Sequence record: NC_047880.1
Direction: 5' to 3' (one strand)
Length of the DNA: 64,000 nt
In this document: positions 1 to 64,000 of the stretch, piece after piece
Numbering within the stretch: position 1 is the stretch's first letter
How the letters are laid out: each line of letters opens with the position of its first letter
Program-made: the position numbers and the translations under genes
The notes under the pieces: generated by a model
What the model was told of the DNA's origin: nothing
Databases searched by the model: none
What the model saw: only the letters and a program-made list of their open reading frames with translations

Positions 1-588
1 GCGGAATAAATACGGGTTTCTGTCTGTTCGTTCCGAAGATTCGAAAGCGGACAGTTCGATATCAAACGCATTGAGTTCCACGCGCTGCAACATCAGTGTA
101 CGGTTCATCTGTAGATCGAAGTCAACAGAAGCACCAGGCTGAATGTACGCACCTGCTTCATACTCAACAGTCTTGCGAACGCCCATGTTCTCGCTACCGC
201 TCATGTCTACCCAGAACATCGTACCGTTTGCGCCTGATACAAGCGTCATGCCTGCGTATTCAGGTTCAGGTACTTGCGAACTTGGGTCAAGACCTACGAC
301 AGTTAAACCTGTTTCATCCACAGCAGTGACGAACGGTGACTCAAACTTATAAGCAGAGCCTCCGAACTTCGCATCCTTCCACGTCACGTTGTCTACATCC
401 AACTGATACATCTTGTTGGTCTCGGTGACGTAACACAATGTCCCAGGCTTTTTATTACCAGCAGACATTGCATCACGATCAGCAAGAGTAGCCAGACAAC
501 GCATACCCCCACGAAGGTACTTGTCTTCGAGGAGGTATGGAAGTGCTGTAGATGCAGGCAACAAGAACGAAGTCATGTTAACCGGCAT
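1..588 (-). CDS. Virion fibre-associated structural protein, 3'-truncated by the window edge (not in the ORF track)
   Basis: Manual translation from ATG at 588 (RBS AGGAG): MPVNMTSFLLPASTALPYLLEDKYLRGGMRCLATLADRDAM...; open to position 1; follows the fibre gene cluster. Confidence 0.75.
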   Translation of the reverse strand, partial: MPVNMTSFLLPASTALPYLLEDKYLRGGMRCLATLADRDAMSAGNKKPGTLCYVTETNKMYQLDVDNVTWKDAKFGGSAYKFESPFVTAVDETGLTVVGLDPSSQVPEPEYAGMTLVSGANGTMFWVDMSGSENMGVRKTVEYEAGAYIQPGASVDFDLQMNRTLMLQRVELNAFDIELSAFESSERTDRNPYLFR

Positions 589-599
589 CTTATTTCTCC

Positions 600-3500
600 T
601 TACGCGATACCTGAACCAGGGTTCGTAGAACCGTAGGTCAGTTTAAACGTATAGGCCAGACTATCGAATGGGAAGTCGTTACGATAGATAACGTAATCGA
701 CACCGTTGATCTGCACTTCTGCTGGACCAGCAAAGTTGAAGTCATCAAACTCCAACGCACCATCCCAAGAACCTGCAAAGCCCTGCGCGGATTCGACGAA
801 GTAACCATAGCCGAGAGACTTAGGCCAAGCTACATAGAAGAACACGTTGTTCGATGCGGTACTTGTATTCGCTGGACAGTTCAGCAACTGTTGACCAGTA
901 GTAGTCAACTGAGTAGCCAGAGACTGTACGAACTGAGCATCATAACCAGATACGGCTTTCACTTTCGCATGAGAACCGAAGCGAGCACCCAAGTCAGATA
1001 CCTGCTCTTTCTTCACAGTAACGTCTTTGGTTGCTGTCACAGTCTTACCGTTCTGAGTATAAGAAACAGTAATCGTCACAACAGCATCAGCAGTCACAGC
1101 ACCAGTTACCAGAGAACCACCAACAACGGTCAGTGGACTCACTGTACCTGACTTAACAGCTACAGACCATGAGGCAGTAGTCGTCACATCAGGCGTTGTA
1201 CCGTCAGACAGAGTTGCAGTAGCAGTGTACGCAGTAGTAACGCCACCGATAACGCTCGTAGGTCCGTTGATAGTAACAGAGTCAGGAGTTGCAGGTGCTG
1301 GCGTGTTTGTCACAGTCAGGGTTGCTGTCTGTGCTACACCACCATACGATGCAGTACCTGTGATGATTGCGGTCTGAACAGTGCTCACAGTATTACCTGT
1401 GATAGTGTTGTTTCCGTTGAACGTGAACGCTGTAGTAGAACCAGAGCTACGTGTAATCACAGGAGTCAGGTCAGACGTTGTACCGCTAGAGAATGTCAGG
1501 CGAAGAATGTAAGTACCAGTCTCACCCTTGTTCACAGCAGTCGGACCAATCAGCTCGCGCTTCGTGATCGTTTCAGCCTGATTGATAATCTGAATCGTTT
1601 TCTCAGGTGTGTACGTTGTACCCTCGATCGTCACAGCAGCAGCACGTAACGTAGCGGTTTGATTCTGCGTGATGGAGTTTGCAGGCACAGTCACTTTGAT
1701 ACGAGATGGCAGAGTACCGACAGACAGTTGAGCGTATGCACCACCCTGAGGTAATGACCACGATGGAGTTGATGCAACGTATTCAAACGCTGTACCTGAC
1801 AGACGTGTAGCACGAACGAGATACTCACCAGCAACGCTACCCTCAGTCACAGTATCTGGACCGATGATTTCAACTGTGCTTACTGTATCAGTAGGACCAG
1901 TAACGGTGAACGACACGCTACCTGTCTTAGACACAGCACCAACAGTTGCAGCAACAGAAAGCTGGAATGTCAGAGTACCGTAGAAACCGGTCAGTGCTTT
2001 CTTAACGCGAATGCGCCAGCCAGTCGTTCCACCAGCAACGATCTCAAAGTATTCTTGAGCAGCGGTGTTGAGTGTATACGACAGTTCACCACTTGTACCT
2101 TCACGTGTAGTAGAATCAGAGAAGGTCAGGGTTGTATGCAGGTCACGCGCATCACCAACGATAGCACCGAATGCAAACACAGGACTTGGTGCGAGCGGTT
2201 GAGCAGTCATCAACGAGATAACGATGATGTTCTTAACCAGCACGGACTTCTGTGCAGTACGACCATCGTAAGCAGCACGAATCAGCACTGTGGTATCTTG
2301 CGTTACTTCACCAGCAGACAGAACACCAGTTTGTGCGATTGATGCAACTGCGCTACCTTGAATGACAGACCACACAGGTGCAGTAACCTGACGTGAAGAA
2401 CCGTCTGAAAGAACTTCCCATGCAGCGAATGTCTGCGTGGTGTTTTCGTTCATTTGGTCAACACCGCGAATCTCAAGTGAAGTAACAACAGGCGGGTTAC
2501 CGACGATTGAAACATCCAGAGTCGCGTTCTTCGTGATACCGTTTTCAGTGTATGCAGCGTAAATGCTCACGCTTGAACTTGCTACGTTCACAGCACCAAC
2601 AGTCAGCGTTGCGTTAGCAAATGTCGCGTACTGGTTAGTGGCTTGCAGACGGAATTCAGACGGCGTGATTGTTGCAGTATGACCATCAGAGTAAGTAGCG
2701 AGAACCGTGTACGGAGTCTGCGACTTCTCTTGAACAGAAGAAGGTCCGATGATTTGAATCTTCGTCAGGTCAACAACAGGAATCACATTGACGATAGTGA
2801 TATCCAGAGTTGCGTTAACAGTCTTACCAGCTTCGGTGTACGATGCAGACAGTTTCACAGGGATATCAGAAGATACCGTACCTGCGTTAACAGTCTTGTT
2901 CACAATCGTAACGATATCCTGTCGGTCCGACGTGAATGTCGCTGGGTTAACAGTCTTGGTAGTCGTGTCACTGTACGTTGCGAGGAACGTGTAGTTCGCA
3001 CTCTCACCACTACGAATTGTGTTAGCACCCTGAATCGCCAGAGACACAACGAACGGCACTTCGACTTCGTGCAAGATCGTGATGTTCTTCGTAGCCTGAA
3101 CTGTCTGGCCATTTGCGATGTACGATGCAGACAGAACAACAGCGCGGTCCTGAACAGTTTCTTTCTTCGCAGTCACAACGTTCGCACTAATGGTCGTGTA
3201 CGTCGCGGGACTGGCTTGGAAAGCGTTCGGCGTTACGAATTCAATATCACCATTTGACCAAGTGATCTTGAACGTGTAGCTCGCATTACCCTGTGAAGCG
3301 ATTGAGTCAGCACCAACAATTTCAAGCTTGGTGATTGACTGTGCTTTCACTGTCACGTTTTTGTTTGCTGTGAACGTCTGGCCATTATAGACATACGTTG
3401 CAGTCAGCTTCGTAACAGTATCGGTAGCAACTTGTTTCGCAGTACCAACAAGTCCAACAAGACCCAGAGCATCAGGCTTGTCCACTTCGAAGTTCGAAGG

Positions 3501-4607
3501 CTGGATTGCTGCAACAGCGCCAGAAGCAAAACGACCAGTTACGGTGTACGTTTCTTTCTGCTTGAAGAACAGGCTGTCAGCACCAATGATTGAGATAGAA
3601 ACCAGCGCATCGTCAGGGATGAACGTGTTTTTGATCAACAGGTCATAAGTAGCAGTCACCCAAGTTCCATACACAGGGTCACGCAGTTTAGCAGTCACTT
3701 TCAGCACAACGTCAGCAGGCAAATCAGGAGCAGACACTGTACCGTCTTCACTGATTGTCACGCCGATAACGTTGTCTTCGATAGACCACACAACACCCGC
3801 AGGATCGTGCTCAATGCGGTCTTCCCATTCAGCATCAGCTTTAAGCTTGACGCTTGAGTTGTCCGACATGTAACTCGCATTGCCCGGCAGTGAGATACGC
3901 AGGTTAAGCAGACGAGATGAAGACCACTCAACGTTTTCGGCAGTCGCTTTAATCCACTTACCGATATATTTATTCGGGTTAGTAGGTGACTGGTCAACGA
4001 TAGCCAGAACGAAACCTTCTTGAGGTTCGTTAGAGCTTGCGACTTCAACGAACGCATTGCTATTCAGACGAATCATTGTACGCGGATAGTCCGCGTGGTC
4101 ATGATTGGTAGGATAGCGAGCATCTGACATGCGTGGGTCTGAATCAGATACAGCTTCCGGATCGTTCGGGTCAGTAGGTTCTACCTTCGTTACGACAGAG
4201 CCGAGACGAGAAGTAGACGCATGAGGAATTGACAGGTCACCAGTTTCGATACCCAAGTCAGCGGCGTTCTCTACAACCTTACGGAAGAACTGTCTTGATT
4301 TAAACAGTTGTGAGTAGTCAGTCAGCGTTACCCACGAGCCACGGTGATTACCGTCAGATACGTGAGATGTACGCAGCAACACATACTGATACTGTGGACT
4401 GCCTGTGTTAGCATCAATCCAGATCAGGTTATACGGCTTATCAGCAAACGATGGCTCAGTGAGTGACACAACAACCTGATACACATCAGTCTGATCGTTC
4501 GCGTTCGGACGAAACAGGAATGTAATCGGGTTACGTGGTGTCAGCCCTCGGGTACGAGCCAGACCGATATACTGTTTTGCAAAGCCATCAATCGTGGTCA
4601 CACTCAT
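600..4607 (-). CDS. Large Ig-like-repeat virion fibre/adhesin protein (1335 aa)
   Basis: About 9-10 repeated ~90-aa T/V/S-rich beta units (LxIxGxxxV...YTxxATYSDGT); N- and C-terminal modules shared with neighbouring genes; next to the tail sheath gene. Confidence 0.75.
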   Translation of the reverse strand: MSVTTIDGFAKQYIGLARTRGLTPRNPITFLFRPNANDQTDVYQVVVSLTEPSFADKPYNLIWIDANTGSPQYQYVLLRTSHVSDGNHRGSWVTLTDYSQLFKSRQFFRKVVENAADLGIETGDLSIPHASTSRLGSVVTKVEPTDPNDPEAVSDSDPRMSDARYPTNHDHADYPRTMIRLNSNAFVEVASSNEPQEGFVLAIVDQSPTNPNKYIGKWIKATAENVEWSSSRLLNLRISLPGNASYMSDNSSVKLKADAEWEDRIEHDPAGVVWSIEDNVIGVTISEDGTVSAPDLPADVVLKVTAKLRDPVYGTWVTATYDLLIKNTFIPDDALVSISIIGADSLFFKQKETYTVTGRFASGAVAAIQPSNFEVDKPDALGLVGLVGTAKQVATDTVTKLTATYVYNGQTFTANKNVTVKAQSITKLEIVGADSIASQGNASYTFKITWSNGDIEFVTPNAFQASPATYTTISANVVTAKKETVQDRAVVLSASYIANGQTVQATKNITILHEVEVPFVVSLAIQGANTIRSGESANYTFLATYSDTTTKTVNPATFTSDRQDIVTIVNKTVNAGTVSSDIPVKLSASYTEAGKTVNATLDITIVNVIPVVDLTKIQIIGPSSVQEKSQTPYTVLATYSDGHTATITPSEFRLQATNQYATFANATLTVGAVNVASSSVSIYAAYTENGITKNATLDVSIVGNPPVVTSLEIRGVDQMNENTTQTFAAWEVLSDGSSRQVTAPVWSVIQGSAVASIAQTGVLSAGEVTQDTTVLIRAAYDGRTAQKSVLVKNIIVISLMTAQPLAPSPVFAFGAIVGDARDLHTTLTFSDSTTREGTSGELSYTLNTAAQEYFEIVAGGTTGWRIRVKKALTGFYGTLTFQLSVAATVGAVSKTGSVSFTVTGPTDTVSTVEIIGPDTVTEGSVAGEYLVRATRLSGTAFEYVASTPSWSLPQGGAYAQLSVGTLPSRIKVTVPANSITQNQTATLRAAAVTIEGTTYTPEKTIQIINQAETITKRELIGPTAVNKGETGTYILRLTFSSGTTSDLTPVITRSSGSTTAFTFNGNNTITGNTVSTVQTAIITGTASYGGVAQTATLTVTNTPAPATPDSVTINGPTSVIGGVTTAYTATATLSDGTTPDVTTTASWSVAVKSGTVSPLTVVGGSLVTGAVTADAVVTITVSYTQNGKTVTATKDVTVKKEQVSDLGARFGSHAKVKAVSGYDAQFVQSLATQLTTTGQQLLNCPANTSTASNNVFFYVAWPKSLGYGYFVESAQGFAGSWDGALEFDDFNFAGPAEVQINGVDYVIYRNDFPFDSLAYTFKLTYGSTNPGSGIA

Positions 4608-5236
4608 GCGTTGTTCTCCAGGATATCAGTTGCAACCAGATGGCCATACGACGCTTTCACGTTTGTATCAGCGACGAACGTTGAACCGTCATCACCAACA
4701 GTGGCATCCATATTCACTTTGTTTTCTACGGTCTTCACTTCTACCAGAGGCTTCTCTGGGTGCATTGAATCATGCGGAAGTGGAGTACGCTTGTCAGTGT
4801 TACGTGGGTCAGTCACAGAGACAAACGTCGGACGGCCAACAGACTTCGGCTCAGTAGTCAGACGTGCAATACCGTATTCGTCAACAGACGCATTAGGGAT
4901 ATCATTGCCGCCGCCGATATCAGATGGGTCGTAATACTGAGGTGCCCAGAACGAGTTGAAGTTCTTCACTTCTTCCCATGTATTCTGGTACTGGCCGGAC
5001 GGCGTCTTGTTCTTACGCGCAATGAACTTACGGTAGAACGCGCTGTTAACGTCCATGCACAACCAGATAACGTTCATCGGAAGTACAACGCCAACAGGTT
5101 CTTGAGACGCGATGATGTGCGTACAGCTAATGTTCAGCACTGGATTGATCTGACGAACAATCTGATCTTTTGTCAGGTCGTCAGCAAAGCCAGTAACGCT
5201 TAACAGAGCAGTAGCGAGATCGTTCAAAGTAGTCAT
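4604..5236 (-). CDS. Fibre-cluster structural protein (paralogous N-module)
   Basis: Shares NxIWxxxxxxS...R...W and DPRxxDxRxPxxH motifs with 600..4607 and 5247..5885; start moved to MTTLND to avoid overlap. Confidence 0.7.
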   Translation of the reverse strand: MTTLNDLATALLSVTGFADDLTKDQIVRQINPVLNISCTHIIASQEPVGVVLPMNVIWLCMDVNSAFYRKFIARKNKTPSGQYQNTWEEVKNFNSFWAPQYYDPSDIGGGNDIPNASVDEYGIARLTTEPKSVGRPTFVSVTDPRNTDKRTPLPHDSMHPEKPLVEVKTVENKVNMDATVGDDGSTFVADTNVKASYGHLVATDILENNA

Positions 5237-5246
5237 GGCTGCTCCA

Positions 5247-5885
5247 TTAATCAGTCGGTTGACCAAGTTCAGACTCACGAACTTTACGCCATTGAAGCGT
5301 ATCGTCTTCGAGAACCATTACTTGATTCAGTTGCGGTACCAGCTGGTCTTTGATAGGAACGAACTGTTCACCGTAGCTACCGTTGATGCTTACCATAGTG
5401 GCAGGCTTCTCAGGATGCGTATGATCTTTCGGGTCACGGTCATTCGTCAGAGTTTCATCGTTCTCCAGAATAACGCGAGACTCCGCTTCTGGATAAGACA
5501 GATAACCAACACCACGAGTGATGCTCGTCGCCAGTGGAGGTAAGCTCTGGTTGATGATTTGCAGATCGTTCGGGTCATACGTCTGTTCGGCCATCGCATC
5601 GTCGTAGAAATACAATGCAGTCCAAACATCTTGGTATGGGTCTGAGTCATTCTTCGCAGTACGCTTAAACGCAGTGCGGAAAGTATCAGACTCGGGATTC
5701 AAGTCAATCCAAATCGCATTGATTGGAAGGACCACGTAACGAGGCGTTGAATACGAGCAGAAGAACAAAAGCCCCAACTGAGAACCATCTTTTGGTAGAC
5801 GGAACATGATGGGGTTCTTATTCTGCTGGTGGATATTCGTGAGCACCTCAACGTTACTGATGAACTGTTCAAGTTTCAGTTCCAT
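5247..5885 (-). CDS. Fibre-cluster structural protein (paralogous N-module)
   Basis: NAIWIDLNPESDTFRTAFKR and NDRDPKDHTHPEKP motifs; RBS GGAG; CTAATTTT motif upstream. Confidence 0.75.
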   Translation of the reverse strand: MELKLEQFISNVEVLTNIHQQNKNPIMFRLPKDGSQLGLLFFCSYSTPRYVVLPINAIWIDLNPESDTFRTAFKRTAKNDSDPYQDVWTALYFYDDAMAEQTYDPNDLQIINQSLPPLATSITRGVGYLSYPEAESRVILENDETLTNDRDPKDHTHPEKPATMVSINGSYGEQFVPIKDQLVPQLNQVMVLEDDTLQWRKVRESELGQPTD

Positions 5886-5917
5886 TGTACTCTCCGTTTA
5901 ACAAGAAGCAGGTGATT

Positions 5918-5925
5918 AAAATTAG
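5918..5925 (-). promoter_or_regulatory. Class-A (late) promoter-like motif CTAATTTT
   Basis: Intergenic, 33 nt before the fibre operon. Confidence 0.65.
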
Positions 5926-5932
5926 TGATATA

Positions 5933-6628
5933 TCAAACAGGGTCGCCCGACTTAGGACTCGTCGAACCGTATTTAATGCGGAACACGTAGTCGAGACTAT
6001 CGAACGGGAAATCGTTTCGATACACTACATAATCAAATCCACCGAGAGATACTTCTGCTGCACCTTCAAAGTTGAAGTCGTTAAACTCCATAGCCCCGTC
6101 CCACGAACCAGAGAAGCCTTGAGCTGTCTCTTGAAAGTAGCCATAAAGCAAACGCTTAGGCCAAGCGACATAGAAGAAGCGATTGTTATCAGAAGTAGAT
6201 TCATTAGGAGGGCAGGTAATAAGCTGAGGACTCTCTTCACCTAGAATAGTAGGGAGCGCACGGAAGAATGCGTCATTGTAATCGATCAACGACATTACTT
6301 TATCGAGAACACCGAAACGAGGTCCGTACTCGCCGCTAAATGGAACAGACACGCGCACACGATTGGACGTAGCATTCAGCGTTGTACTTACGTTATATGC
6401 TTTGGCTACGATATCATGCTCGCCTGTATCGAACGGTACAGTGAAGTCGAAGTCAGCAACGGTACCTGTAGTAGGCATAGCAACTGTCTTCAATACTTTC
6501 CCGCTGCTGTTCTCAATCTGGAGTGTACCACGAAGAGGCGGTGAATCCAGATGAACGACGAAGCGAAGATTCTTGTTTCGCTGCGAGAAGCAATACTCCA
6601 AGTTACCTTGAATGGCAAGAGTAAACAT
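5933..6628 (-). CDS. Structural protein with an Ig-like N-half and a C-module paralogous to the 1335-aa fibre
   Basis: C-terminal FYVAWPK...GSWDGA.EF.DFNF.G.AEV...DYV.YRNDFPFDSL is nearly identical to the C-terminus of 600..4607. Confidence 0.75.
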   Translation of the reverse strand: MFTLAIQGNLEYCFSQRNKNLRFVVHLDSPPLRGTLQIENSSGKVLKTVAMPTTGTVADFDFTVPFDTGEHDIVAKAYNVSTTLNATSNRVRVSVPFSGEYGPRFGVLDKVMSLIDYNDAFFRALPTILGEESPQLITCPPNESTSDNNRFFYVAWPKRLLYGYFQETAQGFSGSWDGAMEFNDFNFEGAAEVSLGGFDYVVYRNDFPFDSLDYVFRIKYGSTSPKSGDPV

Positions 6629-6644
6629 AAAGCCTCACAATACG

Positions 6645-6670
6645 AAAAAGGAGGACCGAAGCCCTCCTTG
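6645..6670 (-). terminator. Intrinsic terminator after the sheath gene
   Basis: GGAGGGC-TTCG-GTCCTCC followed by TTTTT. Confidence 0.8.
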
Positions 6671-6677
6671 CTGTGGA

Positions 6678-8357
6678 TTACAGAGACAATGACGTGGAGG
6701 TACTGCCTGACGGATTGATGTTGAAGCGATAGATCAAACGCTTCGCAGCGCGTGTCGGGTCGAGCACGATATCAAGAATCAGGTCGCCATTGGCAATTGA
6801 CTGATTAGTGTTGTTCGTGCTATCGCAGACAACGACATAGCCCTGACTACCAGAGTTACCGCCACGCAGACCGCGAGCGAGCTTGATAGTTTCGAGGAAG
6901 CGTTCAACCATACCTTTCAGATAGTCACGCAGAATCTGGTCGTTCGGATCAAACAGACCGACACGACAAGTTCTCTGACAGATTTCGAGCACGTAGCCTA
7001 CCATGCGCTGAATCTGAATCTGCTGGAATGCAGAGTTCTGATTGTACAGAGTATTCGATTCCCACACAGCGTAACCGCCACCAGAGATATCAGGCAGTTT
7101 ACGAATGTAGTTCACTTGCTCGCGTGTCATTGCATCACGGTCATCTTGATCGTATTTCTGAGTAAGACCTACGAAGTCGAGAACCTGAGAAGCAGTGATA
7201 CCAGCCGGTGCGAACCAGCTACCGCGATTGTTATCAGTGAATGCGAACACAGCACAAATCTGACCAACGTTCGGCACAGTGAAGTAACGCCCAGTATCTT
7301 CATCGAAGATCTTAACATCAGGAGTATACAGCGCCATGTTTTTGTTGTTCAGGTTCAGTGTCTGACGACGATAGCGAATCGCTTTGGCAACGGACTGCTG
7401 GTCAGAGGGAACGGCTGCGACAACGAAACAGTTGATGTGGTTGTTTGCAGCAAGCGCCATACCGCGATGAACGATATAGTCTTCAATGCCACCAGACACA
7501 AGCAACGTCACACGGATTTCTTCTGGGTCAGAGTAGTACGTCTGATATGCAGCAGCGAGCTGGTCAGAAGTAACACGCGCACCATCAGAACCACCCTGGA
7601 AGAAGATGAAGTCTGAGGTGAAGAAATCAATGTCAGTCGTGAAGTACGGGTTCTGGATGAAGCGGAAGTTTGAGCTTTCGTTTTCCATCACAGTACCGAT
7701 GCGATACTGACGGTCGAACTCATCCTTGTAGTCAGTTAAGCTACACTGATAAGTATTCACTGGAGCACTACCAGCCTGATAGTTTTCGTACTCGTCGATG
7801 TAGAACAGTTTAGTGTTATACTTCGTACGGTCGTCAAACGCGCTCAGACCTTTAGGCACAGCAGGACGAATCTGCATAGCCATGAAGTTGTTCCAGTCAC
7901 CTGGGTTTTCGAGAATAACGTAGCCGATGACGTTATCATTCAGAGGGTCAGTTGGCAAGAAGCCAAGACGATCTGGTGAATCGACACCTACAACATTACC
8001 GTCTTCGTCAGTATACGGAGTCAGACGAATAACAGGCTGCAATGCAGTCGGATCATCAACAGTGAGAACGCCGACAGCGTACAGCGCACCATTAGTGATA
8101 CGAACATAGTTCAGTTGGTTGGTTTGTTTTGCAATCGGCTCTGCGATATACAGGCCCAAACCGTACTTTGGATCTTTAAGACCGAAGATGTTTTTCAGGT
8201 CGTCTTTACCACGTACAGGGACACGTTGGTTAACAGGACCGCGTCGACCCTGCCCCACCATGCCCACAACAGACGTAGATAAAGACGTTGCACCCACGGA
8301 CAAGTCTCGAACGCCAGTGTAAACACCAGCGGAGGAATGTGTCGAGTTTACGGGCAT
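6678..8357 (-). CDS. Contractile tail sheath protein
   Basis: N-terminal AGVYTGVRDLS (PGVY-like) and VGMVGQGRRGPVN; C-terminal FDPND...L..IK..RG..GY.VVCD.TNNT...I..G.L..DI...PT pattern typical of sheaths. Confidence 0.92.
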   Translation of the reverse strand: MPVNSTHSSAGVYTGVRDLSVGATSLSTSVVGMVGQGRRGPVNQRVPVRGKDDLKNIFGLKDPKYGLGLYIAEPIAKQTNQLNYVRITNGALYAVGVLTVDDPTALQPVIRLTPYTDEDGNVVGVDSPDRLGFLPTDPLNDNVIGYVILENPGDWNNFMAMQIRPAVPKGLSAFDDRTKYNTKLFYIDEYENYQAGSAPVNTYQCSLTDYKDEFDRQYRIGTVMENESSNFRFIQNPYFTTDIDFFTSDFIFFQGGSDGARVTSDQLAAAYQTYYSDPEEIRVTLLVSGGIEDYIVHRGMALAANNHINCFVVAAVPSDQQSVAKAIRYRRQTLNLNNKNMALYTPDVKIFDEDTGRYFTVPNVGQICAVFAFTDNNRGSWFAPAGITASQVLDFVGLTQKYDQDDRDAMTREQVNYIRKLPDISGGGYAVWESNTLYNQNSAFQQIQIQRMVGYVLEICQRTCRVGLFDPNDQILRDYLKGMVERFLETIKLARGLRGGNSGSQGYVVVCDSTNNTNQSIANGDLILDIVLDPTRAAKRLIYRFNINPSGSTSTSLSL

Positions 8358-8383
8358 AACATGTCTCCTTATATTGACTGTCT

Positions 8384-8394
8384 GAAATTATCGT
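8384..8394 (-). promoter_or_regulatory. Class-A variant ACGATAATTTC
   Basis: Upstream of the tail sheath gene. Confidence 0.5.
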
Positions 8395-8412
8395 AAGCGC
8401 ACACCAAAACGT

Positions 8413-8440
8413 AAAAAGGGCACCCGCAGGCACCCTTTAG
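8413..8440 (-). terminator. Intrinsic terminator after the DHH gene
   Basis: AAAGGGTGCC-TGCG-GGTGCCCTTTTT. Confidence 0.8.
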
Positions 8441-8444
8441 TTTG

Positions 8445-9494
8445 TTAGCAGTCGCAGCCCACAGAATCAAAGGCAAGATTCAGGTCTGGATAAAGTCGTT
8501 TAAACTCTTCTGCATCCATATTGAACCCAGCAGCATTGATGTGACCTTCACCGCCTTGAGATTGAGCTATGTGTTTTGCACTGCCCGCAACGTTTTCTGT
8601 GTAGCCAGACGAACGTACTGAAACAAACACACGACTTGGGTCACGATGACCAAGACGCGGCAGCAACACTGTTTGGAAGTGCGCATAGTTTTCATATACG
8701 TGAGTACCGAGTTCAGAAGCAATGCCTTTGTCACACGGCACTACTGCATGTTTAACCGGCACCAAATCGTTCGGCTCTGCGAATACGCTGTTGGTATCAA
8801 TGAGATGTTTAATCTTTTCATCACGCTCAACGATGTTTTTAAAACCATCAGCAATGATTGTTTCGATGTTACCATCAACAATGATATCAAAGGCTTTCTT
8901 AACAGTAGGTGGCATCTCGTCAAAGATAACACCTGACTTCTCAACTTCGCTGAACACGTCCTTAGAATATCCTTCATAGAAGGCGAAGGCGCGTTTGTTA
9001 GATCGTCGCCAGCAATCGCGGTCAGACACTAACTGAGCGATACGGATAATGTTGTTTACGAACACATATCCGCTGTTGAGAAACTGAGTAACATGATCGA
9101 GGTATGCAAGTAACGCACCTGAACCCGCAGCAGTAAAGACAAGCGGCAATGGAGTTACATCACCAAGCTTTGCACATTCTGCTTTATACAGTTCATGGGT
9201 GCGAACATTGTGGTGGTCGAGAACTTTGAAGTTCCCTTTATAGTGCTGAGTGAACACCGCCATCTGCCGCTCTGTGAAAGAGAAGTCAACAACGATTACA
9301 CGCTCATAGTCGAAGATGCCAGTCAATTCGTCCAGCTTTATACCATCAGCGTTTACGATATCGCCGTTGTCTTTTGAGTAGACAGCAGGCAGATAGTGTT
9401 TCGCGTCTGTAGGGAAAGCAAGTGCGATAATGGCAGCAGCAAACGATCCATCAGCACAACCTTGATGATAGACAACAAGTGTAGTCATGACCAC
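8445..9494 (-). CDS. DHH/DHHA1-family phosphoesterase
   Basis: Motifs YHQGCADG, VVDFS, VLDHH, SGALL, VSDRDCW, GGEGHINAAGF. Confidence 0.85.
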   Translation of the reverse strand: MVMTTLVVYHQGCADGSFAAAIIALAFPTDAKHYLPAVYSKDNGDIVNADGIKLDELTGIFDYERVIVVDFSFTERQMAVFTQHYKGNFKVLDHHNVRTHELYKAECAKLGDVTPLPLVFTAAGSGALLAYLDHVTQFLNSGYVFVNNIIRIAQLVSDRDCWRRSNKRAFAFYEGYSKDVFSEVEKSGVIFDEMPPTVKKAFDIIVDGNIETIIADGFKNIVERDEKIKHLIDTNSVFAEPNDLVPVKHAVVPCDKGIASELGTHVYENYAHFQTVLLPRLGHRDPSRVFVSVRSSGYTENVAGSAKHIAQSQGGEGHINAAGFNMDAEEFKRLYPDLNLAFDSVGCDC

Positions 9495-10351
9495 GTCCAG
9501 TTATTCGGGCTTGTTGATGGGTTTAGCATCAGCTTTAAGCCTTCGAGGGTTTGTTCCAGAGATTTGCGGTACTGTTCATCAGCAACGCTCTCTCCGTATC
9601 GTAACGCAAGACAGAATAACTGCCATTCGGATGTACCGCGTAGTTCTTCGATTTGAAGTCTAAGCTGTTCACGTCGTTGGCGAGCCATCATCAAGCGCTC
9701 TATTAAATTAACTACACTGTGCGCTTTGGCAAAAACTTTTATGTGAATTTCTTCAAGAAGATCGTAGTTCAAATCATCCATAGCTTTTCGGGCTTCGATG
9801 AACAAACGGTTACGTTCTGCACGCACATCTTTAGGGAGGTGACGGCACTTGTCTGGATGTGTACCACGAGCGATAGCACGATACACATTACCACAACGTC
9901 TATTCAAATCCATTGCAGCTAGAATACCGTCAACAACTTCGCTATCCGCATCACCTTCGTTGTCTTGAGTCTCATGCTCAGTATCAGGCAGAAGTGCGTC
10001 CATAGCTTTCTTGCGTTCTTCTGCTTCAAGCTGGTCTTCAAGATCATCTGACTTGGCCTGCTCTTCCTGTTTCGCTATCAGGTCTGCATGAAGGCGCTCG
10101 ATAGAAGCAATCAGAGGTGCGTTCGATACGTTCAGCTTTTTAATCAGAGTTTCACAGCGCTCTGTATCAGAAGCAAGGCGCATCTCCAGAGAAGCAACCT
10201 GACGTTGTACCTCTTCGAAGTTATCTTGAGCAGACTCCGCATCGTCTGCGCTATACTCAATTTCTTCGACGTTATCCTGTGCAGCAACTTCCGTGTTGTC
10301 GTGCTTCACTAGCGACTGGCCAGTAACAACCATTAGCTCTGTGTTGGGCAT
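9485..10351 (-). CDS. Coiled-coil protein with a J-domain-like (HPD) segment
   Basis: YRAIARGTHPDKC...RNRLFIEARKAM matches J-domain helix II-HPD-helix III. Confidence 0.65.
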   Translation of the reverse strand: MPNTELMVVTGQSLVKHDNTEVAAQDNVEEIEYSADDAESAQDNFEEVQRQVASLEMRLASDTERCETLIKKLNVSNAPLIASIERLHADLIAKQEEQAKSDDLEDQLEAEERKKAMDALLPDTEHETQDNEGDADSEVVDGILAAMDLNRRCGNVYRAIARGTHPDKCRHLPKDVRAERNRLFIEARKAMDDLNYDLLEEIHIKVFAKAHSVVNLIERLMMARQRREQLRLQIEELRGTSEWQLFCLALRYGESVADEQYRKSLEQTLEGLKLMLNPSTSPNNWTWS

Positions 10352-10542
10352 GGGCGCGTAAGCTCCGAGATAGGTTTAGCGAGCAACTCAAGGAGTCGTG
10401 GCGGACAGGTTGGGTTGCGTTTCAAGTTCTTATGCAACCATTGCAGATTAGAACCAGATGCAGTTACCTCAGAGCGAAAGCTGGGTAACTTCAAGTCCTT
10501 ACTCTGTTTGGCCAGCAACGCATTGAGTTCGTTCAGTAGCAT
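10333..10542 (-). CDS. Hypothetical protein
   Basis: ORF in operon context; RBS AAGGA. Confidence 0.65.
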   Translation of the reverse strand: MLLNELNALLAKQSKDLKLPSFRSEVTASGSNLQWLHKNLKRNPTCPPRLLELLAKPISELTRPCPTQS

Positions 10543-10552
10543 GATTGTTCCT

Positions 10553-11179
10553 TTATAAAGTCATGAGGTCGAGGATGTTTGATACAACGTGTGTTGGTCC
10601 AATCGAGATACCCGCTTGAACAGGCAGATGCACACGCTTAGTAAATAGTTCCATCGGGTCAAGGCCACCGCCTGTGACAACGATGCGAGGAATCTTCGGG
10701 AACATCTCAAGAATATCACGCAGTCTTTCGACCTTGTACGATGTACTCTCAAGGGTTACATTGGATATTACTAATAACGACGGTCGCTTGCTTTTGAGTT
10801 GTTCATAGTCGAAGCGATCTCCGTACAGCGTAACCCAGCGAGGTTTGAGTGCAGTCGTCGCACTGTCTTCTACAGCCGAGTTAAAGATATTCAGTGCAGC
10901 CATCTTAGCGCGGGCATCAGATGGGAAACTGCTTATCACAGTGATTCGTGGATCAGAACCGAACGGGTTTGTGATCATTTGAGCTAGGTGTCGAAGCTGT
11001 TTGGTCTTCGAAAACACTTTACCCTTGAAGTACGGAGAGAGCGGCTTGAAATCTTGAGCGGCTTCTTCAATCACGTACTCGTCTTTCTTTCCATACAGCA
11101 GTTGAGGGTCTACACCCAACGTCTGCATTTGCTTGGCCACATCTGGTTCAAAGTTGAAAGTTAACACTATACCCTCCAT
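10553..11179 (-). CDS. Degenerate DnaC/IstB-like AAA+ protein (probably inactive)
   Basis: ITVISSFPSDARAKMAA at the Walker A position, LLVISNV at Walker B, PRIVVTG at sensor 1; first gene after a CTGTAAATA motif. Confidence 0.5.
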   Translation of the reverse strand: MEGIVLTFNFEPDVAKQMQTLGVDPQLLYGKKDEYVIEEAAQDFKPLSPYFKGKVFSKTKQLRHLAQMITNPFGSDPRITVISSFPSDARAKMAALNIFNSAVEDSATTALKPRWVTLYGDRFDYEQLKSKRPSLLVISNVTLESTSYKVERLRDILEMFPKIPRIVVTGGGLDPMELFTKRVHLPVQAGISIGPTHVVSNILDLMTL

Positions 11180-11193
11180 ATGTTTCTATCAGC

Positions 11194-11202
11194 TATTTAC
11201 AG
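11194..11202 (-). promoter_or_regulatory. Class-B promoter-like motif CTGTAAATA
   Basis: Intergenic before 10553..11179. Confidence 0.7.
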
Positions 11203-11218
11203 TTTTAGCAGCAGAAGG

Positions 11219-11248
11219 TAAAAGAGCCGGACCGAAGCCCAGCTCTTA
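11219..11248 (-). terminator. Intrinsic terminator
   Basis: AAGAGCTGGGC-TTCG-GTCCGGCTCTTTT. Confidence 0.75.
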
Positions 11249-11254
11249 GTGTCA

Positions 11255-11626
11255 TTACATCAGAGCCAGTTCAGGGTCAATGTACGTGTATTTGAACACG
11301 ACAATAAATCCTGATGGTACTGAACTTGTAGGCATGATCTGATAACCGTAAAGCATGAACTTGCCTTTGGTATCAGGTTCGAGCAGCGGGTTGAATTCGA
11401 GATAAGAAGGTTCGAGCTTCAACTTCTCTGCGATATCAAGGGCCCAGCCATCGAAATCATAATCGGTATCAGGTACTTCCCACGAGATGGAGTACTTGTT
11501 CCAATGTTCTGCCTGCATGTCTGTATCTTTTGAGATCCAGATAAGATTATCGTATCCCAGATGATAGCAGATAGCGTTAGCCAGACCACGTTCGTTCATG
11601 TGGCGCTGTAATTGATCTAAACGCAT
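11255..11626 (-). CDS. Hypothetical protein
   Basis: RBS AAGGAG before MRLDQL; followed by a terminator. Confidence 0.7.
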   Translation of the reverse strand: MRLDQLQRHMNERGLANAICYHLGYDNLIWISKDTDMQAEHWNKYSISWEVPDTDYDFDGWALDIAEKLKLEPSYLEFNPLLEPDTKGKFMLYGYQIMPTSSVPSGFIVVFKYTYIDPELALM

Positions 11627-11631
11627 TCGAG

Positions 11632-11922
11632 TTACTCCTTTGTGCGTTGTGGTGCAGCTACCATAATGACTCTGGTAGAAGAACCCTCTGCATGATTTGT
11701 AACTGAGCACAGGTCAATGCGCTTGCTGCCTAATGTTTTGGACAGCAGCGTTGCAACGATAGCAGACGCAGACATAGGGTGCGTGAAGTTAGACACAACA
11801 CCCTCGACAGTCTGTACATCTACCAGTTCCGATTGCTCTGCAAACTCAATCACAATTCCTGCGCGTGTTGCCTCTGCCTTGATATCATCCATGGTAAGGC
11901 TTTGGGGTAAACGCTCTTTCAT
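11632..11922 (-). CDS. Hypothetical protein
   Basis: RBS GGAG before MKERL; tight packing. Confidence 0.65.
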   Translation of the reverse strand: MKERLPQSLTMDDIKAEATRAGIVIEFAEQSELVDVQTVEGVVSNFTHPMSASAIVATLLSKTLGSKRIDLCSVTNHAEGSSTRVIMVAAPQRTKE

Positions 11923-11961
11923 GTTTAACTCCATATAGACTGCAAAGAGACAGACTATAAA

Positions 11962-12387
11962 TTAGTTGCTGAGTCCCTTTAACAGCGCATTCACGCTTTC
12001 GATAAAGATCGTTTGCTTTTCAGGAGGCAGCGTACGGAAGTTTGCCAGAGCATCGTCAACAAACGTCTCAGGCACAGGCTGAGGTTCTACAGCTTCAACA
12101 GGTGCAGTAACGCGAAGCTTGAACGTGCCGTTAAACACATGGCCGTACGCCAGACGGTTACGAACAGAGTTCAGGTCAGAGATAGACTCGATAACGAAAC
12201 CGTTAGGGAACGCAGCGAAGATTTCTGACAGATCGATAACGGCTTTATTGTCCGGCGCAGGGGCCTTCGCTTCGAAGTGAACAGTGTATTCAATACCGTA
12301 CGAATCATCTTTCTGTTGGTGGCTGAAAGTAACTTTTTCAGTTGCAGATAATGTTTCGTAGAGAAATGTTATCAACGAATCTGACAT
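11962..12387 (-). CDS. Hypothetical protein
   Basis: ORF with RBS GAGG, operon context. Confidence 0.7.
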   Translation of the reverse strand: MSDSLITFLYETLSATEKVTFSHQQKDDSYGIEYTVHFEAKAPAPDNKAVIDLSEIFAAFPNGFVIESISDLNSVRNRLAYGHVFNGTFKLRVTAPVEAVEPQPVPETFVDDALANFRTLPPEKQTIFIESVNALLKGLSN

Positions 12388-12394
12388 ATAGACC

Positions 12395-12910
12395 TCAATT
12401 GGATTTTAGATTGTCGCACAGCATCCGAGTGAATTGTTCGAAGTTGATGCGCTTGAGTTCTGACAGCTCGGACCACGCAGGGAGCTTAGGGTCATGAGCC
12501 ATGAAACTTAGATACAGAGTAGGTGCGGACGTGCGTTCTGCTATCGGCTTTTTCACACGGGCGCACGTAGAGATAACACATCCACGAAGAATGAAGCCCT
12601 GATTAGGAAGGTCTTTGATACGGGGCTCGACGTGATCAATTGAATGAAGCATCAGATACTCACCGAACTCCTGACGCAACTCACTCATATTCAGGATGCG
12701 ATGCACGATATCCGAGACACATACACGTCCCGCACACGAACCCATATCGGTTGTAGCGATAGGAATATCCACTTTACGAGGGCTGCTGACAGACAGGTAG
12801 TTTTCATTTGACGAATTAATAAAGAAGACTGTCAGGTAATTAACATCAGCCAAATTCGGCAGGAGATATCTGTCGAGCACCTCTTGGACGTCAATAGGTT
12901 GGGCTCTCAT
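12395..12910 (-). CDS. Hypothetical protein
   Basis: TAATG stop/start overlap with the upstream gene. Confidence 0.7.
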   Translation of the reverse strand: MRAQPIDVQEVLDRYLLPNLADVNYLTVFFINSSNENYLSVSSPRKVDIPIATTDMGSCAGRVCVSDIVHRILNMSELRQEFGEYLMLHSIDHVEPRIKDLPNQGFILRGCVISTCARVKKPIAERTSAPTLYLSFMAHDPKLPAWSELSELKRINFEQFTRMLCDNLKSN

Positions 12911-13197
12911 TAGAGTAGCCCTTGGTCGAAGCACTGAATCACAGTGAAGTTGATTTCCATATCACTGTGATTAACAGGGCTGCCCGGATAGAAAGTGACT
13001 GCACCTGTAGTCTCAACGTCTGTGATTACGCACACGTCTTTCAGCAGCATGAAACCTAAGTCCAAATCGAACTTAGTTTCAGGCAGTGCTGCGTCAAACA
13101 CATGACAATTAACAGCAGCACTGTGATGATCCATCAGAATCTTATGCAGACTCTGACTGAAAGGAATCTTGTGTTGTGTCTGAATAGTTCGCATCAA
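12910..13197 (-). CDS. Hypothetical protein
   Basis: RBS GAGGAG; overlaps the helicase stop. Confidence 0.65.
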   Translation of the reverse strand: MMRTIQTQHKIPFSQSLHKILMDHHSAAVNCHVFDAALPETKFDLDLGFMLLKDVCVITDVETTGAVTFYPGSPVNHSDMEINFTVIQCFDQGLL

Positions 13198-14792
13198 AAT
13201 CTCCTCAAGCCTAAGTTAGACGGGAGTCCTTTCTTAGGCGCTTCGGGTTCGAAGTAGTCTGGGAGTTCTGCGGACATTGCTTCGTCTCGCGCTACAACGC
13301 CCATCCAATCTCGAAGTTTCTTCGGAGTACGTTTCGCTTTACCATAACCAAACTTCCAGCACATCTTGAGAACAGACCGAGCACACTGCATCGACTTGTC
13401 CATGTTCTCGTCAATGAACATACGAATGACAGGCGTTCGCTTGTTATCCATAGGAGTTAGAATACGACACGATTCCTGTTTCCAGTTCGGTTCGTTATTC
13501 ATAGGCATGATATAGTACAACGTATCCCACTTAGGTACGTTCAGGCCACGCTGCATCAGTCGGCGCATACCAACTACACAACGAATCTTACCTGCACGTG
13601 CATCGTCGATGATTTGCTTACGACGTTTCGCGTGACCACCACCAAGGAACACGGAAGCAATCTCTTCTCCGTAGTGTTCATTGATACGACGCACAAGTTT
13701 CTGTGCTTGGTCAGTAAACATGATCGGAATCGCAATCGAACGACCAGCATCGAGATCTTTGATAATCCATTCGAAGATCTTATCGTTACGGTCTGGATGT
13801 GCTGCAAGGAATTTACAGAAGCGTACCCAACCGCTCTTGTTATTGTAGTTCGCTTTCGTTTGAACCAACTTACTCGTCTTATGCAGCGTGACTTTCGGTA
13901 CGAGTTCTTCAACGAAGGCTTCTGCAACAACAGGGCCGATGATTGACGTGATCAGATAATCACGTTTGTCCTTACGCCACGGTGTTGCTGTCAGACCAAA
14001 GCGATACTTCATCTTTAGACTGGCGAGTGTCTGACTATAACACTGCGCACCACCAGCGTGGACTTCATCAATGAACAGCGTTCCGTAGTTCTTGTTCAAC
14101 AGCTTGAGGCGCTGCTTGGAAGTTTTGCTGTCACTGATCAACGACTGATAAGTAACGAGAATAATCTGGAAGTTCTCGTAGTCATCGAGTGTCTTCGGGA
14201 ACCCGTATAACTTCTTGCCGTACTTCTCTTCAAGTTCAGGCAAGTTAGTCATTTGCTCAATCGTCTCTAAGAAACCATCGAGGAAGTCTTTCTGGTCAGC
14301 CATGATGATTGTGCGGAAACCAGAGTGACAAGCGCCAGCAGTACCGATGACTGTTTTACCAGAACGAGGAGGTGCTTTAAACACACCACACAATTCACCG
14401 AAGAGATCTTTAAACGGTTGTTGCTGATAATCACGAAGCGAGCCTGTGAACTTCACTTTATAATCAAACGGCACACGACTCGTACCGTTGATGAACTTCA
14501 CTTCTGACAGGTCAAGACCAGAAGTCTTTTCGAAGCGGTGCATCTCACCGTACGGAATTGATACATAGCGCTTGCCTTTGATTTCAGAATACTTGGCGAG
14601 CACTGTGATATCGAGAAGACCGCCCTTAGAACAAGAGCGACATTCCGTAGATGGTCTAATGGAACGAAACTCGCAACCCTTACAGGCTGCGTTATCGAAC
14701 TCATAATGCGTCATCTTCTTTATGATGTTGTCAGCGTCCACACACTTCACTGGAATATGCAGACGGCTGTCGACCAGTACTTTGGCTGTCAC
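13194..14792 (-). CDS. uvsW: Superfamily-2 (UvsW-like) DNA helicase with an N-terminal CxxC-CxxC
   Basis: APPRSGKT (I), FIDEVH (II), GLTATP (III), RGLNVP (V), QESCRILT (VI). Confidence 0.85.
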   Translation of the reverse strand: MTAKVLVDSRLHIPVKCVDADNIIKKMTHYEFDNAACKGCEFRSIRPSTECRSCSKGGLLDITVLAKYSEIKGKRYVSIPYGEMHRFEKTSGLDLSEVKFINGTSRVPFDYKVKFTGSLRDYQQQPFKDLFGELCGVFKAPPRSGKTVIGTAGACHSGFRTIIMADQKDFLDGFLETIEQMTNLPELEEKYGKKLYGFPKTLDDYENFQIILVTYQSLISDSKTSKQRLKLLNKNYGTLFIDEVHAGGAQCYSQTLASLKMKYRFGLTATPWRKDKRDYLITSIIGPVVAEAFVEELVPKVTLHKTSKLVQTKANYNNKSGWVRFCKFLAAHPDRNDKIFEWIIKDLDAGRSIAIPIMFTDQAQKLVRRINEHYGEEIASVFLGGGHAKRRKQIIDDARAGKIRCVVGMRRLMQRGLNVPKWDTLYYIMPMNNEPNWKQESCRILTPMDNKRTPVIRMFIDENMDKSMQCARSVLKMCWKFGYGKAKRTPKKLRDWMGVVARDEAMSAELPDYFEPEAPKKGLPSNLGLRRF

Positions 14793-14794
14793 AT

Positions 14795-15343
14795 CTATTT
14801 CCTTGAGTTCGGCAGTCCGTACTCACGCTGATTGATAAGACCAAGAGTATCAACAAGCGCACGGTATGCAAACCCGCACTTATCAATATCTTTAATGTAC
14901 AAATCAAGTTCTTCAAGAAGCATCTGCAACTGATCAGCGTAGCGGTAGTATTCGGCCATTATGTTTCTGATACAGCGCTCACGTTCTTTCGCAGCGCCGA
15001 TGGATTTCAGATCTTTTGCATATTCAACCGACGCATAATCTTGAAAACGCTCCAGCATATCTTTTAACAGTTTTGAGGCTGCACTGACATGGGTAATGAT
15101 TTCAGTCATGCGTGATCGATACGACTGATCTTGAATTATCGACTCTGCTACTTTGCTCAGTGCGTTAGGGTCAGATATGTTTAACGTTCGGACCTTACGC
15201 ATCTTGAACAGTTTACGCGCTTCTTCCTGATACTCACCAAGCGGCATCTGAAACAATGAGTTGGTTTTATAAATATCACGGAGCTTCGCGTAGCGCTTGT
15301 TCGCTCTTACTTTCAATCGAATGCGTTTTAAGTCATCCATCAT
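14795..15343 (-). CDS. Putative UvsY-like recombination mediator
   Basis: Helical protein whose C-terminus LLEELDLYIKDIDKCGFAYRALVD resembles the T4 UvsY C-terminus as recalled (LLDFCSGALDAIKSRGFAIKHIQD); adjacent to the UvsW-like gene. Confidence 0.5.
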   Translation of the reverse strand: MMDDLKRIRLKVRANKRYAKLRDIYKTNSLFQMPLGEYQEEARKLFKMRKVRTLNISDPNALSKVAESIIQDQSYRSRMTEIITHVSAASKLLKDMLERFQDYASVEYAKDLKSIGAAKERERCIRNIMAEYYRYADQLQMLLEELDLYIKDIDKCGFAYRALVDTLGLINQREYGLPNSRK

Positions 15344-15774
15344 TCACCCCTGTCAGTCACAAGCAACGGACTGCTCAGTGTTTTGTTAGGGAGAGCGAAG
15401 AACGAACCATGATCGTCTCGATACACTAAAATCCCACCAGAGTGAGATTCAGTTGGGCATGTGAAGTTGAACAGCTTTTCGAGAGGAGGCATATAGCCTA
15501 CAGACACATCATTGAACGTGCACCACTTGGCGGATACTTCCAGCATAGAACCTACAACGGTATCAGCCAGACGCAGGTACGATTGTTTGAAGTGATAGCT
15601 GTGTTCAATCGGTGCAACACTGTCTATGATCAATTCATTACCGTACACTGCTTTATAAACAATGATAAAGCGACGACGCCCACGAGGAGCATCGTTTATT
15701 TCATACAGAACATCGTGTATGAGTGAGGAGACGTCCCCGACAAGGACGTTCTTCTTAACTTTCAGATCATTCAC
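15340..15774 (-). CDS. Hypothetical protein
   Basis: ATGA overlaps on both sides. Confidence 0.7.
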   Translation of the reverse strand: MNDLKVKKNVLVGDVSSLIHDVLYEINDAPRGRRRFIIVYKAVYGNELIIDSVAPIEHSYHFKQSYLRLADTVVGSMLEVSAKWCTFNDVSVGYMPPLEKLFNFTCPTESHSGGILVYRDDHGSFFALPNKTLSSPLLVTDRGE

Positions 15775-16949
15775 GCTGGCAGGTAACCGAAGTACAACAG
15801 GCTGTACGCATCGAACTTATAGTTCAGGCTGAATGCGTTCAGTTGATTGATACTTGAACCGTGGAAACCCATCGCATGACGTTCTTCACGACCGATAGAC
15901 TTCAACAGTTCACGCATAATACGCAGATCGAGGTTCGCAGTCAGTTCACGCTCTACAGGTTTAGCCAGAGTCAAACTATCTTGCACACTACCGCTATCGT
16001 TTCCGAATTTGAGTCTAAACTCTTTCTTCTTCAACAACAGCTTGGCGTTCGTGTTACCCTTCTTCTCAATCAGCGTTGAGATGTTAGCGAACGGTGCTGA
16101 CAGATCCCCTTTGACAACACAACCCATCAACGGTTTACCGAGTTGAGCCAACATGTTGTCCATGTAGCGATAGTCTTCGTCCGATGCTTGAATCGGAGGC
16201 AGAGTAAGTACGAACGTATCGGACTCGGCAGCGAACGCTGTGCTGTCCACATGGAACGTTACTTTCTCTTCACCACAGAAGCGATAAATCAGATCGAACA
16301 TCTCACCGGTCAAAGAGAAGCGGAAAGGTTCTGCTTTCTTCTTCAACTCACCTTTGTAACGAGATGAAGTCCAATGACCAGGGCTGATGATGCTTACGCT
16401 CTTACCATCACACACAACACGGCAGATGATCGACTGGTTCGTGATCGTATCTTTCAAGCGAGTAAGACGCACACCCTGAGTCAGACAGTCGATTACTTCA
16501 CGAGCCATCGGATGACCACCTTCAAGATGGTGACGCAGACCGGTTTCAACCATCGGTATCTGTTCGTCAGACACTGGACGGAGTTTGATAACTGATTTGT
16601 ACTTGCCGCTCACTTCGTTGATGTTCAACTCTTTACCTGTGAACTCAACGGTCAGCTCTTTACGTTTGTTGATCAGACCGGTCAACTGAACAGGGTCGAT
16701 GTTGATGATCGTATCGCTGTCGGCAGTTGCATTAGGAACCAGATAAGCAACGAACGTATCTGGTGTACGACCGAGAATAAACACATCGGACTTGTACGTC
16801 ACCAGAAGATGGATGTGCGTCAGTTTATCGGCAGACTCAGAGAAACGAGTGACGCTATCGACACGCTTTAAGATATCAGACAGGATAGTACCTGTCAGAG
16901 TTATGTTGCATTGTTTCGCTGGTGATTTAGGCAGTCGGCAAGTCTTCAT
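15771..16949 (-). CDS. dnaN: DNA polymerase sliding clamp, beta-subunit-like
   Basis: 392 aa with a three-fold alpha/beta pattern; N-terminal L..IL..V.....F...DKLTHIHLL and C-terminal ELTANLDLRIMRELLKSI resemble DnaN; in the polymerase operon. Confidence 0.6.
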   Translation of the reverse strand: MKTCRLPKSPAKQCNITLTGTILSDILKRVDSVTRFSESADKLTHIHLLVTYKSDVFILGRTPDTFVAYLVPNATADSDTIINIDPVQLTGLINKRKELTVEFTGKELNINEVSGKYKSVIKLRPVSDEQIPMVETGLRHHLEGGHPMAREVIDCLTQGVRLTRLKDTITNQSIICRVVCDGKSVSIISPGHWTSSRYKGELKKKAEPFRFSLTGEMFDLIYRFCGEEKVTFHVDSTAFAAESDTFVLTLPPIQASDEDYRYMDNMLAQLGKPLMGCVVKGDLSAPFANISTLIEKKGNTNAKLLLKKKEFRLKFGNDSGSVQDSLTLAKPVERELTANLDLRIMRELLKSIGREERHAMGFHGSSINQLNAFSLNYKFDAYSLLYFGYLPA

Positions 16950-17214
16950 CTCTGTCCTCTAAAACGAATTGTAGTATACCCTCTACATTTACAGCCTTTA
17001 ATCTCTTCGAGGTAGGCATAAGCATACCGTTGAGAAGGCCAAGCAAGTCTGCACTGTGGCAGTCAGGTGCAATCTGGTGAACGTAGATATCTTCGGGAAT
17101 ATCCTGAGGGTTAAGCTGCCAAGCAGTACGCAAGGCAGCACCCATGAAAGCAGGACGTTCCACCAAATGTCTGTTCAAGAAAGAACAAATGTCTTCGGCG
17201 GTTAGTGCTGTCAT
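16927..17214 (-). CDS. Conserved phage hypothetical protein
   Basis: ORF between the polymerase and clamp genes; LLGLLNG motif. Confidence 0.65.
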   Translation of the reverse strand: MTALTAEDICSFLNRHLVERPAFMGAALRTAWQLNPQDIPEDIYVHQIAPDCHSADLLGLLNGMLMPTSKRLKAVNVEGILQFVLEDRDEDLPTA

Positions 17215-20200
17215 TTCTTCGTTATACCCTTCAACGCTGATTTAAGAAGCTTACTGCTGATTTTGATTTTCTTCTTAGCACCATCAACAGAAGCCGCTGC
17301 TTTCTTCGCTGCTTCTTCTGCTTCGTACTTCTCAAACATTTTTGTGTTCTTCGGCAATTCTTTCTGCCAAAGCTCGATGTTCTTTTTGTCTTTGTTGGTT
17401 AGCGGATTCACTTTAGACATTGAACGGATCTTAATGTTGTTTGCCCAAAGTTGTTTCTGCATCCAGTCAGACATGAGGTGATACTGATCTTCCATAATGC
17501 TATCAGTTGTCGCCTCTACATCGAGGTCAGGTTCATTCAGTTCATCACGCTTGATGATCAGACCATTCGTAATCAGCTTGCGTAAGTTTGTGAATGAGAA
17601 GTCCCAACCTTTAACGTCTTTCTCGGTAGCACCGATTTCGAAGTCGATTTCAGGTACGGAAGTAAATTCAAATCCAGGATGACGTTGCTGTACGACTTCG
17701 ACCACTGCGCTTGTCATGGCTCGTTCGATCATATCGAGTGCGAGGAATATCCACTTGTAGTCACAGTCAACGGTCAAGGAGTCATGTACAGATACGTTCA
17801 TATCGAAGTCAGGATATTCTCCATGCGACTTCCAGTATTCATATTTCATTCGGTCGAGAATACGAATCGCGGACATCATCAAGTCTGAACCGAAGCCCTG
17901 CACTGGACTGTTTACCGCACGTCTATCACACGCAGCATGAACGATGTTCGATTCTTTGTGCGACTCAGGAAGCATGAAGCCCCACAAGTGACGACGACGA
18001 CCAACTGGTGATTCAACGAAAAAGTTCTCATGAGCAAACTTCTTAATCTTATCAAACCATTTCAATCCGATAGGGAATCTGTCGAGGAACTTACTCTTGA
18101 TCTCGACGATCTCTTTCACATCACGACCAGTAGACTTCGCAAGACCTTTATCACCCTGCTGATAAATCAAGCCGAAGATAACTGTCTTAACCGCGTTACG
18201 AATCGCTTTCGTAACTTCCATCACAGGGATACCGAAGAAGTATGCGGCGTTAATCTTATGCACGTCCCCTTCGACTTCTACCAAGTGACTAATCCATGGA
18301 TCTGGAACAGTACGATAACGATGGCGAAGTTTACGACCTTGTTCGAATACGTCAGCAACGCCTTGGTCACCTGAGATGATAGACCAGCCCCTTACTTCGT
18401 GGGCTGAGTAGTCGACCTTGATAAGTAAACGGTTCTTACGCGAGATAAGAATACGCTTGATCAACTTACCCATCTCACTACGACTCGGCACCTGCTGTAA
18501 GTTCGGGTCAGATGCAGATGTACGACCTGTCACAACTTTCAGATAGCTGTACGTTGGTCGAATCGATCTGTCGTGTCTAAAGTCATCGGATGTTCCCCAC
18601 AACTTCAACAGGCTGTTAACGTAGGCGTTCTTGAGTTTGTACGCTTTACCCAGCTTCGTGTACAGTGCAACAATCGTAACGTCTGCATACGCTGCTTGGA
18701 AGTCTTTGTCGAGCTTACCAGCTTTCTTACCGTTCTCACGTACTTGGCTGTCGCTCTCTTTAAGAGGCTTGAGCTTCATCACGTCAAAGAACAGGACTTG
18801 CTTGTGCTCGGACTTGGACATATCAAACTTCGTTACTTCGACAGCGCCCATAAGACCCATCTTAGGAACATTGTCGTCAACGCAGATTGCTTTGTTTGCA
18901 GCGCGTACCTCAGGACTCGACATGAACTCACGCTCAACGTTTCGAATCTCTTCATTGATTGGACTGTTAGGCAAGTTCAGCTTAAACAGGTAATCAATGT
19001 CAGCGCCAGCACCTGTTACTTCCAGAATACTAAACGCATGGATCTGGTCAGAGATTTGTTCACGCACCATCGACTCATACTTCTTGTACTTAATGTCTCT
19101 GGCTCGTTGAATCTGTTTCTCTGTAATACGGAATGGAATGATAACGTCGAGGCCAGCATATTCCTGCACGTTTTCATCAAGTTCAACGTCAGCAATGGTT
19201 GCTCGCATCTCTTTACCGAACGACACTTCGTGATAGACAGTACACCCGTACTGCATCGTGAGGTTCGCTAAGTTGTAATAACCTTGACCGGTAACAGACA
19301 GCAGGGACTTGGCGTTTTCGTCAAAGGCAAACTCACCTGCTTGAATATCCCACACGTCGGCAGCATAACTACGAATGCCGAAGTTAGATCGCATAACGTT
19401 CAGGTCGAACTTCGCGTTTGTATAGATCTGATAATCGTTTTCGTTCTCTTCGAAGTAGTCACGAAACATCTCTTTGATCTTGCGCAGTTCTTTCGGGCTG
19501 AACGGACTGTCCTTGTGATACACAGGAATCACATACGCTTTCTTGCCATCGTCCGATAACTGCACCGTCAAGATTTTATTCTTGATACGATTCAGGTTCT
19601 CGGTTTCTGTATCGACTGCAACCTTCTTGGCGCGCTTCATACGCTTCAAGATCTTTTCGAGTTGCTTGACCTTCGTTACATACACGAGGTCCCAGTTACG
19701 CTTCTTACCACACGTCACTGTGTCGATCTTATACTTCATCCCCTTGTTGAGCCAAGGCAACATCCAACGACTCATATAACCAATCGTATACGATGATGCA
19801 CTGATAAGGCCAGGGTTCAGTACGATGTTATAGCTAACGTTAGGCAAGTGGATGAAGCTGTGCTTACGACCATCTGCTTTTACTTTAGTTGGAATCTCAA
19901 CACCGTACCAGTGTTCATAGTGCTCTTTCGAGAACTGAATCTTTTCGTTGTTCAAGGCTTTGAACGGAGCCTTACCAAAAGTCAGAACATAGTCTGGCTT
20001 ATAGTCAACGATGATTCCTTTCAGACGTTCTGCAAATGCTGCGTCTGCATCGTCTTTATACTGCTCGGTCTTCTCATACGTCTTAAACATGTTGTATGAA
20101 ATAACCAAGAAGTTCCAATCATCCAGAGTAGTCTTGGTGCGAAATACATCTTCAAGATACTGAACCTGATTCAGGAATAACTCACCCTCAGTCGAACTGA

Positions 20201-20375
20201 ATATCTTACCGTTACGCAAGTCATCAGAAGGCATATGGTCGAGGACGATTAGTGCTTTACCGCCTTTGGCACTCGTACTGATGCCTTTAAGAATTCGAAC
20301 GCCATCATACGTCTGCACGTCTGCAAACTGTTTGGGAGGGTCGAAGTCGATAGCTATGTGCTTGGTCTTCACCAT
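17211..20375 (-). CDS. polA: Family-A DNA polymerase with an N-terminal UDG-like domain and a 3'-5' exonuclease
   Basis: ExoI VDTETE, ExoII NAKFD, ExoIII YAGLD; TGRTSASDPNLQQVP, motif A VDYSAHEVR, motif B RNAVKTVIFGLIY, motif C VSVHDSL. Confidence 0.95.
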   Translation of the reverse strand: MVKTKHIAIDFDPPKQFADVQTYDGVRILKGISTSAKGGKALIVLDHMPSDDLRNGKIFSSTEGELFLNQVQYLEDVFRTKTTLDDWNFLVISYNMFKTYEKTEQYKDDADAAFAERLKGIIVDYKPDYVLTFGKAPFKALNNEKIQFSKEHYEHWYGVEIPTKVKADGRKHSFIHLPNVSYNIVLNPGLISASSYTIGYMSRWMLPWLNKGMKYKIDTVTCGKKRNWDLVYVTKVKQLEKILKRMKRAKKVAVDTETENLNRIKNKILTVQLSDDGKKAYVIPVYHKDSPFSPKELRKIKEMFRDYFEENENDYQIYTNAKFDLNVMRSNFGIRSYAADVWDIQAGEFAFDENAKSLLSVTGQGYYNLANLTMQYGCTVYHEVSFGKEMRATIADVELDENVQEYAGLDVIIPFRITEKQIQRARDIKYKKYESMVREQISDQIHAFSILEVTGAGADIDYLFKLNLPNSPINEEIRNVEREFMSSPEVRAANKAICVDDNVPKMGLMGAVEVTKFDMSKSEHKQVLFFDVMKLKPLKESDSQVRENGKKAGKLDKDFQAAYADVTIVALYTKLGKAYKLKNAYVNSLLKLWGTSDDFRHDRSIRPTYSYLKVVTGRTSASDPNLQQVPSRSEMGKLIKRILISRKNRLLIKVDYSAHEVRGWSIISGDQGVADVFEQGRKLRHRYRTVPDPWISHLVEVEGDVHKINAAYFFGIPVMEVTKAIRNAVKTVIFGLIYQQGDKGLAKSTGRDVKEIVEIKSKFLDRFPIGLKWFDKIKKFAHENFFVESPVGRRRHLWGFMLPESHKESNIVHAACDRRAVNSPVQGFGSDLMMSAIRILDRMKYEYWKSHGEYPDFDMNVSVHDSLTVDCDYKWIFLALDMIERAMTSAVVEVVQQRHPGFEFTSVPEIDFEIGATEKDVKGWDFSFTNLRKLITNGLIIKRDELNEPDLDVEATTDSIMEDQYHLMSDWMQKQLWANNIKIRSMSKVNPLTNKDKKNIELWQKELPKNTKMFEKYEAEEAAKKAAASVDGAKKKIKISSKLLKSALKGITKK

Positions 20376-20404
20376 CTAGTCCTATGAGTATCAGTGATGG
20401 TTGT

Positions 20405-20413
20405 TATTTACAG
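20405..20413 (-). promoter_or_regulatory. Class-B motif CTGTAAATA
   Basis: Before the DNA polymerase gene. Confidence 0.7.
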
Positions 20414-20424
20414 ATTTAGAAATG

Positions 20425-20450
20425 AAAATGGGCAGCCGAAGCCACCCATG
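20425..20450 (-). terminator. Intrinsic terminator (GGGTGGCTTCGGCTGCCC family)
   Basis: Hairpin with a UUCG loop followed by ATTTT. Confidence 0.8.
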
Positions 20451-20457
20451 TATTCAT

Positions 20458-21684
20458 TTATTGTGCGAACTTTTTCAGTGTTTTTTCCAGTGCCGCGTAG
20501 AACTCGTCATAGGTCTTAAACACACCCTGCTGTTTGAAATGATTCATAGGCAGGTCAGTAGGCAGTTCACCGCCGTCGCGTGTCCACGTAACGATTGTGT
20601 ACATGCCACTACCTTTCAGATCACGCAGATTATCAGTGAAGCCGTTGCTCTTACCGAACAGAACACCAGACTTGGCTTGACTGTCGTTCAGACCGATAGC
20701 AACTTCTGAACCACCGTAGCTCGCTTCGAAAGCATAGGTCTTACTGTTCTTAGGCTTGAGGCCGAAGATTGACAGCAGGTTCTTCGCATCGCTATGCGCA
20801 CCACGCTCAGAAGAGGTGGTATCTTGAATCTGTTCAAACAGCATGTTCATGTCATACTGCTTTTTAGAGTTCTTCGCAGCAGCGCCAGAACTAATCAGAC
20901 CCTTAATGCCTTTAGCCAGAGTAGCAGCAGTCGGACGTTTGAAGTCTTGTCCTACAAAGATACCGCCAGACTTATCGACGCATGAGATCTGCCATGTAGC
21001 AGCACCTTTACTTGTGCGTGAATTGAATGGCGGGTCGATGGACACTGACTTATATTTAGCGCTAGGGTTCTGCGCTTCAAACGTCCACGGACTTGACTGA
21101 CCGTTCGTTTCTGAGTAATGACCGACGAAGGCCAAACCAGTTGCAGAAGAGAGTTGAGCAGCAATGGCATCAATCTTGGCTTGATTGATGGTTTCCATAG
21201 TGCGACCAGTGACTGTAGCCAAATCAACTTTAGGAAGCGCTGCATTTTTGTCTACGCGAGTAGCAACAACTTTTACTTTCTCGGTAGGCTTACCGACAGC
21301 AGCCGCGTCTTCTTTGACAGGGCGAGTTGTCTTAGAAGGTGTGATGTTACCCGCAGTTACCTTGATACGGATAGCGCGTAACGCATTGATGGTAGCCACC
21401 AGCGTCTTAGCTTTGTACAGGTTCTTTACGGCAGTAACGAGAGTCTTACCAGAAGCCTTCTTCATGAAAGCAGTGGCAGTCGCTTCGTCAGCAATCACAT
21501 CAAAGATAGCGGAGAGTTTTGACGTCTCCAGCTCTTTGATTTTGATCAGTTCTTCGAGACGCTTGAGAATGATAGCGGAGTTGCGTCCGAACAGGATTGC
21601 ACCTGTTTCAATCTGCTTTTTAGTAACAGCAGAAGTGGATTCAACAACATCCCCATCGAGATTACCCAATTTAATCAGAGACAT
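20458..21684 (-). CDS. Putative head-internal protein with an N-terminal ESTSA tag
   Basis: MSLIKLGNLDGDVVESTSA matches the shared N-terminal motif family. Confidence 0.6.
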   Translation of the reverse strand: MSLIKLGNLDGDVVESTSAVTKKQIETGAILFGRNSAIILKRLEELIKIKELETSKLSAIFDVIADEATATAFMKKASGKTLVTAVKNLYKAKTLVATINALRAIRIKVTAGNITPSKTTRPVKEDAAAVGKPTEKVKVVATRVDKNAALPKVDLATVTGRTMETINQAKIDAIAAQLSSATGLAFVGHYSETNGQSSPWTFEAQNPSAKYKSVSIDPPFNSRTSKGAATWQISCVDKSGGIFVGQDFKRPTAATLAKGIKGLISSGAAAKNSKKQYDMNMLFEQIQDTTSSERGAHSDAKNLLSIFGLKPKNSKTYAFEASYGGSEVAIGLNDSQAKSGVLFGKSNGFTDNLRDLKGSGMYTIVTWTRDGGELPTDLPMNHFKQQGVFKTYDEFYAALEKTLKKFAQ

Positions 21685-21693
21685 GTTCGTTCC

Positions 21694-22242
21694 TTATTTG
21701 CGCTTTTTAGTCCAGTTGCTGTTATGGTTGTTGCGGTTCTGATTTTGAGTATCATCAGCGCCGTCATCAATCTCTTCGTCTTCTTCGGGCTCGTCTTCTA
21801 ACTCAGGCTCGGCTTCGGCCTCAATCTTTGACGTGTCGAGCACTTGCGCCTGCAGTGGTTGCTGCGATACAGTGCTTGCAACAGCAACATGCTCAGGTGC
21901 TTTCTGTTCTTCAACAGGCTTATCACCAAACACATGAGCGTGAACGTGGTCGCAAGTAAGCAGTGCGCCTTTCTCTTTCAGAATGGCTTGTGCGCGTTCT
22001 TCATCCCAATTAGCCCAAATAATATCAAGGCCTTTGTACGCATAGTGCATACCTTTAGGCAGCTTGCCACGTCCGTTGAATGGCAGACCATTCGAAGGTA
22101 CGGCAGGCTCGAACTCGTCAAGCATTTCCCACTTGCGTTTCGCTTCGATGCACTTAGGGCCCCACACACCATCGCACTGGCCATCGTACAGGCCAAGCAA
22201 TGTCATGATGATTTGAATCTTCTGATAGAAGGTACTAAGCAT
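21694..22242 (-). CDS. Peptidoglycan-binding-domain (PGBD-like) protein with an acidic tail
   Basis: IQIIMTLLGLYDGQCDGVWGPKCIEAKRKWE matches the PG_binding_1 pattern (Q..L..LGY..G..DG..G..T..A...FQ). Confidence 0.6.
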   Translation of the reverse strand: MLSTFYQKIQIIMTLLGLYDGQCDGVWGPKCIEAKRKWEMLDEFEPAVPSNGLPFNGRGKLPKGMHYAYKGLDIIWANWDEERAQAILKEKGALLTCDHVHAHVFGDKPVEEQKAPEHVAVASTVSQQPLQAQVLDTSKIEAEAEPELEDEPEEDEEIDDGADDTQNQNRNNHNSNWTKKRK

Positions 22243-22259
22243 TGATATGTCCTCTGTGA

Positions 22260-22280
22260 AGAAGGGGCCGAAGCCCCATT
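22260..22280 (-). terminator. Intrinsic terminator after the SNF2 gene
   Basis: GGGGC-TTCG-GCCCC followed by TTCTT. Confidence 0.7.
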
Positions 22281-22283
22281 CTA

Positions 22284-25200
22284 TTATACCGACTTGTTCT
22301 TAGAAGCAGTCAGTTTCAACTTGTCGAGCGACTGGATGCACTTCTTCAAGTTCGTGATAGTGTAACCTGCTTTCACGATCTTGTTGATGCGAGCCTTAGC
22401 ACCAGAGACGTTTTTCACGAAACCAATCCACATGCCGGTAGCAATATCAAACGTACCGAACTTACGAGTGTTCGGAACTTTGGTGCCAACGAAACGTTTC
22501 ATTTTCGGGTTCGTGTTCAGGTCGAACATGATGCGCAGACGATCTTCCATCACCATCGGATATGCCTTGACGTGTTGCTTGTCGTTAGCAGTCTTGTGGC
22601 GTACAAGGAAGAACTGTTTCAACTGCGATTGCAGCTTAACAGCCAGCTTGTAGTTGAAGCTCAGACGCGGTGTTGATTCGTCGAAACTGTCCATGATGAA
22701 CTCAAGACGTTTAGCCGATGCGTTATCGAATTCCAATTTCTTGGAGTAGATGAAGTCCATCATCTTTTCGAAGTCCGCATAGTAAGCACAGTCGAAGTAG
22801 ACGTAATCACCAAACTCGGTGAAGTCGAAGTCTTTCAGTGCTTTCGCGTCAGGGTCTGTCGCGTCTGCATACAGCGCTACGAAGCCGTTGTATACGGTAG
22901 GCGTCAGGTCCATTGCCATGTCAGTACCGCTATCATCAAGAGCAATGATGCTGGCACCAGGCTTGGCTTTACGCACAGTGTTCGGCAGTGGAGGCAATTC
23001 AGATGCACGGCGACGGCGTACTTTGCCCGCTGCTTCCTGAACACCTTCATTAACAGGCTTACCTGCTGCTACGTTCTCACGGCGCTTCTTAACGCGAACG
23101 GTCTTGCGTTCCTGAATCTCAACCTTCTCTTCTGTAGCGCGAGTGTCAGCAGTCTGTGATTCATCGGCGATGGTGTCTTCGACTTCAACACGACTTGCTT
23201 CCGCTTCGGCACGTTTGCGATCTTGAGCAGTAGCCCAAGGCTTACGCACAGAGAAGAACTTCTTGAGATCTGCTTTGCCCACAGCAGTAGCAACGTGGAC
23301 TTTGTTTGCAGGAACAGTAACGAGATCTTCTGTACCAGACAAACGCACACGCACTGTGGTGATAGGCGAGTCAGCACGGAGTTTACCGTCAACAACACGA
23401 GCAGTAACACCGACAATCAGACCATTACCGAATTCAGTAACGACAGGCATCTTGTCCATCGCTGCTTTCATCATCGGACCGTCCGCGAAGTTCTGGTTAC
23501 GTGCCCAATCCAGCAGACGCTGTAAGCCCCAGCCATGACGGTCTGGAATCTTCTGGTTTGCTACGACAGGCGCTTGCTCCAGTACGCGGAAGTTTTTCAG
23601 AGGCGGTGTTTCAGGCAGAGGCATCATTGCTGCAACTGTCGTTGTACGCATCTCGTGGAACTCTTGCGATTCGATATCGTTCAGGTCTTTCTTCGCACGG
23701 AAGTATTCGATGAAGTCTTCCATCGTGTTGTTATCGATCAACAACTTCGCGCTCATTTTGATCGGGTCAAGCTTGTATTCGTCCAGCTTGTCGTACTTAG
23801 GATTACCCTTTTCATCGAAGCGGGTTTTCTCAAGCGTCTTCCACATCAGACGAGCAACCTTACCAACTTCTAAGGTCTTGTTCGTCATCACCCAGTCAAT
23901 GAATACGACTTCACGAGGCATATCACCAGGCTTACCGTTTTCATCAAGTTGCGCAGCAGAAACATCAGGACGGAAGATACGAGCAGTAGACTGATCGTAA
24001 GTACCTGGTGACCACGGTGTATCACAGCGGATAATACGACTACCCATCTGCATGTTGTGGCCTTCACTGATAGCCTGTTCGTTCGCAATCAGAATCTGAA
24101 CAGCGTTGTCAGTTTTGAATGCGTCGAGGTTAGCGTCTTTGCTCTGGCCGAGCTTACCGACTTCGCCGTGATAGAGAGCAGCAATTTTCTTGTAGTTCTC
24201 TGGCAGTGCGTTGTAGATAGCGTTAGCAGCACGAACATAGCGAGTGAAGACAATCAGCTTACCTTGTGTTTCAGGCTTCCAGTAATCTGGATCATCACTT
24301 GGTGGAACGTTGGACGGCGGCAGATACTGACGTTTGAACGCATCGGTCTGCTTACGCGCAAGATACTTCTGACCTTGATAGACAGCAATATCCAGCTCAC
24401 GAGGTTCTACGCCCGGACGCCATTCGAAGATCTGTTGGTCAGACTGATTGTTTGGATCAGTATCACGCTCAGGCTGTACTTCGAAGTGTTTCTTAATACG
24501 GTTGATGATAGCGACAACTTTCGCACTGACAAAGTTAGTCACACCAGCATCTTCAAACGTCAGGCGCGCTACGTCATCACCCATTGGGTCAGTCAGTAAC
24601 ATTTCCATACGCTGGAAGTACATGTTCAGGTCAGCGTTACCTGCGAGCAGCGCACCGAGATCATCACCTTCTTCAATCTCAGATACGTCGATGCCGCTTT
24701 CTTCATCTGGACCATCTGCATCACCACCGTCATCTTCGTCGTCTTCCATCGCACGTCTACGCGCTTTAGCCGAGTTAGATGCCTCTTGCAGTTTCTCCAA
24801 CACTTGAGAGTACATCGCTTGATATACTTCCATGTGCAAGTTGGAGTTAGGCACAGATGGATCATCAATCTCTACCTGAATGAAGGTGTCGATTGGGTTA
24901 GGCAGCATGAACGCCCAGTGCTTACGCTTGAACTGAATGAACGCTGTGTGGTTTGCCATACGTGAGTGAGCACGACGAATCATTTCGATATCGTCTTTCG
25001 CACCGTCATACGCTACGTCGAGTGAGTCACCGAACATAGCAGGTGTCATCAACGCGGCTTGACCAACAATGTCACGCACACGGTCTGTTACCAACGTACC
25101 AGTAGCGATACGCGCATAACGAACAGAAGGCGCAGTGAATACCGCTTTCGTGTTGAAGTGCACCTGACTACCAGACTGACCACCGCTGTAGTTCTTAACT

Positions 25201-28139
25201 TTGTGCGACTCATCCAGCAACACGTAGCTGAAATTGAAGCGGTTAACGAACTCAACAGCACCACGTACGCGAATACGGACGCCACCGATATCAACGTCGA
25301 TTGTACCTGTTTGCAGGAAGCTCAGGCCAACGATGAAGATGGTGTTCTGTGGAGCTTGAGAGATAACATCGTACAGACGTTCTTCGCCCCAAGTGTTCAC
25401 AGTGTCAGAAGTAATAGGCACTGCGTTCCAACCGTCTGCGATCTTATGCAGGTCATCACACCAGTTAGCAACAAGGTTAGACGGACAGATGATCAGAGGA
25501 CGAATGTTCTCTTCACCCAAGTCGTTCAACTCTTGAATGGTTGCAGCGATATCGGTCAGGCCGATAATCGTTTTACCACCACCGGGCGCGATAAAGATAG
25601 TCGCATAACGAGGACGTTTACGCAGAGTCTTGTGCGCTTCGAGCTGGTGAGGCAGCAGAGCAGAACCCGCTTTCAGACCAGGAATACGAATGTCTTCGAT
25701 AGTGATTGAACTATCAGGCTGGAGCTTATCAATTTCGTTTTCAGCCGCTTCGAAGATTTCCAGAGACTTAGGAATAACGTCGCTGTACATCGTTGCGAAT
25801 GGCAGGATGATTTGTTGCAGACGATCAGAAGCTGGAGCAGTGTCAGAACCCGCGAGAGAACTGAACAGCGCTTTACGATCACCGTTCTTAATCGCTTCAC
25901 ACATCTGGCGATACAGAGCACCACCGAAGTAGTTGTTCAGTCGAGCCATGTCCATCAGCTTAGAACCAGAACCCATCACGAAGTAGTGCGTGTGAGAAGG
26001 CATTGATTCCATTGCAGTGGTCATGTCACCAGATTCAGCGATTGACTGTGCAGCCAAGTTAGAGCCACGCAGACCGGACGCATCGTTCAGTACGCGAATC
26101 ATAATACGCAACATAGTCAGCGCAGGACGATCGTTCGCAATCTCAGGAACGGAGAAGTCGTTCTCAACAAGATTCTGATACAAGCTCTTGTCCATAGGAC
26201 TTTCGTCGAGAGAAGCGTTCTCTGCATCCATACCAACAGAAGCACGGGCGGACTGTACGAGGCTACGCAGGTCAGTAACGTTCTTACTGCCGAGCATGAA
26301 CTCGTAGGTCTGACAGGTCTGTGCGATGATGTTCAGCAACTCGAATACTTTGCTGTTCTCCGTAGAGTTAAACACAATACGGTTTTCAGTAACACCATCA
26401 ATCAGTCGGCCACGGCCTTGCTCTGCTTTCGCAGCTTCGATCAACAGATCGTTAGCAGGCTTGAATGACACCATACCAGAAGAACTCTGGTTTGAACTGA
26501 TTGCTGCGATAACAGACGACGCAGAACGGAAGTTCGGTGCTTCACCAGGTTGAGCGAAGTCATAACCAAGTGAGTCAGCAACGTCCAGTGCAGAAGGTGC
26601 TTTCATACCAACTGTACGGGTTTCTGAAACAGACAGACCACCACCGTTAGACGTGTTCACTACCAGCGCAAAGTCAGGGTCGATGCCGATACAGATGTTG
26701 CTGAATCGTGCGAGTGATTTCGCTTTGGTCTGAATGTCTTTGTCGAAGTCGAGGTTCTTGTTCTGAATCGCGTAGATGTTTGTACGCAATGTATCGTGGT
26801 CAGTAGACAACGGTACGCCTTTCTCAAACAAGTCTTCCAGCACTTGGTTCAGCGTAGACTCATACGACTTAACCATTTCGACGTCAATCTGGTCGCGTGT
26901 AGGCAGCACAGACAGCGTACCGTTCGGCATGATAGTCATACCGTTATCGTCAGCAACAACATCATGCACACCGTAGCCGAACTTCTCACGAAGCGTTTTC
27001 AGCATAGGCAGCATTGTGGCAGACGTAACGTAACGCGGGATACGCGCAGCACGACGAATACCAGTACGAGTTGTGTTAGACACACGGAAGTAGTACGAAC
27101 TCCAACCCTGGAACCAGCGATACAGACACATGGTCTGGGCTTCTGCGCCTTGAGAAATGTATTCAACCATTTCTTTTTCGAGGCTAACAATCAGACCACC
27201 TTCTGCACGGACGTCAGTTTTGAGTGCAACGTCATTGAACTCAACAGGTGTATCGTTGCTGATCTTCATCGCCTGAATTTTGCGATCAAGCATTGCTTTG
27301 CCCGGAATCGAACGAACACCAATCATCATGAAGTCGCCTAAGGCATCGACAACATTTTTATCCAGATTAGCGAACAGGTCGATATCGAGACGGTTCATTG
27401 ACGGGTCGATTGAACGCAAAAGCGCGTTATAGATAGACCAGTCTTTGTCGAGAGGTACACGGACTACTTTGGTATCAAAGGCGTTTGCGTTTGTACGTGC
27501 TTCACCGAAGATATCTTTATACAGAGTACGTGCTGCTTCGATAGCGCGTTGTGCGATATCAGAGCTGTACACGTTCATGTTGGTTGATTCGAACTGTGCG
27601 TCTTTATCGACACGCGGACGGTCTGAACCAGCATCACCTAACAGGTTGAAGTTACCATAACCAGCCAGAGGGCTAGTTGCACACGGCGTACCGGCCATGA
27701 TGATATCTTTACCGCCAGGGAAGCGCGTACTGTTTTCGATGATAGCGCCAGATGTTCCGCCGAGATGCTGACTCAAAGAGTTCTTGATCTCACGGCTCAA
27801 CTTACTACCATTGAGCTGGGTATTGATACGCATGGTCGCCATTTCGATATTCGCTTTAACACGCTTCACGAAATCATCAGGACTTACTTCCAGCATATCT
27901 TCGAATTCAGCACCGTGAGCAACGATGTAGTTGATCAGGTCGAAGGCCGCATAGATACGAGAGACAGTTGCAGCAGCAAACAGCGCAAGCGGTTCATAGT
28001 AATGACGCGCTTTACTGTTGGTGTACATCTTCGTCATCTTCGCATCAAACTCAGGAGGCAAGGACTTAACAGCAAGAGCCTCATTGAATGATTCGGCAAT
28101 TTGCTGAGTAGCCGTAGCGGACGTACTGATATTAATCAT
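22284..28139 (-). CDS. Giant SNF2-family helicase/translocase (1951 aa)
   Basis: APGGGKT, LLDESHKVKN, IATGT, LIVFTRY, ISEGHNMQ, PWSP..YDQSTARIFR; long unique N- and C-terminal extensions. Confidence 0.85.
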   Translation of the reverse strand: MINISTSATATQQIAESFNEALAVKSLPPEFDAKMTKMYTNSKARHYYEPLALFAAATVSRIYAAFDLINYIVAHGAEFEDMLEVSPDDFVKRVKANIEMATMRINTQLNGSKLSREIKNSLSQHLGGTSGAIIENSTRFPGGKDIIMAGTPCATSPLAGYGNFNLLGDAGSDRPRVDKDAQFESTNMNVYSSDIAQRAIEAARTLYKDIFGEARTNANAFDTKVVRVPLDKDWSIYNALLRSIDPSMNRLDIDLFANLDKNVVDALGDFMMIGVRSIPGKAMLDRKIQAMKISNDTPVEFNDVALKTDVRAEGGLIVSLEKEMVEYISQGAEAQTMCLYRWFQGWSSYYFRVSNTTRTGIRRAARIPRYVTSATMLPMLKTLREKFGYGVHDVVADDNGMTIMPNGTLSVLPTRDQIDVEMVKSYESTLNQVLEDLFEKGVPLSTDHDTLRTNIYAIQNKNLDFDKDIQTKAKSLARFSNICIGIDPDFALVVNTSNGGGLSVSETRTVGMKAPSALDVADSLGYDFAQPGEAPNFRSASSVIAAISSNQSSSGMVSFKPANDLLIEAAKAEQGRGRLIDGVTENRIVFNSTENSKVFELLNIIAQTCQTYEFMLGSKNVTDLRSLVQSARASVGMDAENASLDESPMDKSLYQNLVENDFSVPEIANDRPALTMLRIMIRVLNDASGLRGSNLAAQSIAESGDMTTAMESMPSHTHYFVMGSGSKLMDMARLNNYFGGALYRQMCEAIKNGDRKALFSSLAGSDTAPASDRLQQIILPFATMYSDVIPKSLEIFEAAENEIDKLQPDSSITIEDIRIPGLKAGSALLPHQLEAHKTLRKRPRYATIFIAPGGGKTIIGLTDIAATIQELNDLGEENIRPLIICPSNLVANWCDDLHKIADGWNAVPITSDTVNTWGEERLYDVISQAPQNTIFIVGLSFLQTGTIDVDIGGVRIRVRGAVEFVNRFNFSYVLLDESHKVKNYSGGQSGSQVHFNTKAVFTAPSVRYARIATGTLVTDRVRDIVGQAALMTPAMFGDSLDVAYDGAKDDIEMIRRAHSRMANHTAFIQFKRKHWAFMLPNPIDTFIQVEIDDPSVPNSNLHMEVYQAMYSQVLEKLQEASNSAKARRRAMEDDEDDGGDADGPDEESGIDVSEIEEGDDLGALLAGNADLNMYFQRMEMLLTDPMGDDVARLTFEDAGVTNFVSAKVVAIINRIKKHFEVQPERDTDPNNQSDQQIFEWRPGVEPRELDIAVYQGQKYLARKQTDAFKRQYLPPSNVPPSDDPDYWKPETQGKLIVFTRYVRAANAIYNALPENYKKIAALYHGEVGKLGQSKDANLDAFKTDNAVQILIANEQAISEGHNMQMGSRIIRCDTPWSPGTYDQSTARIFRPDVSAAQLDENGKPGDMPREVVFIDWVMTNKTLEVGKVARLMWKTLEKTRFDEKGNPKYDKLDEYKLDPIKMSAKLLIDNNTMEDFIEYFRAKKDLNDIESQEFHEMRTTTVAAMMPLPETPPLKNFRVLEQAPVVANQKIPDRHGWGLQRLLDWARNQNFADGPMMKAAMDKMPVVTEFGNGLIVGVTARVVDGKLRADSPITTVRVRLSGTEDLVTVPANKVHVATAVGKADLKKFFSVRKPWATAQDRKRAEAEASRVEVEDTIADESQTADTRATEEKVEIQERKTVRVKKRRENVAAGKPVNEGVQEAAGKVRRRRASELPPLPNTVRKAKPGASIIALDDSGTDMAMDLTPTVYNGFVALYADATDPDAKALKDFDFTEFGDYVYFDCAYYADFEKMMDFIYSKKLEFDNASAKRLEFIMDSFDESTPRLSFNYKLAVKLQSQLKQFFLVRHKTANDKQHVKAYPMVMEDRLRIMFDLNTNPKMKRFVGTKVPNTRKFGTFDIATGMWIGFVKNVSGAKARINKIVKAGYTITNLKKCIQSLDKLKLTASKNKSV

Positions 28140-28636
28140 TAGTCACCCAGTTTAATGTAGTTTTGAATCACTGACTGCCAAACATCTGGAACAGGCAGGC
28201 GACGATCGGCCGCGATATCAGACAGCACATGAGCCATCGCATATGCACGAACCGGTTTCAATCCTTCGAAAACGTCACGAGTGAACATTGAAGTCAGTTG
28301 CTCGTTGGTCAATGACGAGAACATATTCCGATATTCAGACAGGTAGTTGCTGTATGCGCCGTCTTCAACAGGAGTTGTGTCAGGCGTACTCTGAATGTAC
28401 AGCAAAGTCTTTGCCATTGCATCCATAATAAGCAACAGGTCTTGTTGATCAAACGGTTGAACATCAGGAACACCGAGAGAACCCATGAGTTCAAGCACGG
28501 ATTGCGGCAGTTGAATCGGCTCACGCGATTCTGAAATGGACTCAAGAATACTCCCAGCCGCACCTGCATAAGAACGATCACTTTGCGAGATGCTGGTCAG
28601 AAGTGTTGTGAGTCGCTTATTAACTTCTAAGGTCAC
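28139..28636 (-). CDS. Hypothetical protein
   Basis: RBS AGGAG, GTG start; TAATG overlap with the SNF2 gene. Confidence 0.7.
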   Translation of the reverse strand: MTLEVNKRLTTLLTSISQSDRSYAGAAGSILESISESREPIQLPQSVLELMGSLGVPDVQPFDQQDLLLIMDAMAKTLLYIQSTPDTTPVEDGAYSNYLSEYRNMFSSLTNEQLTSMFTRDVFEGLKPVRAYAMAHVLSDIAADRRLPVPDVWQSVIQNYIKLGD

Positions 28637-28646
28637 GGTTCTTCTC

Positions 28647-29429
28647 CTAAATGAAAATGCTCCTGACTAAACTGTTGAGTTTCTTCTCGATCATGTGGCG
28701 TCGATTAGAACCTAAGAAACAGCACAGTCGGCGGGATTGTATGTGTATCGCAAACGCATTACCTTTGACGCGCATACACTCAACACCGATATCCAAATTC
28801 CACAAATGCCACAGTCTCGAATCGAGCATGGCCTGATGGATTGAGGGGTAGGTATCTGTCACAACAGGCGTAGGAGACTTTGCCAGTTTCATTGTCAAAT
28901 TATCAGTTTTAAACAATGCTTTCGGTCGTTTGTTCGAAAACCAGTAAGGAACTTGCTTGTTCAGCATCTCACCGACTTTCGGGATACCTTTCGTTGTCGT
29001 CTGAGGCACGTACACCAGATAGATATCGATCGTGGTGTTAATGCTGTTAGCGACACGGTTGTATTCGCTACTAGTGCGAGACAACACTTCGGCCAAACGC
29101 AATTGCTTTGAGAACTGAATACGCTGTTGCCACTTCTTGAGTGCTTGGTATTGCAGAGTAAGTAATGCCCTTGCTTCTTTGATCGAAACAGAAGAAGGAC
29201 CGGGAACAGCGCGTATCAGGAACTTCGTTGAAGTCTTAGACAGCGACGACAAGAAGCCTTCAACTACACGCTGCATACCCATTGGTTGAGGCAGTGAGTG
29301 GAATAGATCGACTGCGGTTTGCGTTGTGATATAAGCACCCCAAGCTTCGAGATACTCTGGGTCAACGCAGTCGGGGAAGTTCTTAATCTCAAGACCAACA
29401 TCGGAACCGTATTGACGTAAACGTGTCAC
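28647..29429 (-). CDS. Hypothetical protein
   Basis: RBS GGAGG; overlaps the HNH gene stop. Confidence 0.7.
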   Translation of the reverse strand: MTRLRQYGSDVGLEIKNFPDCVDPEYLEAWGAYITTQTAVDLFHSLPQPMGMQRVVEGFLSSLSKTSTKFLIRAVPGPSSVSIKEARALLTLQYQALKKWQQRIQFSKQLRLAEVLSRTSSEYNRVANSINTTIDIYLVYVPQTTTKGIPKVGEMLNKQVPYWFSNKRPKALFKTDNLTMKLAKSPTPVVTDTYPSIHQAMLDSRLWHLWNLDIGVECMRVKGNAFAIHIQSRRLCCFLGSNRRHMIEKKLNSLVRSIFI

Positions 29430-29791
29430 CGTCTACCTCCATGAAGCAGTCTTGAACCTCTACGGTTCGCGCTACCTATTTGATTGTTGTCGCACTTATG
29501 GCACAGCAATTCGAGGTTATGTTTCAAATCAGAACCGCCGTTAGCGTGTGCAACTTTGTGGTTGAGTATCAATTGTCTTGTTGCAGTACCACAACGTTCA
29601 CAGCGTTCACCACGTTCGTCGATGATACGCATCTTGTACGCAGTCCATTCAGTACGGTCCATACGCACATGAGTACCGACACGCGCACGTTCAATACCCG
29701 TAATACCTGCAAGGCGCTGTGATGTAGACATACTGCGACCACGACCACTGTTCTGTCGAGCAGCGATACCGCCCTTTGGTCTGTAAGCCAT
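29426..29791 (-). CDS. HNH endonuclease (McrA-like, zinc-binding)
   Basis: CERC...LNHKVAHANGGSDLKHNLELLCHKC. Confidence 0.85.
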   Translation of the reverse strand: MAYRPKGGIAARQNSGRGRSMSTSQRLAGITGIERARVGTHVRMDRTEWTAYKMRIIDERGERCERCGTATRQLILNHKVAHANGGSDLKHNLELLCHKCDNNQIGSANRRGSRLLHGGRR

Positions 29792-29816
29792 ACTGTTCTC
29801 CTAATAGATTCAATTC

Positions 29817-29825
29817 TATTTACAG
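29817..29825 (-). promoter_or_regulatory. Class-B motif CTGTAAATA
   Basis: Before the HNH gene. Confidence 0.7.
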
Positions 29826-29827
29826 TT

Positions 29828-30658
29828 CTAGGCAGACGCGGAGAAGATACCGACAGTCTTATCTAGACCTGCTTGATACGCCTGTTCAATGTCTTTCGCA
29901 GCAGATCGAATGATCTGTTGAGTAGCGGCATGGGCGTTAGCAATCGAATCAACATCAAGATTGTTTTTGTTCCATGCAGTGATAGCGTGGAAAACAGAGA
30001 TAAGGATTGTGCCTGCGGATTCAGCAAATGGTCCGAGTACTTCACTATTAAGAATCTCACCAAGCTGGTTAACGTCACGCAGCGCACGAAGGTCAGCAAT
30101 GATCTCACGCATCTGGTTATACAGTTGCATAAGAGCGTAAATGTCTTTACTCTGCTTTGATACCTCGTACTGCTTTTCACAGATACGAGCAATCGACTGG
30201 CACTTGGTGAACATGGTGATATATTCTTGGAGCTGTTCATTCTCCTGCTTGATAACGTCTGGAATATCATCAAGCACTTCCATCAATTGACCTTCTAATG
30301 CAGCAAGGTCAGTCGTCTTCGCAGGCTTATCGCGTTTCTTCTTCGCTTTCTTGATGGTGTCTACAGCGTTCTCTTTTTTCTTCTTTTTCTTTTTCTTCGG
30401 CGCTTCGTCTTCTGCCTGCTTCTTAGCAGTTGCAGCAGCGATCTCCGAGTACATCGAATCAGCATCAATCAGAGTAGGCATCAGGTCGAGTGCAGGGTCA
30501 CGCTTCTTTTTCTTCTTAGCGCGAATGCCTTTGCTCACTACCTTAACTGATTTGGCTTTCTTGATAGAAGTCGCTGCCTTGACAGTTGCTTTACTCGTCT
30601 TCTTTTTCGGACGTGCTTGGGCACTGGAGCCAATATCATCCAAGCTTATGGCTGGCAT
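29828..30658 (-). CDS. Protein with a Lys-rich N-terminus and a helical C-terminal domain
   Basis: Poly-Lys tracts (AKKKKKRD, PKKKKKKKE) followed by a helical domain. Confidence 0.7.
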   Translation of the reverse strand: MPAISLDDIGSSAQARPKKKTSKATVKAATSIKKAKSVKVVSKGIRAKKKKKRDPALDLMPTLIDADSMYSEIAAATAKKQAEDEAPKKKKKKKKENAVDTIKKAKKKRDKPAKTTDLAALEGQLMEVLDDIPDVIKQENEQLQEYITMFTKCQSIARICEKQYEVSKQSKDIYALMQLYNQMREIIADLRALRDVNQLGEILNSEVLGPFAESAGTILISVFHAITAWNKNNLDVDSIANAHAATQQIIRSAAKDIEQAYQAGLDKTVGIFSASA

Positions 30659-30680
30659 AGTGAATTCCTCAGTAGAAACG

Positions 30681-30710
30681 AAAAAGGGAACCCCGCGAGG
30701 CTCCCTTTAG
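30681..30710 (-). terminator. Intrinsic terminator
   Basis: AAAGGGAGCC-TCGC-GGGGTTCCCTTTTT. Confidence 0.75.
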
Positions 30711-30718
30711 GGTTTTGA

Positions 30719-31531
30719 TTAGAAGCTGTAGTTCTTGATGATGGTTGCCAGCTTGGCGTAGTAGTCCGGGCTGTAACGATACACTTTCGCGTAGTAGTCG
30801 AGCAGCTTCGGTACGTCGATGCCAGCGGCAGCAGACACGGAATCAACAGCAGGCATGTGGTTCTGATCCAGTTCATCACCAGACAGAATCGCAACCATTG
30901 ACAGTGCGCTTACTTGCTCGCTTTCGCCAGCTTCATCGACCATCAGAACGCTGTTATCATCAGTAACGCGAGCAGCGATGAAACCAACTTTCAGTTCACC
31001 AGACTGAGACACGTAGCTGGCCATGTCACCACCAACAGCAGCAGAAAGCTGTGCGTCATGGATGCTCATAGCCTGCGCAACGTGCGGCAGAGTTGCGTTG
31101 ATGTTCAGAGTGCTTGCACCAGACACGGAGCGAATCATATCAATCAGATCCGCGTTGTCGTTTGCTTCGCTACTGCGAACCAGAACTTGCTCACCACCTT
31201 CGTTAGTGCGCAGCGACCACATGCGTTCGCTCTTGTCCATATACATGTTGCTGGACAGAGCACGGAATTCGTTCGCAGTGTCGGCCTGAGCCAGCGGAAC
31301 GATATCCTGCATACGAGTCATGATAGTACGAACGTAGGTACTGGTTTTGCCAGCTTCAAGAACAGAAGCAGCGCCCTGAACAGGCAGATACTCACGATTG
31401 CAAGAAGCGCTAACGATTGCACCGAAGTTCTCTGCAATGTTCTCGTTGGCGGCGTGGGTCAGATGTACGATAGCCACACTCTGATTGTCAGAGAGCTGGT
31501 CAATCTTTTGGATGAAAGCCTTCATTGTCAT
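30719..31531 (-). CDS. Putative prohead/virion protein
   Basis: CTAATTTT motif upstream, RBS AGGAG; several S-x-S-A-like sites. Confidence 0.6.
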   Translation of the reverse strand: MTMKAFIQKIDQLSDNQSVAIVHLTHAANENIAENFGAIVSASCNREYLPVQGAASVLEAGKTSTYVRTIMTRMQDIVPLAQADTANEFRALSSNMYMDKSERMWSLRTNEGGEQVLVRSSEANDNADLIDMIRSVSGASTLNINATLPHVAQAMSIHDAQLSAAVGGDMASYVSQSGELKVGFIAARVTDDNSVLMVDEAGESEQVSALSMVAILSGDELDQNHMPAVDSVSAAAGIDVPKLLDYYAKVYRYSPDYYAKLATIIKNYSF

Positions 31532-31554
31532 CTCCTGAGATGTTTAGACAACTG

Positions 31555-31562
31555 AAAATTAG
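31555..31562 (-). promoter_or_regulatory. Class-A motif CTAATTTT
   Basis: Intergenic before 30719..31531. Confidence 0.65.
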
Positions 31563-31577
31563 TATTTCGAGGAAGAG

Positions 31578-32738
31578 TTACGTGACTCGATAGCGAGCAT
31601 TTACCCAGATGTTTCGGTTACCCATAGTAGACCACTTAGTAGTCGGACTGTTGGTAACACCCAGCTTACCAAGCGAACGAGCACCGTCAATCGCTTTAGC
31701 ACCTTGAGAACCATCACCTTCATTGAGACCGGCTTTAGACAGCTTGTTCTTCAGGTTAGTTACTGGGCCTTGTATCTGAGTTTCGAGTCTGCCTAAAGCA
31801 GCTTCGATAGAGGGAGTGCGGTCCATGTTCAAGTTAACTACTTGACCAGTGAAGTCGAAAGCCATTTGACCTTCTGCTTGTAGCTGTGCAGCAAGTGCAT
31901 AGTAACAGGCACACGTAATCCAACCATCGAGAATGGTTCCCTGCATGTTCGTACCAGCCCAGCCAGTAACGCGAGGGCCAATCATGTTGAACAGAGCAAG
32001 TCCACGATACAGATAGCCAATGATATCGCCTTGACTATACTCCAACTCAGGTATCACGTTATACGCGCGGGCTTTGTTGATATGGTCTTCAACAAGGGAT
32101 GCTGCAATGAGAACTTGCGGCGTCACTACCCACAGCTTATACGTGTACATCTTCGTTGTTTTGCGAGTGTTAGAAGTGTGCATGGCAATCAGCGATATCG
32201 GCTCAAGGCGTCTTGTCGCTACCCATACAGGAACTTTGAACACGCAGGTCTTAGCGCGGTTTGCAATCATCTTCACGCCAGCATCGGATGATTCGATGTT
32301 GTCGGCGATCATCTGGTTGTTAAGCGCCAGTTGGAATCTTAACTTATCACCGCGTACGTCGAAGTGAAACGGAAGAGTTAGTTCAAACGTTTCTTCATCG
32401 CCAAACAAACACACAATGTCTGTCACGCGGTTTTCAGTCAGAGGCTCAACGATTAATTCTTCGCGAGCCTGTACAAGACCTTCCTCAGACTCATAGCGCC
32501 ATGTAACAGACAGACGCTTGTCATCGGTAAGCCCCATGTTCGGTACAGCTAGGTCAGCAGTCCACGTACCAGGAATCTCTCCCGGCGTGGCAACAACTTG
32601 AGCTATGACCGAACGATCTTCAGGGTCAATGAGACTTACTACAGGTCCCATATCATCTGATTGAGGATATAGCGGCTGGTCTAAGTCATCAAAGAAACTT
32701 TCCTCGACGACTACGACGCTACCTTCTGTCGTGCGCAT
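31578..32738 (-). CDS. Putative virion structural (neck/adaptor-like) protein
   Basis: Late-motif operon; Ig-like beta N-half and helical C-half; role inferred only. Confidence 0.45.
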   Translation of the reverse strand: MRTTEGSVVVVEESFFDDLDQPLYPQSDDMGPVVSLIDPEDRSVIAQVVATPGEIPGTWTADLAVPNMGLTDDKRLSVTWRYESEEGLVQAREELIVEPLTENRVTDIVCLFGDEETFELTLPFHFDVRGDKLRFQLALNNQMIADNIESSDAGVKMIANRAKTCVFKVPVWVATRRLEPISLIAMHTSNTRKTTKMYTYKLWVVTPQVLIAASLVEDHINKARAYNVIPELEYSQGDIIGYLYRGLALFNMIGPRVTGWAGTNMQGTILDGWITCACYYALAAQLQAEGQMAFDFTGQVVNLNMDRTPSIEAALGRLETQIQGPVTNLKNKLSKAGLNEGDGSQGAKAIDGARSLGKLGVTNSPTTKWSTMGNRNIWVNARYRVT

Positions 32739-32739
32739 G

Positions 32740-33846
32740 TCAGCCTGCCTTAGTGAGCCCTAATGTCTCAATCAAGTTACGCAACTGATCATGGTACCCA
32801 CCAGAAATGAGTGCCCGCGCCATTGCAACGTGGTTACTACCAGCATAGCGAACGATCTTCGCCTGATACTCAGGAACGTTCTGCATGTTCTGATTCAGGT
32901 TATAGAAGAAACTCCGAATGAAGTTCACGCGCTCTACGTTGCTAGATTCCATGTCTGACGTGTCTTGAGTCGGCGTAAGCAACAGGTACATTGCTGCGGT
33001 CAGTTCAGGACTTTGATCGACGTTCTGCGATGCAATAGAAGCACTGAGCTTCATCAAGCCTTTCGCAAGGAAGTCTACAACAGGTCCGTCGATATACGCA
33101 GTGCCTGTCTTGCCAACATCAGGTAGGTACAGAGCTTGCAGAATGTAGATGCAGAAGTACAGCGGGAATTCTTTCTGCATTACATCCGTAACGAGCATCT
33201 CACTGTATTCGCGCCACATCGCCAAGTTGTAGTGCCACTCGTCATACGGAATAGTCCGCATACAAATAGACACAGCCTTGTTTAAATTCTGACTGGCGCG
33301 ACTCGACAGGTCTTGCGTGTTAGTAGCAGGACCGAATGAAGAGTTACTTACCAGTTGAACGTAGTTGCGAGTGATAGCCCCGATAGAGTTATAAATAACA
33401 TTCAGGAACTCAACGCCATTGCCGTTCAGACCAAACACGATTGAACGAGGTACAGAGATTGTCAGATACTCGTTATTATTGTCAACACCCCACAAGCGCC
33501 AGTAACGGCCTCGACCAACTTGAGTCATTGGTGCAGGCAGAATACGATGCGCTTTAGACTGTAGGCAGAACGTGAAAGCAATACCGCTGTCGACCATGAT
33601 CACTGAATCATCGGGACGATTCGAATAACCCATCGACATTTCGTTATCGGTAGAGTACACGTTGACCAGAGTAAAGTTCAGAGCCTTAGTGAAAGGCATC
33701 TGTGCCTCAATCATCTGGGTGATGACTTGGCGTATGATAGAGTCAAGCACGTATGGGCTTGCGTTACGCATTTGCTGAGGACGATACATCCCGCTATACG
33801 TGTTCGGCTTAAACGTGCGCTCTACCTTGAAGTGAGTCAACGCCAT
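32740..33846 (-). CDS. Hypothetical (putative virion) protein
   Basis: Middle gene of a CTAATTTT-driven operon. Confidence 0.65.
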   Translation of the reverse strand: MALTHFKVERTFKPNTYSGMYRPQQMRNASPYVLDSIIRQVITQMIEAQMPFTKALNFTLVNVYSTDNEMSMGYSNRPDDSVIMVDSGIAFTFCLQSKAHRILPAPMTQVGRGRYWRLWGVDNNNEYLTISVPRSIVFGLNGNGVEFLNVIYNSIGAITRNYVQLVSNSSFGPATNTQDLSSRASQNLNKAVSICMRTIPYDEWHYNLAMWREYSEMLVTDVMQKEFPLYFCIYILQALYLPDVGKTGTAYIDGPVVDFLAKGLMKLSASIASQNVDQSPELTAAMYLLLTPTQDTSDMESSNVERVNFIRSFFYNLNQNMQNVPEYQAKIVRYAGSNHVAMARALISGGYHDQLRNLIETLGLTKAG

Positions 33847-35135
33847 TACTTAACGGATTGTTTCAGTAAACGTTTCTGCTGCGGGTTGAGACCCATGACT
33901 TCTGCGATCTGGTCAATCTTCGCAAGAGTCATAACACCCTTAGCAGTACCGGAAGAAGAGGTCAGGCTGATCTTAACGAACTCACGACCGTTACGACCTT
34001 TGACAATCTGATGGATAAGATTGTTCTTGCCACCACGACCAGCACGAAGTACGCTTGACGCCATACCCAGGATTTCAACAACTGCTTCACGCTTCTCATT
34101 CGCTGTAAGTCCAGGAACGAGACGCACATACAGGCTGTCGTTTTGCACACGCACGTTGTCGAAGATTTCACGCTTCTTACCGCGAATCGTATGTTCAGCT
34201 TGACCCAGCATCGAAGTATCACGCAGGTTCTGTGTGGTACGGTTGATAGGCTTACGCTCGCTGTAGTTCAAGAAACCATCCACAGCTAACAGACTGTTGA
34301 TAGCACGTTTCAGTGAAGGACCTGTTTCGACTAAGCGGCCCATTGGGAATGAACCCGGAACCTTTTCGTCTACCAGAGTAGTCACGTAGTTGCTACTGAT
34401 GCCTGATGCGATTGCGATCTGAGTAGACAGCACGACTGCATACGCAGGGTAGTGCATGTTGTCAGAGTTAACGAACCCGTCAACGAACACGTAGGTCTGG
34501 AATACAATCGGGTCAGTACCAGACGCGATGAAAGTACGTGTACGAATTTTGGTGTACTGCTCTTTGTTCAGAATCTTTTTCAGGTAAGTAGCGATTGCAC
34601 CGACCAGTTTAAGATGTTCTTGTGGAGCGCCGTTCTTAACGTCAATGCTCATGAGGCGGACGAACTGCGATTGCTGTTCTTTAGCCTGAGTAATAACGTT
34701 CAACAACGACTTAGCCGCGCTACCCTGATCTTTGAAAGCAGTGAAGGTGCGGCTGTTCAGAATTTGATATGCTACGGACAACTCACTGATTGCCTGAGTC
34801 AACTGAGCAACCTGCGCGTTATATTTCGCTTTATTCTGCACGTCAGAGATATCAATCTTGGACAGATCGATAACCTGATTAAGCTCAATTGATTTTGCCT
34901 GTTTGCCTTTGATTGAACCTTCGATATCGGCAAGTTCAATCGTCTTAGCACTAAGGGACTGTAGCTTCTTGGGGATGGTAACAGACGTGGCGGTAGAGAC
35001 AATGTGCTCTACAACAGAGCGGAATTCCTTGGCTGTACGTGCACCACGCAATGCGACCATGTTCCCAGAGGCATAGTTAACAGCAGTGCTGATACTGCTA
35101 ACTTCATTGTTTTTGGCAATCTTAGCCATGATCAT
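33846..35135 (-). CDS. Putative virion protein with N-terminal SISTA/SLSA sites
   Basis: First gene after the CTAATTTT motif at 35167. Confidence 0.65.
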   Translation of the reverse strand: MIMAKIAKNNEVSSISTAVNYASGNMVALRGARTAKEFRSVVEHIVSTATSVTIPKKLQSLSAKTIELADIEGSIKGKQAKSIELNQVIDLSKIDISDVQNKAKYNAQVAQLTQAISELSVAYQILNSRTFTAFKDQGSAAKSLLNVITQAKEQQSQFVRLMSIDVKNGAPQEHLKLVGAIATYLKKILNKEQYTKIRTRTFIASGTDPIVFQTYVFVDGFVNSDNMHYPAYAVVLSTQIAIASGISSNYVTTLVDEKVPGSFPMGRLVETGPSLKRAINSLLAVDGFLNYSERKPINRTTQNLRDTSMLGQAEHTIRGKKREIFDNVRVQNDSLYVRLVPGLTANEKREAVVEILGMASSVLRAGRGGKNNLIHQIVKGRNGREFVKISLTSSSGTAKGVMTLAKIDQIAEVMGLNPQQKRLLKQSVK

Positions 35136-35166
35136 CCTCTACTGGGTTTAGTATTCATGTCGTGTA

Positions 35167-35174
35167 AAAATTAG
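35167..35174 (-). promoter_or_regulatory. Class-A motif CTAATTTT
   Basis: Intergenic before 33846..35135. Confidence 0.65.
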
Positions 35175-35261
35175 CGTTAAGGTAGTGAAATTACCAACAT
35201 GATCACTTTACATTTATTAAAAGCAGTGTAGGCGATTAATAAAAAATTCGTGTAGAAAAAC

Positions 35262-35289
35262 AAAAAGGGCAGCCGAAGCCACCCTTTTT
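35262..35289 (-). terminator. Intrinsic terminator after the H1-like gene
   Basis: GGGTGGCTTCGGCTGCCC with T-runs on both sides. Confidence 0.85.
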
Positions 35290-35320
35290 GAATCGTACAG
35301 TGTTAGACCGGCATCACCGA

Positions 35321-35998
35321 TTAAACAGTCACTTTGCCTTTCGCTTTAGTCTTGGTCGCTTTCTTAGCGCCAGTCTTCTGCGCAGCAGTACCAGTGTGGT
35401 GTACTGCTTTAGTTGTCACTTGCTTGCCACCCTTCAGGCGCGGCATTGGTTTCAACTTAGGCTTTTTCAGAGTCACGGAAGCTGGTTTAACTTTTGGAGT
35501 TACCAGTTTGCCGGACTTGATAGACGGCTTACGCGCTTTACGAGCGGCCAGACGTGCTTTCTGTTTTGCGATCAGGTTGCTGTAACCAGCTTTCTGTTTC
35601 GCGGCCAGGTTGGAGCGAGCTACTTTCTGACGAGCGATCAGCAGTTTGCGGATTGCTGCCTGAGATTTGGTAGTTGCTTTCAGACCGGCGGTGTATTTGC
35701 TCAGACGTTCTTTCAGGCGCTGCTCCAGGGATTTACCTTTCGCTTTAGCACGTTGACCTTTCAGGTGTTTCGCACGTTCGCCATCGAATTTTTTGTCAGC
35801 AGCATCTTTCTTAGCGGCTGGCTTTTTGGTTGCTTTGGCTTTGGCAGCTTTCGGCTTAGCAGTTTTGGCTGCTTTAGGCTTAGCGGCTTTCGCAGCTTTC
35901 GGCTTAGCAGTTTTGGCTGCTTTAGGTTTTGCTTTAGCCTTAGAACCACCTTTAACAGGGTCTTTAGGGCTGGTCAGTTTACGATTTACTTTAGCCAT
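35321..35998 (-). CDS. Histone H1-like Lys/Ala/Pro-rich DNA-binding protein
   Basis: KPKAAK(T/A)A repeats; own CTAATTTT motif and terminator. Confidence 0.8.
   Translation of the reverse strand: MAKVNRKLTSPKDPVKGGSKAKAKPKAAKTAKPKAAKAAKPKAAKTAKPKAAKAKATKKPAAKKDAADKKFDGERAKHLKGQRAKAKGKSLEQRLKERLSKYTAGLKATTKSQAAIRKLLIARQKVARSNLAAKQKAGYSNLIAKQKARLAARKARKPSIKSGKLVTPKVKPASVTLKKPKLKPMPRLKGGKQVTTKAVHHTGTAAQKTGAKKATKTKAKGKVTV
35844..35926. repeat. Direct repeat (35 bp, period 48 bp) within the H1-like gene
   Basis: gcagctttcggcttagcagttttggctgctttagg at 35844 and 35892. Confidence 0.9.
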
Positions 35999-36067
35999 GA
36001 TTATATCCTCGAAGTTACATGGAATGCTTTTGTCCTGCTGGACATTTAAGTTTCAAATCAGCATGTA

Positions 36068-36075
36068 AAAATTAG
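36068..36075 (-). promoter_or_regulatory. Class-A motif CTAATTTT
   Basis: Intergenic before the H1-like gene. Confidence 0.65.
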
Positions 36076-36118
36076 TATAATCTCCGCGATTTACCTGCAG
36101 GATTATTCCGAAATATTT

Positions 36119-37195
36119 CTACACAGCAGTATACCCAATCTCAGATAACACCGCGTTCAGTTCTTTACGCGCACTAACTCGCAAAGACTTTTTAATTCCT
36201 GATGCCTTTAGGTAATCCTTAAGGCCATCGCGTGGATCAATGTCTGCAAGCTGTAGCTCGCTAACATCAACTGTATCTATATTATCGAGATCGACTGATT
36301 TATTCGTGGAATTGATTTGGGAAATATTCGGCACACGAGTACGAATATCAGCAGGTATTGACACTTCATCTTTAACGATAGCACGGTAACGAATAGCAGG
36401 ATTTACTTCCAGCTTAGACCAATCTTTCTGCTTCTCAATCAGCACGGTCTCAAGTCTAAAGCCGGGTTTGCTATCGACGAACTTTTGTTTTACTTCGAGT
36501 TGTTTGTCCTTCGTATAGCGAACGCGGATGTGCGAGAAGCCTTTAGGCAGAGCTTCACCGAATGTCTTTTGATACGGTGAACCGCAGTAAGAGAAACGCT
36601 TCTTCGCAAGTATCTGTGCAAGATGGATGTGACCACTGATCGTATAGTCACGCGGGTCTACAGCGATATCCTTCTTAGTACGCAGCGGTCGTCCGTTATC
36701 ACCGAGTGCGCCTACAGCTTCAACGTGACAGAAGTTAAGACAAGGCTTCTTGTGCTTGATGCTGGACTTAGCAGGGTGAGGCAGGAAGTTAACTACGATG
36801 CCTTCAATCTCTACTTGCTCAGGACGCAGATAGATGTGCAATGACTTGAGGAAGTCCCACTCGGTGAACGTCTTGATAAGGTCCATAGACGTCTCAGACA
36901 TATCCGCCCAGTCGTGGTTGCCGCCACAGTACCAACTGTCGATGATACCTTCATACTTCAAGAAGAACTGGAGTAGCTTGCGCTTAGTCTCGTCAGCCAT
37001 CTTGAACTTGTCAGTGATATCACCGGGAATGAATATATGGCGTATGCCGTGTTCAATAGCATACTGATAGATGCGGTCGATCGTTTCGAGTTGACGATCA
37101 ACGTGATCTGTTGGGAAGTGAGCAGCAAGTCCTTCTAAATGCCAATCAGATGTTACAAGTGCTTCAAGGAAAGCCGCTACTTTATTCTTTTTCAT
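36119..37195 (-). CDS. sbcD: SbcD/Mre11-like metallophosphoesterase nuclease
   Basis: TSDWH, PGDITD, GGNHD, FCHVE, SGHIH motifs. Confidence 0.9.
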   Translation of the reverse strand: MKKNKVAAFLEALVTSDWHLEGLAAHFPTDHVDRQLETIDRIYQYAIEHGIRHIFIPGDITDKFKMADETKRKLLQFFLKYEGIIDSWYCGGNHDWADMSETSMDLIKTFTEWDFLKSLHIYLRPEQVEIEGIVVNFLPHPAKSSIKHKKPCLNFCHVEAVGALGDNGRPLRTKKDIAVDPRDYTISGHIHLAQILAKKRFSYCGSPYQKTFGEALPKGFSHIRVRYTKDKQLEVKQKFVDSKPGFRLETVLIEKQKDWSKLEVNPAIRYRAIVKDEVSIPADIRTRVPNISQINSTNKSVDLDNIDTVDVSELQLADIDPRDGLKDYLKASGIKKSLRVSARKELNAVLSEIGYTAV

Positions 37196-37225
37196 TCGAA
37201 GTGTTCCACATGTTCTGTTGACTGC

Positions 37226-37234
37226 TATTTACAG
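37226..37234 (-). promoter_or_regulatory. Class-B motif CTGTAAATA
   Basis: Before sbcD. Confidence 0.7.
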
Positions 37235-37263
37235 AAAAATGGGCAACCCGAAGGCCGCCCATG
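37235..37263 (-). terminator. Intrinsic terminator
   Basis: GGGCGGCC-TTCG-GGTTGCCC followed by ATTTTT. Confidence 0.8.
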
Positions 37264-37267
37264 TGGT

Positions 37268-38263
37268 TTATTTCTTACCCTGCTTCAAGCTGGAATCGTA
37301 ATGGATTCCTTTAGTCTCAAGCAGACCTTCGAGTTCTTCAACGTCGATGTTGTGCTTCTTAGCAGCCGCTGCATTAAGATGAATGGTTTTATCATTCTTA
37401 ATGTCGTAGAGAGTGATGCCGCCTTTTTTATCAGTAGGACCGTACGACATGTTCTTCAAGCTAGAAGCTTTGAAGTCGCCACCGATAAATTCTTTAAGAC
37501 CTTTAAGGTTCTTGGCATTCTCTTTTTTCTGTTCAGCCAGAGCTGCGGCGCGTCGTTCAGCACCACCAGGTTTCATCGTCTTGCCGAAACGGTTGTTGCG
37601 CTGCGCTTCAAGCTCTTTCGCTTTAGCCGGAGTGTGCGCACCAGTCACTGCGCCTTTGCGCTTGGCAGCAATTTTTGCTTCAATTTTCTTCTTGCCAATC
37701 CTGACAGACTCTGCGTGACTTGGCTTCTTACCACTGCTTGCCAGAATTTTTGCAACGTCACCGAACTTAGGCTTAAAGGTACCTTTCTTGCCTTTGATAC
37801 GAACCTGATCAACTTGCGCAGCATTAACTGTACGCAGTGAACGGCCTGGACCAGTAGTCAGAGTGATTACAGACGCAGGAAGAGCAAGTGACAGAGAAGA
37901 CAGACCCGCCTTACGCAGGGAAGCGGCCGCAGTACGCAGCAACTCTTTTGCCGCTTTGGCGTCAGCGCTTGCTTTGGTTTTCAGAGTCTTGTACTTGGTG
38001 ACCAGCTTTGTCTTAGCAGCACCCTCTGCACGGGACGCCTGACTATGGGCTGTAGTAGAATCAATCTTAGCCTTAAGAGCACCAGCCGCAAGCTTCTTCG
38101 CTTTCTTAGCAGCAGACAGAGCGGCAGCCACGGTAGCTTTGTGTGACTTGTCGATGACAAGCGTGGTAGCACCGCTAACCTGAGCAAAGATATGCGCAGG
38201 TGTTTTGGCGGCGGATTCAGAAACGATATTGCTACCGTCGAGTTTTAAACGAATGAGTGACAT
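37268..38263 (-). CDS. Lys/Ala-rich putative head-internal protein (paralog family)
   Basis: MSLIRLKLDGSNIVSESAAKTP; paralogous to 41824..42879 and 49357..50127; own late motif. Confidence 0.7.
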   Translation of the reverse strand: MSLIRLKLDGSNIVSESAAKTPAHIFAQVSGATTLVIDKSHKATVAAALSAAKKAKKLAAGALKAKIDSTTAHSQASRAEGAAKTKLVTKYKTLKTKASADAKAAKELLRTAAASLRKAGLSSLSLALPASVITLTTGPGRSLRTVNAAQVDQVRIKGKKGTFKPKFGDVAKILASSGKKPSHAESVRIGKKKIEAKIAAKRKGAVTGAHTPAKAKELEAQRNNRFGKTMKPGGAERRAAALAEQKKENAKNLKGLKEFIGGDFKASSLKNMSYGPTDKKGGITLYDIKNDKTIHLNAAAAKKHNIDVEELEGLLETKGIHYDSSLKQGKK

Positions 38264-38298
38264 GGTATGCCTCTAATGAATGAGTGTGCTGTGATTGA

Positions 38299-38306
38299 AA
38301 AATTAG
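38299..38306 (-). promoter_or_regulatory. Class-A motif CTAATTTT
   Basis: Intergenic before 37268..38263. Confidence 0.65.
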
Positions 38307-38309
38307 CAT

Positions 38310-38837
38310 CTACCGTCTTCTAACGCGGTCTTGATACTCATTAAATCGTAGCCAGTCGTTCCACAAATAAGTCACAGGTTTAGAATTCTTTAGTGCGTAG
38401 TCGATACAGTTCTGAGTACCGGAAGGTGCACCGCAACAAAGAGCAAGAAGTCTATCCGTGTTATCAACCATATAGTGATTGCGCTTGTTCAACGCAAACC
38501 CAGCTTGACCGTCCATATGAACCCAGTCTTCTTTAGACGTGACTATACGAACTTCGTGGCTTCTGTTCAGCAACACGTCCAGCTCCCACACACTATCGAG
38601 AGGCCAACGAGCATTGAAGCCCAAGAAAGGAATACACGATATGACTTTGTGCCCTTGTTCGATAGCAGCAGTGGCAACAGCCATGTCCCAACCTAAAGCA
38701 CAGCCTACCCACAGTTCAACTTCCTTGTCTAGCTTCAAAAGCGGTCTGTGGGCAAACTTATAGAGGCGCTTCTTGGCCTCAGAACCATATCCACCTAAAT
38801 ACTGTGGGCGGTGACCTGTGAAAGAGTATTTATTCAT
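38310..38837 (-). CDS. SLOG superfamily YspA/DUF1273-like protein
   Basis: SFTGHRP, GCALGWD, IPF..F..RW, RNHYMVDN.D.LLA...G.PSGT.NC..YA. Confidence 0.88.
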   Translation of the reverse strand: MNKYSFTGHRPQYLGGYGSEAKKRLYKFAHRPLLKLDKEVELWVGCALGWDMAVATAAIEQGHKVISCIPFLGFNARWPLDSVWELDVLLNRSHEVRIVTSKEDWVHMDGQAGFALNKRNHYMVDNTDRLLALCCGAPSGTQNCIDYALKNSKPVTYLWNDWLRFNEYQDRVRRR

Positions 38838-38843
38838 GCAGTA

Positions 38844-38852
38844 TATTTACAG
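38844..38852 (-). promoter_or_regulatory. Class-B motif CTGTAAATA
   Basis: 6 nt before the SLOG gene ATG. Confidence 0.65.
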
Positions 38853-38855
38853 ATA

Positions 38856-39698
38856 CTACATGGTAGTGACTAGACCTGAGTTGAACGCGAAACTTGGGCG
38901 AGTTCCTGGAGAGAGCGGGTTGTTAGATTGTCCCGATACTAAAATTTCATTGGCAACAAACTTAATCAACATACCATCTACAGGACTTGTAATCGCATCA
39001 GTCATTGTAGGAGTTTCATCTGAGCCAACGTTGTCTATCATCATAGTAACTTCTGCGGCACGTTGTATAAATGCTCCGCCATATCCAGGCTGAGTGTGTC
39101 CAGATGCGTAGAAGCCTGTGATGATTGTTTGATCAGTACCTCCAGAAAGATTCAGTGCCTGTGTAGGTCGGTTGAACGTACGGTTCTCATATTGAGAAGG
39201 TGCGCCGGAATAGACTGTGTAGTTTTGTGGAGTACCTGAACCCCGCATCACAGTCATGTTGATGAAGCTGTCGCCAGGTCTGTATGCACCAAGCTGACCA
39301 AATTCAGGATAGGTAACGTCAATAGATGTGGTTTCATTTGTGTGCAACGCACTTGGCACCATTGAACAAACGTTTGGGCTGTATGGCAATACATAGTCAG
39401 CACTGAGAGAACCTGAACTGATATTGTTTGCGCCCGTCTGAGGACTATCTATCTTAGCAGCAAAGGTAGTGCCTCCTAAGTATTTAAAGTTGGTGCAGTA
39501 ATACTTGTTGCTCTTGCGTCCGGAAACGACATTAACAATCCCTTTTCCTACAATACCTCGGGCCTTAGGTGCAACCGTTTTAAGCGTTGTCCTATCTACA
39601 ATGCTGTCAATATCAACACCGTCAGCTCTATCGAACAGAAAGATTTCAGGGAAGATATCCGTCACAGCAAGATGATTTGCAGTTGAGATAAATTGCAT
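38856..39698 (-). CDS. Hypothetical beta-rich protein (AT-rich paralog pair, member 1)
   Basis: N- and C-termini resemble 39767..40723; begins MQFISTA. Confidence 0.7.
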   Translation of the reverse strand: MQFISTANHLAVTDIFPEIFLFDRADGVDIDSIVDRTTLKTVAPKARGIVGKGIVNVVSGRKSNKYYCTNFKYLGGTTFAAKIDSPQTGANNISSGSLSADYVLPYSPNVCSMVPSALHTNETTSIDVTYPEFGQLGAYRPGDSFINMTVMRGSGTPQNYTVYSGAPSQYENRTFNRPTQALNLSGGTDQTIITGFYASGHTQPGYGGAFIQRAAEVTMMIDNVGSDETPTMTDAITSPVDGMLIKFVANEILVSGQSNNPLSPGTRPSFAFNSGLVTTM

Positions 39699-39766
39699 AC
39701 GATATTCCTTTTACTAATCAGGTCAGGGCCTACGCGGAACGCAAGCTTACTGAACTTTGGTAGGAG

Positions 39767-40723
39767 TTAGCTATTAAGTGAGAGAGAGTATGTTGTATTC
39801 AAACGCAACTTAGGACGAGAGCCGGGGACAATAGGAGTAGATAAATCCCAATCCGCTTTAGATAGTTTCAACATCGTTGTCACATCAAGCCAAGTTAGGC
39901 CAACGTCCAAATCAATTTCTTCGCTCGGCATAGAAGACACAGGTGTACCAGTAACTGGATCTGTCAGATACACAAGACCATCAGATTCACCATTAAAAGA
40001 GATATTAAAACCGCTACTGCCTGTGGGTGTTACATCTGTTAGTGCATTCAAATACTGAGTACCTATCGTAAAGCCGTTTGCTGAATTTGGATAGAGATAA
40101 TCTGAATCAGACACGGCAGGAACTACCAAGCCTGTCTGGCTATTATAGCCATAACTTTGTAGGTTGTAGTTCGAACTGGCTGTAGGGCGTACTATGGAGA
40201 AGGACCAATAGCTATAGAAAAGAGTCAGGGCGGACCCGTTATAGTTCCTAAGTTTGTATTTAGGAAGATTGATTTTCACATTTGCTTGAGGTGAGGTGAA
40301 TACTGTAGGCACTGGGGTAATGACGTTGTATCCCTGGGCATACGGATAATTCTGCTCAATAGAACCATCTGCTTTAGCTTTAGAAGTCCAGAGTGTAGGA
40401 CTCTTTGCTACAGTCGTATGGTTATCCAAATAGTGTTGGCCTAGCATTCTGTAATCAGTCTTATTATCATAGCCGTAGAATGACCAACGTAAAAAAGTTA
40501 AGTAATACTTACCGTCAGCGTTTTTACCTCTAACAGGATTCAAATAACCATCATTACCCATAAAAGTTCTTGCGTCCTGCAGAGCTATGGATATGCGTGA
40601 GATGTTTGATAAAAGGCTAAAATCTATAGGGTCTTTCTGCGTATCGAAGAAAGCAATCTCATACGTGTTAAGATCTATTGAAGGTTTCATTATGAATTGC
40701 ATAGAGTAATCCTCAAAGCACAT
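39767..40723 (-). CDS. Hypothetical beta-rich protein (AT-rich paralog pair, member 2)
   Basis: EIAFFD...PIDFS and PGSRPKLRLN motifs mirror the neighbouring gene; true start probably MQFIMKP. Confidence 0.7.
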   Translation of the reverse strand: MCFEDYSMQFIMKPSIDLNTYEIAFFDTQKDPIDFSLLSNISRISIALQDARTFMGNDGYLNPVRGKNADGKYYLTFLRWSFYGYDNKTDYRMLGQHYLDNHTTVAKSPTLWTSKAKADGSIEQNYPYAQGYNVITPVPTVFTSPQANVKINLPKYKLRNYNGSALTLFYSYWSFSIVRPTASSNYNLQSYGYNSQTGLVVPAVSDSDYLYPNSANGFTIGTQYLNALTDVTPTGSSGFNISFNGESDGLVYLTDPVTGTPVSSMPSEEIDLDVGLTWLDVTTMLKLSKADWDLSTPIVPGSRPKLRLNTTYSLSLNS

Positions 40724-40741
40724 CCTTGTGCTTGGGTGGTA

Positions 40742-41107
40742 TTATGCTACTACTTCGAGATCGTGATCACCTGAGTTCCAAATGAGTTCACGAATGTTGC
40801 GGGGCATAATGATGCAGCCGCTCGATGCAGTACCAGGAGCTTTGATGCTATCACCGTGAATCTGGAAAGACGAGCGGCCGAACATCACGTTGTCTTTGTT
40901 CGGATCAAGGGGCATTGCGTAAGGACCTGTCTGAGCACTTGTGCGTGGAGCAGTGATAACGTACTTACCTACAGGCAAAGGACCTACGCCCACGAGATTC
41001 TGATCAGCGTGTTTATTCTTGTGCTCACCTTTACCAGCATAGCCTGTAGCTACAAGCTTGCCTGTCTTGGCGTACATACGACCTGTTGATTGTTCATATT
41101 TCCACAT
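40742..41107 (-). CDS. Tlde1/DUF2778-like L,D-transpeptidase-fold protein
   Basis: GYAGKG...GPLPVGKY...FGRSSFQIHGD...ASSGCII (catalytic His and Cys). Confidence 0.8.
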   Translation of the reverse strand: MWKYEQSTGRMYAKTGKLVATGYAGKGEHKNKHADQNLVGVGPLPVGKYVITAPRTSAQTGPYAMPLDPNKDNVMFGRSSFQIHGDSIKAPGTASSGCIIMPRNIRELIWNSGDHDLEVVA

Positions 41108-41129
41108 GAGTATTGCCTCTGCGTTGGAT

Positions 41130-41171
41130 AAAAAACAAAAGGGCCTACACCTCTCGATGCAAGCCCCTTTC
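41130..41171 (-). terminator. Intrinsic terminator
   Basis: AAAGGGGCT...AGGCCCTTTTGTTTTTT. Confidence 0.65.
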
Positions 41172-41312
41172 TTATAAAATGATTGTCACGAACTCGTTGC
41201 GATTCTTCTTAGGGTTAAACCATACTTCATCTATGATCTTTCCCATACCGAAGTTGATCATGCACACAGTGCGTCTACTGACTAACTGCCAATGCTTTTT
41301 ACGATCAAACAT
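41172..41312 (-). CDS. Small hypothetical protein (46 aa, not in the ORF track)
   Basis: TGATG overlap with the upstream stop; MFDRKKHWQLVSRRTVCMINFGMGKIIDEVWFNPKKNRNEFVTIIL; ends at a terminator. Confidence 0.55.
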   Translation of the reverse strand: MFDRKKHWQLVSRRTVCMINFGMGKIIDEVWFNPKKNRNEFVTIIL

Positions 41313-41824
41313 CACTGGTCCTTAATCATTTTGACTCTGGTGTGATTGAATATTCCATACGTCGGAACATCGTGGTTCGCACCTTCGTTACCTAAGATGG
41401 AGTCATATTCAGCGGAAGCAAGAATCCGACTTATCTCTGCATACTCGTCCCACCACATATAGACACGCTTATGCGTAGAGGCAGGAATGAGATGTGAGAG
41501 TTTGTCCAGACGTTCAATAAGTTTAAGCGCTTCATCACGACCAACAAGCTTCTGTTGGAATGACTCCATGATAAGAGCTTTAACCCGCCTATAGATTTCA
41601 GCAAACTTCACTTCTGTCCAGAGGGAACGGAAGTTCAGACTAGCGGTGCGGCCTGGGTCTGCATGAAAACTGTAGAGTCGCCCATCTTCTGCATACATTT
41701 CAGCATACGCACGGTCTTGAGTTACCCAAGTCATGTGTAGCTTCTTCGCTTGTTCTTCGGACCAGTCGGAGGCTAGTCCTCGGTAGAAGATTTTGGGCGA
41801 TGACAGACTAACGAAAATTTGCAT
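41312..41824 (-). CDS. ADP-ribosyltransferase-like protein (ART-PolyVal type) with an N-terminal tag
   Basis: IFYRG...TWVTQDRAYAEMYA..GRLY...EYDSIL...YGIFNHTRVK matches the ART-PolyVal pattern; start moved to MQIFVSLSS (TAATG overlap). Confidence 0.65.
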   Translation of the reverse strand: MQIFVSLSSPKIFYRGLASDWSEEQAKKLHMTWVTQDRAYAEMYAEDGRLYSFHADPGRTASLNFRSLWTEVKFAEIYRRVKALIMESFQQKLVGRDEALKLIERLDKLSHLIPASTHKRVYMWWDEYAEISRILASAEYDSILGNEGANHDVPTYGIFNHTRVKMIKDQ

Positions 41825-42879
41825 TAGCGACCGGAAGTGCCTTTTTCCCAAGCTGTCTGTGAATCTATGCGATTAGGCTTCTCGTACTGGCTAAGAGCTT
41901 TTACAGCACCGCGTAGTTGTTTACGAGCAGTGGCTTCTGGCACAGGTGAATTGGAACCACCACCGTTGCCTCCAAAGTTTGCATACAGTTTCCACCTGCC
42001 GTCAGGCTGTTTCGACATTCGGAAGCTACCTGTACCATGCTTGTATTCGAATGAGTTACCAGATGCAATAATCTTGCCGCGTGATACACCATCTTTAGTA
42101 GTCATGGTCTTGATCAGGCTCTCCATTTTCGGTGAAGGGTTTGTGCCTGAAACTTTCACTGCACCTGCTTTCTTACCTGTTAAGGCAGCAGTGCGCTTTT
42201 CTTTCAGCTCTTTTGCTTTAGCCTTAGTCATCGCACCAGTCACTGCATCTTTGCGTTTGACAGTCTTCGGTGCATCAACCGGCTTCGGCTTGTCGCTCGG
42301 CTTAGCTCCTGGTGTAGATTTCTTAGCAGCAGAGGAAGCACCGATCTTATCGAACTTATCACCTGTTGCAAAACGAGGTTTGAGTAACGATGGACTGCGA
42401 TTCGTACCGCTCGCTTTCACCCAGAAGTTATCAGCCTTAGCTTTACCGATCTTACTGATCGTGTAATCAGGTTGCGTCGAAGTGATGTAAGACGGACGGA
42501 TAGGCGTGGACAAAACTTTCAATCCCGCTTTGGCGAGTGAAGCGATTGCAGATGCAGCCAGCTTCTTAGCGGCAGCAACATCCTTTTTAATCACAGCGTT
42601 GTTGGCTTTGATCTTAGCGCTGATAGGAGCTTTCTTCTCAGTGTCTCGCGTTGCTTTCAACTTGAGTTTCAGCTTTGCAGTAGCCTGACCAAGTTTAGCA
42701 GCAGCCACGCCTAAGGTCTTCGCTTGCTTCAATGAAGTAGCGGCCTTAGCAACAACAGGCTTGTACTTAGAGTTGATAACAATCGTCGGGCCGTTAGAAG
42801 ATTTGACGATGTGATACGAAGGTTTCTTTACAGCAGATTCTGAGGCCAATGTCTCAGCCACATTAAGTTTGATTTTCAT
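41824..42879 (-). CDS. Lys/Ala-rich putative head-internal protein (paralog family)
   Basis: MKIKLNVAETLASESAVKKPSY; paralog of 37268..38263. Confidence 0.7.
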   Translation of the reverse strand: MKIKLNVAETLASESAVKKPSYHIVKSSNGPTIVINSKYKPVVAKAATSLKQAKTLGVAAAKLGQATAKLKLKLKATRDTEKKAPISAKIKANNAVIKKDVAAAKKLAASAIASLAKAGLKVLSTPIRPSYITSTQPDYTISKIGKAKADNFWVKASGTNRSPSLLKPRFATGDKFDKIGASSAAKKSTPGAKPSDKPKPVDAPKTVKRKDAVTGAMTKAKAKELKEKRTAALTGKKAGAVKVSGTNPSPKMESLIKTMTTKDGVSRGKIIASGNSFEYKHGTGSFRMSKQPDGRWKLYANFGGNGGGSNSPVPEATARKQLRGAVKALSQYEKPNRIDSQTAWEKGTSGR

Positions 42880-42887
42880 TTTAGTCC

Positions 42888-43490
42888 TTACACCAAGGCT
42901 CGTGCTGGTGCATCAAAGTTTTTGCCTGCCGAGTAATCACCGAGAGCAGCGTACAGAGAATCACGCATCATGTTCTGGATGATATCAGAGTTATGTGCTG
43001 ACGCATCTTGAAACGCGACTTCAATCGCCAGAGTGCGAGGGTTGACCACAGCATAACGAATAGGTGCGATACCCTGACAGCGACCCCAAGAGTCTACACG
43101 ATCTTGCAGGCCAGCACTGAACGGGATTTTGAAGTCAGTCAACTGAAACACAGCAGACTGAATTGGAGGTGGAGCAGAGAGCGACATGAATTTACCTGTC
43201 GGACTCAGCTTCTCCATAGTTGTAGACGCATCAAACACGGACTGGAAGTTGTCTGCGATTGATGTGATGTTCTTCAACTTATAGCTGTTTGTCGAAAGGC
43301 CCTTGCGAATCAACTGTGCTACCTGAACTTCGTAGTCACCAGTATCGCCTTGAGCATAAGAGACAAAAGCGTAGAGAGCAACACCATTGGCTTCACGCAG
43401 CAGACGATGATCGAGTACACGGAACCCGACCACTTTAGTCAATGCTTGCGCGTTCATTTGGGTTGCTGCCAAAGAAACGAAGATCTTCAT
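42888..43490 (-). CDS. Putative head-internal protein
   Basis: MKIFVSLAA tag; late operon. Confidence 0.65.
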   Translation of the reverse strand: MKIFVSLAATQMNAQALTKVVGFRVLDHRLLREANGVALYAFVSYAQGDTGDYEVQVAQLIRKGLSTNSYKLKNITSIADNFQSVFDASTTMEKLSPTGKFMSLSAPPPIQSAVFQLTDFKIPFSAGLQDRVDSWGRCQGIAPIRYAVVNPRTLAIEVAFQDASAHNSDIIQNMMRDSLYAALGDYSAGKNFDAPARALV

Positions 43491-43822
43491 TAACGCATCT
43501 TGCTCAGTGCGTCTTTGGCTTTGGCCAGAGTAGGTTGAACATCGGAATCACCGAACTCAGCATTGATAGTGATACCGACTTCGATCACGTTGAAGCCTTC
43601 ATCTTCGTCCGCCATAACAACACCGAAGCGAGCAGTTTCACCATTGTACTTGATGAAACGGTAGTCGAGGATATCGTTCGGACCAGAGATATCAGACGGC
43701 ATACCATCAGCCACTAACATGGCGTACAGAGATTTCTTGTCCAGACCTTTCATGAAGAAAGCTGTAGGGACGCTTGACTCAGATGGTACTGCGTCTTTCA
43801 AATTCAATTTAATAACGGTCAT
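43490..43822 (-). CDS. Putative head-internal protein
   Basis: MTVIKLNLKDAVPSESS tag; late operon. Confidence 0.65.
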   Translation of the reverse strand: MTVIKLNLKDAVPSESSVPTAFFMKGLDKKSLYAMLVADGMPSDISGPNDILDYRFIKYNGETARFGVVMADEDEGFNVIEVGITINAEFGDSDVQPTLAKAKDALSKMR

Positions 43823-43824
43823 GA

Positions 43825-44394
43825 TCAGACTCCAACCTGTTTTGTGATTGTGATAACACGCTGGTACCAGCCGTAGATGTTATCTTCTTGTGTCTCGTCT
43901 GCCTTAGCGATGTTCTTGAGTTTCGCAATACGACAGCCATTAAAAGCATAGGCCAGGACTTTGATATCACGGACCTTACAGTAAGCAGCAAGAGCAGCCA
44001 ACGTCTTAGGACCGATGTTCGCAGCAGGCGCAAAGTCGGGATAGAGTTTGCCACGTTGATTCAGGATGTTCAACTGATCTTGCAGTTCAGCAATAGCAGC
44101 AGGTGGGCCTGAGTTAACAGCGTAATCGAACATCCACAGTGCAAGCTCTTGGCTGTACTTAGCGATCTCGTCACACTTGCAGAAGTCCCAGAAGTTAGCG
44201 CTGTAAATCGCGTAAGCAATCTCATACGGCAGATTCTGCATATCGCCTTTATAGCCATACGCACGAGCATTCTTTTCAGTAACGCCCCAACGAGTTGGAC
44301 CGCCACGGTCAGCAGCGCGGTTTGTGTACTTCGAACCACCTTCGCGATCAATAACCTCAGCAATCGCGTTCTTTCTAAACGTCAGAGCGTCCAT
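43825..44394 (-). CDS. Glycoside hydrolase family 108 endolysin with a PG-binding C-domain
   Basis: REGGSKYTNRAADRGGPTRWGVT, FDYAVNSG, LQ..LN, IGPKTLAAL, YGWYQR. Confidence 0.92.
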   Translation of the reverse strand: MDALTFRKNAIAEVIDREGGSKYTNRAADRGGPTRWGVTEKNARAYGYKGDMQNLPYEIAYAIYSANFWDFCKCDEIAKYSQELALWMFDYAVNSGPPAAIAELQDQLNILNQRGKLYPDFAPAANIGPKTLAALAAYCKVRDIKVLAYAFNGCRIAKLKNIAKADETQEDNIYGWYQRVITITKQVGV

Positions 44395-44421
44395 AATAAA
44401 TCCTCTATGTCAATACGCTTA

Positions 44422-44429
44422 AAAATTAG
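44422..44429 (-). promoter_or_regulatory. Class-A motif CTAATTTT
   Basis: Intergenic before the endolysin operon. Confidence 0.65.
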
Positions 44430-44437
44430 CGTCAGAA

Positions 44438-44466
44438 ACAAAAAGGGCAGCCGAAGCCACCCTTTA
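44438..44466 (-). terminator. Intrinsic terminator (same 18-mer family)
   Basis: GGGTGGCTTCGGCTGCCC followed by a T-run. Confidence 0.85.
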
Positions 44467-44468
44467 GT

Positions 44469-44804
44469 TTAGAACCAGCGTATAGACCAGATAAGCATAG
44501 AAGACCACAGACCTATGTGCGCAAGATATGCGAAGCGTAAAACATATCCTTGAACATATTTGTTTAGGCCACCATCGTACATGCCGCCATAGATTCCACC
44601 GAATGCAGTAAACGCAAATACCATAAGCATTGATTGAAACTGAGGTAGCTCCGCCCAAAACACGCAGAACTGAGCGAGCACCAAGTTAATGACGATCAGA
44701 TAGATAGTTGTACGATACGTCCATTGCGTACAGTAAACGATATCGTACATGAACATGCTCAACGCAACTGCAAACAACAGGAGGGCCTGATAGTCAGCGG
44801 ACAT
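44469..44804 (-). CDS. Integral membrane protein (~4 TM segments)
   Basis: Four hydrophobic stretches; holin role unproven. Confidence 0.65.
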   Translation of the reverse strand: MSADYQALLLFAVALSMFMYDIVYCTQWTYRTTIYLIVINLVLAQFCVFWAELPQFQSMLMVFAFTAFGGIYGGMYDGGLNKYVQGYVLRFAYLAHIGLWSSMLIWSIRWF

Positions 44805-45517
44805 TATACCCCCTGATTCGCAACATACGTGTCGGTTATGTTTGCAGTCTTCTCCACGTTGCCACGGATGTAACCGATCTCAAACACCTGCACGTTATGC
44901 TTCACCACTGCTTCACCGACAGTCTCACACGCATTGCTATGAATATCTAGGAACGCTTGGCACAGACGGTCAGCAACAGGCTTCGCAAGAATCTTCATCA
45001 GTGTGTGCCGTTGTATCGCAGTCAGCTTGATAGGCAGAGCATCAATCTCACGACCAATATCTTTTCTGCCACCACCGAATATCCAACGGCAAATGGTATT
45101 CGTCAAAGGCTTCTGGTGAGTCTTCGATGGTAGCTTGTAGATGAACGTCATCAGACTGTAGAACAGGCTTCCGTCAACAGCACGTTTCTTGAGGTCATCG
45201 AGATACGTACCGATAGGAACTAAGCGACCACGCTCTGGTTCCATGTCATCAAGTTTACGATCAACTGTCAGACCAAACTTGTTGATTACTTCCGAGTGAC
45301 CGAACACAAAGAAGATATGATCAACGAGTTCACGGATAGCGATGGAGTTGCGTGAGTATTGCTTAGTGCCAATAATAAAAATGTGCTTACGATATTTCTT
45401 CGATGGGTCGAGAACACCTGACAGAGGAACGAACGTCACTTGGTCTGCTTCACCACGAGATTTGAGCCAGCCCAGAACCTGCTCTGGGCTTTGTCGTGTA
45501 ACAGCAATTACTGGCAT
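44804..45517 (-). CDS. Hypothetical protein
   Basis: Overlapping operon gene. Confidence 0.7.
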   Translation of the reverse strand: MPVIAVTRQSPEQVLGWLKSRGEADQVTFVPLSGVLDPSKKYRKHIFIIGTKQYSRNSIAIRELVDHIFFVFGHSEVINKFGLTVDRKLDDMEPERGRLVPIGTYLDDLKKRAVDGSLFYSLMTFIYKLPSKTHQKPLTNTICRWIFGGGRKDIGREIDALPIKLTAIQRHTLMKILAKPVADRLCQAFLDIHSNACETVGEAVVKHNVQVFEIGYIRGNVEKTANITDTYVANQGV

Positions 45518-45756
45518 GATTTACCTGTGTTCACGTTTACTTCTGGGTTGTCTGCAACGAACGCAGCGACCTTCTGACGGACATCAGCTTCGGTGCTGCC
45601 GTAGAAAGTATGCTGCACGTCATGGCCACGAGTTGACGGGTACTTGACAGAGCACGACCAAGACTCGCAGTAGAAAGACGGTGGGTATACTTTGTCTTTC
45701 GGTTCTTTGAGTCCAGCGTTAGGCAGGTCTAAATCTTCTTTGTTGAATACGCACAT
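45508..45756 (-). CDS. Hypothetical protein
   Basis: Operon context. Confidence 0.6.
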   Translation of the reverse strand: MCVFNKEDLDLPNAGLKEPKDKVYPPSFYCESWSCSVKYPSTRGHDVQHTFYGSTEADVRQKVAAFVADNPEVNVNTGKSCQ

Positions 45757-45758
45757 GG

Positions 45759-46067
45759 TTATTCCACCGTGTCGAGTGCTTTTGCTGTGTACTCACGCAG
45801 AGTACGTTCGATATCCTGAGCAACATCCGGGTGACAGATTAACTGAGAGCCTCGGATGAATACACGCTGAGAGGGTTTCAGTATCGTACGCGGCTTACGC
45901 AGAAAGCGAGCAAGAATATTCCGTTCGTCTTGCTTGAACTCGTCCATGCACTGGATGTTAGGAATCACATCATACTTGGCGTAAATGTCTACGCTCTTTT
46001 TGATGTAGTTGATCGACACAGGGATGCTGTGCTTCTCATGGTCGCGATTGAGTTGACCGAAGATCAT
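45759..46067 (-). CDS. Hypothetical protein
   Basis: TAATG overlap with the sbcC stop. Confidence 0.65.
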   Translation of the reverse strand: MIFGQLNRDHEKHSIPVSINYIKKSVDIYAKYDVIPNIQCMDEFKQDERNILARFLRKPRTILKPSQRVFIRGSQLICHPDVAQDIERTLREYTAKALDTVE

Positions 46068-48400
46068 TATACCACCTTACGAGTCAATGCAGAGGTACCA
46101 CCCTGCTTGGTGACTGTCCATTGATTGTGAGAGAAGTGCTCGACGTCATTCGGGGTTATCCAATAGATGTTCGGGATAATCTGTTTGAGTATCGGCAGGA
46201 AGTTATTGATGATGTGCTCACTCACTGCTGGGCTGCAACTGTTATCAGGCTCGTCGAGGATGATAAAGTTTGTACGGCGATTAGCAGGAATGAACGGCAT
46301 GATCGCAACAGCAAACAACAGTCGGAAACAGTTAGTCTCTGCACCACTCATGATTGCAATGTCGGTTGTCTTCTTCGACACCATGCGCGTCACAGTAGCA
46401 CCAACACCTTGCTTAGTAGTGAACAGTTCAAAACGCATAGGCTCAGGGAATACAAGGCTGCTGTATTCGTTCAGCTTATTCTCAATCTGTTTCAGACGAC
46501 CTTCAACTGCTTTCAACTTGAGAGCGGTGTTCGAGTAAGCCTTGTACAGGACTTCAAATACTTTGCGCTTATCAATCATAGGCTGGAGCTTGGACAGTTT
46601 AAGACGAAGTTCCTTCAAGGTTTCTTCGTAGTGCTCATGCTCCTGAATGCGCATCTGCATGCCTTGCGCCTTACGTTCCTTCTTATCAATGTCGGTCGTC
46701 AGTGCAGTTACTTCCTTCTCAATGCGTTTGTAGTCGGCATCAAGAGAGTAGAATGGATTCGCAGGCTCACCGACGGCTTTCATCGCAGCGGTCAGGTCTT
46801 TCAGAATTTCAAGATCACGAATGCGACTCTTGATTGCTGTACGACCTTTCTTAGGCTTCTTAACTTCCTTCGGCTTCTTGAGTGCGGACTTACGTGCAAT
46901 CAATTTCTCATAACGCTTAGACGCTTCGAACTGCTGTTCGATTTCGTCAAGGCTTGTGCCGATAGTTTTGAGTTGTGATTTAAGTTCTTTGCGATTGTGC
47001 TTAGGCTTCTTAACCTTCTGGTCTTTCAACGCAGCGAGTTGAGCATCCAACTTGTGATAGTCGATGGCTTCAATGCACTCGTCGATAACAGACTGGGCTT
47101 TCGTTGCAGCACGGGACATTGCTTTAATGTCAACGTCTTGTCCGCACGTAGGACAGGAGTTACCATCATGGTCATGTTCCTGTAAAGCACGGTACGCTTG
47201 AACTATTGCTTTGGATTCTGCTCGGGCATCCTGTGCCTCTTCCTGAGTTCGTTTAGGACTTTTGAGCTTAGAGAGTCTTTTACCGAGCTTGTCACAGGCT
47301 TCTCGCCATTCGTCGTACTCTTCTTGCTGTCCATCAACTTTCTCCAACAGTTCTTGCAAACTCTCTTCCTGTTGAACAAGCTTGCCGTGCTTCTTGCGTA
47401 GCTTCTTGTTGTCGAGGTCTGCAACGTCACCGAGAGCTTTGATTTTCTTTTTAACGTCAGCGAGTTCTGTGTCATACTCTTCCTGAGCTTCAACATAATT
47501 GTCGTAACGATCATGTTTCGCAAGGAAGTCACGCAGGTCTTTGAGTTCCTGCTTAATGTCATCGGACTCAATGCCTAACGTGTCGAGCTGGTGCTTTAAC
47601 TTTTCATACTTACGCGCATTGCTGCGCTCAGTAGACAGGTCAATAAGTTGTTCACCAAGTTGGTTACGTCTGGCCTTCATTTTATCTAGATGCTCAACAA
47701 TCTTGGCTAGCTGATTCTTTTCCTGAGCGTGGATGTCCAGTGCGTTCTGCTTGCGCTGCGTAACGTCCAGCATATCAGCAAGCCCTTTAGATTCTGTCTC
47801 TGCATCTTTGGCCAGATCCAGTTTCTTCTTTAGTGCCTGACGAATGTTATCAAACACGTCAAGGTTAAACAGGCTTGTCAGATACTTGAGACGATCTGCA
47901 GGTGCAGCGCGTTGGAAAGGATGGGTAATCTGAGACTGCACATAGCAGTAGCTGTAGAACTCTTCCTTCGAAAGAGGCCAGTGCTTCGATACCCACGAAC
48001 GTGCTACGTCCTGACGATCGACCTTCTGATCTTCATTGTTGTAGTACACCTTATACTTCTTGGCTGTTTGCACGATACGCACAATACCGCCGAGAGGTGA
48101 CTGCCACGAAATGTCGATTGAACTGTCTTTGCCGAGCATGTTCCCTTTGTCTTTCTTTTTAAGAGCAAGGGGATCAGCTTCATATAACAAAGTTGGGATA
48201 GCGCCGAACAGCAAACTCTTTCCAACACCGTTCGTATTATCTTTAACGTTCGGGCTGTCGAGGTTCTTACCGCAAATAGTTGCGAACCCTTCTTTGTCGA
48301 GCTTAACGAGGTCGAGTTCCTTGTACGTACCAACATCGCGCAAGTGAATCTCTTTCAGACCGATGCCGTGTAGCTGATTCTGCCGCTTTGTTTTAGACAT
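46067..48400 (-). CDS. sbcC: SbcC/Rad50-like SMC ATPase
   Basis: Walker A NGVGKS, Q-loop YVQ, coiled coils, zinc hook CPTCG, signature MSGAE, Walker B ILDEPD. Confidence 0.92.
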   Translation of the reverse strand: MSKTKRQNQLHGIGLKEIHLRDVGTYKELDLVKLDKEGFATICGKNLDSPNVKDNTNGVGKSLLFGAIPTLLYEADPLALKKKDKGNMLGKDSSIDISWQSPLGGIVRIVQTAKKYKVYYNNEDQKVDRQDVARSWVSKHWPLSKEEFYSYCYVQSQITHPFQRAAPADRLKYLTSLFNLDVFDNIRQALKKKLDLAKDAETESKGLADMLDVTQRKQNALDIHAQEKNQLAKIVEHLDKMKARRNQLGEQLIDLSTERSNARKYEKLKHQLDTLGIESDDIKQELKDLRDFLAKHDRYDNYVEAQEEYDTELADVKKKIKALGDVADLDNKKLRKKHGKLVQQEESLQELLEKVDGQQEEYDEWREACDKLGKRLSKLKSPKRTQEEAQDARAESKAIVQAYRALQEHDHDGNSCPTCGQDVDIKAMSRAATKAQSVIDECIEAIDYHKLDAQLAALKDQKVKKPKHNRKELKSQLKTIGTSLDEIEQQFEASKRYEKLIARKSALKKPKEVKKPKKGRTAIKSRIRDLEILKDLTAAMKAVGEPANPFYSLDADYKRIEKEVTALTTDIDKKERKAQGMQMRIQEHEHYEETLKELRLKLSKLQPMIDKRKVFEVLYKAYSNTALKLKAVEGRLKQIENKLNEYSSLVFPEPMRFELFTTKQGVGATVTRMVSKKTTDIAIMSGAETNCFRLLFAVAIMPFIPANRRTNFIILDEPDNSCSPAVSEHIINNFLPILKQIIPNIYWITPNDVEHFSHNQWTVTKQGGTSALTRKVV

Positions 48401-48600
48401 TAAATATACTCGAAGGATTTTTCCTGAATCAAACCTTTACCGTGAATCTGTTCGAATACTTCGATTTCTTCTTCGGTGTATGGCTCGGCTGCCTCTGCGA
48501 CTACATGGTACGATACTGATTCGTCCCGGGATTTTTCGCCATAGCTGTGTACGGTTCTCAACACACGCCACACAGGTAATGCAATTAGTTCACGTTCCAT
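48400..48600 (-). CDS. Hypothetical protein
   Basis: TAATG overlaps at both ends. Confidence 0.6.
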   Translation of the reverse strand: MERELIALPVWRVLRTVHSYGEKSRDESVSYHVVAEAAEPYTEEEIEVFEQIHGKGLIQEKSFEYI

Positions 48601-48809
48601 TAATGAAACACTCCTGATGCTTCGACCCACAGGTCAGTTGCGTTATACTTCGCACGGAGTTCAGCAAGCTTCGTTTCATCGAGAGGCTTTTCTGAGACAA
48701 AGATGCACTGAGGGACTTTCTCTTCAAGTCCAGTTACAGGGTGAATGTCACGGTCGTTGCGCATGACGTTCCAGCGTTTGTTGGTGCGGGTATTGAATGT
48801 CTGTTCCAT
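48600..48809 (-). CDS. Hypothetical protein
   Basis: First gene after the CTGTAAATA motif at 48849. Confidence 0.6.
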   Translation of the reverse strand: MEQTFNTRTNKRWNVMRNDRDIHPVTGLEEKVPQCIFVSEKPLDETKLAELRAKYNATDLWVEASGVFH

Positions 48810-48848
48810 AGTGGTAATGCCTATGTATAGTATATAAAAGATACTTGC

Positions 48849-48857
48849 TATTTACAG
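48849..48857 (-). promoter_or_regulatory. Class-B motif CTGTAAATA
   Basis: Before the sbcC operon. Confidence 0.7.
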
Positions 48858-48877
48858 TTTTTGAGGACACAGATAGA

Positions 48878-48904
48878 AAGAAGGGCCACCATTAGGCAGC
48901 CCCG
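48878..48904 (-). terminator. Intrinsic terminator
   Basis: GGGGCTGCC-TAAT-GGTGGCCC followed by TTCTTTCT. Confidence 0.7.
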
Positions 48905-48906
48905 TC

Positions 48907-49344
48907 TTAATACTTCTTAGGTTTCTTAATTGTGGATTTAGGTCGCTTGATTTTACGCAGCGCTTTACGAGCCTCAACAATATCTTTGGCCAGAGTAGCA
49001 CGACGAGCTTTGGTCTGCTCTGTGTCTTGCTCTGTACCTTTAAGTTTGTCGAGACGATTCCACTCGCTAACAAGACGGTCAACGACAGCCGCTCTGCTCA
49101 CACGCTGCTGGTTAACGCGAACGATATCCTGATTCGTTTTAACGGAGCGTTGTGTGTCTTGCACTTCGGTACGTGCAGACTTCACGCCCTTAGTATCACC
49201 GTCAGATTGTTTGTCGTTGAGCTTCTTACGCGCAAGCTGTGATCTACGTTGTGCACCTTTCAAGTCATCCTTAGAGTTCTCCAAGCTGACCTTCGTATCT
49301 TCAAGAGGACTTGTGCGAGCACTCAGGCTGATAAGAATTTTCAT
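48907..49344 (-). CDS. Basic coiled-coil putative head-internal protein
   Basis: MKILISLSA tag; K/R-rich. Confidence 0.7.
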   Translation of the reverse strand: MKILISLSARTSPLEDTKVSLENSKDDLKGAQRRSQLARKKLNDKQSDGDTKGVKSARTEVQDTQRSVKTNQDIVRVNQQRVSRAAVVDRLVSEWNRLDKLKGTEQDTEQTKARRATLAKDIVEARKALRKIKRPKSTIKKPKKY

Positions 49345-49356
49345 AGGACCTCACTG

Positions 49357-50127
49357 CTACTTGTACTTGGAGAGATACTGATCGAAGATGCGAGTAGCCT
49401 TATTTGCATCGACAGGACCTGAAGAAATAGTAGGACCACTTCCCCAATACTTAGCGACGTATGTGTCGTGGCCTGAGTCTTCTAATACGACAGTACCGTC
49501 AGGAACTGAGATGTGTAGAAGGTCACCACTGAGTTGAATCTTCTTCTGTGGTATATCATCATGCTTACCGATGATGCTTTTCAACGCAGACAGAAGAACA
49601 GGATTAGCTTTCTTCTTCGACTGGTCTGCATACGCAGCAGCAGGACCGCTCAGCTTTTCAGCAGGCTTAGCAGTTGTACCAGCTGCGGCTTCTTCGAAAG
49701 CTGTAGTCGGCATGAACAACACACTCAACCAACCAGTTACACCACGTGCACCGAATTTATCAATGTGCTTATCGGGACTCTCACTTTCGGACCAAAGCTT
49801 TGACAACGTTAGAGGAAGTTTGAGTCCACTGAGACCTTCGGTTTTAGCAATCTCTGTGATTTCTCCCATAAACTTCTCACCGAGATCTCTATTGTGCTTG
49901 TCTTTGGCTTCAAGCTTTTTATGTTCGTCTGGAGTAAGCTTCTTACCTTTAACGCTCTTTGCGTTTTTAATCACTTCGTTTCGAACAGACAACGCAGCGT
50001 TAAGACGAACTTGGATTTTATTGATAGCCGCCCGTTTAGAGTTAGGTACTGCGACGATTTTCTTGCCTTCGTATTCAGTGATAATGTACGAAGGTGTTTT
50101 GGCAGACAGGCTTATAAAAATTTTCAT
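49357..50127 (-). CDS. Putative head-internal protein (K/A-rich paralog family)
   Basis: Start moved to MKIFISLSAKTPSY (RBS AGGAG). Confidence 0.7.
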   Translation of the reverse strand: MKIFISLSAKTPSYIITEYEGKKIVAVPNSKRAAINKIQVRLNAALSVRNEVIKNAKSVKGKKLTPDEHKKLEAKDKHNRDLGEKFMGEITEIAKTEGLSGLKLPLTLSKLWSESESPDKHIDKFGARGVTGWLSVLFMPTTAFEEAAAGTTAKPAEKLSGPAAAYADQSKKKANPVLLSALKSIIGKHDDIPQKKIQLSGDLLHISVPDGTVVLEDSGHDTYVAKYWGSGPTISSGPVDANKATRIFDQYLSKYK

Positions 50128-50144
50128 ACATGCTCCTGAAAGAG

Positions 50145-50170
50145 AAAAGGGCGGCCGAAGCCACCCTCTA
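50145..50170 (-). terminator. Intrinsic terminator/attenuator
   Basis: GGGTGGCTTCGGCCGCCC followed by TTTTCT. Confidence 0.75.
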
Positions 50171-50268
50171 TTAGATGGCGCGCTATGCACCCGACTTGTT
50201 AGGTCTTCTACTCTTATTTAGCCTCGTTGTAGTCTACGAGGAGATATGGATCACCTCCCCAGATGGTA

Positions 50269-50802
50269 CTACAATTCGAGTTCTTCGTGCTCGGCTTCCA
50301 TTTCAGCGGCAGACCAAGAACGAATCACGGATGCGTTACCACGATTACCAGTCAGCATTGTTTTAACTGCTGGTGATGCTTCTACTTCTGCGTAGTGGTT
50401 GGCGAGAGCTTTCTCGTCTTTGAACCACATAAGTGACGATGCACCTTTTGAGCATACTAAGAACTGAACAGGCTTTCCATTACCGACGTTCAACGTCATG
50501 TAATAATCACCAACGCCATTAACACTGAGCATAGGCATTGGCTTCATCACGTATTGGAAGTCGTCCGCTGTTTTAAGCGTCTTATCGCCGAGCAACCAGA
50601 TAGCACCTTCTTCACCTGAGCGAATAGCACTGAGTTGACCACGGCGCGTAGAGATTGTACCAAACGTTTCTTGATCGAAACGGGACAGACCGAAGATAAG
50701 GCTAGCGAGCTTCTTCAGGTCAGGAGTCGTGCAAGGACTATGAATGATAGCCTTACCCTCAGACTCAAGTATGATTTTCGAAAGGGAAACAAAGATTTCC
50801 AT
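50269..50802 (-). CDS. Putative head-internal protein
   Basis: MEIFVSLSK tag; CTAATTTC motif upstream. Confidence 0.65.
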   Translation of the reverse strand: MEIFVSLSKIILESEGKAIIHSPCTTPDLKKLASLIFGLSRFDQETFGTISTRRGQLSAIRSGEEGAIWLLGDKTLKTADDFQYVMKPMPMLSVNGVGDYYMTLNVGNGKPVQFLVCSKGASSLMWFKDEKALANHYAEVEASPAVKTMLTGNRGNASVIRSWSAAEMEAEHEELEL

Positions 50803-50835
50803 CAGCTTAGATTCCGGTTGCAGGTAATTGTACTC

Positions 50836-50843
50836 GAAATTAG
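50836..50843 (-). promoter_or_regulatory. Class-A variant CTAATTTC
   Basis: Intergenic before 50269..50802. Confidence 0.6.
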
Positions 50844-50867
50844 CGTCTGATCAGACTTTTCTGAAAT

Positions 50868-50900
50868 AAAAATGGGCAGCTCATTGGCCACCCATTTTAT
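50868..50900 (-). terminator. Intrinsic terminator after dnaX
   Basis: AAATGGGTGGC-CAATGA-GCTGCCCATTTTT. Confidence 0.8.
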
Positions 50901-50902
50901 GC

Positions 50903-52195
50903 TTATTTAGAAGACTTCTTCTTCTTTTTCTTCTTAGGTTTTTCTTCGTCGTCTTCTTGTTGATCGCCGAATGAGACGTTCAACTGACCGCTATAAATCT
51001 GCGCCATCAATTCAGTCACAGTTGATTCCAACATGATATCGGCAGGTACAGAAGTTGAGTTGAATGCGATTTCTGCATTAGCCAGCGCTTTCTGCAAAAA
51101 GATCAAGCGCACTAAGTTCACACTGATCTTATCTTGCTTAACCATGTTCAGGAACATCTTGAGTCCAGCAGACTGCCACTTGTTTGTTTCGGCGTAATGA
51201 CCGAGAACACCATGCAGCACCCAACGAGCTTTCACTACGATAGCACGAGGGTTGTTCGCTTCACGTAAGAACTGAATCACACCAATAAGATCCATTTCGT
51301 GGAATGCACCAATGACTTGAACAGCTTTGGCTTCCATTTCAATTTCAGGATCGGCTGCTGCAAGTTCTGCAACCAGCTTCTTATCGAAGTCTTCACCACC
51401 GAGCACGGACGAGTAAACGTTTTGCAACATCGAGATTGCACCACGCATCTGACCACCAGCGTATTCAGCAATCTGGTGCATTGCTGCTTCTGCTTTCTCA
51501 CGCGCTTTATCTTTCTTCGGCAGGATTTCGAGCTTGCCTGCGATCTCAATCAAACGAGTGTGAATGATATCAGTCGGTACAGGTCTGATTGGAAGCTGAG
51601 TCATACGACCGACCATCGTACCTTTCATCTTCTCTGGGTTCGTCGTAATGAAGATGAACACAACGTGAGCAGGTGGCTCTTCCGTAATCTTCAAGAACTT
51701 CGACTCGGCAGCACTGGACATTAAGTGGCATTCGTCGAGAATGAATACACGGCGTTTGAACAGCGCGTTACGAGATGCAGAGTCAACGATGTTCTGGCTA
51801 CCGTCAACTTTACCTGCATCACCACCCATATCGTATTCTTGAATATCAGGATGTGAGTCAGGTCCTGCATCAGCCATCTGACAGGAACGACATTTACCAC
51901 ATGCGCTGAACGTGTCGCAGTTGATGTACTTAGCAACCATGCGACCGAACGTTGTTTTGCCTGCGCCTGTGTGACCACTGATCAGAATAGTTGATGGGAT
52001 GACACCAGACTTCTTCCAGCCGCGAAAGATTTTGACGATGTGGTCTTGACCAACATAATCTTCAATACGACGTGGACGGAACTGAGCACCGAAGTTAATA
52101 GTCTTGAGTTCTACAACGTCCGTGCTCTTACTTTTCTTTGAAGGCTTATCGTCACTGAATGCACGAGCCTTCTTTTTCTTTTCTACTTTCGCCAT
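50903..52195 (-). CDS. dnaX: DNA polymerase III gamma/tau-like clamp-loader subunit
   Basis: FRPRRIEDYVGQDHIV, GHTGAGKTT, C..C..C, ILDECHLMS, FLKITEEPP, GQMRGAISML; start moved to MAKVEK. Confidence 0.93.
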   Translation of the reverse strand: MAKVEKKKKARAFSDDKPSKKSKSTDVVELKTINFGAQFRPRRIEDYVGQDHIVKIFRGWKKSGVIPSTILISGHTGAGKTTFGRMVAKYINCDTFSACGKCRSCQMADAGPDSHPDIQEYDMGGDAGKVDGSQNIVDSASRNALFKRRVFILDECHLMSSAAESKFLKITEEPPAHVVFIFITTNPEKMKGTMVGRMTQLPIRPVPTDIIHTRLIEIAGKLEILPKKDKAREKAEAAMHQIAEYAGGQMRGAISMLQNVYSSVLGGEDFDKKLVAELAAADPEIEMEAKAVQVIGAFHEMDLIGVIQFLREANNPRAIVVKARWVLHGVLGHYAETNKWQSAGLKMFLNMVKQDKISVNLVRLIFLQKALANAEIAFNSTSVPADIMLESTVTELMAQIYSGQLNVSFGDQQEDDEEKPKKKKKKKSSK

Positions 52196-52230
52196 TTTAA
52201 ATCGCCCTTTGATTTTGTCTCTACTCGCTA

Positions 52231-52239
52231 TATTTACAG
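52231..52239 (-). promoter_or_regulatory. Class-B motif CTGTAAATA
   Basis: Before dnaX. Confidence 0.7.
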
Positions 52240-52257
52240 TATTCGGCAGTGTACAGA

Positions 52258-52298
52258 CAAAAAGAAAGGACCACATCCCAAGGCGGGAGGGTCCTTAT
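52258..52298 (-). terminator. Intrinsic terminator
   Basis: AAGGACC...CCC..GGG...GGTCCTTTCTTTTT. Confidence 0.65.
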
Positions 52299-52349
52299 GA
52301 TCGAGACATAAAAGGGTGATAACAACTATCGGCAGTGGGCGCTGGCGAT

Positions 52350-52547
52350 TCAGGCAAAACTCAACTCCCAACGAGGTACAACTCGGGAGAAGGTTTTAAA
52401 GTGGCTTGGTGGATTTCGTTTGAGTTGAGCAACAGAGCGTTCAACTTCATCATAGTCTTTGATATCACTCGCAACGGTGTGAGTGACGAACGTACCGTCA
52501 GCATGAATCAAATCAGCGACAACACGGTATCGTGGGATTCTAAACAT
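52350..52547 (-). CDS. Hypothetical protein
   Basis: RBS AGGAG; CTGTAAATA motif upstream. Confidence 0.65.
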   Translation of the reverse strand: MFRIPRYRVVADLIHADGTFVTHTVASDIKDYDEVERSVAQLKRNPPSHFKTFSRVVPRWELSFA

Positions 52548-52588
52548 GTATTCTCCTGCTATAAAAAATTCTCGTCGTTATTGAATTA

Positions 52589-52597
52589 TATTTACAG
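52589..52597 (-). promoter_or_regulatory. Class-B motif CTGTAAATA
   Basis: Before 52350..52547. Confidence 0.7.
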
Positions 52598-52599
52598 TT

Positions 52600-52980
52600 A
52601 AATCCAGTTCAAATCCTGAACTAAAGTAAGACTAATCTTAAACTCCAATATGCTCTCGTAAAAACATATTGGAGTTAGCCCTCGACAGATGACGGTCTAT
52701 CGAAGACTATCCCCCTGCACTCTTGTATGTACGTCAGTGCAGGAACGTTCGCGGTCTTATGCGCTATATCTCGCAGCAGGGTTGGCAGCAGGTAGCAGGG
52801 TCCCTCGCTGCATAGCGCGGCCGCACTTCAGCCATCAGTGTTACGCGGTGTTACACTGAGCGGCCTTGACTCTTTGGCCGAGTCGGTACAAAAAAGTGTC
52901 TGGCCCACAATGAAGGCATGAAGCATTCGGGCCAGACCAAAACTTTCGAAGCAAACTCCTTATGCCTCGTTTTGTACATG
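52600..52980 (-). ncRNA. Candidate structured non-coding RNA of unknown family
   Basis: No ORF of 60 aa or more; at least 6 helices of 7-12 bp and two pseudoknot pairings; CTAATTTT motif immediately upstream (52983-52990). Confidence 0.65.
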
Positions 52981-52982
52981 TA

Positions 52983-52990
52983 AAAATTAG
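52983..52990 (-). promoter_or_regulatory. Class-A motif CTAATTTT driving the candidate ncRNA
   Basis: CTAATTTTTACATG, identical to the 36068 site. Confidence 0.65.
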
Positions 52991-53017
52991 AAACATCTCG
53001 CAATATTCAGACAATTC

Positions 53018-53605
53018 TTAGTCTAACATTGGAATAAAGTTTTCGAGGAAATGCTGGCGATCAAACGAGCTAATACGATGCGGATGATCGATATGCGCGT
53101 TCCACGGCTGGGTGAACAGCAATACGTTCTTCGGAAGTGATGATACATCTCCGACGCGCGTAAAGTTGTTCGTCACCTGAGTACGTGGGTTGTCATCAAT
53201 CAGGTAATAGCCGTCTTCACCGTGAATTGAATTCAAGAAAGCAATCTTATCGGGATGCTCTGCTGGATTCAGTACGTGAATGTGATCGAACATTGACAGG
53301 TGAGGAGCCAGAGCTTTGCGAGTATAACGTTCGCCTTTCTCATGATAACCACGATGCGTACAAACGCCGAGAGGAAATCCTTCACGCAACAGGAAAGAAA
53401 GCGTTTGAATGAAGTAATCATTCATGTCAACTTCTAACATGAAGCGACCACTCTCCAGCATATCAACGAAAGGCTTGCCGCCGATCTCAGGAGTGATGTA
53501 GCGATCTTCGACCATGATGCCGTGGCCTTGCAGATGGAGATTCATGTACAAGTGAGTACGGAATCCCGTGTCATCTAAGTCAACGTAAATAGGTTTCAAG
53601 TCCAT
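53018..53605 (-). CDS. HAD-superfamily 5'(3')-deoxyribonucleotidase (NT5C-like)
   Basis: YVDLDDT, CTHRG, K, LIDDNP, FTQPWN. Confidence 0.8.
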   Translation of the reverse strand: MDLKPIYVDLDDTGFRTHLYMNLHLQGHGIMVEDRYITPEIGGKPFVDMLESGRFMLEVDMNDYFIQTLSFLLREGFPLGVCTHRGYHEKGERYTRKALAPHLSMFDHIHVLNPAEHPDKIAFLNSIHGEDGYYLIDDNPRTQVTNNFTRVGDVSSLPKNVLLFTQPWNAHIDHPHRISSFDRQHFLENFIPMLD

Positions 53606-53937
53606 TAGTGTCTCGTGCCATTTACCAAAATAGGTATGTTGTTGATACGACCGAGAGATAAGAAATGCTTGTGGTGAAGCTGTCTCATTTCATCGGCATT
53701 CGTTACGAAGATGACTTCCTGATCGTAGTCCAGTTTGAAGCACGGTACTTCACGCAGTTCTACAGTATCACCAATCTCACAGACATGGTACGGGGCATTC
53801 AGCCAAACAGAACCGTTAGAACAATAAAGAATGTGACCCACGTAATAAACATCATCAAGTGAAATCATGTGGAGAGGTTCGAACATCAAGGCTTCGTTAT
53901 CGTTGAAGTCGAAAGTGAAATCATCATCGTCAGGCAT
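53605..53937 (-). CDS. Hypothetical protein
   Basis: TAATG overlap. Confidence 0.65.
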   Translation of the reverse strand: MPDDDDFTFDFNDNEALMFEPLHMISLDDVYYVGHILYCSNGSVWLNAPYHVCEIGDTVELREVPCFKLDYDQEVIFVTNADEMRQLHHKHFLSLGRINNIPILVNGTRH

Positions 53938-53940
53938 AGG

Positions 53941-54513
53941 TTAAGACCTCAAATCAATCAGGATAGAAGCACTGAGATCACGAAGCATACTGCGACCCAG
54001 TGATGTATACATAACCTGAGAAACAACAATGCGTTCGAGGAACAGACGCGAGCTTTCAACATCGTGCCCTGTCTTACCGCGAACATATTCGATTATAGAG
54101 GAAGGTGGCTGTATGAGGAAGGTAAGTATTTCTGCATCATGCAAAACAGAACCCATGTCAGTGACAGGGCGCATCTCTGTTTCCTGATCAAGGATGTACG
54201 CGAGCACACGCTCACCGTTACCTGTGATTGGATTCTGCTTGAAGAAAGAACGAGTAACGTCCACAGTGTGTTTAAAGTTGTAGTCGCTACTCGTTGGAAG
54301 ACGCAAGAAAAGTGAAGCAAGTAAAAGGTTAATATCGACCTGAGGGCCGCTTTCAATATTGAGCATCGCGTGAGAAGTGAGAACAACATTGAGAGCGAAG
54401 TCCCTAGTGTACAGTGTATGCGCAGCCGCGTGTCTGTCATAAAAGTCAAGGGCTTTCCGTAACCCTTGATTCATTAACAGATGTTCTGCTTTTATGCGGG
54501 CGAGGCGCTGCAC
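53941..54513 (-). CDS. Degenerate HD-domain-like helical protein
   Basis: LLLASLFLRL at the AALLHD position, LHDAEIL at the DAD.L position. Confidence 0.4.
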   Translation of the reverse strand: MQRLARIKAEHLLMNQGLRKALDFYDRHAAAHTLYTRDFALNVVLTSHAMLNIESGPQVDINLLLASLFLRLPTSSDYNFKHTVDVTRSFFKQNPITGNGERVLAYILDQETEMRPVTDMGSVLHDAEILTFLIQPPSSIIEYVRGKTGHDVESSRLFLERIVVSQVMYTSLGRSMLRDLSASILIDLRS

Positions 54514-54514
54514 T

Positions 54515-55486
54515 TTAGTTTTCCCCGCGGATTTCTTTAAGCGAGTTCTTCATCGCTTTGCGCAGAGACTTACCAACATCAATACCGTCGATGTGCTTCG
54601 CAAACACATGGGCGAACAATGTTGTTGGATTTTTCATTACTGCTTTGTCGAGATCAGGACGGCCACCAGCAATCTGAATCTCTCCAGGCCACAGGTCTGC
54701 AATAGCGGCAGAGTCCTGTCCTGCAATCAGTTCGAGTTCACGCACACTGATTGAGTTCTGACGTGCGATAGTACGGAAGATGATATCGACGAAAGGCAGA
54801 AGGTCTTCGGACACAACGTTCTTCACGTCTTTAGCATCACCAGCACGTTGGAAATCTTCCATCAGTTCTGTCAGAGTTTTCTGATCGATCTTCTGAACGT
54901 TGCGCAGTTTCTTGAACATCACCATCCAGCGAACTTTACGCTTAGAACTTACGAGGTGAGTCCAGACGCTTTCGCCTAATGCAAGGAGTAGACGATTATA
55001 AACATCCACACTAACGCAATCACGATCAACGAACACAGAGACTTCATCATGCCATTCATCCTTACGGAACTTACTTCGGAATGAATGCGTCTTCGAGCCT
55101 GACTGCTGAATGAAATTGATAGACGCCATACGTCTTACAGCTTCACGCAGTTTGTACTTGTCGATCAGCTTAGGAAGTTTCTTCACGCCGATCATACAGG
55201 CTTTACGAACTTCCGATTCACGTCCGTACAGATGCAACGCAGGCATATCAGAAATAGCAGGTAGGCCTACGTGCGGACGAACAGTAACACCAAACACAGA
55301 ACTGCCTGGCTCAGGGTCATCACCTAGAACACACAGCAAGTCAGTGCTTGGCAGGAATTTAATCACGACGGGTTCTGGCAGATGCAGCGAGTTAGCAGCA
55401 AGGCCAACTGTTTTACCTGTCGCTAGAACCAGAAGATTTTTATTACCCTGCCTTACGACAACATAATCTTTTTCACGATGTTTCAT
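54515..55486 (-). CDS. Hypothetical protein with a degenerate zincin-like segment
   Basis: LALGESVWTH at the HExGH position, LFAHVFAKH at the E.FAE.F position. Confidence 0.5.
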   Translation of the reverse strand: MKHREKDYVVVRQGNKNLLVLATGKTVGLAANSLHLPEPVVIKFLPSTDLLCVLGDDPEPGSSVFGVTVRPHVGLPAISDMPALHLYGRESEVRKACMIGVKKLPKLIDKYKLREAVRRMASINFIQQSGSKTHSFRSKFRKDEWHDEVSVFVDRDCVSVDVYNRLLLALGESVWTHLVSSKRKVRWMVMFKKLRNVQKIDQKTLTELMEDFQRAGDAKDVKNVVSEDLLPFVDIIFRTIARQNSISVRELELIAGQDSAAIADLWPGEIQIAGGRPDLDKAVMKNPTTLFAHVFAKHIDGIDVGKSLRKAMKNSLKEIRGEN

Positions 55487-55494
55487 AACGGCCT

Positions 55495-55971
55495 TTAGAT
55501 TTGAGTTTCAGAAGAAAGAAGTCCGTGAGTCATACCAGCAGCAGGATGCCACTTGGTAGTTACGTTGAGGAGAGCTTGCTCTTCCCACGCATCATTGTCT
55601 TCAAGTTGTTCGCAGATCAGAGCGAGCGCCATGTTCTCGTCTTTGCCTAAGTGCGCGAAGTCAGCAACAACGATCTTAGGCTTAGACAGGTCTGCGATCT
55701 CTTCGAGACAGTATTGCAGTTCTTGCAGCGAGTTAACGGCATACGAACTGCAATCCATCAGACCAGCATATTCAGTTGGTCCAAAGTGAGTGATCGCAAA
55801 GTCAGGCGCGATATCATGCAAGCACAGGAAGTGCATCAGGTCAGTGGCAATCGACGGCTGAACTTGCATGTTAAGTACCGCGATTGAGCACGGTACGTCT
55901 GATACGATTTGAAGATCACATGATGTTCCAGCAAGGTCTTTGACGATGCTGTGTGCGAGAAGGTTGCTCAT
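55495..55971 (-). CDS. Hypothetical protein
   Basis: RBS GAGG; operon context. Confidence 0.7.
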   Translation of the reverse strand: MSNLLAHSIVKDLAGTSCDLQIVSDVPCSIAVLNMQVQPSIATDLMHFLCLHDIAPDFAITHFGPTEYAGLMDCSSYAVNSLQELQYCLEEIADLSKPKIVVADFAHLGKDENMALALICEQLEDNDAWEEQALLNVTTKWHPAAGMTHGLLSSETQI

Positions 55972-55982
55972 GGTGAAGCCCT

Positions 55983-56207
55983 CTATTTCTCTTCTGTTGG
56001 GTAGGATACAGGACTAGAAGTCTTGTAGAAGTTAAAGTCCGTGTTGAAACGAACAGAGGCGCGAGACACTTCTGTTTGTGCCCGCACCGACTTCTGCTGT
56101 TTGCGTTTGTTGAGAGACTCACGACGATCGAGGTCGTCAAAGATACCAGACCGTCTGTGGTACTTGAACTTCGGATGCACTGAAATATCTTTGACGATAG
56201 CGGTCAT
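55983..56207 (-). CDS. Small basic hypothetical protein
   Basis: Start moved to MTAIVK (RBS AGAGG) to remove overlap. Confidence 0.6.
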   Translation of the reverse strand: MTAIVKDISVHPKFKYHRRSGIFDDLDRRESLNKRKQQKSVRAQTEVSRASVRFNTDFNFYKTSSPVSYPTEEK

Positions 56208-56211
56208 ACGT

Positions 56212-56709
56212 TTACCTCTTAGCTTTTTCAACCCGTTTACAATACTCGTTCCATTTTTTAATACAGAACTCATAAAAAGTTAAAGTATCAACTCGACCTG
56301 CGTAACGTTTATGCCATGAGCCTACATGATGACGACAACAGCTTTTTCCGTATAAACAACAGATCAAATGACCAAGTCCCCACATGATAGGAAAATTAGT
56401 CTTACGAATAATACGAGCAAGCTCCTGCGCAACATTGTCCCAATCAAAATCTTTGAACAACGTATCCAATTGTTTTTCGATCTGACCAATCTTTTTGTGG
56501 TCGAATTGATCTAGTATTGGATCCAATTTCTTGTCAGACCATCCGTATATCCAGTGCGAAGATGGTTTGTGCCCTTTATACGCAGTAGGCGTTTGATACT
56601 TAATAGCATCAATAACCAGAGCCTCTTCAAAAATTGTTAGGATTTGTCGCTTGGTCGTATATAAAGGTTCGTCTCTTTTTATAGGCCTCTTTCTCTGTAC
56701 TCTTGCCAT
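56212..56709 (-). CDS. Hypothetical protein (AT-rich gene)
   Basis: RBS AAGGAG; variant promoter CTGTAAACT upstream. Confidence 0.7.
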   Translation of the reverse strand: MARVQRKRPIKRDEPLYTTKRQILTIFEEALVIDAIKYQTPTAYKGHKPSSHWIYGWSDKKLDPILDQFDHKKIGQIEKQLDTLFKDFDWDNVAQELARIIRKTNFPIMWGLGHLICCLYGKSCCRHHVGSWHKRYAGRVDTLTFYEFCIKKWNEYCKRVEKAKR

Positions 56710-56754
56710 ACACAGAAACTCCTTGTGAAGAATGTATGCAGTCAGTTTACAGAA

Positions 56755-57279
56755 TCAATCTTCTACGCCGCGAATGCGCTCAAGCTCATACGCAAGATAG
56801 TCTTCCCACGAATAGAAACCATCTTTAGCAATAACTGGATCGTGCTGCCCACCAATCTTCGTACCTTTAGGGAAACGAATTTTGTTAGACAGTCTCTGCA
56901 ACTTATCGTACATGTAGGTTGTATGTCGAACGAGCAAGTTAGGTGCAGGCAAATGCTTCTGCAAAAACTTGCAACTTACCATTAAAGGGAAGTCTTTCAA
57001 CAATTCAACTGAGTCGCGTTGTTTCTCCGCGCGCACGATCACCTGATCAACTTTAGCCTTATACTCAACATTCGAGTAGTACCATTCATCAAGCGAATCA
57101 AGACCGTGCTGTTCTTCATATACCATGGCTTCATACATGGACATAAGAACAGGCTTCCCCTCCTTCTTGTCCTTGTACGCCAGTAACATGTCGGCATAAG
57201 AGCCGAACTTTACTTCCATGAATACTTCAAGGATTGAGGCGTAACGAAGAACTTCAAATTCAGTAAGTACCTTACCCAT
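56755..57279 (-). CDS. Hypothetical protein
   Basis: RBS GGAG; operon context. Confidence 0.7.
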   Translation of the reverse strand: MGKVLTEFEVLRYASILEVFMEVKFGSYADMLLAYKDKKEGKPVLMSMYEAMVYEEQHGLDSLDEWYYSNVEYKAKVDQVIVRAEKQRDSVELLKDFPLMVSCKFLQKHLPAPNLLVRHTTYMYDKLQRLSNKIRFPKGTKIGGQHDPVIAKDGFYSWEDYLAYELERIRGVED

Positions 57280-57282
57280 ACT

Positions 57283-58899
57283 TTACTCCGGGAATATTTC
57301 TTTTTCAGAAAATCTTTTAGCAACGAACAGAGCATCACTGCTGTTCACCACATCACCATCAACAAGCATCAGAGCACCGTCATGCTCAAGCGAGTAGAAG
57401 CCTTTAACGTTCGGACAATTTAAAATTGCATCGAACAAAAACTTACTCTCCCAACCAGCTAACATATGGTTGAGAACACGGCGACTGATTTTCTTACGCT
57501 TCTCGTCAGGCTCAGGGTCGTAGCGCGATCCTGTAGCACAAGTGAGAACCCCGTATTCTTGCCTGTTTGCTTTCGCGTTCTTCCTGAACTTCTGTTGGTA
57601 CACATCGAGTAATTCATTGATGCCGTAGTACAGAAGTGTAACGCGCGTATTCCAGTCAACAATTTTATTGCGGACCTCTCGCTTCGGAAGTATCTTAGCA
57701 TATTCCTTATATGCGTTACTGTAGGGACCAGTCTCTAACTGACCTGCAGAAAATATCGTTGAGTACAATAGGACCTTGGCTATGGGCTTATCGATCTGAA
57801 AAACCCGAGCAACGTCTTCGACAGATTGAAACTCGTTGAAGAATCCTAAATCAATACCGTTGAACTCAAACTCTTTGCGGAGCACATTGAACTGACTGGA
57901 CTTCATATCCCAGTTGGTTCCGACTGTGTAGCACTTCTGTTTGAGACTGCTTGGTAAGTTTTGGAATCCACCACCCTCTTCGAACAAACGACCACCGAGT
58001 TTCGATAGACGGTACTTAGCCCAATAGCGAATTACGAGAGGACTCTCGCTAACAATTTGCACAGGCCCGCCAACGATAGTGTCGAGTAGAGTTTTAACCT
58101 GTAGGTATTGCTTCTTCGCCTTACGATTAGCGATCAAAGATCTATCTTCCAAATAAGCAAGTATAGGTTCGATGTTCACTTCGTTCGGCAATTGTTTTTC
58201 TAACACAGCACGATAAAGCGCACGGCCAGTTAAAGTTTTACCGTTACCCCTGTCGCGATTCCTGTCAAGAGTTGACAGATCGTGAGAAGGTTTAGTGAAA
58301 GGGCGCTTAGAATTCTTTTGAATCTGGGACCAGACTGTTATGCCGTAGTCTTCACGGGGAATCTTTAGCGGGCTATAGAATCGGATGCGATGCAAGATAT
58401 CGTCGGATGTGTGTGGTTTAAAGTGCCCGTACATTCCGTCTAAGATTTCTTGACGCATTCTGAACTCTCTGCACCTCCCCTTTGCTTTATCGTAAGGCTT
58501 AGTCTCAAGGACGTTTACTTTTAGCCAATCTAAGGAACGTTCGAAAGTCCCTCTCTTCGATACAGCATATTTACCGACTGCAACAGAATCTCCGCCCCTG
58601 CGATAGCCAAATACCATCGGAAGCTTGTCTTGACCCAATTCTTTCGGAAATGGCACCCAAACACGTCCAAATTTCTTTTTCTTGTCTTTTCGCGCAGGAT
58701 ATAGGCTACACTGCAAAATATGCCAGAAGAATAAGTTCAATTGAGTACGGAACTCGTGTTCACCGCTAGGCGGACCCTCATAGGGGCAAGCGAAAATCAC
58801 GTTGTCTCGAACCCAAATAACGACTTCTTTCTCCTGGTAAACGGGGCTTGTGATCAGAACAGGCCCCTGGCCAGAAACGATTCGTTTTTTCATGTTCAC
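57283..58899 (-). CDS. Divergent family-A/TV-Pol-like polymerase-domain protein
   Basis: GGRLF...FQNLPSSLK, WDMKSSQFNVL (motif A), AKVLLYSTIF (motif B), LAGWES, SLEHDGALM (motif C). Confidence 0.65.
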   Translation of the reverse strand: MNMKKRIVSGQGPVLITSPVYQEKEVVIWVRDNVIFACPYEGPPSGEHEFRTQLNLFFWHILQCSLYPARKDKKKKFGRVWVPFPKELGQDKLPMVFGYRRGGDSVAVGKYAVSKRGTFERSLDWLKVNVLETKPYDKAKGRCREFRMRQEILDGMYGHFKPHTSDDILHRIRFYSPLKIPREDYGITVWSQIQKNSKRPFTKPSHDLSTLDRNRDRGNGKTLTGRALYRAVLEKQLPNEVNIEPILAYLEDRSLIANRKAKKQYLQVKTLLDTIVGGPVQIVSESPLVIRYWAKYRLSKLGGRLFEEGGGFQNLPSSLKQKCYTVGTNWDMKSSQFNVLRKEFEFNGIDLGFFNEFQSVEDVARVFQIDKPIAKVLLYSTIFSAGQLETGPYSNAYKEYAKILPKREVRNKIVDWNTRVTLLYYGINELLDVYQQKFRKNAKANRQEYGVLTCATGSRYDPEPDEKRKKISRRVLNHMLAGWESKFLFDAILNCPNVKGFYSLEHDGALMLVDGDVVNSSDALFVAKRFSEKEIFPE

Positions 58900-58919
58900 A
58901 TCGTGTTTACCTGATTTTC

Positions 58920-59280
58920 TATCAGCTATTTACAGATATAGAACCCAAAGCTATTCAAGGCTATACAAGATAGATCATCATAGGAAGGATAGCTACAGCG
59001 GTACAGCTATACAGCTCATAGATAGCTACGATTGTTATTGCTGGTACACATCTTTAGGCGGCACGTTTTTCAAAGAGCGAAAATGAGAAAACGATACCAA
59101 TACCTGCCCAAAGCATACCAACTAACAGCCCAGCAGAGCATTCTAGCCGACAAACCTAGGTCGTCTAAACCGTGTAAATAATTTCTAAAAAGGGAGCAGT
59201 TTTCTGAAAAAACACCGCAATTTAGAGAAAAATGAGGGCAAAACCGAATAAAATCAAAGGTTTAACCCTCGTTCGACAGA
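58920..59280. other. Long intergenic region with short GCTA/TAGC repeats and an A-rich tract (candidate origin)
   Basis: No convincing gene; 6-7 [AG]GCTA units in 58923-59030; orphan plus-strand TGTAAATA at 59173. Confidence 0.35.
58927..58935 (-). promoter_or_regulatory. Class-B motif CTGTAAATA
   Basis: Before the TV-Pol-like gene. Confidence 0.7.
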
Positions 59281-59287
59281 AATCAGA

Positions 59288-59944
59288 TCACTTTTTCTGA
59301 GAAACGCGCTGTCCTAATTTGACGCCGATGCTCGTCATAATACGTTTCACTGTTTCGCCGTCATGTTCTTCAATTGCTTGCGCAAGCCGTTCGCCCTGAT
59401 CACGCGATAGCTCAGGCATAACCATTTTAAGCATAGTAGAACGCAGTTTGGCGCTCTTGCTGCGCTTTTTCGACAGCGAAGTCGTTTCCATCTCCTGTGC
59501 TACTCGGCTCATTGTACGCTGGACGCGACGATCAGCGAAGATATCACCAAAGATATCGCCGAATAAGTCTTTGAACGACATACCTCCGCCCATTACATCG
59601 TCCTTTGTGAAACGAACAGGCTGTCCGAGCGCATTAGTTTTAGCGCAATGTGTAGATTCGACAGCGTTTTGAATGCGATCGCCCGTGCGCGTTACTTCGT
59701 CAGGACGTGACGGCTTGCCCTCTGCTCCAGGATTCGTATCACCGTTACGCAGCGCAGGGTCACCTTCAACTTGTTTGTTTTGATCAAACATGTCATCGGC
59801 TGTAGCGCTTTGATTCGGGTCAAACGGAATCTTGCCTGTAAGCTTGTTAGGGTCAGGATACGAACGAGGGATATCAGACGCCGGTTGAGGCATGTTCGTC
59901 ATATCGCCGTTCTTTTCGCTATTCAAACTAATCATTACTCGCAT
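59288..59944 (-). CDS. Putative head-associated protein with an MRVMISLNS tag
   Basis: Start moved to ATG 59944 (RBS AAGGA); N-terminus fits the tag family. Confidence 0.65.
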   Translation of the reverse strand: MRVMISLNSEKNGDMTNMPQPASDIPRSYPDPNKLTGKIPFDPNQSATADDMFDQNKQVEGDPALRNGDTNPGAEGKPSRPDEVTRTGDRIQNAVESTHCAKTNALGQPVRFTKDDVMGGGMSFKDLFGDIFGDIFADRRVQRTMSRVAQEMETTSLSKKRSKSAKLRSTMLKMVMPELSRDQGERLAQAIEEHDGETVKRIMTSIGVKLGQRVSQKK

Positions 59945-59954
59945 TTTTCGTTCC

Positions 59955-61064
59955 TTATCGAATTTTATAGCCTTTGAAAATGTTGTACGCAACTTCTTTG
60001 CGCTGTACAGGACGAGTGACGCACACCCATTCCCATTGATCGTTCTTCGCCGTACGCTTCTTAGGTGCTTCCATAACTTTCAGCACGTAGTTTTTGAAGG
60101 GCAGCACTAAGAAGTCTTCAGGTTCAATAGCGCCGCTACGCGCAGGCAGAACAACCGTGATGTTACCGACGGTCAGCTCCTGTTCGTAGTTCAACACGTT
60201 TGCTTCGTCGCTGATGTTGCCGTTAACAGGCGGTACACCCAAGTCGAAGATCATCGCAACGTGCGTGAAAGACTCAACATTACGGATTCGTAGTGTTACG
60301 TGCTGCCCGCGAAAACGGTCCATGTTTGCGGCTGTCAATTCGACCTCTACGCCGTTCAGGAGCAGCATAGGGCGGGGAAAAGCGGGCAATAATCTTTCGT
60401 TCTCACGAATAGAATAAGTCGCCTGCGTAAAGTATTTTGGAATAAGCTGATCGAAATCTGCGTGTGCGTCTTTGCGTTGCTGTCTAAACGTGGACGGACT
60501 TGTTGATTGATCCAACGTATAGCCAGACAGCTCTTTGACGTGATGGTGCGTGACGATGTTATAGATATAGCCTGTTGCTGCGAAGCCGGGAACAATACCC
60601 TGACGGAAACAAATGCCGCAGTTCGCAACGTTACCTGCATCACCTCTGACGTCAAACTCTTCGTCAGTGCCTGTACCCATAATGTCTGCTGCATCCATTG
60701 CTGCATCCATGCCGTCGTCAATATCATCGAACGCAACAGTCTGGCGACCGCCACCAAACATTGTCTTTGATACAGTACCGAGTTTAACTCCACCAGCTAC
60801 TTCGTTGGAGCTACGACCAAGACCCTTCAATGGACCTTCTTGATCATCGAATTCATCGTTCTCAACCTTGTTACAACTACAGGTGATACCCATCTTCGCT
60901 TTCTTGAAGATGACTACCTGCGTTGAATCGACAGCAAGCGCCTGTTCAACTTTGGACTGCACCACTTCTTGGATGCTGTCTAAACGTTGTTGCACTCGTT
61001 CTGTTTCGTAGGTCTTATGACGGTTGTAACGGTTGGTGGGTTTACCACGTTCAATCCAGCTCAT
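59955..61064 (-). CDS. Putative neck/head-completion protein
   Basis: K....CSC...CGICFRQG pattern as in myovirus neck proteins; late CTAATTTT motif; RBS GAGGAG. Confidence 0.5.
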   Translation of the reverse strand: MSWIERGKPTNRYNRHKTYETERVQQRLDSIQEVVQSKVEQALAVDSTQVVIFKKAKMGITCSCNKVENDEFDDQEGPLKGLGRSSNEVAGGVKLGTVSKTMFGGGRQTVAFDDIDDGMDAAMDAADIMGTGTDEEFDVRGDAGNVANCGICFRQGIVPGFAATGYIYNIVTHHHVKELSGYTLDQSTSPSTFRQQRKDAHADFDQLIPKYFTQATYSIRENERLLPAFPRPMLLLNGVEVELTAANMDRFRGQHVTLRIRNVESFTHVAMIFDLGVPPVNGNISDEANVLNYEQELTVGNITVVLPARSGAIEPEDFLVLPFKNYVLKVMEAPKKRTAKNDQWEWVCVTRPVQRKEVAYNIFKGYKIR

Positions 61065-61085
61065 AATTGTCTCCTCTTTGTGCTT

Positions 61086-61093
61086 AAAATTAG
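61086..61093 (-). promoter_or_regulatory. Class-A motif CTAATTTT
   Basis: Before the neck-like gene. Confidence 0.65.
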
Positions 61094-61120
61094 CGTTAAT
61101 TTTTTAGGACATTGCACCTA

Positions 61121-61136
61121 GTAAATAGTTATTTAC
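61121..61136. promoter_or_regulatory. Inverted pair GTAAATA-gt-TATTTAC at the strand switch
   Basis: Class-B core on both strands, upstream of ruvC. Confidence 0.55.
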
Positions 61137-61162
61137 AAGCACATTGAATTACGGAGTCGAAT

Positions 61163-61711
61163 ATGCGTATTCTTACAGGCGACCCTGGTAAAGTAAACTT
61201 TGCGTTGTCTGTTCAGGAGTTTAAGGACAATCGCATAGACATACTGGGTACGAGGATGTTCCACAGTCCTATACAGAACCTTCATTACGATATGCGCGAA
61301 CCGACCAAAGCGTTCATGAAAGAACTCGAGGACATGTGGAAACAGTACGGTCCGTTTGATGCAATGTGCTTCGAACGCTTTCAGTCGCGTGGTTTAGGTG
61401 GCAACACAATTGAAGCTATCAGTTTGATGCTCGGTGTTGCTTCCGTGTTCGCGCTTAAAAAGAAATGTCCGATTGATCTGATTACTGCGAGTCAGTGGAA
61501 AAATGCGTTCAACCGCACTATGAACCTGAAAGAGTATTACGCTCTCCACAATCTGACTTCAAAGAAAAGCCGGAAAGCTATCCACGAATTCGACGCAAGT
61601 CTTATTGGCGTGTACACTTTCTACAGACAATCAAACATCAAACCATTCACGGGCTTCGCGCGTATCCTCAATACATATTGCACGAAGTTCCTTGCATCAC
61701 CTGTTTTATAA
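61163..61711 (+). CDS. ruvC: RuvC-like Holliday junction resolvase
   Basis: ILTGDPG, CFERF, ASQWK, HEFDA. Confidence 0.85.
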   Translation: MRILTGDPGKVNFALSVQEFKDNRIDILGTRMFHSPIQNLHYDMREPTKAFMKELEDMWKQYGPFDAMCFERFQSRGLGGNTIEAISLMLGVASVFALKKKCPIDLITASQWKNAFNRTMNLKEYYALHNLTSKKSRKAIHEFDASLIGVYTFYRQSNIKPFTGFARILNTYCTKFLASPVL

Positions 61712-61720
61712 GGCACGACC

Positions 61721-62110
61721 ATGATTAACGAAAAAGACGTAACGAATGTAATCACAGAAGTTCTCAAAGGTTTCGGCGAAGTCCTGTTTCTGGATCGTGG
61801 CCACACAGGCAAAAACGATGCCACGTACTCGACGCATGAAACTCAAATCAGTTGTACTATCGCTGATAACGCTGATGCAGATACTTTCGGCGAAATGTTC
61901 TTTTCGAAGTTCAGCGATCAGCTCGAAGAGTATCGCAAGAAAACCACAGGGACGGATGCACCAACTAATCCGACTCTGATCGTGAACAACCCTGTTTATA
62001 CTTACCGTGAACCCCAAGTATTGTCTGTGCCAAATGGCCGTACTTTGATCGCGGTTTCTGTGGGCTTCCCCTTCATTGTTGACCCAGCACTGCCCCGTAT
62101 GGATCTGTAA
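61721..62110 (+). CDS. Hypothetical protein
   Basis: Follows ruvC. Confidence 0.7.
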   Translation: MINEKDVTNVITEVLKGFGEVLFLDRGHTGKNDATYSTHETQISCTIADNADADTFGEMFFSKFSDQLEEYRKKTTGTDAPTNPTLIVNNPVYTYREPQVLSVPNGRTLIAVSVGFPFIVDPALPRMDL

Positions 62111-62113
62111 ATA
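62105..62113 (+). promoter_or_regulatory. Class-B motif CTGTAAATA
   Basis: Plus strand, before plus-strand gene 62130..62816. Confidence 0.7.
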
Positions 62114-62129
62114 ACCATACTAGGTACTC

Positions 62130-62816
62130 TTGGGAAAATCTGTAATGGCGAAGCTAAAGAAAGAACGAAAAGCTGAGACTAAAAAAGTCGCTGCGAAGAA
62201 AACAAATAAACGGAAAGCAATTCCAGTAACAGTAATTGCAGATACGCGCCCTATCATCGTATGCCCTGAACTCGAAGAGACTGCACAGCCTTTCCGATTC
62301 AGAGGCCAATGTCCGATGGTCACTTGTCAGTATTGCACAAGAGAGACTACGACAGGCTGCATGGCTCTTGACAGAAAAGAATCCGCTGATCGTTCTATCT
62401 CTAACAGGGAGATTGCTTATTACAAGCGTGGCCTCTTTCCTGAACTTAAAGAAATGGACCAAAAGCAATTGGACACGACAGTCCGTCGCGCACAAGCTCG
62501 TACCCGTACTGCTCTCTGTCTTAATATGTACATTGCTTCCATTGATGATTCTGATTGCGACCGTACTTTCTCCTTTGTAGAAGGCCGCTCACGAATCGTT
62601 GATCAGGTTCATAACTATCTGGTTCAAACATTTACTGACTACCGACCGTGGATGCTCGCGTATCTCGATGATGAAGAACGCTTCAACACGTCAGTGGGCA
62701 AAGTAACCAATTCCGAATTCAATTTAGGTTACGCACTGCGCTTAACGCCTCGTAAGTATCAGACGTTCTGCCAGTCGCTGAAAGACCTCAAACAATCTGG
62801 AGAAAGACATGAGTAA
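62130..62816 (+). CDS. Cys-rich hypothetical protein (possible Zn-binding)
   Basis: CP...CPMVTCQYC...GC; CTGTAAATA motif upstream; start probably MAKLKK. Confidence 0.7.
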   Translation: MGKSVMAKLKKERKAETKKVAAKKTNKRKAIPVTVIADTRPIIVCPELEETAQPFRFRGQCPMVTCQYCTRETTTGCMALDRKESADRSISNREIAYYKRGLFPELKEMDQKQLDTTVRRAQARTRTALCLNMYIASIDDSDCDRTFSFVEGRSRIVDQVHNYLVQTFTDYRPWMLAYLDDEERFNTSVGKVTNSEFNLGYALRLTPRKYQTFCQSLKDLKQSGERHE

Positions 62817-64000
62817 CTTTATTTCGTTGGATCAGTATCGTGCTATCATCCAACGCAACATTCTCGTCGAGCCTGCAATGCTTGTCTCGAACCAAACGCA
62901 GCCACTGGGTTCTATCACCTTCCAGTGTCCTGGCGACAACTTCCAGATGCGGGATATCACAATCCCTGCTTCGCGTAACGCAGTCGACCTGACTCAATAT
63001 GCACCTCTGGAAAATTTACTTGCGTGTTCTCAACTGAAATCTCTAATTCAGTTGCAGCGCATCGCGTTGTTGAATCCGGAAGACATGCCAACTCCTGGTG
63101 AAGGTATTCAGAAGCCTACGCTTTCTGTTGAACCTGTTGCTGGCGCTATGTCAGTTGATGGCCAGACTATCCCGAATGCAACGATCATCGTTGAGCAGAA
63201 CGGAAACGTTTGGACTGGTACTTCGAACGGTGCTGGTGTATTCACTGTTGACGTTAGCGGACTTGAAGAAGGTTCGTTCTCAATCACAGTGACCGCAGAA
63301 GGCTTCACGCCAGCTCGCTTCACTTACGAAGCAGGTGAACAGCCTCTTCAACCGTACCCAGTTCCTACTGCGACTGCTGTGTTTAAAGAAACCACAGTCA
63401 ACGGTACGACTGTTCCTCTTGCGAACATTGTCGTTGCGTTCGACACTAAATCGTTTACCGGTCAAGCAGATGATCAAGGCGTGTTCGCCATTGATGTTGA
63501 CCCAATTCCGTTTGATGCAATCAGCCTGCACTTCGAAGCTGAGGGCTATTTGGAATACAACACAACGATCAACGCTGCAAGCATTCCTGGTATCGCGTCT
63601 GTTACTGCGCTGAACTTCCTGACAACTAGCGTTGCAGGTACTGCGAGTCCGAACGCAGAAGTTGAGATCTTGATTGATGGCCAGCCGAACGTGTTTGCTA
63701 CTGCAAGCCCGACTGGTGCATGGTCTGCTACAGTGTTGCCTGTTAAAGGCACTGTGCTTGCGCGTAGTCTTGAAGTTGATGGCTATGATGAAGCAACGGC
63801 AACTGCCGTACCTTCTAAATTGAACTTCGGTGACGTTGTTGTTGATGACGCTGATCAATTCGGTGAGAACCGTACAACTGTGACTGGTACAATCGCAGGC
63901 TTGAGCCCTGATGCTACCGACATTGCTGTGACAGTTACTGTTCAGGCGGGTGTCTACGAAGGGACTGTTGACCTTGCTGCTGGCACGTTCAACATTACAG
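62809..64000 (+). CDS. Ig-like-repeat virion protein, truncated by the window edge (not in the ORF track)
   Basis: Manual translation MSNFISLDQYRAIIQRN...; repeated V.GTT.P.A.I.V.....G..D..G.F.I.V units; open to the window end. Confidence 0.75.
   Translation, partial: MSNFISLDQYRAIIQRNILVEPAMLVSNQTQPLGSITFQCPGDNFQMRDITIPASRNAVDLTQYAPLENLLACSQLKSLIQLQRIALLNPEDMPTPGEGIQKPTLSVEPVAGAMSVDGQTIPNATIIVEQNGNVWTGTSNGAGVFTVDVSGLEEGSFSITVTAEGFTPARFTYEAGEQPLQPYPVPTATAVFKETTVNGTTVPLANIVVAFDTKSFTGQADDQGVFAIDVDPIPFDAISLHFEAEGYLEYNTTINAASIPGIASVTALNFLTTSVAGTASPNAEVEILIDGQPNVFATASPTGAWSATVLPVKGTVLARSLEVDGYDEATATAVPSKLNFGDVVVDDADQFGENRTTVTGTIAGLSPDATDIAVTVTVQAGVYEGTVDLAAGTFNIT

Follow-up and report, generated by a model that had tools for sequence, protein, structure and literature searches.

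The sequence ACG-CTAATTT found before late-looking genes of Erwinia phage vB_EamM_Y3 (NC_047880.1; a 261-kb jumbo phage) is a real signal under selection. It very probably represents a late promoter class, most likely one served by a familiar type of mechanism, a phage-encoded sigma factor; its promoter role, start positions, late action and reading factor are what we infer from the evidence below. Probably, this is a "-10 only" class recognized by the host core RNA polymerase in combination with a phage sigma-like factor. The ACG-C-TAATTT unit would then be all that is recognized in a phage-specific class of promoters, with TAATTT at -12 to -7 and transcripts starting ~7 nt past its last T. 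The late units driven from it would include those for the tail sheath, the baseplate/tail-fibre modules, the head-tail connector and the endolysin, and it would also serve a single small structured RNA and many genes that have no known function.

The analysed window is a stretch of 64,000 nt comprising bases 124001-188000 of the Y3 genome. It contains 9 exact copies of CTAATTTT versus 1.82 expected (a count reached in 0 of 100 dinucleotide shuffles), and all 9 are on the minus strand, which is the coding strand of the genes. Genome-wide, CTAATTT occurs 24 times (18 intergenic sense, 4 genic sense and 2 genic antisense copies). The intergenic share of the sense-strand copies is 18/22, with intergenic DNA making up 9% of the genome (binomial p 1.6e-15), and CTAATTT ranks top among the intergenic-enriched 7-mers, terminator and ribosome-binding-site 7-mers aside. 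An earlier note on this DNA had listed ten motif positions, and the sequence given there is indeed present on the minus (coding) strand at all ten, as exact CTAATTTT at eight of them (5918, 31555, 35167, 36068, 38299, 44422, 52983 and 61086) and as the variants ATAATTTC and CTAATTTC at 8384 and 50836, respectively. Two further copies had been omitted, an exact one at 56392 (inside gp217) and the CTAATTTA copy at 11959, overlooked because its eighth base is A. The motif as originally drawn was too narrow: its core is the hexamer TAATTT, the base 5' of the core is mostly C, with G, A or T at some conserved sites, and the trailing T (the eighth base) is variable, the conserved unit being A-C-G-C-TAATTT. 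The sequence ACGCTAATTTT is present at 3 sites exactly and at 2 sites with one mismatch.

The distance from the motif to the next annotated start is 22-70 nt, in agreement with the suggested placement of ~20-70 nt upstream of genes, the exception being the copy at 52983 (see the last paragraph). All of the sites described here are on the minus strand of the window. Among those preceding tail genes, tcaCTAATTT (5919..5928) is located 33 nt 5' of gp156, in a unit that also includes gp155 and gp154, a tail protein of 1335 aa; the motif is kept in phage Yoloswag, replaced by an ATAATTT variant in Alexandra, and has one mismatch in JA29. The acgATAATTT variant (8385..8394), immediately past a terminator hairpin and 27 nt 5' of the tail sheath gene gp158, is kept as ATAATTT in Alexandra, Yoloswag and JA29, and the sheath homologs of Lu11 and PaBG have, respectively, GTAATTT and CTAATTT upstream. 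The site acgCTAATTT (35168..35177; kept in Alexandra and Yoloswag) is 38 nt 5' of gp184, in a unit running via gp183 to the head-tail connector gp182, and ttgGTAATTT (35188..35197), 20 nt upstream of it, is possibly a tandem copy. The endolysin gene gp197 follows acgCTAATTT (44423..44432) by 28 nt; this site is 12 nt past a strong terminator (stem 44465-44442) and is kept in all three of Alexandra, Yoloswag and JA29.

The site caaCTAATTT (11959..11968), 36 nt 5' of gp164, is kept in Alexandra, and ataCTAATTT (31556..31565), 30 nt 5' of gp181, is kept in Alexandra, Yoloswag and JA29 despite diverging flanks. A second ataCTAATTT (36069..36078) is 70 nt 5' of gp185, and the gp185 homologs of Yoloswag and JA29 retain CTAATTT 85-100 nt upstream. 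For atgCTAATTT (38300..38309), 36 nt 5' of gp187, the orthologous motif position is unmappable, the relatives' best protein matches being at a different locus. The site acgCTAATTTc (50837..50846) follows a terminator-like hairpin 34 nt 5' of gp208 and is kept in Alexandra and Yoloswag, as is acgCTAATTT (61087..61096), 22 nt 5' of gp221, where two gene blocks diverge; the latter has a GTAATTT variant in JA29, Lu11 and PaBG. The agaCTAATTT copy within the gp217 coding sequence (56393..56402), for which no alignment was obtainable in the relatives, may have arisen by chance or may be an internal promoter. Outside the window, genome site 104118, in front of the gene 103691-104104, was dropped as probably a terminator tail, since it coincides with the U-rich end of a hairpin and is missing in all three relatives.

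At orthologous upstream sites, the motif is kept in 12/14 cases in Alexandra, 10/13 in Yoloswag and 8/12 in JA29 (67-86%), versus 22%, 5% and 6%, respectively, for the other 7-mers from the same regions (Fisher p 8e-7, 1e-10 and 2e-7); conservation upstream of the motif extends over 3 nt only. The intergenic DNA is only slightly AT-richer (GC content 44.5% vs 47.2%). This small difference, the shuffle counts and an ortholog conservation 10-fold above background rule out an origin of the motif by chance or composition. Selection is also evident inside genes, where antisense TAATTT is ~15-fold depleted (4 copies versus ~61 expected from synonymous-codon shuffles; rank 8 of 3951 hexamers), the sense strand carrying 18 copies versus 34 expected. 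The antisense ratio is similarly low in Alexandra (0.07), Yoloswag (0.04) and JA29 (0.14), followed by PaBG (0.25) and Lu11 (0.36). We rejected avoidance of a restriction site as the reason why AAATTA is so rare, because the avoided asymmetric sites of the restriction type show depletion in either orientation (CTGAAG 0.16 / CTTCAG 0.07; GACATC 0.07 / GATGTC 0.10), whereas TAATTT is depleted chiefly in antisense (0.06, but 0.52 in sense). Antisense avoidance of a hexamer is a simple and general signature, which could reveal the promoter cores of phages without transcript data.

The genome contains ~19 motif-led units, 8 of which include annotated virion or lysis genes, while one leads into the nucleotide-metabolism genes gp121-gp118; the remaining units are of unknown function. 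Several virion genes are without a motif copy directly upstream, among them gp139, for the major capsid protein, and its virion-gene neighbour gp140. A second motif, AATCTGTAAATA, is found upstream of replication genes and of the phage sigma gene gp241, and carries a promoter annotation in the record of phage Lu11. The ratio of virion/lysis to nucleotide-metabolism units is 8:1 for those led by TAATTT versus 0:13 for those led by CTGTAAATA (Fisher p 2.8e-5). Thus, the original proposal that the motif is restricted to structural/late genes stands as far as the clear contrast with the CTGTAAATA class is concerned, but is shown for about half of the units only, and we infer the late timing of the TAATTT class solely from the functions of the downstream genes. 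The two classes are separate: the CTGTAAAT(A) core is absent from the TAATTT motif, and the 31 intergenic sense sites of CTGTAAAT in Y3 do not overlap with the TAATTT sites, the exception being one adjacent pair at genome position 14309. No clear CTGTAAAT class was found in PaBG.

The consensus over 54 aligned sites from four genomes is A-C-G-CTAATTT, with no information content upstream of -16 and no -35 box in these sites. The canonical sigma70 arrangement (TTGACA-17-TATAAT), with its -35 hexamer spaced by 16-18 nt, is not present, and neither is the TG of an extended -10 element at -15/-14, these two positions being C and G in the consensus. Nor does any sense-strand match of a sigma70 pattern scan coincide with a motif site; the assertion that this is not a sigma70 consensus is supported. 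Start codons follow at a median of 31 nt and a minimum of 22, and this gap includes the Shine-Dalgarno sequence; therefore the motif cannot be a -30/-35 box. Many copies are directly downstream of terminators. A purine is present exactly 7 nt after the hexamer at 76% of the 54 TAATTT sites (a statistic from non-independent sites, as the four genomes are related by descent), and exactly 7 nt after TAAATA at 83% of 101 sites of the CTGTAAATA class; when both classes are anchored on this purine, TAATTT aligns with TAAATA. The hexamer, invariant by site selection, contains T-12, A-11 and T-7, the positions that matter most to the sigma70 -10 element. Overall, the TAATTT motif behaves like a -10 element (a hexamer at -12 to -7). 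It shares with the extended -10 element of sigma70 (TGnTATAAT) the kept T-12, A-11 and T-7 and a predicted recognition confined to the -10 hexamer and a few upstream bases, but differs from it in having A-C-G-C for TGn and TAATTT for TATAAT, and is missed by the sigma70 scan.

It is unlikely that the host sigma itself reads the motif, possibly redirected by a small phage protein, the way T4 middle transcription works, with the phage sigma-like proteins serving only the CTGTAAATA class or something else. The retained T-12, A-11 and T-7 would suit this explanation, and both candidate sigma genes are behind CTGTAAATA motifs, which leaves the assignment of factors free. On the other hand, neither a -35 box nor a compensating TGn is there to support a host sigma, a conserved CGC precedes the hexamer instead, the sigma70 scan has no sense-strand match at the sites, and antisense avoidance in the same genome is far stronger for TAATTT (0.06) than for TATAAT (0.29). 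An even less probable explanation is that a phage DNA-binding regulator (activator or repressor) binds the motif, which would then be no polymerase -10 element. In favour of this, the motif is short, conserved and found at a more or less constant position in front of genes, but a second conserved promoter element is absent both downstream and upstream of the box, and the 22 nt to the start at some sites provide no space for a separate -10 element and a Shine-Dalgarno leader. The motif is also asymmetric, unlike typical operators, and antisense avoidance inside genes would be expected from spurious promoters, not from spurious operators.

We give very little credence to the possibility that the motif works at the RNA level, for instance in processing, in transcript stability or as a translation signal of the 5' leader. 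Its strand specificity and its location shortly upstream of start codons are compatible with such a role, but the strongest selection is against antisense (non-transcribed) copies, as an RNA signal would not bring about, and therefore points to selection on DNA rather than RNA. The position of many copies right behind terminators, the variable distance to the start codon (22 to 70 nt) and the non-coding RNA headed by one copy argue in the same direction.

Turning to the preferred reading, that of a phage sigma-like factor with the host core, the earlier note had implied a phage sigma factor or RNA polymerase; a sigma factor is indeed encoded, while no RNA polymerase subunits were found in the genome, and the absence of a phage polymerase makes the host core with a phage sigma-like factor the most likely reader. 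The candidate to be considered first is gp241 (genome 196750-197787, outside the window), a phage sigma factor of 345 aa. In a structural model, its residues 4-235 superpose with a Z of 15.6 and an rmsd of 3.2 A on residues 111-446 of sigma70, which span regions 1.2 to 2.4; a sequence-profile match covers sigma70 region 2 including the WW motif, and the PHROG label is sigma factor (E 6e-167). Sigma regions 3 or 4 were detected neither in gp241 nor elsewhere in the genome. Possibly, gp332 is a second sigma-like protein: a language-model look-alike search connected it to Sigma70_r2 clusters, and this was the only search to do so, with nothing in Pfam and nothing in profile comparisons with PDB sequences. 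The least credible reader is an unrecognised single-subunit phage RNA polymerase, for which the candidate would be gp219 (window 57283-58899), a divergent family-A polymerase-like protein without family assignment. In favour of it, the gp219 model (pLDDT 81.5) resembles the folds of Klenow, Taq and Pol theta (E ~5e-6), a general fold also found in T7-type RNA polymerases. Against it, the best 50 structural matches are all DNA polymerases with low TM-scores (~0.3) and include no RNA polymerase, the 538 aa of gp219 are far below the size of known single-subunit RNA polymerases, and the T-A...T pattern of the motif with a purine 7 nt downstream suits sigma-type recognition.

The location of the gp241 gene behind CTGTAAATA, the motif heading replication genes, suggests a cascade, in which transcription would pass from host sigma70 to middle genes and from these to late genes. 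A more specific, three-step version for Y3-like jumbo phages, with two related "-10 only" classes (CTG-TAAATA and CGC-TAATTT) and two phage sigma-like proteins to read them, is offered tentatively, as a somewhat doubtful elaboration: gp332, downstream of a host-type promoter, would activate the middle class, and gp241, a sigma reduced to regions 1.2-2 and made from a middle promoter, would activate the late class without a -35 contact.

This arrangement is comparable to that of T4 late promoters (TATAAATA; gp55, gp33 and the sliding clamp gp45), which also consist of one short AT-rich -10 element without a -35 box and precede virion and lysis genes. In T4 the host core reads them together with a sigma-like phage protein, the corresponding Y3 reader being the putative sigma-like factor with the host core. 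The Y3 sister class TGTAAATA is one base from TATAAATA; the Y3 late sequence is different, CGC-TAATTT, and TATAAATA itself is found in the Y3 genome in two copies, both antisense within genes and none sense. In contrast to T4 gp55 (185 aa), the candidate gp241 has 345 aa with sigma70 regions 1.2 to 2.4. A clamp loader, gp209, is annotated in Y3. In SPO1 (gp28, then gp33/gp34) and phiEco32 (gp36), a phage protein of the sigma family redirects the host core to phage-specific promoters of later gene classes, each with a consensus of its own, to which a -35 element belongs in SPO1. Unlike those of SPO1, the Y3 motif is without a visible -35 box.

A closer parallel comes from the Pseudomonas phage Lu11 (NC_017972), which belongs to the same phage group as Y3 and in which CTGTAAAT is annotated as "putative middle/late promoter". 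Like the Y3 TAATTT class, this sequence is "-10 only", and when the two are aligned on the predicted start they have C-15, T-12, A-11, A-10 and T-8 in common, but five of ten positions differ, and the units behind CTGTAAAT begin with replication, recombination and sigma genes, not with virion genes. Lu11 also has (C/G)TAATTT sites, e.g. before the sheath gene gp061 and the ATPase gene gp067, which have no promoter annotation in NC_017972. A search of public sequencing runs yielded no RNA run with Y3 in it. A full-text literature search with the motif strings returned only unrelated papers; the Y3 paper (Buttimer 2018, Res Microbiol) might mention promoters, and promoters and sigma factors are absent from the Dickeya jumbo-phage paper. 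The TAATTT motif itself appears to be unannotated so far.

The motif can serve to map transcription units in a whole group of jumbo phages with poor annotation, whose hosts are plant-pathogenic and soil bacteria, namely Y3, Alexandra, Yoloswag and the JA phages of Dickeya and, as looser members, Lu11 and PaBG. With ~80% of the genes in these phages lacking a known function, the presence of a late or a replication motif provides a first functional label. The motif may also provide a compact test system for promoter choice without a -35 contact by a sigma factor in which no regions beyond 1.2-2 were detected, and for the way in which two motifs differing at five positions are told apart.

One copy, tttCTAATTT (52984..52993, minus strand), had been placed before a candidate non-coding RNA. 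It does head a ~380-nt gene-free and strongly folding stretch (52600-52970; MFE -150 kcal/mol, z = -7.1), in which no conserved ORF was found; there are no known Rfam families within the window. Both the motif and its RNA stretch are kept in Alexandra.

The window sequence matches exactly the stretch 124001-188000 of Erwinia phage vB_EamM_Y3 (KY984068 / NC_047880), a member of the genus Sasquatchvirus with a genome of 261,365 bp. In Y3 the genes point right at 1-44.6 kb, left at 44.6-185.1 kb and right again beyond 185.1 kb, so that nearly the entire window is transcribed from the minus strand. The ten positions at which an earlier note had placed a candidate late promoter motif, two variants included, all proved correct; it had left out a ninth exact copy of CTAATTTT at 56392 (within gp217) and a copy of CTAATTTA at 11959 (upstream of gp164). 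The nine CTAATTTT copies in the window, every one on the minus strand, compare with 1.82 expected, and none of 100 shuffles reached nine. Genome-wide, CTAATTT is the top intergenic-enriched 7-mer, terminator and ribosome-binding-site words aside, with 18 of its 24 copies intergenic and in sense orientation, four in-gene sense and two antisense (binomial p = 1.6e-15 for the intergenic bias). In the aligned sites A-C-G is conserved ahead of the C, with no information (and no -35 box) further upstream and no conservation of an eighth motif base. Since conserved variants replace the C by G, A or T (e.g. ATAATTT ahead of the sheath gene gp158, or GTAATTT in phages Lu11 and PaBG), the core is the hexamer TAATTT, found genome-wide in 30 intergenic sense, 2 intergenic antisense, 18 in-gene sense and 4 in-gene antisense copies. 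Overall, the motif is real and strongly non-random.

Five related phages (Alexandra, Yoloswag, Dickeya phage JA29, Lu11 and PaBG) were compared with Y3 over their complete genomes. The intergenic sense-strand bias of CTAATTT is repeated in Alexandra, Yoloswag and JA29. When the ortholog of the gene downstream of each Y3 site was found and the 110 nt upstream compared, the motif was kept at 12 of 14 sites in Alexandra, 10 of 13 in Yoloswag and 8 of 12 in JA29, as against 22%, 5% and 6%, respectively, of other 7-mers in the identical regions (Fisher p = 8e-7, 1e-10 and 2e-7). The conserved footprint is ~10 nt wide. In Lu11 and PaBG, (C/G)TAATTT likewise stands ahead of the tail sheath genes and of further large genes.

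Copies inside genes are selected against. Relative to a null model with synonymous codons shuffled within each gene, antisense TAATTT (AAATTA in the coding sense) has 4 occurrences versus ~61 expected, which ranks it eighth for depletion among 3951 hexamers, and sense TAATTT has 18 versus 34; avoidance of antisense copies is seen again in each of the five relatives (ratios 0.04 to 0.36). A signal acting at the RNA level would have no way of selecting against copies on the non-transcribed strand, whereas their depletion can be explained by a promoter core from which antisense transcripts would start. The other words under strong avoidance are restriction-type sites; where these are asymmetric, both orientations are avoided, unlike in the case of TAATTT. 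By the same shuffles such words are strongly avoided in Y3 coding sequences genome-wide, among them CAGCTG, CTGCAG, ACGCGT, TACGTA, ATGCAT (0 versus 47 expected), the pairs CTGAAG/CTTCAG, GACATC/GATGTC and CTCATC/GATGAG, and words containing CCWGG or GATC.

Across 54 sites in four genomes the motif lies a median of 31 nt from the start codon, and the shortest gap, of 22 nt, still holds a Shine-Dalgarno sequence, placing the motif at about -10 rather than at -30 or -35. A purine stands exactly 7 nt past its last T at 76% of these 54 sites. A second motif class, AAT-CTGTAAATA, has a purine exactly 7 nt past its core TAAATA in 83% of 101 sites, and aligning the two classes on this purine (A-C-G-C-TAATTT and T-C-T-G-TAAATA) leaves C-15, T-12, A-11, A-10 and T-8 in common. 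Many late-motif copies lie a few bases downstream of strong terminators, as on the minus strand at 44432-44423, behind a stem at 44465-44442. A translational role is argued against by the copy at 52984, which heads a gene-free stretch of ~380 nt (52600-52970, minus strand) with no conserved reading frame and no match among Rfam families; this stretch folds far better than its shuffles (MFE -150 kcal/mol, z = -7.1), and both motif and structured stretch are kept in Alexandra, the latter ~72% conserved in sequence. The earlier view that the motif is not a sigma70 consensus was borne out: neither a -35 box nor TGn was found at the sites, and a sigma70 pattern scan, whose matches are no commoner than in shuffles, gave no sense-strand match coinciding with them. 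Overall, the reading of TAATTT as a putative promoter is well supported by the comparison among genomes and the signs of selection. At 61087-61102, where the two gene blocks diverge, the minus-strand motif ACGCTAATTTT overlaps a near-mirror plus-strand copy, GCGTTAATTTT, 60 nt upstream of the resolvase gene gp222; the two could form a back-to-back promoter pair, an arrangement not conserved in Alexandra.

According to the RefSeq annotation and PHROG scans, the motif leads both full-length annotated tail sheath genes (gp135 and gp158), a PAAR and baseplate block (gp115-gp112), a tail-fibre block (gp111-gp108), a unit reaching from gp156 to the tail protein gp154, another from gp184 to the head-tail connector gp182, the gene of the endolysin gp197 and a unit with the virion structural protein gp98. 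One further unit leads into nudix hydrolase, MmcB-like and thymidylate kinase genes, and all the remaining units consist of genes without assigned function. No copy stands directly upstream of several virion genes, the major capsid gene included. The gaps ahead of the latter (gp139) and of the virion gene gp140 lack both phage motifs; each carries the same 11-mer, TAATCGTCGCG (stop codon included), at genome positions 105313-105323 and 106074-106084 on the minus strand, with similar sequence following.

Across the genome, 31 intergenic copies of the second phage-specific motif, AAT-CTGTAAATA, are in sense orientation; its window positions are 11196, 20407, 29819, 37228, 38846, 52233, 52591, 56746 and 58929 on the minus strand and 62105 on the plus strand. 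It stands upstream of the ligase gene, both DNA polymerase genes, an HNH-helicase unit, a recombination nuclease and the clamp loader, as well as primase, SSB, methyltransferase, dCMP deaminase, ParB and the candidate sigma gene gp241, and of no annotated virion gene. Virion/lysis versus nucleotide/replication units split 8:1 for the late motif and 0:13 for AAT-CTGTAAATA (Fisher p 2.8e-5). This split makes a late class a reasonable reading, in line with the earlier claim of restriction to structural/late genes, but gene function bears the restriction out in no more than about half of the units. The Lu11 record labels CTGTAAAT, the same word as this second motif, a "putative middle/late promoter", and has no feature at its GTAATTT sites. 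A CTGTAAATA motif also occurs at 85343, in a gap of >1.2 kb (genome 84102-85368) that lacks annotated genes and, on the transcribed strand, long reading frames.

We infer both the late restriction of the motif and its assignment to a sigma factor. One gene, the candidate gp241 (genome 196750-197787), matches Sigma70_r2 weakly, and its profile match to sigma70 region 2 aligns the WW motif. Its AlphaFold model (pLDDT 81) superposes on sigma70 residues 111-446, i.e. region 1.2, the non-conserved region and regions 2.1-2.4 (Z 15.6, rmsd 3.2 A, 222 residues). Region 3 and region 4 models match nothing in the Y3 genome, consistent with promoters that lack a -35 box. The gp241 family is large in jumbo-phage metagenomes and was noted as conserved in the phage group in the PaBG paper (PMC7412058), where PaBG gene 112 was suspected to encode a second sigma factor. 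Its Y3 homolog, gp332 (genome 259838-260968, outside the window), gave no match in Pfam or in a PDB profile search; a language-model look-alike search placed viral Sigma70_r2 clusters first (score 0.95, 171 shared features), a lead to a possible second sigma-like protein. The gp241 gene lies behind a CTGTAAATA motif; gp332 has upstream of it both a CTGTAAATA motif and, at genome 256888-256916, a good extended -10 promoter of host type. A cascade from host sigma70 to gp332 to gp241 would fit this promoter layout. Searches of the Y3 genome detected no polymerase domain of the beta, beta-prime or T7 type, the last a weak negative, as the T7-type control was silent in every control genome.

The Y3 record, covered in full, has no annotated regulatory features, and a literature search without the Y3 genome paper found no description of a TAATTT class. 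The motif is alike in kind to those of T4 (gp55, TATAAATA), SPO1 and phiEco32, but differs in sequence and candidate factor (TATAAATA was tested at the Y3 motif and not found); it would be a different member of this kind of phage-sigma promoter.

The 538-aa gp219 (57283-58899, minus strand), a family-less protein with a confident model, has family-A DNA polymerases (Klenow, Taq, Pol theta) as its best structural matches (E ~5e-6, TM ~0.3), with no RNA polymerase among the top 50. In the small-gene block at 206-253 kb, a conserved box, CTGCATATAA-TAGGCT(A/G)AAATAG, recurs on the plus strand (genome 207024, 212443, 225183, 233896 and 237895) ~30 nt ahead of -10 elements of the TGnTAnAAT type, which are probably early host-type promoters, each with this extra upstream box.

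Follow-up and report, generated by a model that had tools for sequence, protein, structure and literature searches.

Shared Ser-based N-termini of proteins in the jumbo phage vB_EamM_Y3 as candidate removable capsid-targeting tags

The 64,000-nt stretch of DNA analysed here (the window) corresponds to positions 124001-188000 of NC_047880.1, the genome of the jumbo phage Erwinia phage vB_EamM_Y3, with 100% identity. A set of its minus-strand genes encodes proteins that begin with a similar peptide around an S-x-S motif. The leader occurs in a short form, M-x-Φ-Φ-[IV], and in a long form, M-x-[LV]-I-K-[LI]-x-L followed by a spacer of 3-6 residues. The relevant features of the window are as follows.

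21628..21684, minus strand: long tag MSLIKLGNLDGDVVESTS, followed by A, at the annotated start of gp174 (408 aa)
22284..28139, minus strand: gp176 (1951 aa), SNF2-type helicase, with the tag MINISTS followed by A at 28116-28139
35082..35129, minus strand: N-terminal leader MAKIAKNNEVSSIS, followed by TA, of gp184 (427 aa; annotated start 35129)
38210..38263, minus strand: long tag MSLIRLKLDGSNIVSES, followed by A, at the annotated start of gp187 (331 aa, K/A-rich)
39678..39698, minus strand: N-terminus MQFISTA of gp189, quoted earlier and probably outside the system
41312..41824, minus strand: gp193 (170 aa), with the tag MQIFVSLSS at 41798-41824 and then a domain that looks ART-PolyVal-like
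42832..42879, minus strand: long tag MKIKLNVAETLASES, followed by A, of gp194 (351 aa, K/A-rich), a paralogue of gp187
43464..43490, minus strand: short tag MKIFVSLAA of gp195 (200 aa), from the genome-wide scan, annotated start
43772..43822, minus strand: long tag MTVIKLNLKDAVPSES, followed by S, at the annotated start of gp196 (110 aa)
49318..49344, minus strand: short tag MKILISLSA of gp205 (145 aa), from the genome-wide scan, annotated start
50101..50127, minus strand: short tag MKIFISLSA of gp206 (256 aa), from the genome-wide scan, annotated start
50776..50802, minus strand: short tag MEIFVSLSK of gp208 (177 aa), from the genome-wide scan, annotated start
59918..59944, minus strand: short tag MRVMISLNS of gp220 (218 aa), from the genome-wide scan, annotated start

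All 13 N-termini quoted in the initial annotation were found on the minus strand within 6 nt of annotated starts, and all except one coincided exactly with an annotated CDS start. The exception had been placed at 35135, while the annotated minus-strand CDS begins at 35129 (MAKIAK...); VSSISTA is present with either start. A six-frame scan of the entire 261-kb genome with M.[IVLM][FLMI][IV]S[LT] gave 8 matches, all 8 at annotated starts, namely six within the window plus gp231 and gp240. With a somewhat broader count pattern (^M.[ILVM][ILVFM][ILV]S.[SAN]), the short tag M-x-Φ-Φ-[IV]-S-x-[SAN] was present on 9 of the 333 proteins, against 0.08 expected from the internal frequency (binomial p=3.5e-16); N-terminal column shuffles averaged 0.15 matches and never gave more than 3. 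The pattern [ILVFMA].?S.S[AS] was 3.9 times commoner in the first 25 residues than elsewhere (Fisher p=5e-8). Chance is excluded as the source of the shared N-termini. The conserved start might instead serve the mRNA, for instance as a downstream box or regulatory site, with the encoded peptide playing no part; efficient initiation regions do often have AAA or GAA as the second codon and an A/T-rich start. This reading is hardly credible, however, because the Ser codons vary by copy (AGC, AGT, TCT, TCC and TCA, thus swapping between AGY and TCN), as do the Leu codons (CTG, TTG and CTT, that is, CTN and TTG), the upstream regions are unlike, and head proteins have this peptide motif at internal positions. 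The unlike Ser and Leu codons among the copies therefore point to selection on the peptide.

In Y3, 9 short-form and 5 long-form tags were tallied, and the tagged total came to about 20 proteins, with further members outside the window (gp78, gp120, gp133, gp149, gp231, gp240 and gp249). The Nudix protein gp120 would be odd as virion cargo and may be a chance match. The tags are kept in orthologues and also occur on other, different proteins of the phages Alexandra, Yoloswag, JA11 and NCTB. For example, gp208 has MEIFVSLSK in Alexandra too, gp205 has MKILISLSV in Alexandra and MEILISLSQ in Yoloswag, gp220 has MKVKISLNS and MKLKINLSES, respectively, and the gp184 leader is kept as SSISAS and NSISTS. 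The orthologues of gp176 begin with MNQMISTSA (Alexandra), MLISTSK (Yoloswag) and MGSLFTLNSLSAA (PaBG), and that of gp196 with MCLIKLNLDEAVKSTSA (Alexandra). The paralogue of gp174, gp249, has the tag MSLIKLEGVASTSA, and the Yoloswag counterpart of gp174 has MPLINLNLNTGVASTSA. The Alexandra version of gp195 begins with MEIFVSLAK; Yoloswag has one fusion protein, tagged MEKVVSLSA, in which a gp187-like domain is followed by a gp195-like one, while Y3 has two genes, each tagged. Judged from this rearrangement, the tag is modular. Among 46 tags from five phages, which like the other sequences in our conservation tests are related and hence non-independent, Ser was found at P3 in 46/46 and at P1 in 42/46, Ala at P1' in 28/46 and Ile or Val at P4 in 31/46; P2 was free (L, E, T, I or V). 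At one and the same place the gp133 orthologues have S-E-S, S-A-S, S-V-S or S-L-S. The short tags read S-L-S, S-L-A or S-L-N, with no Glu in the motif, and where Glu is present in S-x-S it occupies the variable middle position.

The tagged proteins had been called unrelated, which was true of most and false for two pairs of paralogues: gp187 and gp194 (E~1e-8), and gp174 and gp249, the latter outside the window (E 2e-9). Descent from one ancestor, or one fold whose first strand has been kept while the remainder diverged past recognition, could account for such N-termini, and gp133, gp149 and gp142 likewise form a true paralogue group. This explanation is very improbable for the set as a whole. 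Pairwise comparison of the tagged proteins gave no likeness beyond the tag save in the two pairs, the remaining proteins being as different as ART-PolyVal, SNF2, Nudix, acidic low-complexity and basic coiled-coil-looking ones. The KMPT-N domain is found with the tag in gp133 and gp149 and without it in gp142. Furthermore, in the AF2 model of gp193 (pLDDT 77) the tag is of low confidence (residues 1-7 below 50), lacks secondary structure and lies outside the fold, whose first strand comprises residues 11-15. An alignment of gp193 with 8 homologues shows no change at M1, S6, L7 or S8. A Foldseek search of this model against BFVD gave ART-PolyVal-like proteins (E 2e-5 to 7.5e-4), and gp193 looks like an ART-PolyVal-like effector on that basis. 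The Pfam domains of gp176 are SNF2-rel_dom and Helicase_C. The product of gp205 is basic and looks coiled coil-like, and gp206 matched no family in Pfam or PHROG. By eye, several tagged proteins look low in complexity from residue 10 on. One quoted member is doubtful: gp189 (MQFISTA) lacks S-x-S and belongs to an MQ[FY][ILV] paralogue family, whose other members are gp190 and three copies in Alexandra, gp96 being a weaker match; gp189 is probably outside the tag system.

It had also been claimed that most of these genes lie in CTAATTTT operons. This agrees with CTAATTT motifs located 29-77 nt upstream of gp221, gp208, gp197, gp187, gp185, gp184 and gp181, of which the following were mapped.

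31556..31562, minus strand: CTAATTT, 37 nt upstream of gp181, heading the tight gene run gp181 to gp174
35168..35174, minus strand: CTAATTT, 45 nt upstream of gp184
38300..38306, minus strand: CTAATTT, 43 nt upstream of gp187
44423..44429, minus strand: CTAATTT, 35 nt upstream of the endolysin gene gp197
50837..50843, minus strand: CTAATTT, 41 nt upstream of gp208
61087..61093, minus strand: CTAATTT, 29 nt upstream of gp221, heading gp221 and, as second gene, gp220

The motif at 44423..44429, which is preceded by a terminator-like hairpin, heads gp197, gp196, gp195, gp194 and gp193. Genes gp206 and gp205 lie downstream of the gp208 motif on the same strand, with a terminator-like hairpin before gp206. 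The motif also precedes the tail sheath gene gp135, the PAAR gene gp115 and other structural genes, as well as the isolated tagged gene gp249. In the plus-strand block, gp231 and gp240 have no CTAATTT within 90 nt upstream. Most tagged genes thus lie within late-promoter-like CTAATTT units, and the tags are concentrated in the late minus-strand block (16/148 minus-strand versus 3/185 plus-strand genes; p=5e-4).

A motif of the same kind, Φ-x-S-x-S↓[A/S/G], was also found in the linker of the major capsid protein (MCP), in the scaffold-like gp141, in the portal and at the N-terminus of the candidate protease, where maturation sites would be expected. The MCP gp139 has LVHSQS followed by AAS at residues 66-69, which is 18.6% of its length, and it has been reported that the PaBG MCP loses ~20% of its mass on maturation (PMC7412058). 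When MCP homologues sharing 70% identity or more were compared, 27/27 had S-x-S in the otherwise variable linker; shuffling predicts 8.2, and none of 2000 shuffles exceeded 16. The proteome-wide excess of S-x-S-[ASG] was largest in gp141, with 16 sites against 2.8 in shuffles (~6x expected; maximum 9 in 5000), followed by portal gp6 (5 against 0.9), gp116 and gp138, a small acidic protein of the head module. The gp141 homologues of Yoloswag, JA11 and NCTB have many S-x-S sites too, and in the head proteins of Lu11 and RSL1 S-x-S-[ASG] is almost wholly absent. Although annotated as 'ATPase', gp141 looks like a scaffold instead. Internal sites were also seen in DNA polymerase gp173 and the UvsX-like gp243; these would be odd as virion cargo and may be chance matches.

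These facts bear on whether the peptide is removed. An uncleaved docking peptide might stay on the protein and bind a common partner, for which a host factor, a chaperone, the portal or some part of the tail or whiskers would be candidates, its likeness to the head-protein motif being coincidental. The alternating-hydrophobic, β-strand-like leaders and the location of gp133 between tail-tube genes would suit this reading, which is nevertheless improbable: S-x-S lies at the expected Δ-domain boundary in every MCP linker compared, it is strongly enriched in gp141, a free P2 between fixed P3 and P1 is a typical protease subsite pattern, and the gp193 tag is of low confidence in the AF2 model. Since the same motif lies at the expected cut sites of head proteins, the N-terminal peptide is most likely a removable packaging tag. 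Alternatively, S-x-S-A might be a prohead-protease site and nothing else, with recruitment via other protein features or partners. The internal sites in the MCP, portal and gp141 do lack the shared hydrophobic leader, and the cargo propeptides of SPN3US and phiKZ are long and diverse (PMC5694885). We regard this as unlikely, because the upstream M-x-Φ-Φ-[IV] or MxLIKLxL is conserved as much as the site, the leader upstream of S-x-S is the sole feature common to the cargo proteins, and in 9 proteins the site is at the very start, 6 residues from Met, which cleavage by itself would not require. A Sec-type signal peptide was considered and rejected, because the 3-4 hydrophobic residues between Met and S-x-S are far too short a stretch for the core of ~10-15 required.

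The candidate for the enzyme is gp143, whose gene is outside the window and whose PHROG, 18299, is 'head maturation protease'. It was modelled via its Alexandra orthologue (85% identical; AF2, pLDDT 86). The top three Foldseek PDB matches were all T4 gp21 (5JBL), weak ones with E 0.02-0.06, probability 0.75-0.84 and TM(target) ~0.5, and sequence-level searches of gp143 against Pfam and PDB gave no link to any protease family. H124 and S181 are invariant across 67 gp143 homologues and may be the catalytic residues, and most of these homologues have [S/A/C]-x-[S/A/C]-F behind a leader of variable length.

Virion evidence comes from PaBG, a relative, and comprises one orthologue and one look-alike. 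The abstract of the Y3 paper reportedly mentions no virion proteome. Table 1 of the PaBG virion proteome lists gp202 as band 1 and gp83 as band 9 (PMC7412058). PaBG gp202 is the orthologue of tagged gp176 (BLASTP E=0) and has the N-terminus ...LNSLSAA, and the N-terminus of gp83, MLIKINLLEAVAAKA, resembles the Alexandra long form MALIKINLAGAVESVSA. The PaBG motif seems shifted toward Ala (AVAAKA). Both gp187 and PaBG gp191, a 332-aa basic virion protein without the tag, are encoded next to an SbcD gene.

Taken together, the shared N-termini may best be read as removable propeptides that double as capsid-targeting tags, to which we assign a probability of about 0.65. The Ser-based targeting and cleavage code proposed in the initial annotation is supported, all in silico, by the head-protein motif, the PaBG virion orthologue, the late units, the position of the gp193 tag outside the modelled fold and the polyvalent-type cargo domains. 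According to this reading, the tagged proteins would be made late in infection, and the short hydrophobic leader, in its short or long form, would draw each of them into the assembling prohead. The leader would then be removed by gp143 at Φ-[IV]-S-x-S↓A, and the same enzyme would cut the Δ-domain from the MCP, fragment the acidic scaffold-like gp141 and trim the portal. The mature cargo (the SNF2 helicase, the ART-PolyVal-like enzyme, K/A-rich DNA-binding-looking proteins, acidic proteins and KMPT-N proteins) would remain with the DNA in the head and be delivered into the next host.

The nearest parallel is T4, in which the CTS is carried by IPI-III, Alt and gp24 and removed by the prohead protease gp21, as stated in PMC5694885 (citing Mullaney & Black 1996) and PMC9026906. 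Like the T4 CTS (10-20 aa), the Y3 leader is a short N-terminal peptide common to otherwise unrelated proteins, which are head-internal in T4. The T4 peptide ends in the motif cut by gp21, which also processes MCP, scaffold and portal; the Y3 leader ends in a candidate cleavage motif that recurs in the Y3 MCP, scaffold-like protein and portal. Alt, an ADP-ribosyltransferase, is among the T4 cargo, as are small charged proteins. The Y3 leader differs, however, in being unrelated in sequence and in having two classes of 8-9 aa and 14-19 aa, the 8-residue leader being shorter than the T4 CTS, on ~20 candidates per genome. T4 cuts after Glu ((L/I)-x-E↓), whereas in Y3 Ser is fixed at P3 and P1 (S-x-S↓A) and Glu is dispensable; a Glu-specific code, (L/I)-x-E or (S/A/G)-x-E by the rule of PMC5694885, does not describe the Y3 tags. 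The Y3 code is thus supported as a system of the T4 CTS or propeptide type with a predicted small-x-small cut instead of one after Glu.

The head propeptides of phiKZ, 201phi2-1 and SPN3US are cut at (S/A/G)-x-E↓ by proteases of the gp175 or gp245 type (PMC5694885, PMC10052503). These too are jumbo phages. They package or eject numerous proteins, processing takes place at three residues of which P3 is small, one enzyme serves both MCP and portal, and extra propeptide or scaffold sites give small fragments, all of which is predicted for Y3 as well. P1 in Y3 is Ser, replaced by Ala or Cys in distant relatives, and not Glu, and the Y3 leaders are mostly very short and near-identical across cargo, unlike the SPN3US propeptides, which are diverse and in many cases exceed 100 aa. 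Y3 is a member of the PaBG/Lu11 group, not of the phiKZ-like phages (PMC7412058). The small uncharged residues at the predicted scissile bond and the hydrophobic residue upstream also recall the sites of herpesvirus assemblin, (V/L/I)-x-A↓S, whose fold is common to phage prohead proteases such as T4 gp21, and of signal peptidase I (small-x-small, A-x-A), but the residues and register in Y3 differ.

The cargo resembles polyvalent proteins, which contain SNF2-type ATPase, ART-PolyVal and metallopeptidase-associated KMPT-N domains and are thought or known to be packaged and injected (Iyer et al. 2017, PMC5512222), and also P1 DarB, an SNF2/methylase protein of the virion head. Y3 has an ART-PolyVal-like gp193, SNF2 in gp176 and KMPT-N in gp133 and gp149. 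Polyvalent domains are fused in a giant polypeptide, often with MuF, whereas those of Y3 are separate and individually tagged, and the domain search of gp176 gave neither a MuF fusion nor a methylase domain. Annotated as 'DNA helicase', gp176 looks like a DarB-like virion protein.

A bolder reading, for and against which we see even odds, is that the clade of Y3, Alexandra, Yoloswag, JA11, NCTB and PaBG has an undescribed S-x-S↓A protease specificity and a portable tag of 8-9 residues on ~20 fast-turnover injected cargo proteins per genome. Within that reading, the clade would be large and mostly uncultured, with more than 100 MCP clusters in metagenomes, and the tagged set would be a polyvalent protein taken apart into injected effectors (SNF2, ART, DNA binders and acidic proteins, perhaps DNA mimics).

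All characterised T4-like and phiKZ-like prohead proteases cut after Glu (PMC5694885). If confirmed, the Y3 enzyme would represent a new specificity class among phage prohead proteases, and packaged or injected proteins, which are prime candidates for anti-defence and host takeover and otherwise hard to spot, could be predicted from genome sequence alone for a whole group of jumbo phages. Such a very short tag might also serve to bring foreign proteins into large capsids, a use to which the T4 CTS has already been put, and several genes (gp141, gp176 and gp193) would be re-annotated.

The window matches the genome of Erwinia phage vB_EamM_Y3 (Sasquatchvirus; 261,365 bp) at 100% identity, and window positions equal genome positions minus 124000. 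The initial annotation had quoted 13 N-termini as carrying a shared tag in a short or a longer form. The short form reads M-x-Φ-Φ-[IV]-S-x-[SAN] and the longer one is a leader followed by S-x-S; tag peptides are exemplified by MKIFISLSA and MSLIRLKLDGSNIVSESA. All 13 were found on the minus strand at the quoted positions and coincide with annotated starts, the sole deviation being gp184, whose annotated start (35129) lies two codons later than the quoted one. A six-frame scan of the entire genome for M.[IVLM][FLMI][IV]S[LT] gave eight matches, each at an annotated start codon; six lie inside the window and the other two are gp231 and gp240. In the Y3 proteome set (translations of all 333 annotated CDS of the whole genome), a wider short-form pattern was present on 9 of the 333 N-termini, where its internal frequency predicts 0.08 (p=3.5e-16), and column-wise shuffles of the N-termini gave a mean of 0.15 and a maximum of 3. 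The long-form statistics rest on the S-x-S part, the strict leader regex having matched only two proteins; Φ-(x)-S-x-S-[AS] was 3.9 times commoner in the first 25 residues of Y3 proteins than elsewhere (p=5e-8). Codon use differs among the tag copies (Ser, AGY or TCN; Leu, CTN or TTG), as does the DNA upstream of them. The conserved object is therefore the peptide and not a DNA or RNA element, and a nucleotide-level explanation of the shared starts was ruled out by the differing codons. Reading the tag as a signal peptide was also rejected, its hydrophobic stretch being too short for one. The annotated plus-strand gene gp207 (45 aa, window 50084-50221) overlaps the start of minus-strand gp206 together with the hairpin upstream of gp206, and was probably called in error.

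In the syntenic regions of the related phages Alexandra and Yoloswag, orthologues retain their tags, and the same tag is also found on additional, non-orthologous proteins, such as MELMVSLSALPP (629 aa), MEIVVSLSALPP (717 aa), MEIVISFSAD and MALIKINLAGAVESVSAKK. In NCTB, whose major capsid protein (MCP) is only 47% identical, N-termini such as MKIISISAR, MKIVSISAQ, MLISLSAA and MLISISLG were found. When 46 tags were aligned on the core, Ser occupied P3 in 46/46 and P1 in 42/46, Ala occupied P1' in 28/46 and Ile or Val occupied P4 in 31/46, with P5 hydrophobic and P2 free; orthologues of gp133 show S-E-S, S-A-S, S-V-S and S-L-S at the corresponding position. Fixed P3 and P1 positions with a free P2 have the look of a protease subsite pattern, one that excludes Glu from P1. 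A Yoloswag ORF of 545 aa (25414-27051 of the Yoloswag stretch L015) matches both gp187 and gp195 and is a fusion with a single tag, whereas its Y3 counterparts are two genes with one tag each. The tag thus acts as a module added to each polypeptide. Cargo gene content changes fast between close relatives. A tagged protein of 629-717 aa follows SbcD in Alexandra and Yoloswag and is absent from Y3. A 267-kb contig filed under Salmonella enterica serovar Infantis encodes an MCP (P0089) 89% identical to that of Y3, and the 78-kb record 'Alcaligenes phage Afa-NA1' contains an MCP (75% identical) and a helicase (55% identical). It may be that Y3-like jumbo phages infect hosts beyond Erwinia and Dickeya, or that the two records carry wrong labels or are partial.

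The tag motif recurs where prohead-protease sites are expected. In the MCP, gp139, it occurs as LVHSQS/AAS (the slash marks the putative cut; residues 66-69, 18.6% of the length) in a poorly conserved linker ahead of the conserved HK97-like body. S-x-S is kept in this linker in 27/27 database homologues at least 70% identical, with varying neighbouring residues, against 8.2 (maximum 16 in 2000) in composition-preserving shuffles, and [SA]-x-[SA]-[SA] is present in 58/91 more distant homologues against 13.8 expected; as the homologues are related to one another, these shuffle figures overstate how independent they are. Maturation in PaBG, which falls in the same group, removes about 20% of the MCP mass, and several PaBG virion proteins undergo processing (PMC7412058). 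The solved MCP chain of phage G (6WKK, 280 aa) starts a few residues downstream of the equivalent of Y3 Ala69, to which little weight is given, as the deposited chain may not be the mature protein; the cleavage site is not given in the phage G paper. Annotated as 'ATPase', gp141 (genome 106082-108157) lies between the protease and gp142 genes and gp140/MCP. A domain search found no ATPase domain match, and the protein, with its long D/E repeats interrupted by S-E-S-[GS], looks like a scaffolding or core protein. Shuffles of gp141 gave 2.8 S-x-S-[ASG] sites (at most 9 in 5000), whereas the protein itself has 16, mostly with a hydrophobic P5, for example IESES/G, VDSES/S and FDSLS/A. The proteome-wide excess of the motif was largest in gp141, followed by the portal gp6 (5 vs 0.9), gp116 (no assigned function) and the small acidic head-module protein gp138. 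Homologues of gp141 have 14 such sites in Yoloswag, 13 in JA11, 7 in NCTB and about 6 in PaBG, and essentially none in Lu11 and RSL1.

The prohead protease gp143 itself has the N-terminus ...VRSES/FDV, and [S/A/C]-x-[S/A/C]-F follows a leader of variable length in most of 67 homologues. The protein is a member of PHROG 18299, 'head maturation protease'; sequence searches against Pfam and PDB sequences gave no match and no protease family. For an AF2 model of the Alexandra orthologue (85% identical; pLDDT 86), the three highest-ranked PDB matches were all T4 gp21 (5JBL; E 0.02-0.06, TM(target) 0.5), and His124 and Ser181 are invariant among the homologues. These properties are consistent with gp143 being a putative assemblin-like serine protease.

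The tagged proteins include the following:

gp176, SNF2 helicase, 1951 aa
gp193, small globular protein
gp205, basic, coiled-coil-looking protein
gp231 and gp240, highly acidic proteins
gp187 and gp194, K/A-rich proteins
gp120, Nudix protein

That the tagged proteins are otherwise unrelated, as had been proposed, is only partly true: gp187/gp194 and gp174/gp249 are paralogues, gp133 and gp149 have a KMPT-N domain in common with gp142, and the others have no similarity past the tag and differ greatly in character. All-against-all BLASTP found these two pairs and this trio and nothing else; a by-eye impression that gp206 shares its post-tag region with gp187 and gp194 was unsupported. No named family came out of Pfam and PHROG scans run on eight tagged proteins, namely the six short-form ones, gp189 and gp196. 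Both gp133 (genome 99626-100297) and gp149 (115442-117322) have the tag and KMPT-N without a peptidase part, and gp149 has a very long acidic tail at its C-terminus. Adjoining the prohead protease gene, gp142 (genome 108235-109347) has KMPT-N and an HExxH metallopeptidase-like motif (THELAHF), without the tag. As a member of a separate MQ[FY][ILV] paralogue family, gp189 (MQFISTA) was left out of the tag set. This family (window 38856-40702 in Y3) comprises gp189, gp190, three Alexandra and two Yoloswag proteins, with weak links to gp96, and the starts of gp84-gp93 (MQF, MLF, MMY) resemble its starts; it may be another shared module at the N-terminus, possibly of tail-hair or fibre proteins.

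The AF2 model of gp193 (9 sequences; pLDDT 77, pTM 0.72) has residues 1-7 at pLDDT <50 without secondary structure, and its first strand begins at residue 11. Foldseek against BFVD matched it to ART-PolyVal-like domain proteins (E 2e-5 to 7.5e-4), one of them a 'capsid maturation protease and MuF-like fusion protein'; against the PDB there was no significant match, only weak ART-fold ones. ART-PolyVal, SNF2 ATPases and metallopeptidase-associated domains are parts of 'polyvalent proteins', which are thought to be packaged and injected by phages; P1 DarB is the archetype of a virion-borne SNF2 protein and T4 Alt that of a packaged ART (PMC5512222). Y3 seems to encode polyvalent-type modules as separate proteins with one tag each.

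Virion proteomics could be borrowed from PaBG, for which 14 bands were reported (Table 1 of PMC7412058); gene numbers were mapped via the GenBank supplement of that paper. Band 1 (221 kDa) is gp202, with the N-terminus MGSLFTLNSLSAAIDA, the orthologue of tagged gp176 (BLASTP E=0 over ~1,900-2,000 residues). Band 9 is gp83, whose N-terminus, MLIKINLLEAVAAKA, is akin to the long-form leader (MALIKINLAGAVESVSA in Alexandra), with Ala in place of the Ser of the Erwinia clade; it gave no alignment with gp196, and the likeness, assessed by eye, covers about 15 residues at the N-terminus. Band 8 contains gp191, a basic protein of 332 aa whose gene adjoins that of SbcD, as the gene of gp187 (331 aa, K/A-rich) does in Y3; gp191 has no tag and no BLAST similarity. 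The Dickeya jumbo-phage paper contains no proteomics.

In T4, a capsid targeting sequence (CTS) of 10-20 residues is found on the internal proteins, Alt and gp24, and gp21 removes it; the proteases of phiKZ, 201phi2-1 and SPN3US have (S/A/G)-x-E as their cleavage motif, and all of these enzymes, gp21 included, cleave after Glu (PMC5694885). Y3 resembles this logic in having diverse cargo with a shared N-terminal leader that ends in the putative motif of the head protease. Unlike the T4/phiKZ-type code, the predicted Y3 motif would be small-x-small (Ser at P3 and P1, Ala at P1') with no Glu requirement, and there are two leader classes. No S-x-S prohead-protease motif, CTS or tag was found described for this clade in the literature searched. 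The shared tag noticed initially was borne out and extended. Its proposed role as a Ser-based code for targeting and cleavage of packaged and ejected proteins is the best-supported explanation, with a probability of roughly 65%, on a basis wholly of sequence, comparative and borrowed proteomic evidence.

The motif CTAATTT (often CGCTAATTT; (C/A)(G)CTAATTT) occurs 24 times in the Y3 genome, 16 of them intergenic, correctly oriented and 20-77 nt upstream of a start codon, often just after a GC-rich terminator-like hairpin and T-run. Copies in the window, each 29-77 nt upstream of a start, are:

5919-5925, minus strand, CTAATTT
31556-31562, minus strand, CTAATTT
35168-35174, minus strand, CTAATTT
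36069-36075, minus strand, CTAATTT
38300-38306, minus strand, CTAATTT
44423-44429, minus strand, CTAATTT
50837-50843, minus strand, CTAATTT
61087-61093, minus strand, CTAATTT

Structural genes (tail sheath gp135, PAAR gp115, gp111, gp156 and gp138) and the endolysin gene gp197 are preceded by it, as are the tagged genes or runs gp149, gp181 to gp174, gp184, gp187, gp197 to gp193, gp208 (with gp206 and gp205 downstream), gp221 to gp220 and the isolated plus-strand gp249. The variants TTAATTT and ATAATTT precede gp141, at the head of the MCP operon, and gp158. This phage group probably uses CTAATTT as its late promoter. Tagged genes are over-represented in the minus-strand block (16/148 vs 3/185 on the plus strand, p=5e-4); gp231 and gp240 are exceptions, with no CTAATTT within 90 nt upstream. 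The tail proteins gp154-gp157 (window 600-6628) are mutually related, the C-terminus of gp154 being 55% identical to gp157, and gp155 and gp156 matching the N-terminal region of gp154.

Follow-up and report, generated by a model that had tools for sequence, protein, structure and literature searches.

The gene gp193 of Erwinia phage vB_EamM_Y3 is best explained, with a rough probability of 0.6 for the complete chain of events, as encoding a late-made mono-ADP-ribosyltransferase of the ART-PolyVal type, which would be loaded into the phage head by a short N-terminal leader, injected into the host, and there use NAD+ to modify a host macromolecule. The general ideas involved, i.e. the ART-PolyVal domain, head-packaged phage ADP-ribosyltransferases (ARTs) and capsid-targeting sequences, are already published (PMC5512222, PMC9503650, PMC9026906), and the work on gp193 is thus an extension of them, not a new principle. 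New here are the family assignment of gp193, the alternation of His and Arg on strand 1 of its family, and the exchange, across phage lineages, of proposed loading tags on one enzyme family.

The gp193 gene

The window analysed, i.e. the whole stretch of 64,000 nucleotides, comprises bases 124001-188000 of the 261-kb genome of Erwinia phage vB_EamM_Y3 (NC_047880), a jumbo myovirus; feature coordinates are those of the window. The gene under study is:

41312..41824, minus strand: gp193 CDS (HOS33_gp193), an N-terminal tag followed by one ART-PolyVal-type ADP-ribosyltransferase domain, as assigned from the open reading frame, annotation, homology and fold

The initial annotation of this DNA had proposed an open reading frame opening with the tag MQIFVSLSS. 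It is present as a stop-free translation of 170 residues on the minus strand and is identical with the annotated CDS HOS33_gp193, which is named 'hypothetical protein' in both GenBank and RefSeq. All the motifs that had been named are likewise found in the protein, i.e. Y14-R15-G16, W33-V34-T35, A41..Y44-A45, Y140-D141-S142-I143, Y156-G-I-F159 and V164-K165. In the sequence TAATG the stop codon of gp194, the next gene upstream, shares a base with the gp193 start codon, the ATG at 41824, and the same start Met is present in all the orthologues aligned; for these two reasons a longer reading from a TTG at 41851 was rejected. The gene is single-copy within the Y3 genome and is conserved, at 74-100% identity, across 37 records of Erwinia and Dickeya jumbo phages.

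Profile homology to ART-PolyVal domains

Direct searches with gp193 reach little beyond its own phage group. A Pfam scan found no family at E ≤ 10, a PHROGs scan gave nothing beyond a weak match to phrog_32732 (E 0.11), and a search of PDB sequences gave chance matches only, as did the A2 profile, for which the PDB sequence matches were helical. The Pfam ART-PolyVal model (PF18760) had no match in a six-frame search across the Y3 genome, and gp193 fails direct membership by the gathering score of that model. A word-index protein search returned nine close orthologues only (71-97% identity). When gp193 and a homologue bearing a T4-type leader were compared by tblastn with cultured phages, the Erwinia/Dickeya group alone was found; the homologues with T4-type leaders, considered below, are thus known solely from metagenomes.

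A profile made from the aligned close orthologues of gp193 (A1), when searched against a representative library of 1.8 billion proteins, identified 101 relatives at E ≤ 1e-3, with 64 at E ≤ 1e-10. Approximately half are stand-alone proteins of 150-210 residues; in the remainder the matched region is a domain within a longer protein, ten of which have 1,900-5,100 residues. The regions matched by A1 in P0023, P0034, P0024, P0028 and P0030 coincide with PF18760 calls above the gathering score, e.g. residues 1122-1284 by profile and 1117-1287 by Pfam in P0034 (Pfam E 2.5e-24), and gp193 therefore has transitive homology to bona fide PF18760 domains (A1 profile, E 1e-24 to 1e-20). The domains that adjoin ART-PolyVal in the long relatives, including MuF_C, SLT, PBECR5 and LPD39, are typical of polyvalent proteins. 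The ESM Atlas neighbours of gp193 comprise ART-PolyVal clusters together with clusters labelled both AcrIF11 and ART-PolyVal.

Since the orthologue profile matches PF18760 domains, and 14 of 69 aligned relatives match PF18760 directly (best E 1.7e-22), gp193 can be assigned with high confidence, on family and fold together, as a divergent ART-PolyVal member that lies below the reach of the Pfam model. The likeness to ART-PolyVal that had been noticed in the motifs is thus upheld by profile homology, by the direct matches of relatives and by the fold, with the qualification that gp193 itself is below the Pfam detection limit.

Predicted fold

With 10 close orthologues as input, structure prediction at first gave a poor model, of pLDDT 55, and a usable AlphaFold model required an alignment of 69 sequences (A3), with which pLDDT reached 92 and pTM 0.85. 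In this model strand 1 comprises residues 12-16 and strand 2 residues 32-35, a helical insert spans approximately residues 74-137, and two C-terminal strands are formed by residues 142-147 and 153-158. A Foldseek comparison of the model with the PDB gave weak E-values (best 0.013), with ART domains dominating the list and AcrIF11 as its top row.

When 48,161 solved chains were searched exhaustively by structure (VIA), ART-fold proteins made up about 29 of the first 31 rows. The matches include AcrIF11 (6kyf, Z 7.4 over 121 residues), the Albireti toxin (Z 7.3), diphtheria toxin (Z 6.5), PARP1/2 (Z 5.8) and ParT (Z 5.1), and also tankyrase, MbcT, RES, exotoxin A, cholix and NatT; these values are to be read with the tool's own warning that Z below 8, as is the best value for gp193, is common between unrelated folds. 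For one other row, chain 9k3a_B of the cyanophage A4 pre-ejectosome (Z 6.5), no ART annotation was found. The best 50 rows contain no recognised toxin of the cholera/C3/VIP2 (R-S-E) type. A search of BFVD, a library of viral structures, returned 28 entries at E ≤ 1e-3, a large part of which bear the name ART-PolyVal or polyvalent protein. The model, the VIA rows and the BFVD names all place gp193 in the diphtheria/PARP-like (H-Y-E/D) division of ART folds. Given the near-uniform list of ART matches and the sequence evidence, the assignment of a diphtheria-toxin/PARP-type ART fold to the predicted model is secure; the ART fold expected of gp193 at the outset is thus borne out, in that the pLDDT-92 model matches almost solely ART-fold solved structures.

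The structural matches bear on the type of chemistry that gp193 might catalyse. Some ART-fold enzymes are NADases or modify nucleic acids, and the ParT, MbcT and RES toxins are among the matches, as might be expected if gp193 were packaged and active but directed at something other than protein, either ADP-ribosylating DNA or RNA, as DarT does, or hydrolysing NAD+. Chemistry of this kind is, however, quite unlikely: the nearest solved relatives, i.e. AcrIF11, the diphtheria-type toxins and the PARPs, modify proteins, and a drain on NAD+ at the onset of infection would be expected to harm a lytic phage.

Proposed active-site residues

The positions proposed to form the active site are:

41777..41785, minus strand: Y14-R15-G16, strand 1, the NAD-binding position by conservation (H-G in other members and in diphtheria-type ARTs)
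41720..41728, minus strand: W33-V34-T35, the strand 2 motif (W in 103 of 110 domains, T or S in 104 of 110; model strand 32-35)
41693..41695, minus strand: Y44, a conserved aromatic residue after strand 2 that may stack on nicotinamide (Y in 106 of 110)
41384..41386, minus strand: E147, an invariant acidic residue, the putative catalytic glutamate (E in 108 of 109; ranges aligned with AcrIF11)

Among the same 110 homologous domains, G16 is conserved in 102, R66 and R80 are also near-invariant, and D141, within the YDS motif, is less conserved (D in 85, N in 14). With such counts the motifs of gp193 go beyond a chance resemblance. In 42 stand-alone relatives, which have only 21-38% identity to gp193, E147 is the sole fully invariant column. 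In the aligned ranges it is also the acid nearest to D115 of AcrIF11 Pae1, to D146/E147 of AcrIF11 Pae2 and to the catalytic acid of diphtheria toxin; conservation and the aligned ranges together thus point to E147, not D141, as the likely catalytic acid. Compared with the set of a strand-1 His, a strand-2 aromatic and a strand-5 acid, gp193 has, as judged from its sequence, R15, then W33 with Y44, then E147 with D141. The combination of R15, T35 and E147 resembles an R-S-E set; the fold neighbours are of the H-Y-E type. Since gp193 keeps every near-invariant residue of the family (R15-G16, W33, T35, Y44 and E147), it is probably active as an enzyme.

At strand 1 the polyvalent members have Y-H-G-T, whereas gp193 has Y-R-G-L; thus, in the aligned sequences, His and Arg alternate at the NAD-binding strand-1 position within one ART family. 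The ARTs of polyvalent proteins have been described as having an H-Y-D active-site set (Iyer et al. 2017, PMC5512222). By comparison with that set gp193 has R for H, and the invariant acid in the members examined is Glu, with which, on the present alignments, the published description appears not to fit.

The presence of Arg in place of the canonical strand-1 His, and the failure of the Pfam model to recognise gp193, would both be consistent with a catalytically dead ART-fold protein that is retained as a binding decoy or as a head protein, structural or internal. Arg is, however, the family majority at this column (94 of 110 domains, with H in 9), where the two residues alternate, and the strong conservation of E147, W33, Y44 and G16 at such low overall identity argues for retained function; a dead protein is considered very unlikely.

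An N-terminal leader outside the fold

Five genes within the window begin with related leaders:

41798..41824, minus strand: leader MQIFVSLSS, codons 1-9 of gp193, a proposed capsid-targeting or propeptide tag outside the fold, as judged from pLDDT, homologues, shared open reading frames and codons
42888..43490, minus strand: gp195, 200 residues, tag MKIFVSLAA, without a family match, from the unit that also contains gp193
48907..49344, minus strand: gp205, 145 residues, tag MKILISLSA
49357..50127, minus strand: gp206, 256 residues, tag MKIFISLSA
50269..50802, minus strand: gp208, 177 residues, tag MEIFVSLSK

In the gp193 model residues 1-7 are disordered, with pLDDT below 50, the fold begins at residue 12, and untagged homologues start only 3-5 residues ahead of the YRG motif; the leader is thus an add-on to the domain. 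The pattern M-x-[IVM]-[FL]-[VI]-S-L-[SA] opens 7 open reading frames in the 261-kb Y3 genome, or 8 when MMLNVSLS is included, compared with a chance expectation that is roughly estimated at 0.001; three of the tagged frames lie outside the window. Pfam gave no match for gp195, gp205, gp206 or gp208, so that no relatedness is detectable among the tagged proteins. The codons of the leader vary between copies, with AGT, AGC, TCT, TCC, TCA and TCG all being used for Ser, and CTG, CTT, CTC and TTG for Leu. The conserved entity is therefore the peptide, on which selection acts, and this synonymous variation led to the rejection of a DNA- or RNA-level cause for the shared leader. Y3 thus has what characterises a capsid-targeting type of sequence, i.e. 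one short N-terminal peptide, under selection as a peptide, carried outside the fold by unrelated proteins.

Other N termini in the window were also observed. A SNF2 protein (22284-28139, minus strand) begins MINISTSATAT, a loose fit to the Y3 tag with I-S-T-S for V-S-L-S, which the strict pattern misses. The gp194 protein (41824-42879, minus strand; 351 residues, Lys/Ala-rich, no family match) starts MKIKLNVAETLASES and gp196 (43490-43822, minus strand) starts MTVIKLNLKDAVPSES; these two share a second, longer type of leader ending S-E-S, which may be another form of an S-x-S signal.

Gene neighborhood and timing

The predicted transcription unit containing gp193 is bounded by two features:

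41137..41170, minus strand: terminator-like hairpin with a T-run, closing the unit just after gp192
44442..44465, minus strand: terminator-like hairpin that precedes the unit; after it come ACGCTAATTTTTA (at about 44419-44432) and the endolysin gene

Between these hairpins, and reading along the minus strand, the order is gp197 (endolysin), gp196, the tagged gp195, gp194, gp193 and the small gene gp192. The sharing of a predicted unit with an endolysin suggests that gp193 is expressed late, which would fit with loading into proheads. The T4 late promoter, TATAAATA, showed no enrichment within the window.

The ACGCTAATTTTTA motif, with 0-2 mismatches, occurs 25-45 nt upstream of the endolysin start codon and of at least four others, the other genome sites being 159177(-), 162309(-), 185096(-) and 205194(+); two of the sites are immediately preceded by a terminator-like hairpin, and the motif may serve as a phage promoter. 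Close beyond the terminator that follows gp192 is gp191 (40742-41107, minus strand), a 121-residue protein with a match to Tlde1 (PF10908, E 1.2e-14) and a weaker one to YkuD L,D-transpeptidases, which is annotated as DUF2778 only. Tlde1 proteins are better known as peptidoglycan-acting effectors of type VI secretion.

Exchange of leaders among homologues

The comparative case for packaging comes from the leaders carried by the stand-alone homologues of gp193. In T4 the capsid-targeting sequence, in which residues 4 and 7 are important to targeting and residues 8 and 10 to processing, loads unrelated proteins into heads and is then removed by gp21 (PMC9026906). According to the T4 record, the IPIII and IPII proteins begin MKTYQEFIAE. 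A similar leader, M-K-x-F-x-Q-F-I-x-E, is present on at least 11 stand-alone homologues of gp193, e.g. MKTFKQFITEK and MKSFSQFINEK, and a leader of the Y3 type on six or seven stand-alone homologue representatives, e.g. MKIFVSLAS, MQIQLSLSG and MRIIISLSG.

The genomic context of several of these homologues is informative. P0044 is encoded on a 91-kb metagenome contig (L009) that also carries Gp23, Portal_T4, gp19, gp15, sheath and terminase genes, the one contig for which T4-like status was verified. It is one of six consecutive genes, at L009:10001-13538, that start MK[TS]FK[QS]FI-x-E, and two of the six are ART-PolyVal genes, of which one is Arg-type and the other His-type. A seventh gene nearby (L009:15615-15980) has the same start, and this tagged cassette, which resembles those of internal proteins, also includes a DUF5662 protein. 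On contig L003 (990-1891) a GNAT acetyltransferase gene adjoins an ART-PolyVal gene, both starting MKSFSQFI; within a polyvalent-protein PHROG of 3925 positions, the GNAT matches the stretch 2689-2797, and the pair agrees with the GNAT-ART neighborhood described for polyvalent proteins. On contig L014 leaders of the Y3 type are present on two adjacent ART-PolyVal genes and on a third gene. In P0042 (L012:52-1731; 559 residues) a T4-type leader precedes two ART domains, one of them ART-PolyVal and the other an ADPrib_exo_Tox domain of the Alt type (PF03496), so that a single protein, presumably packaged, contains ARTs of two unrelated clades.

On contig L006, from which another homologue with a T4-type leader comes, genes for RNR, PhoH and ThyX are present and clear T4 markers are lacking. 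A search for related loci with the A5 subgroup of homologues yielded three viral contigs without clear T4 markers, and one with the A4 subgroup yielded no loci.

At the level of sequence, at least two kinds of phage thus put their own leader on the same enzyme. The swapping of leaders on one enzyme is expected if the enzyme is a cargo and the leader its loading signal, and packaged ARTs have been predicted within polyvalent proteins (PMC5512222). These comparisons suggest that gp193 is probably packaged in the head and injected.

It may instead be that gp193 is an active ART which is not packaged and which acts late in the infected cell, the leader serving in localisation, in turnover or in assembly of a non-virion complex. 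T4 ModA and ModB are ARTs that act without injection, and gp193 shares its unit with an endolysin, which is not itself a virion protein; moreover, packaging is a comparative deduction, and a literature search found no virion proteome for Y3 or a close relative. Against this stand the occurrence of the same domain with a T4-type capsid-targeting sequence within the head/tail cluster of a T4-like contig, its occurrence beside MuF_C inside polyvalent proteins, and the nature of the tag as an addition outside the fold, and an unpackaged enzyme is considered unlikely.

Proposed role

The steps that we infer for gp193, i.e. enzyme activity, late timing, packaging, cleavage and injection, can be arranged as follows. 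The protein would be made late, from one transcription unit with the endolysin, and its leader of 8-9 residues (MQIFVSLSS) would send it into the assembling prohead, where the head protease probably cuts the leader off. The resulting enzyme of about 160 residues would ride in the virion, enter the cell alongside the DNA and ADP-ribosylate a host macromolecule with NAD+ ahead of any phage gene expression. In catalysis R15-G16, W33 and Y44 would hold NAD+, with E147 acting as the catalytic acid. The enzyme might be directed at host RNA polymerase or proteins of translation, by analogy with Alt, or, by analogy with AcrIF11, at a defence complex.

With respect to the last of these, AcrIF11 is an anti-CRISPR ADP-ribosyltransferase that modifies N250 of Csy1 and has its catalytic Asp near the C terminus. 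As it is the nearest characterised relative of gp193, an anti-defence role is possible. On this tentative proposal, which is possible but improbable in its specific form, gp193 and its tagged relatives would be AcrIF11-like anti-defence ARTs, made in advance and carried in the capsid, that ADP-ribosylate and so disable a host immune complex as the DNA enters, ahead of any phage transcription, with each phage lineage adding its own tag. Each of the alternatives considered, i.e. an unpackaged ART, a packaged enzyme with non-protein chemistry and a catalytically dead protein, fits the evidence less well than does a packaged and injected ART.

The proposed packaged and injected ART gives a testable function to a 'hypothetical' protein conserved in 37 jumbo-phage records, and the comparisons lend support to the leader M-x-I-F-V-S-L-S as a head-loading tag of the Y3 group. 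If this is confirmed, the injected cargo of Y3-group phages could be listed from sequence alone, and the ART-PolyVal/AcrIF11 group would gain a single-domain member delivered by the virion, the target of which could be found by ADP-ribose proteomics.

Comparison with known systems

The proposed tag of Y3 resembles the capsid-targeting sequence of T4 IPI, IPII and IPIII in being a short N-terminal peptide, in being carried by unrelated proteins, often from clustered genes, and in lying outside the mature fold. By contrast with MKTYQEFIAE of T4, the Y3 leader reads M-x-I-F-V-S-L-S and has no L/I-x-E cut motif; packaging and cleavage in Y3 are putative and, unlike T4, Y3 gave no match in Pfam searches for a T4-type Gp23 or for the gp21-type protease (Peptidase_S77).

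With the ART-PolyVal domain (PF18760) gp193 shares the fold, the strand-1 [H/R]-G, the W-x-[T/S] motif, the Y44 position and the invariant Glu, and for both the polyvalent domain and gp193 delivery in the virion is predicted. The polyvalent ARTs are, however, domains of giant multidomain proteins, whereas gp193 is a single-domain protein of 170 residues that scores below the Pfam threshold and has Arg for the strand-1 His. Its proposed route of delivery, a short N-terminal tag, also differs from fusion to MuF or other virion modules.

AcrIF11 (PDB 6KYF, 8DWQ) is the best solved match to gp193 (Z 7.4 over 121 residues), and both are small ARTs of the diphtheria-like kind, in which a variable helical insert occurs and the catalytic acid (putative in gp193) is close to the C terminus. 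By contrast, the two have 13% identity and no sequence-level match, the key residues of AcrIF11 are H-F-H-D, and AcrIF11 is expressed from anti-CRISPR loci in plasmids and temperate phages, with no mention of its packaging in the papers examined.

The suggestion of the initial annotation that gp193 is an analogue of T4 Alt can be retained with respect to its proposed route of delivery and life history, but not with respect to homology. Alt belongs to the R-S-E/VIP2 clade and is much larger, whereas gp193, which has no Pfam match to PF03496, has a diphtheria/PARP-like fold and does not fall in the Alt/VIP2 clade; it is therefore an analogue and not a homologue. The likeness lies in the proposed life history, Alt being a late ART that is loaded into the head via terminal propeptides, injected, and active on host proteins (PMC5512222, PMC9026906), and P0042 is a natural fusion in which an Alt-type ART is joined to ART-PolyVal behind a T4-type leader.
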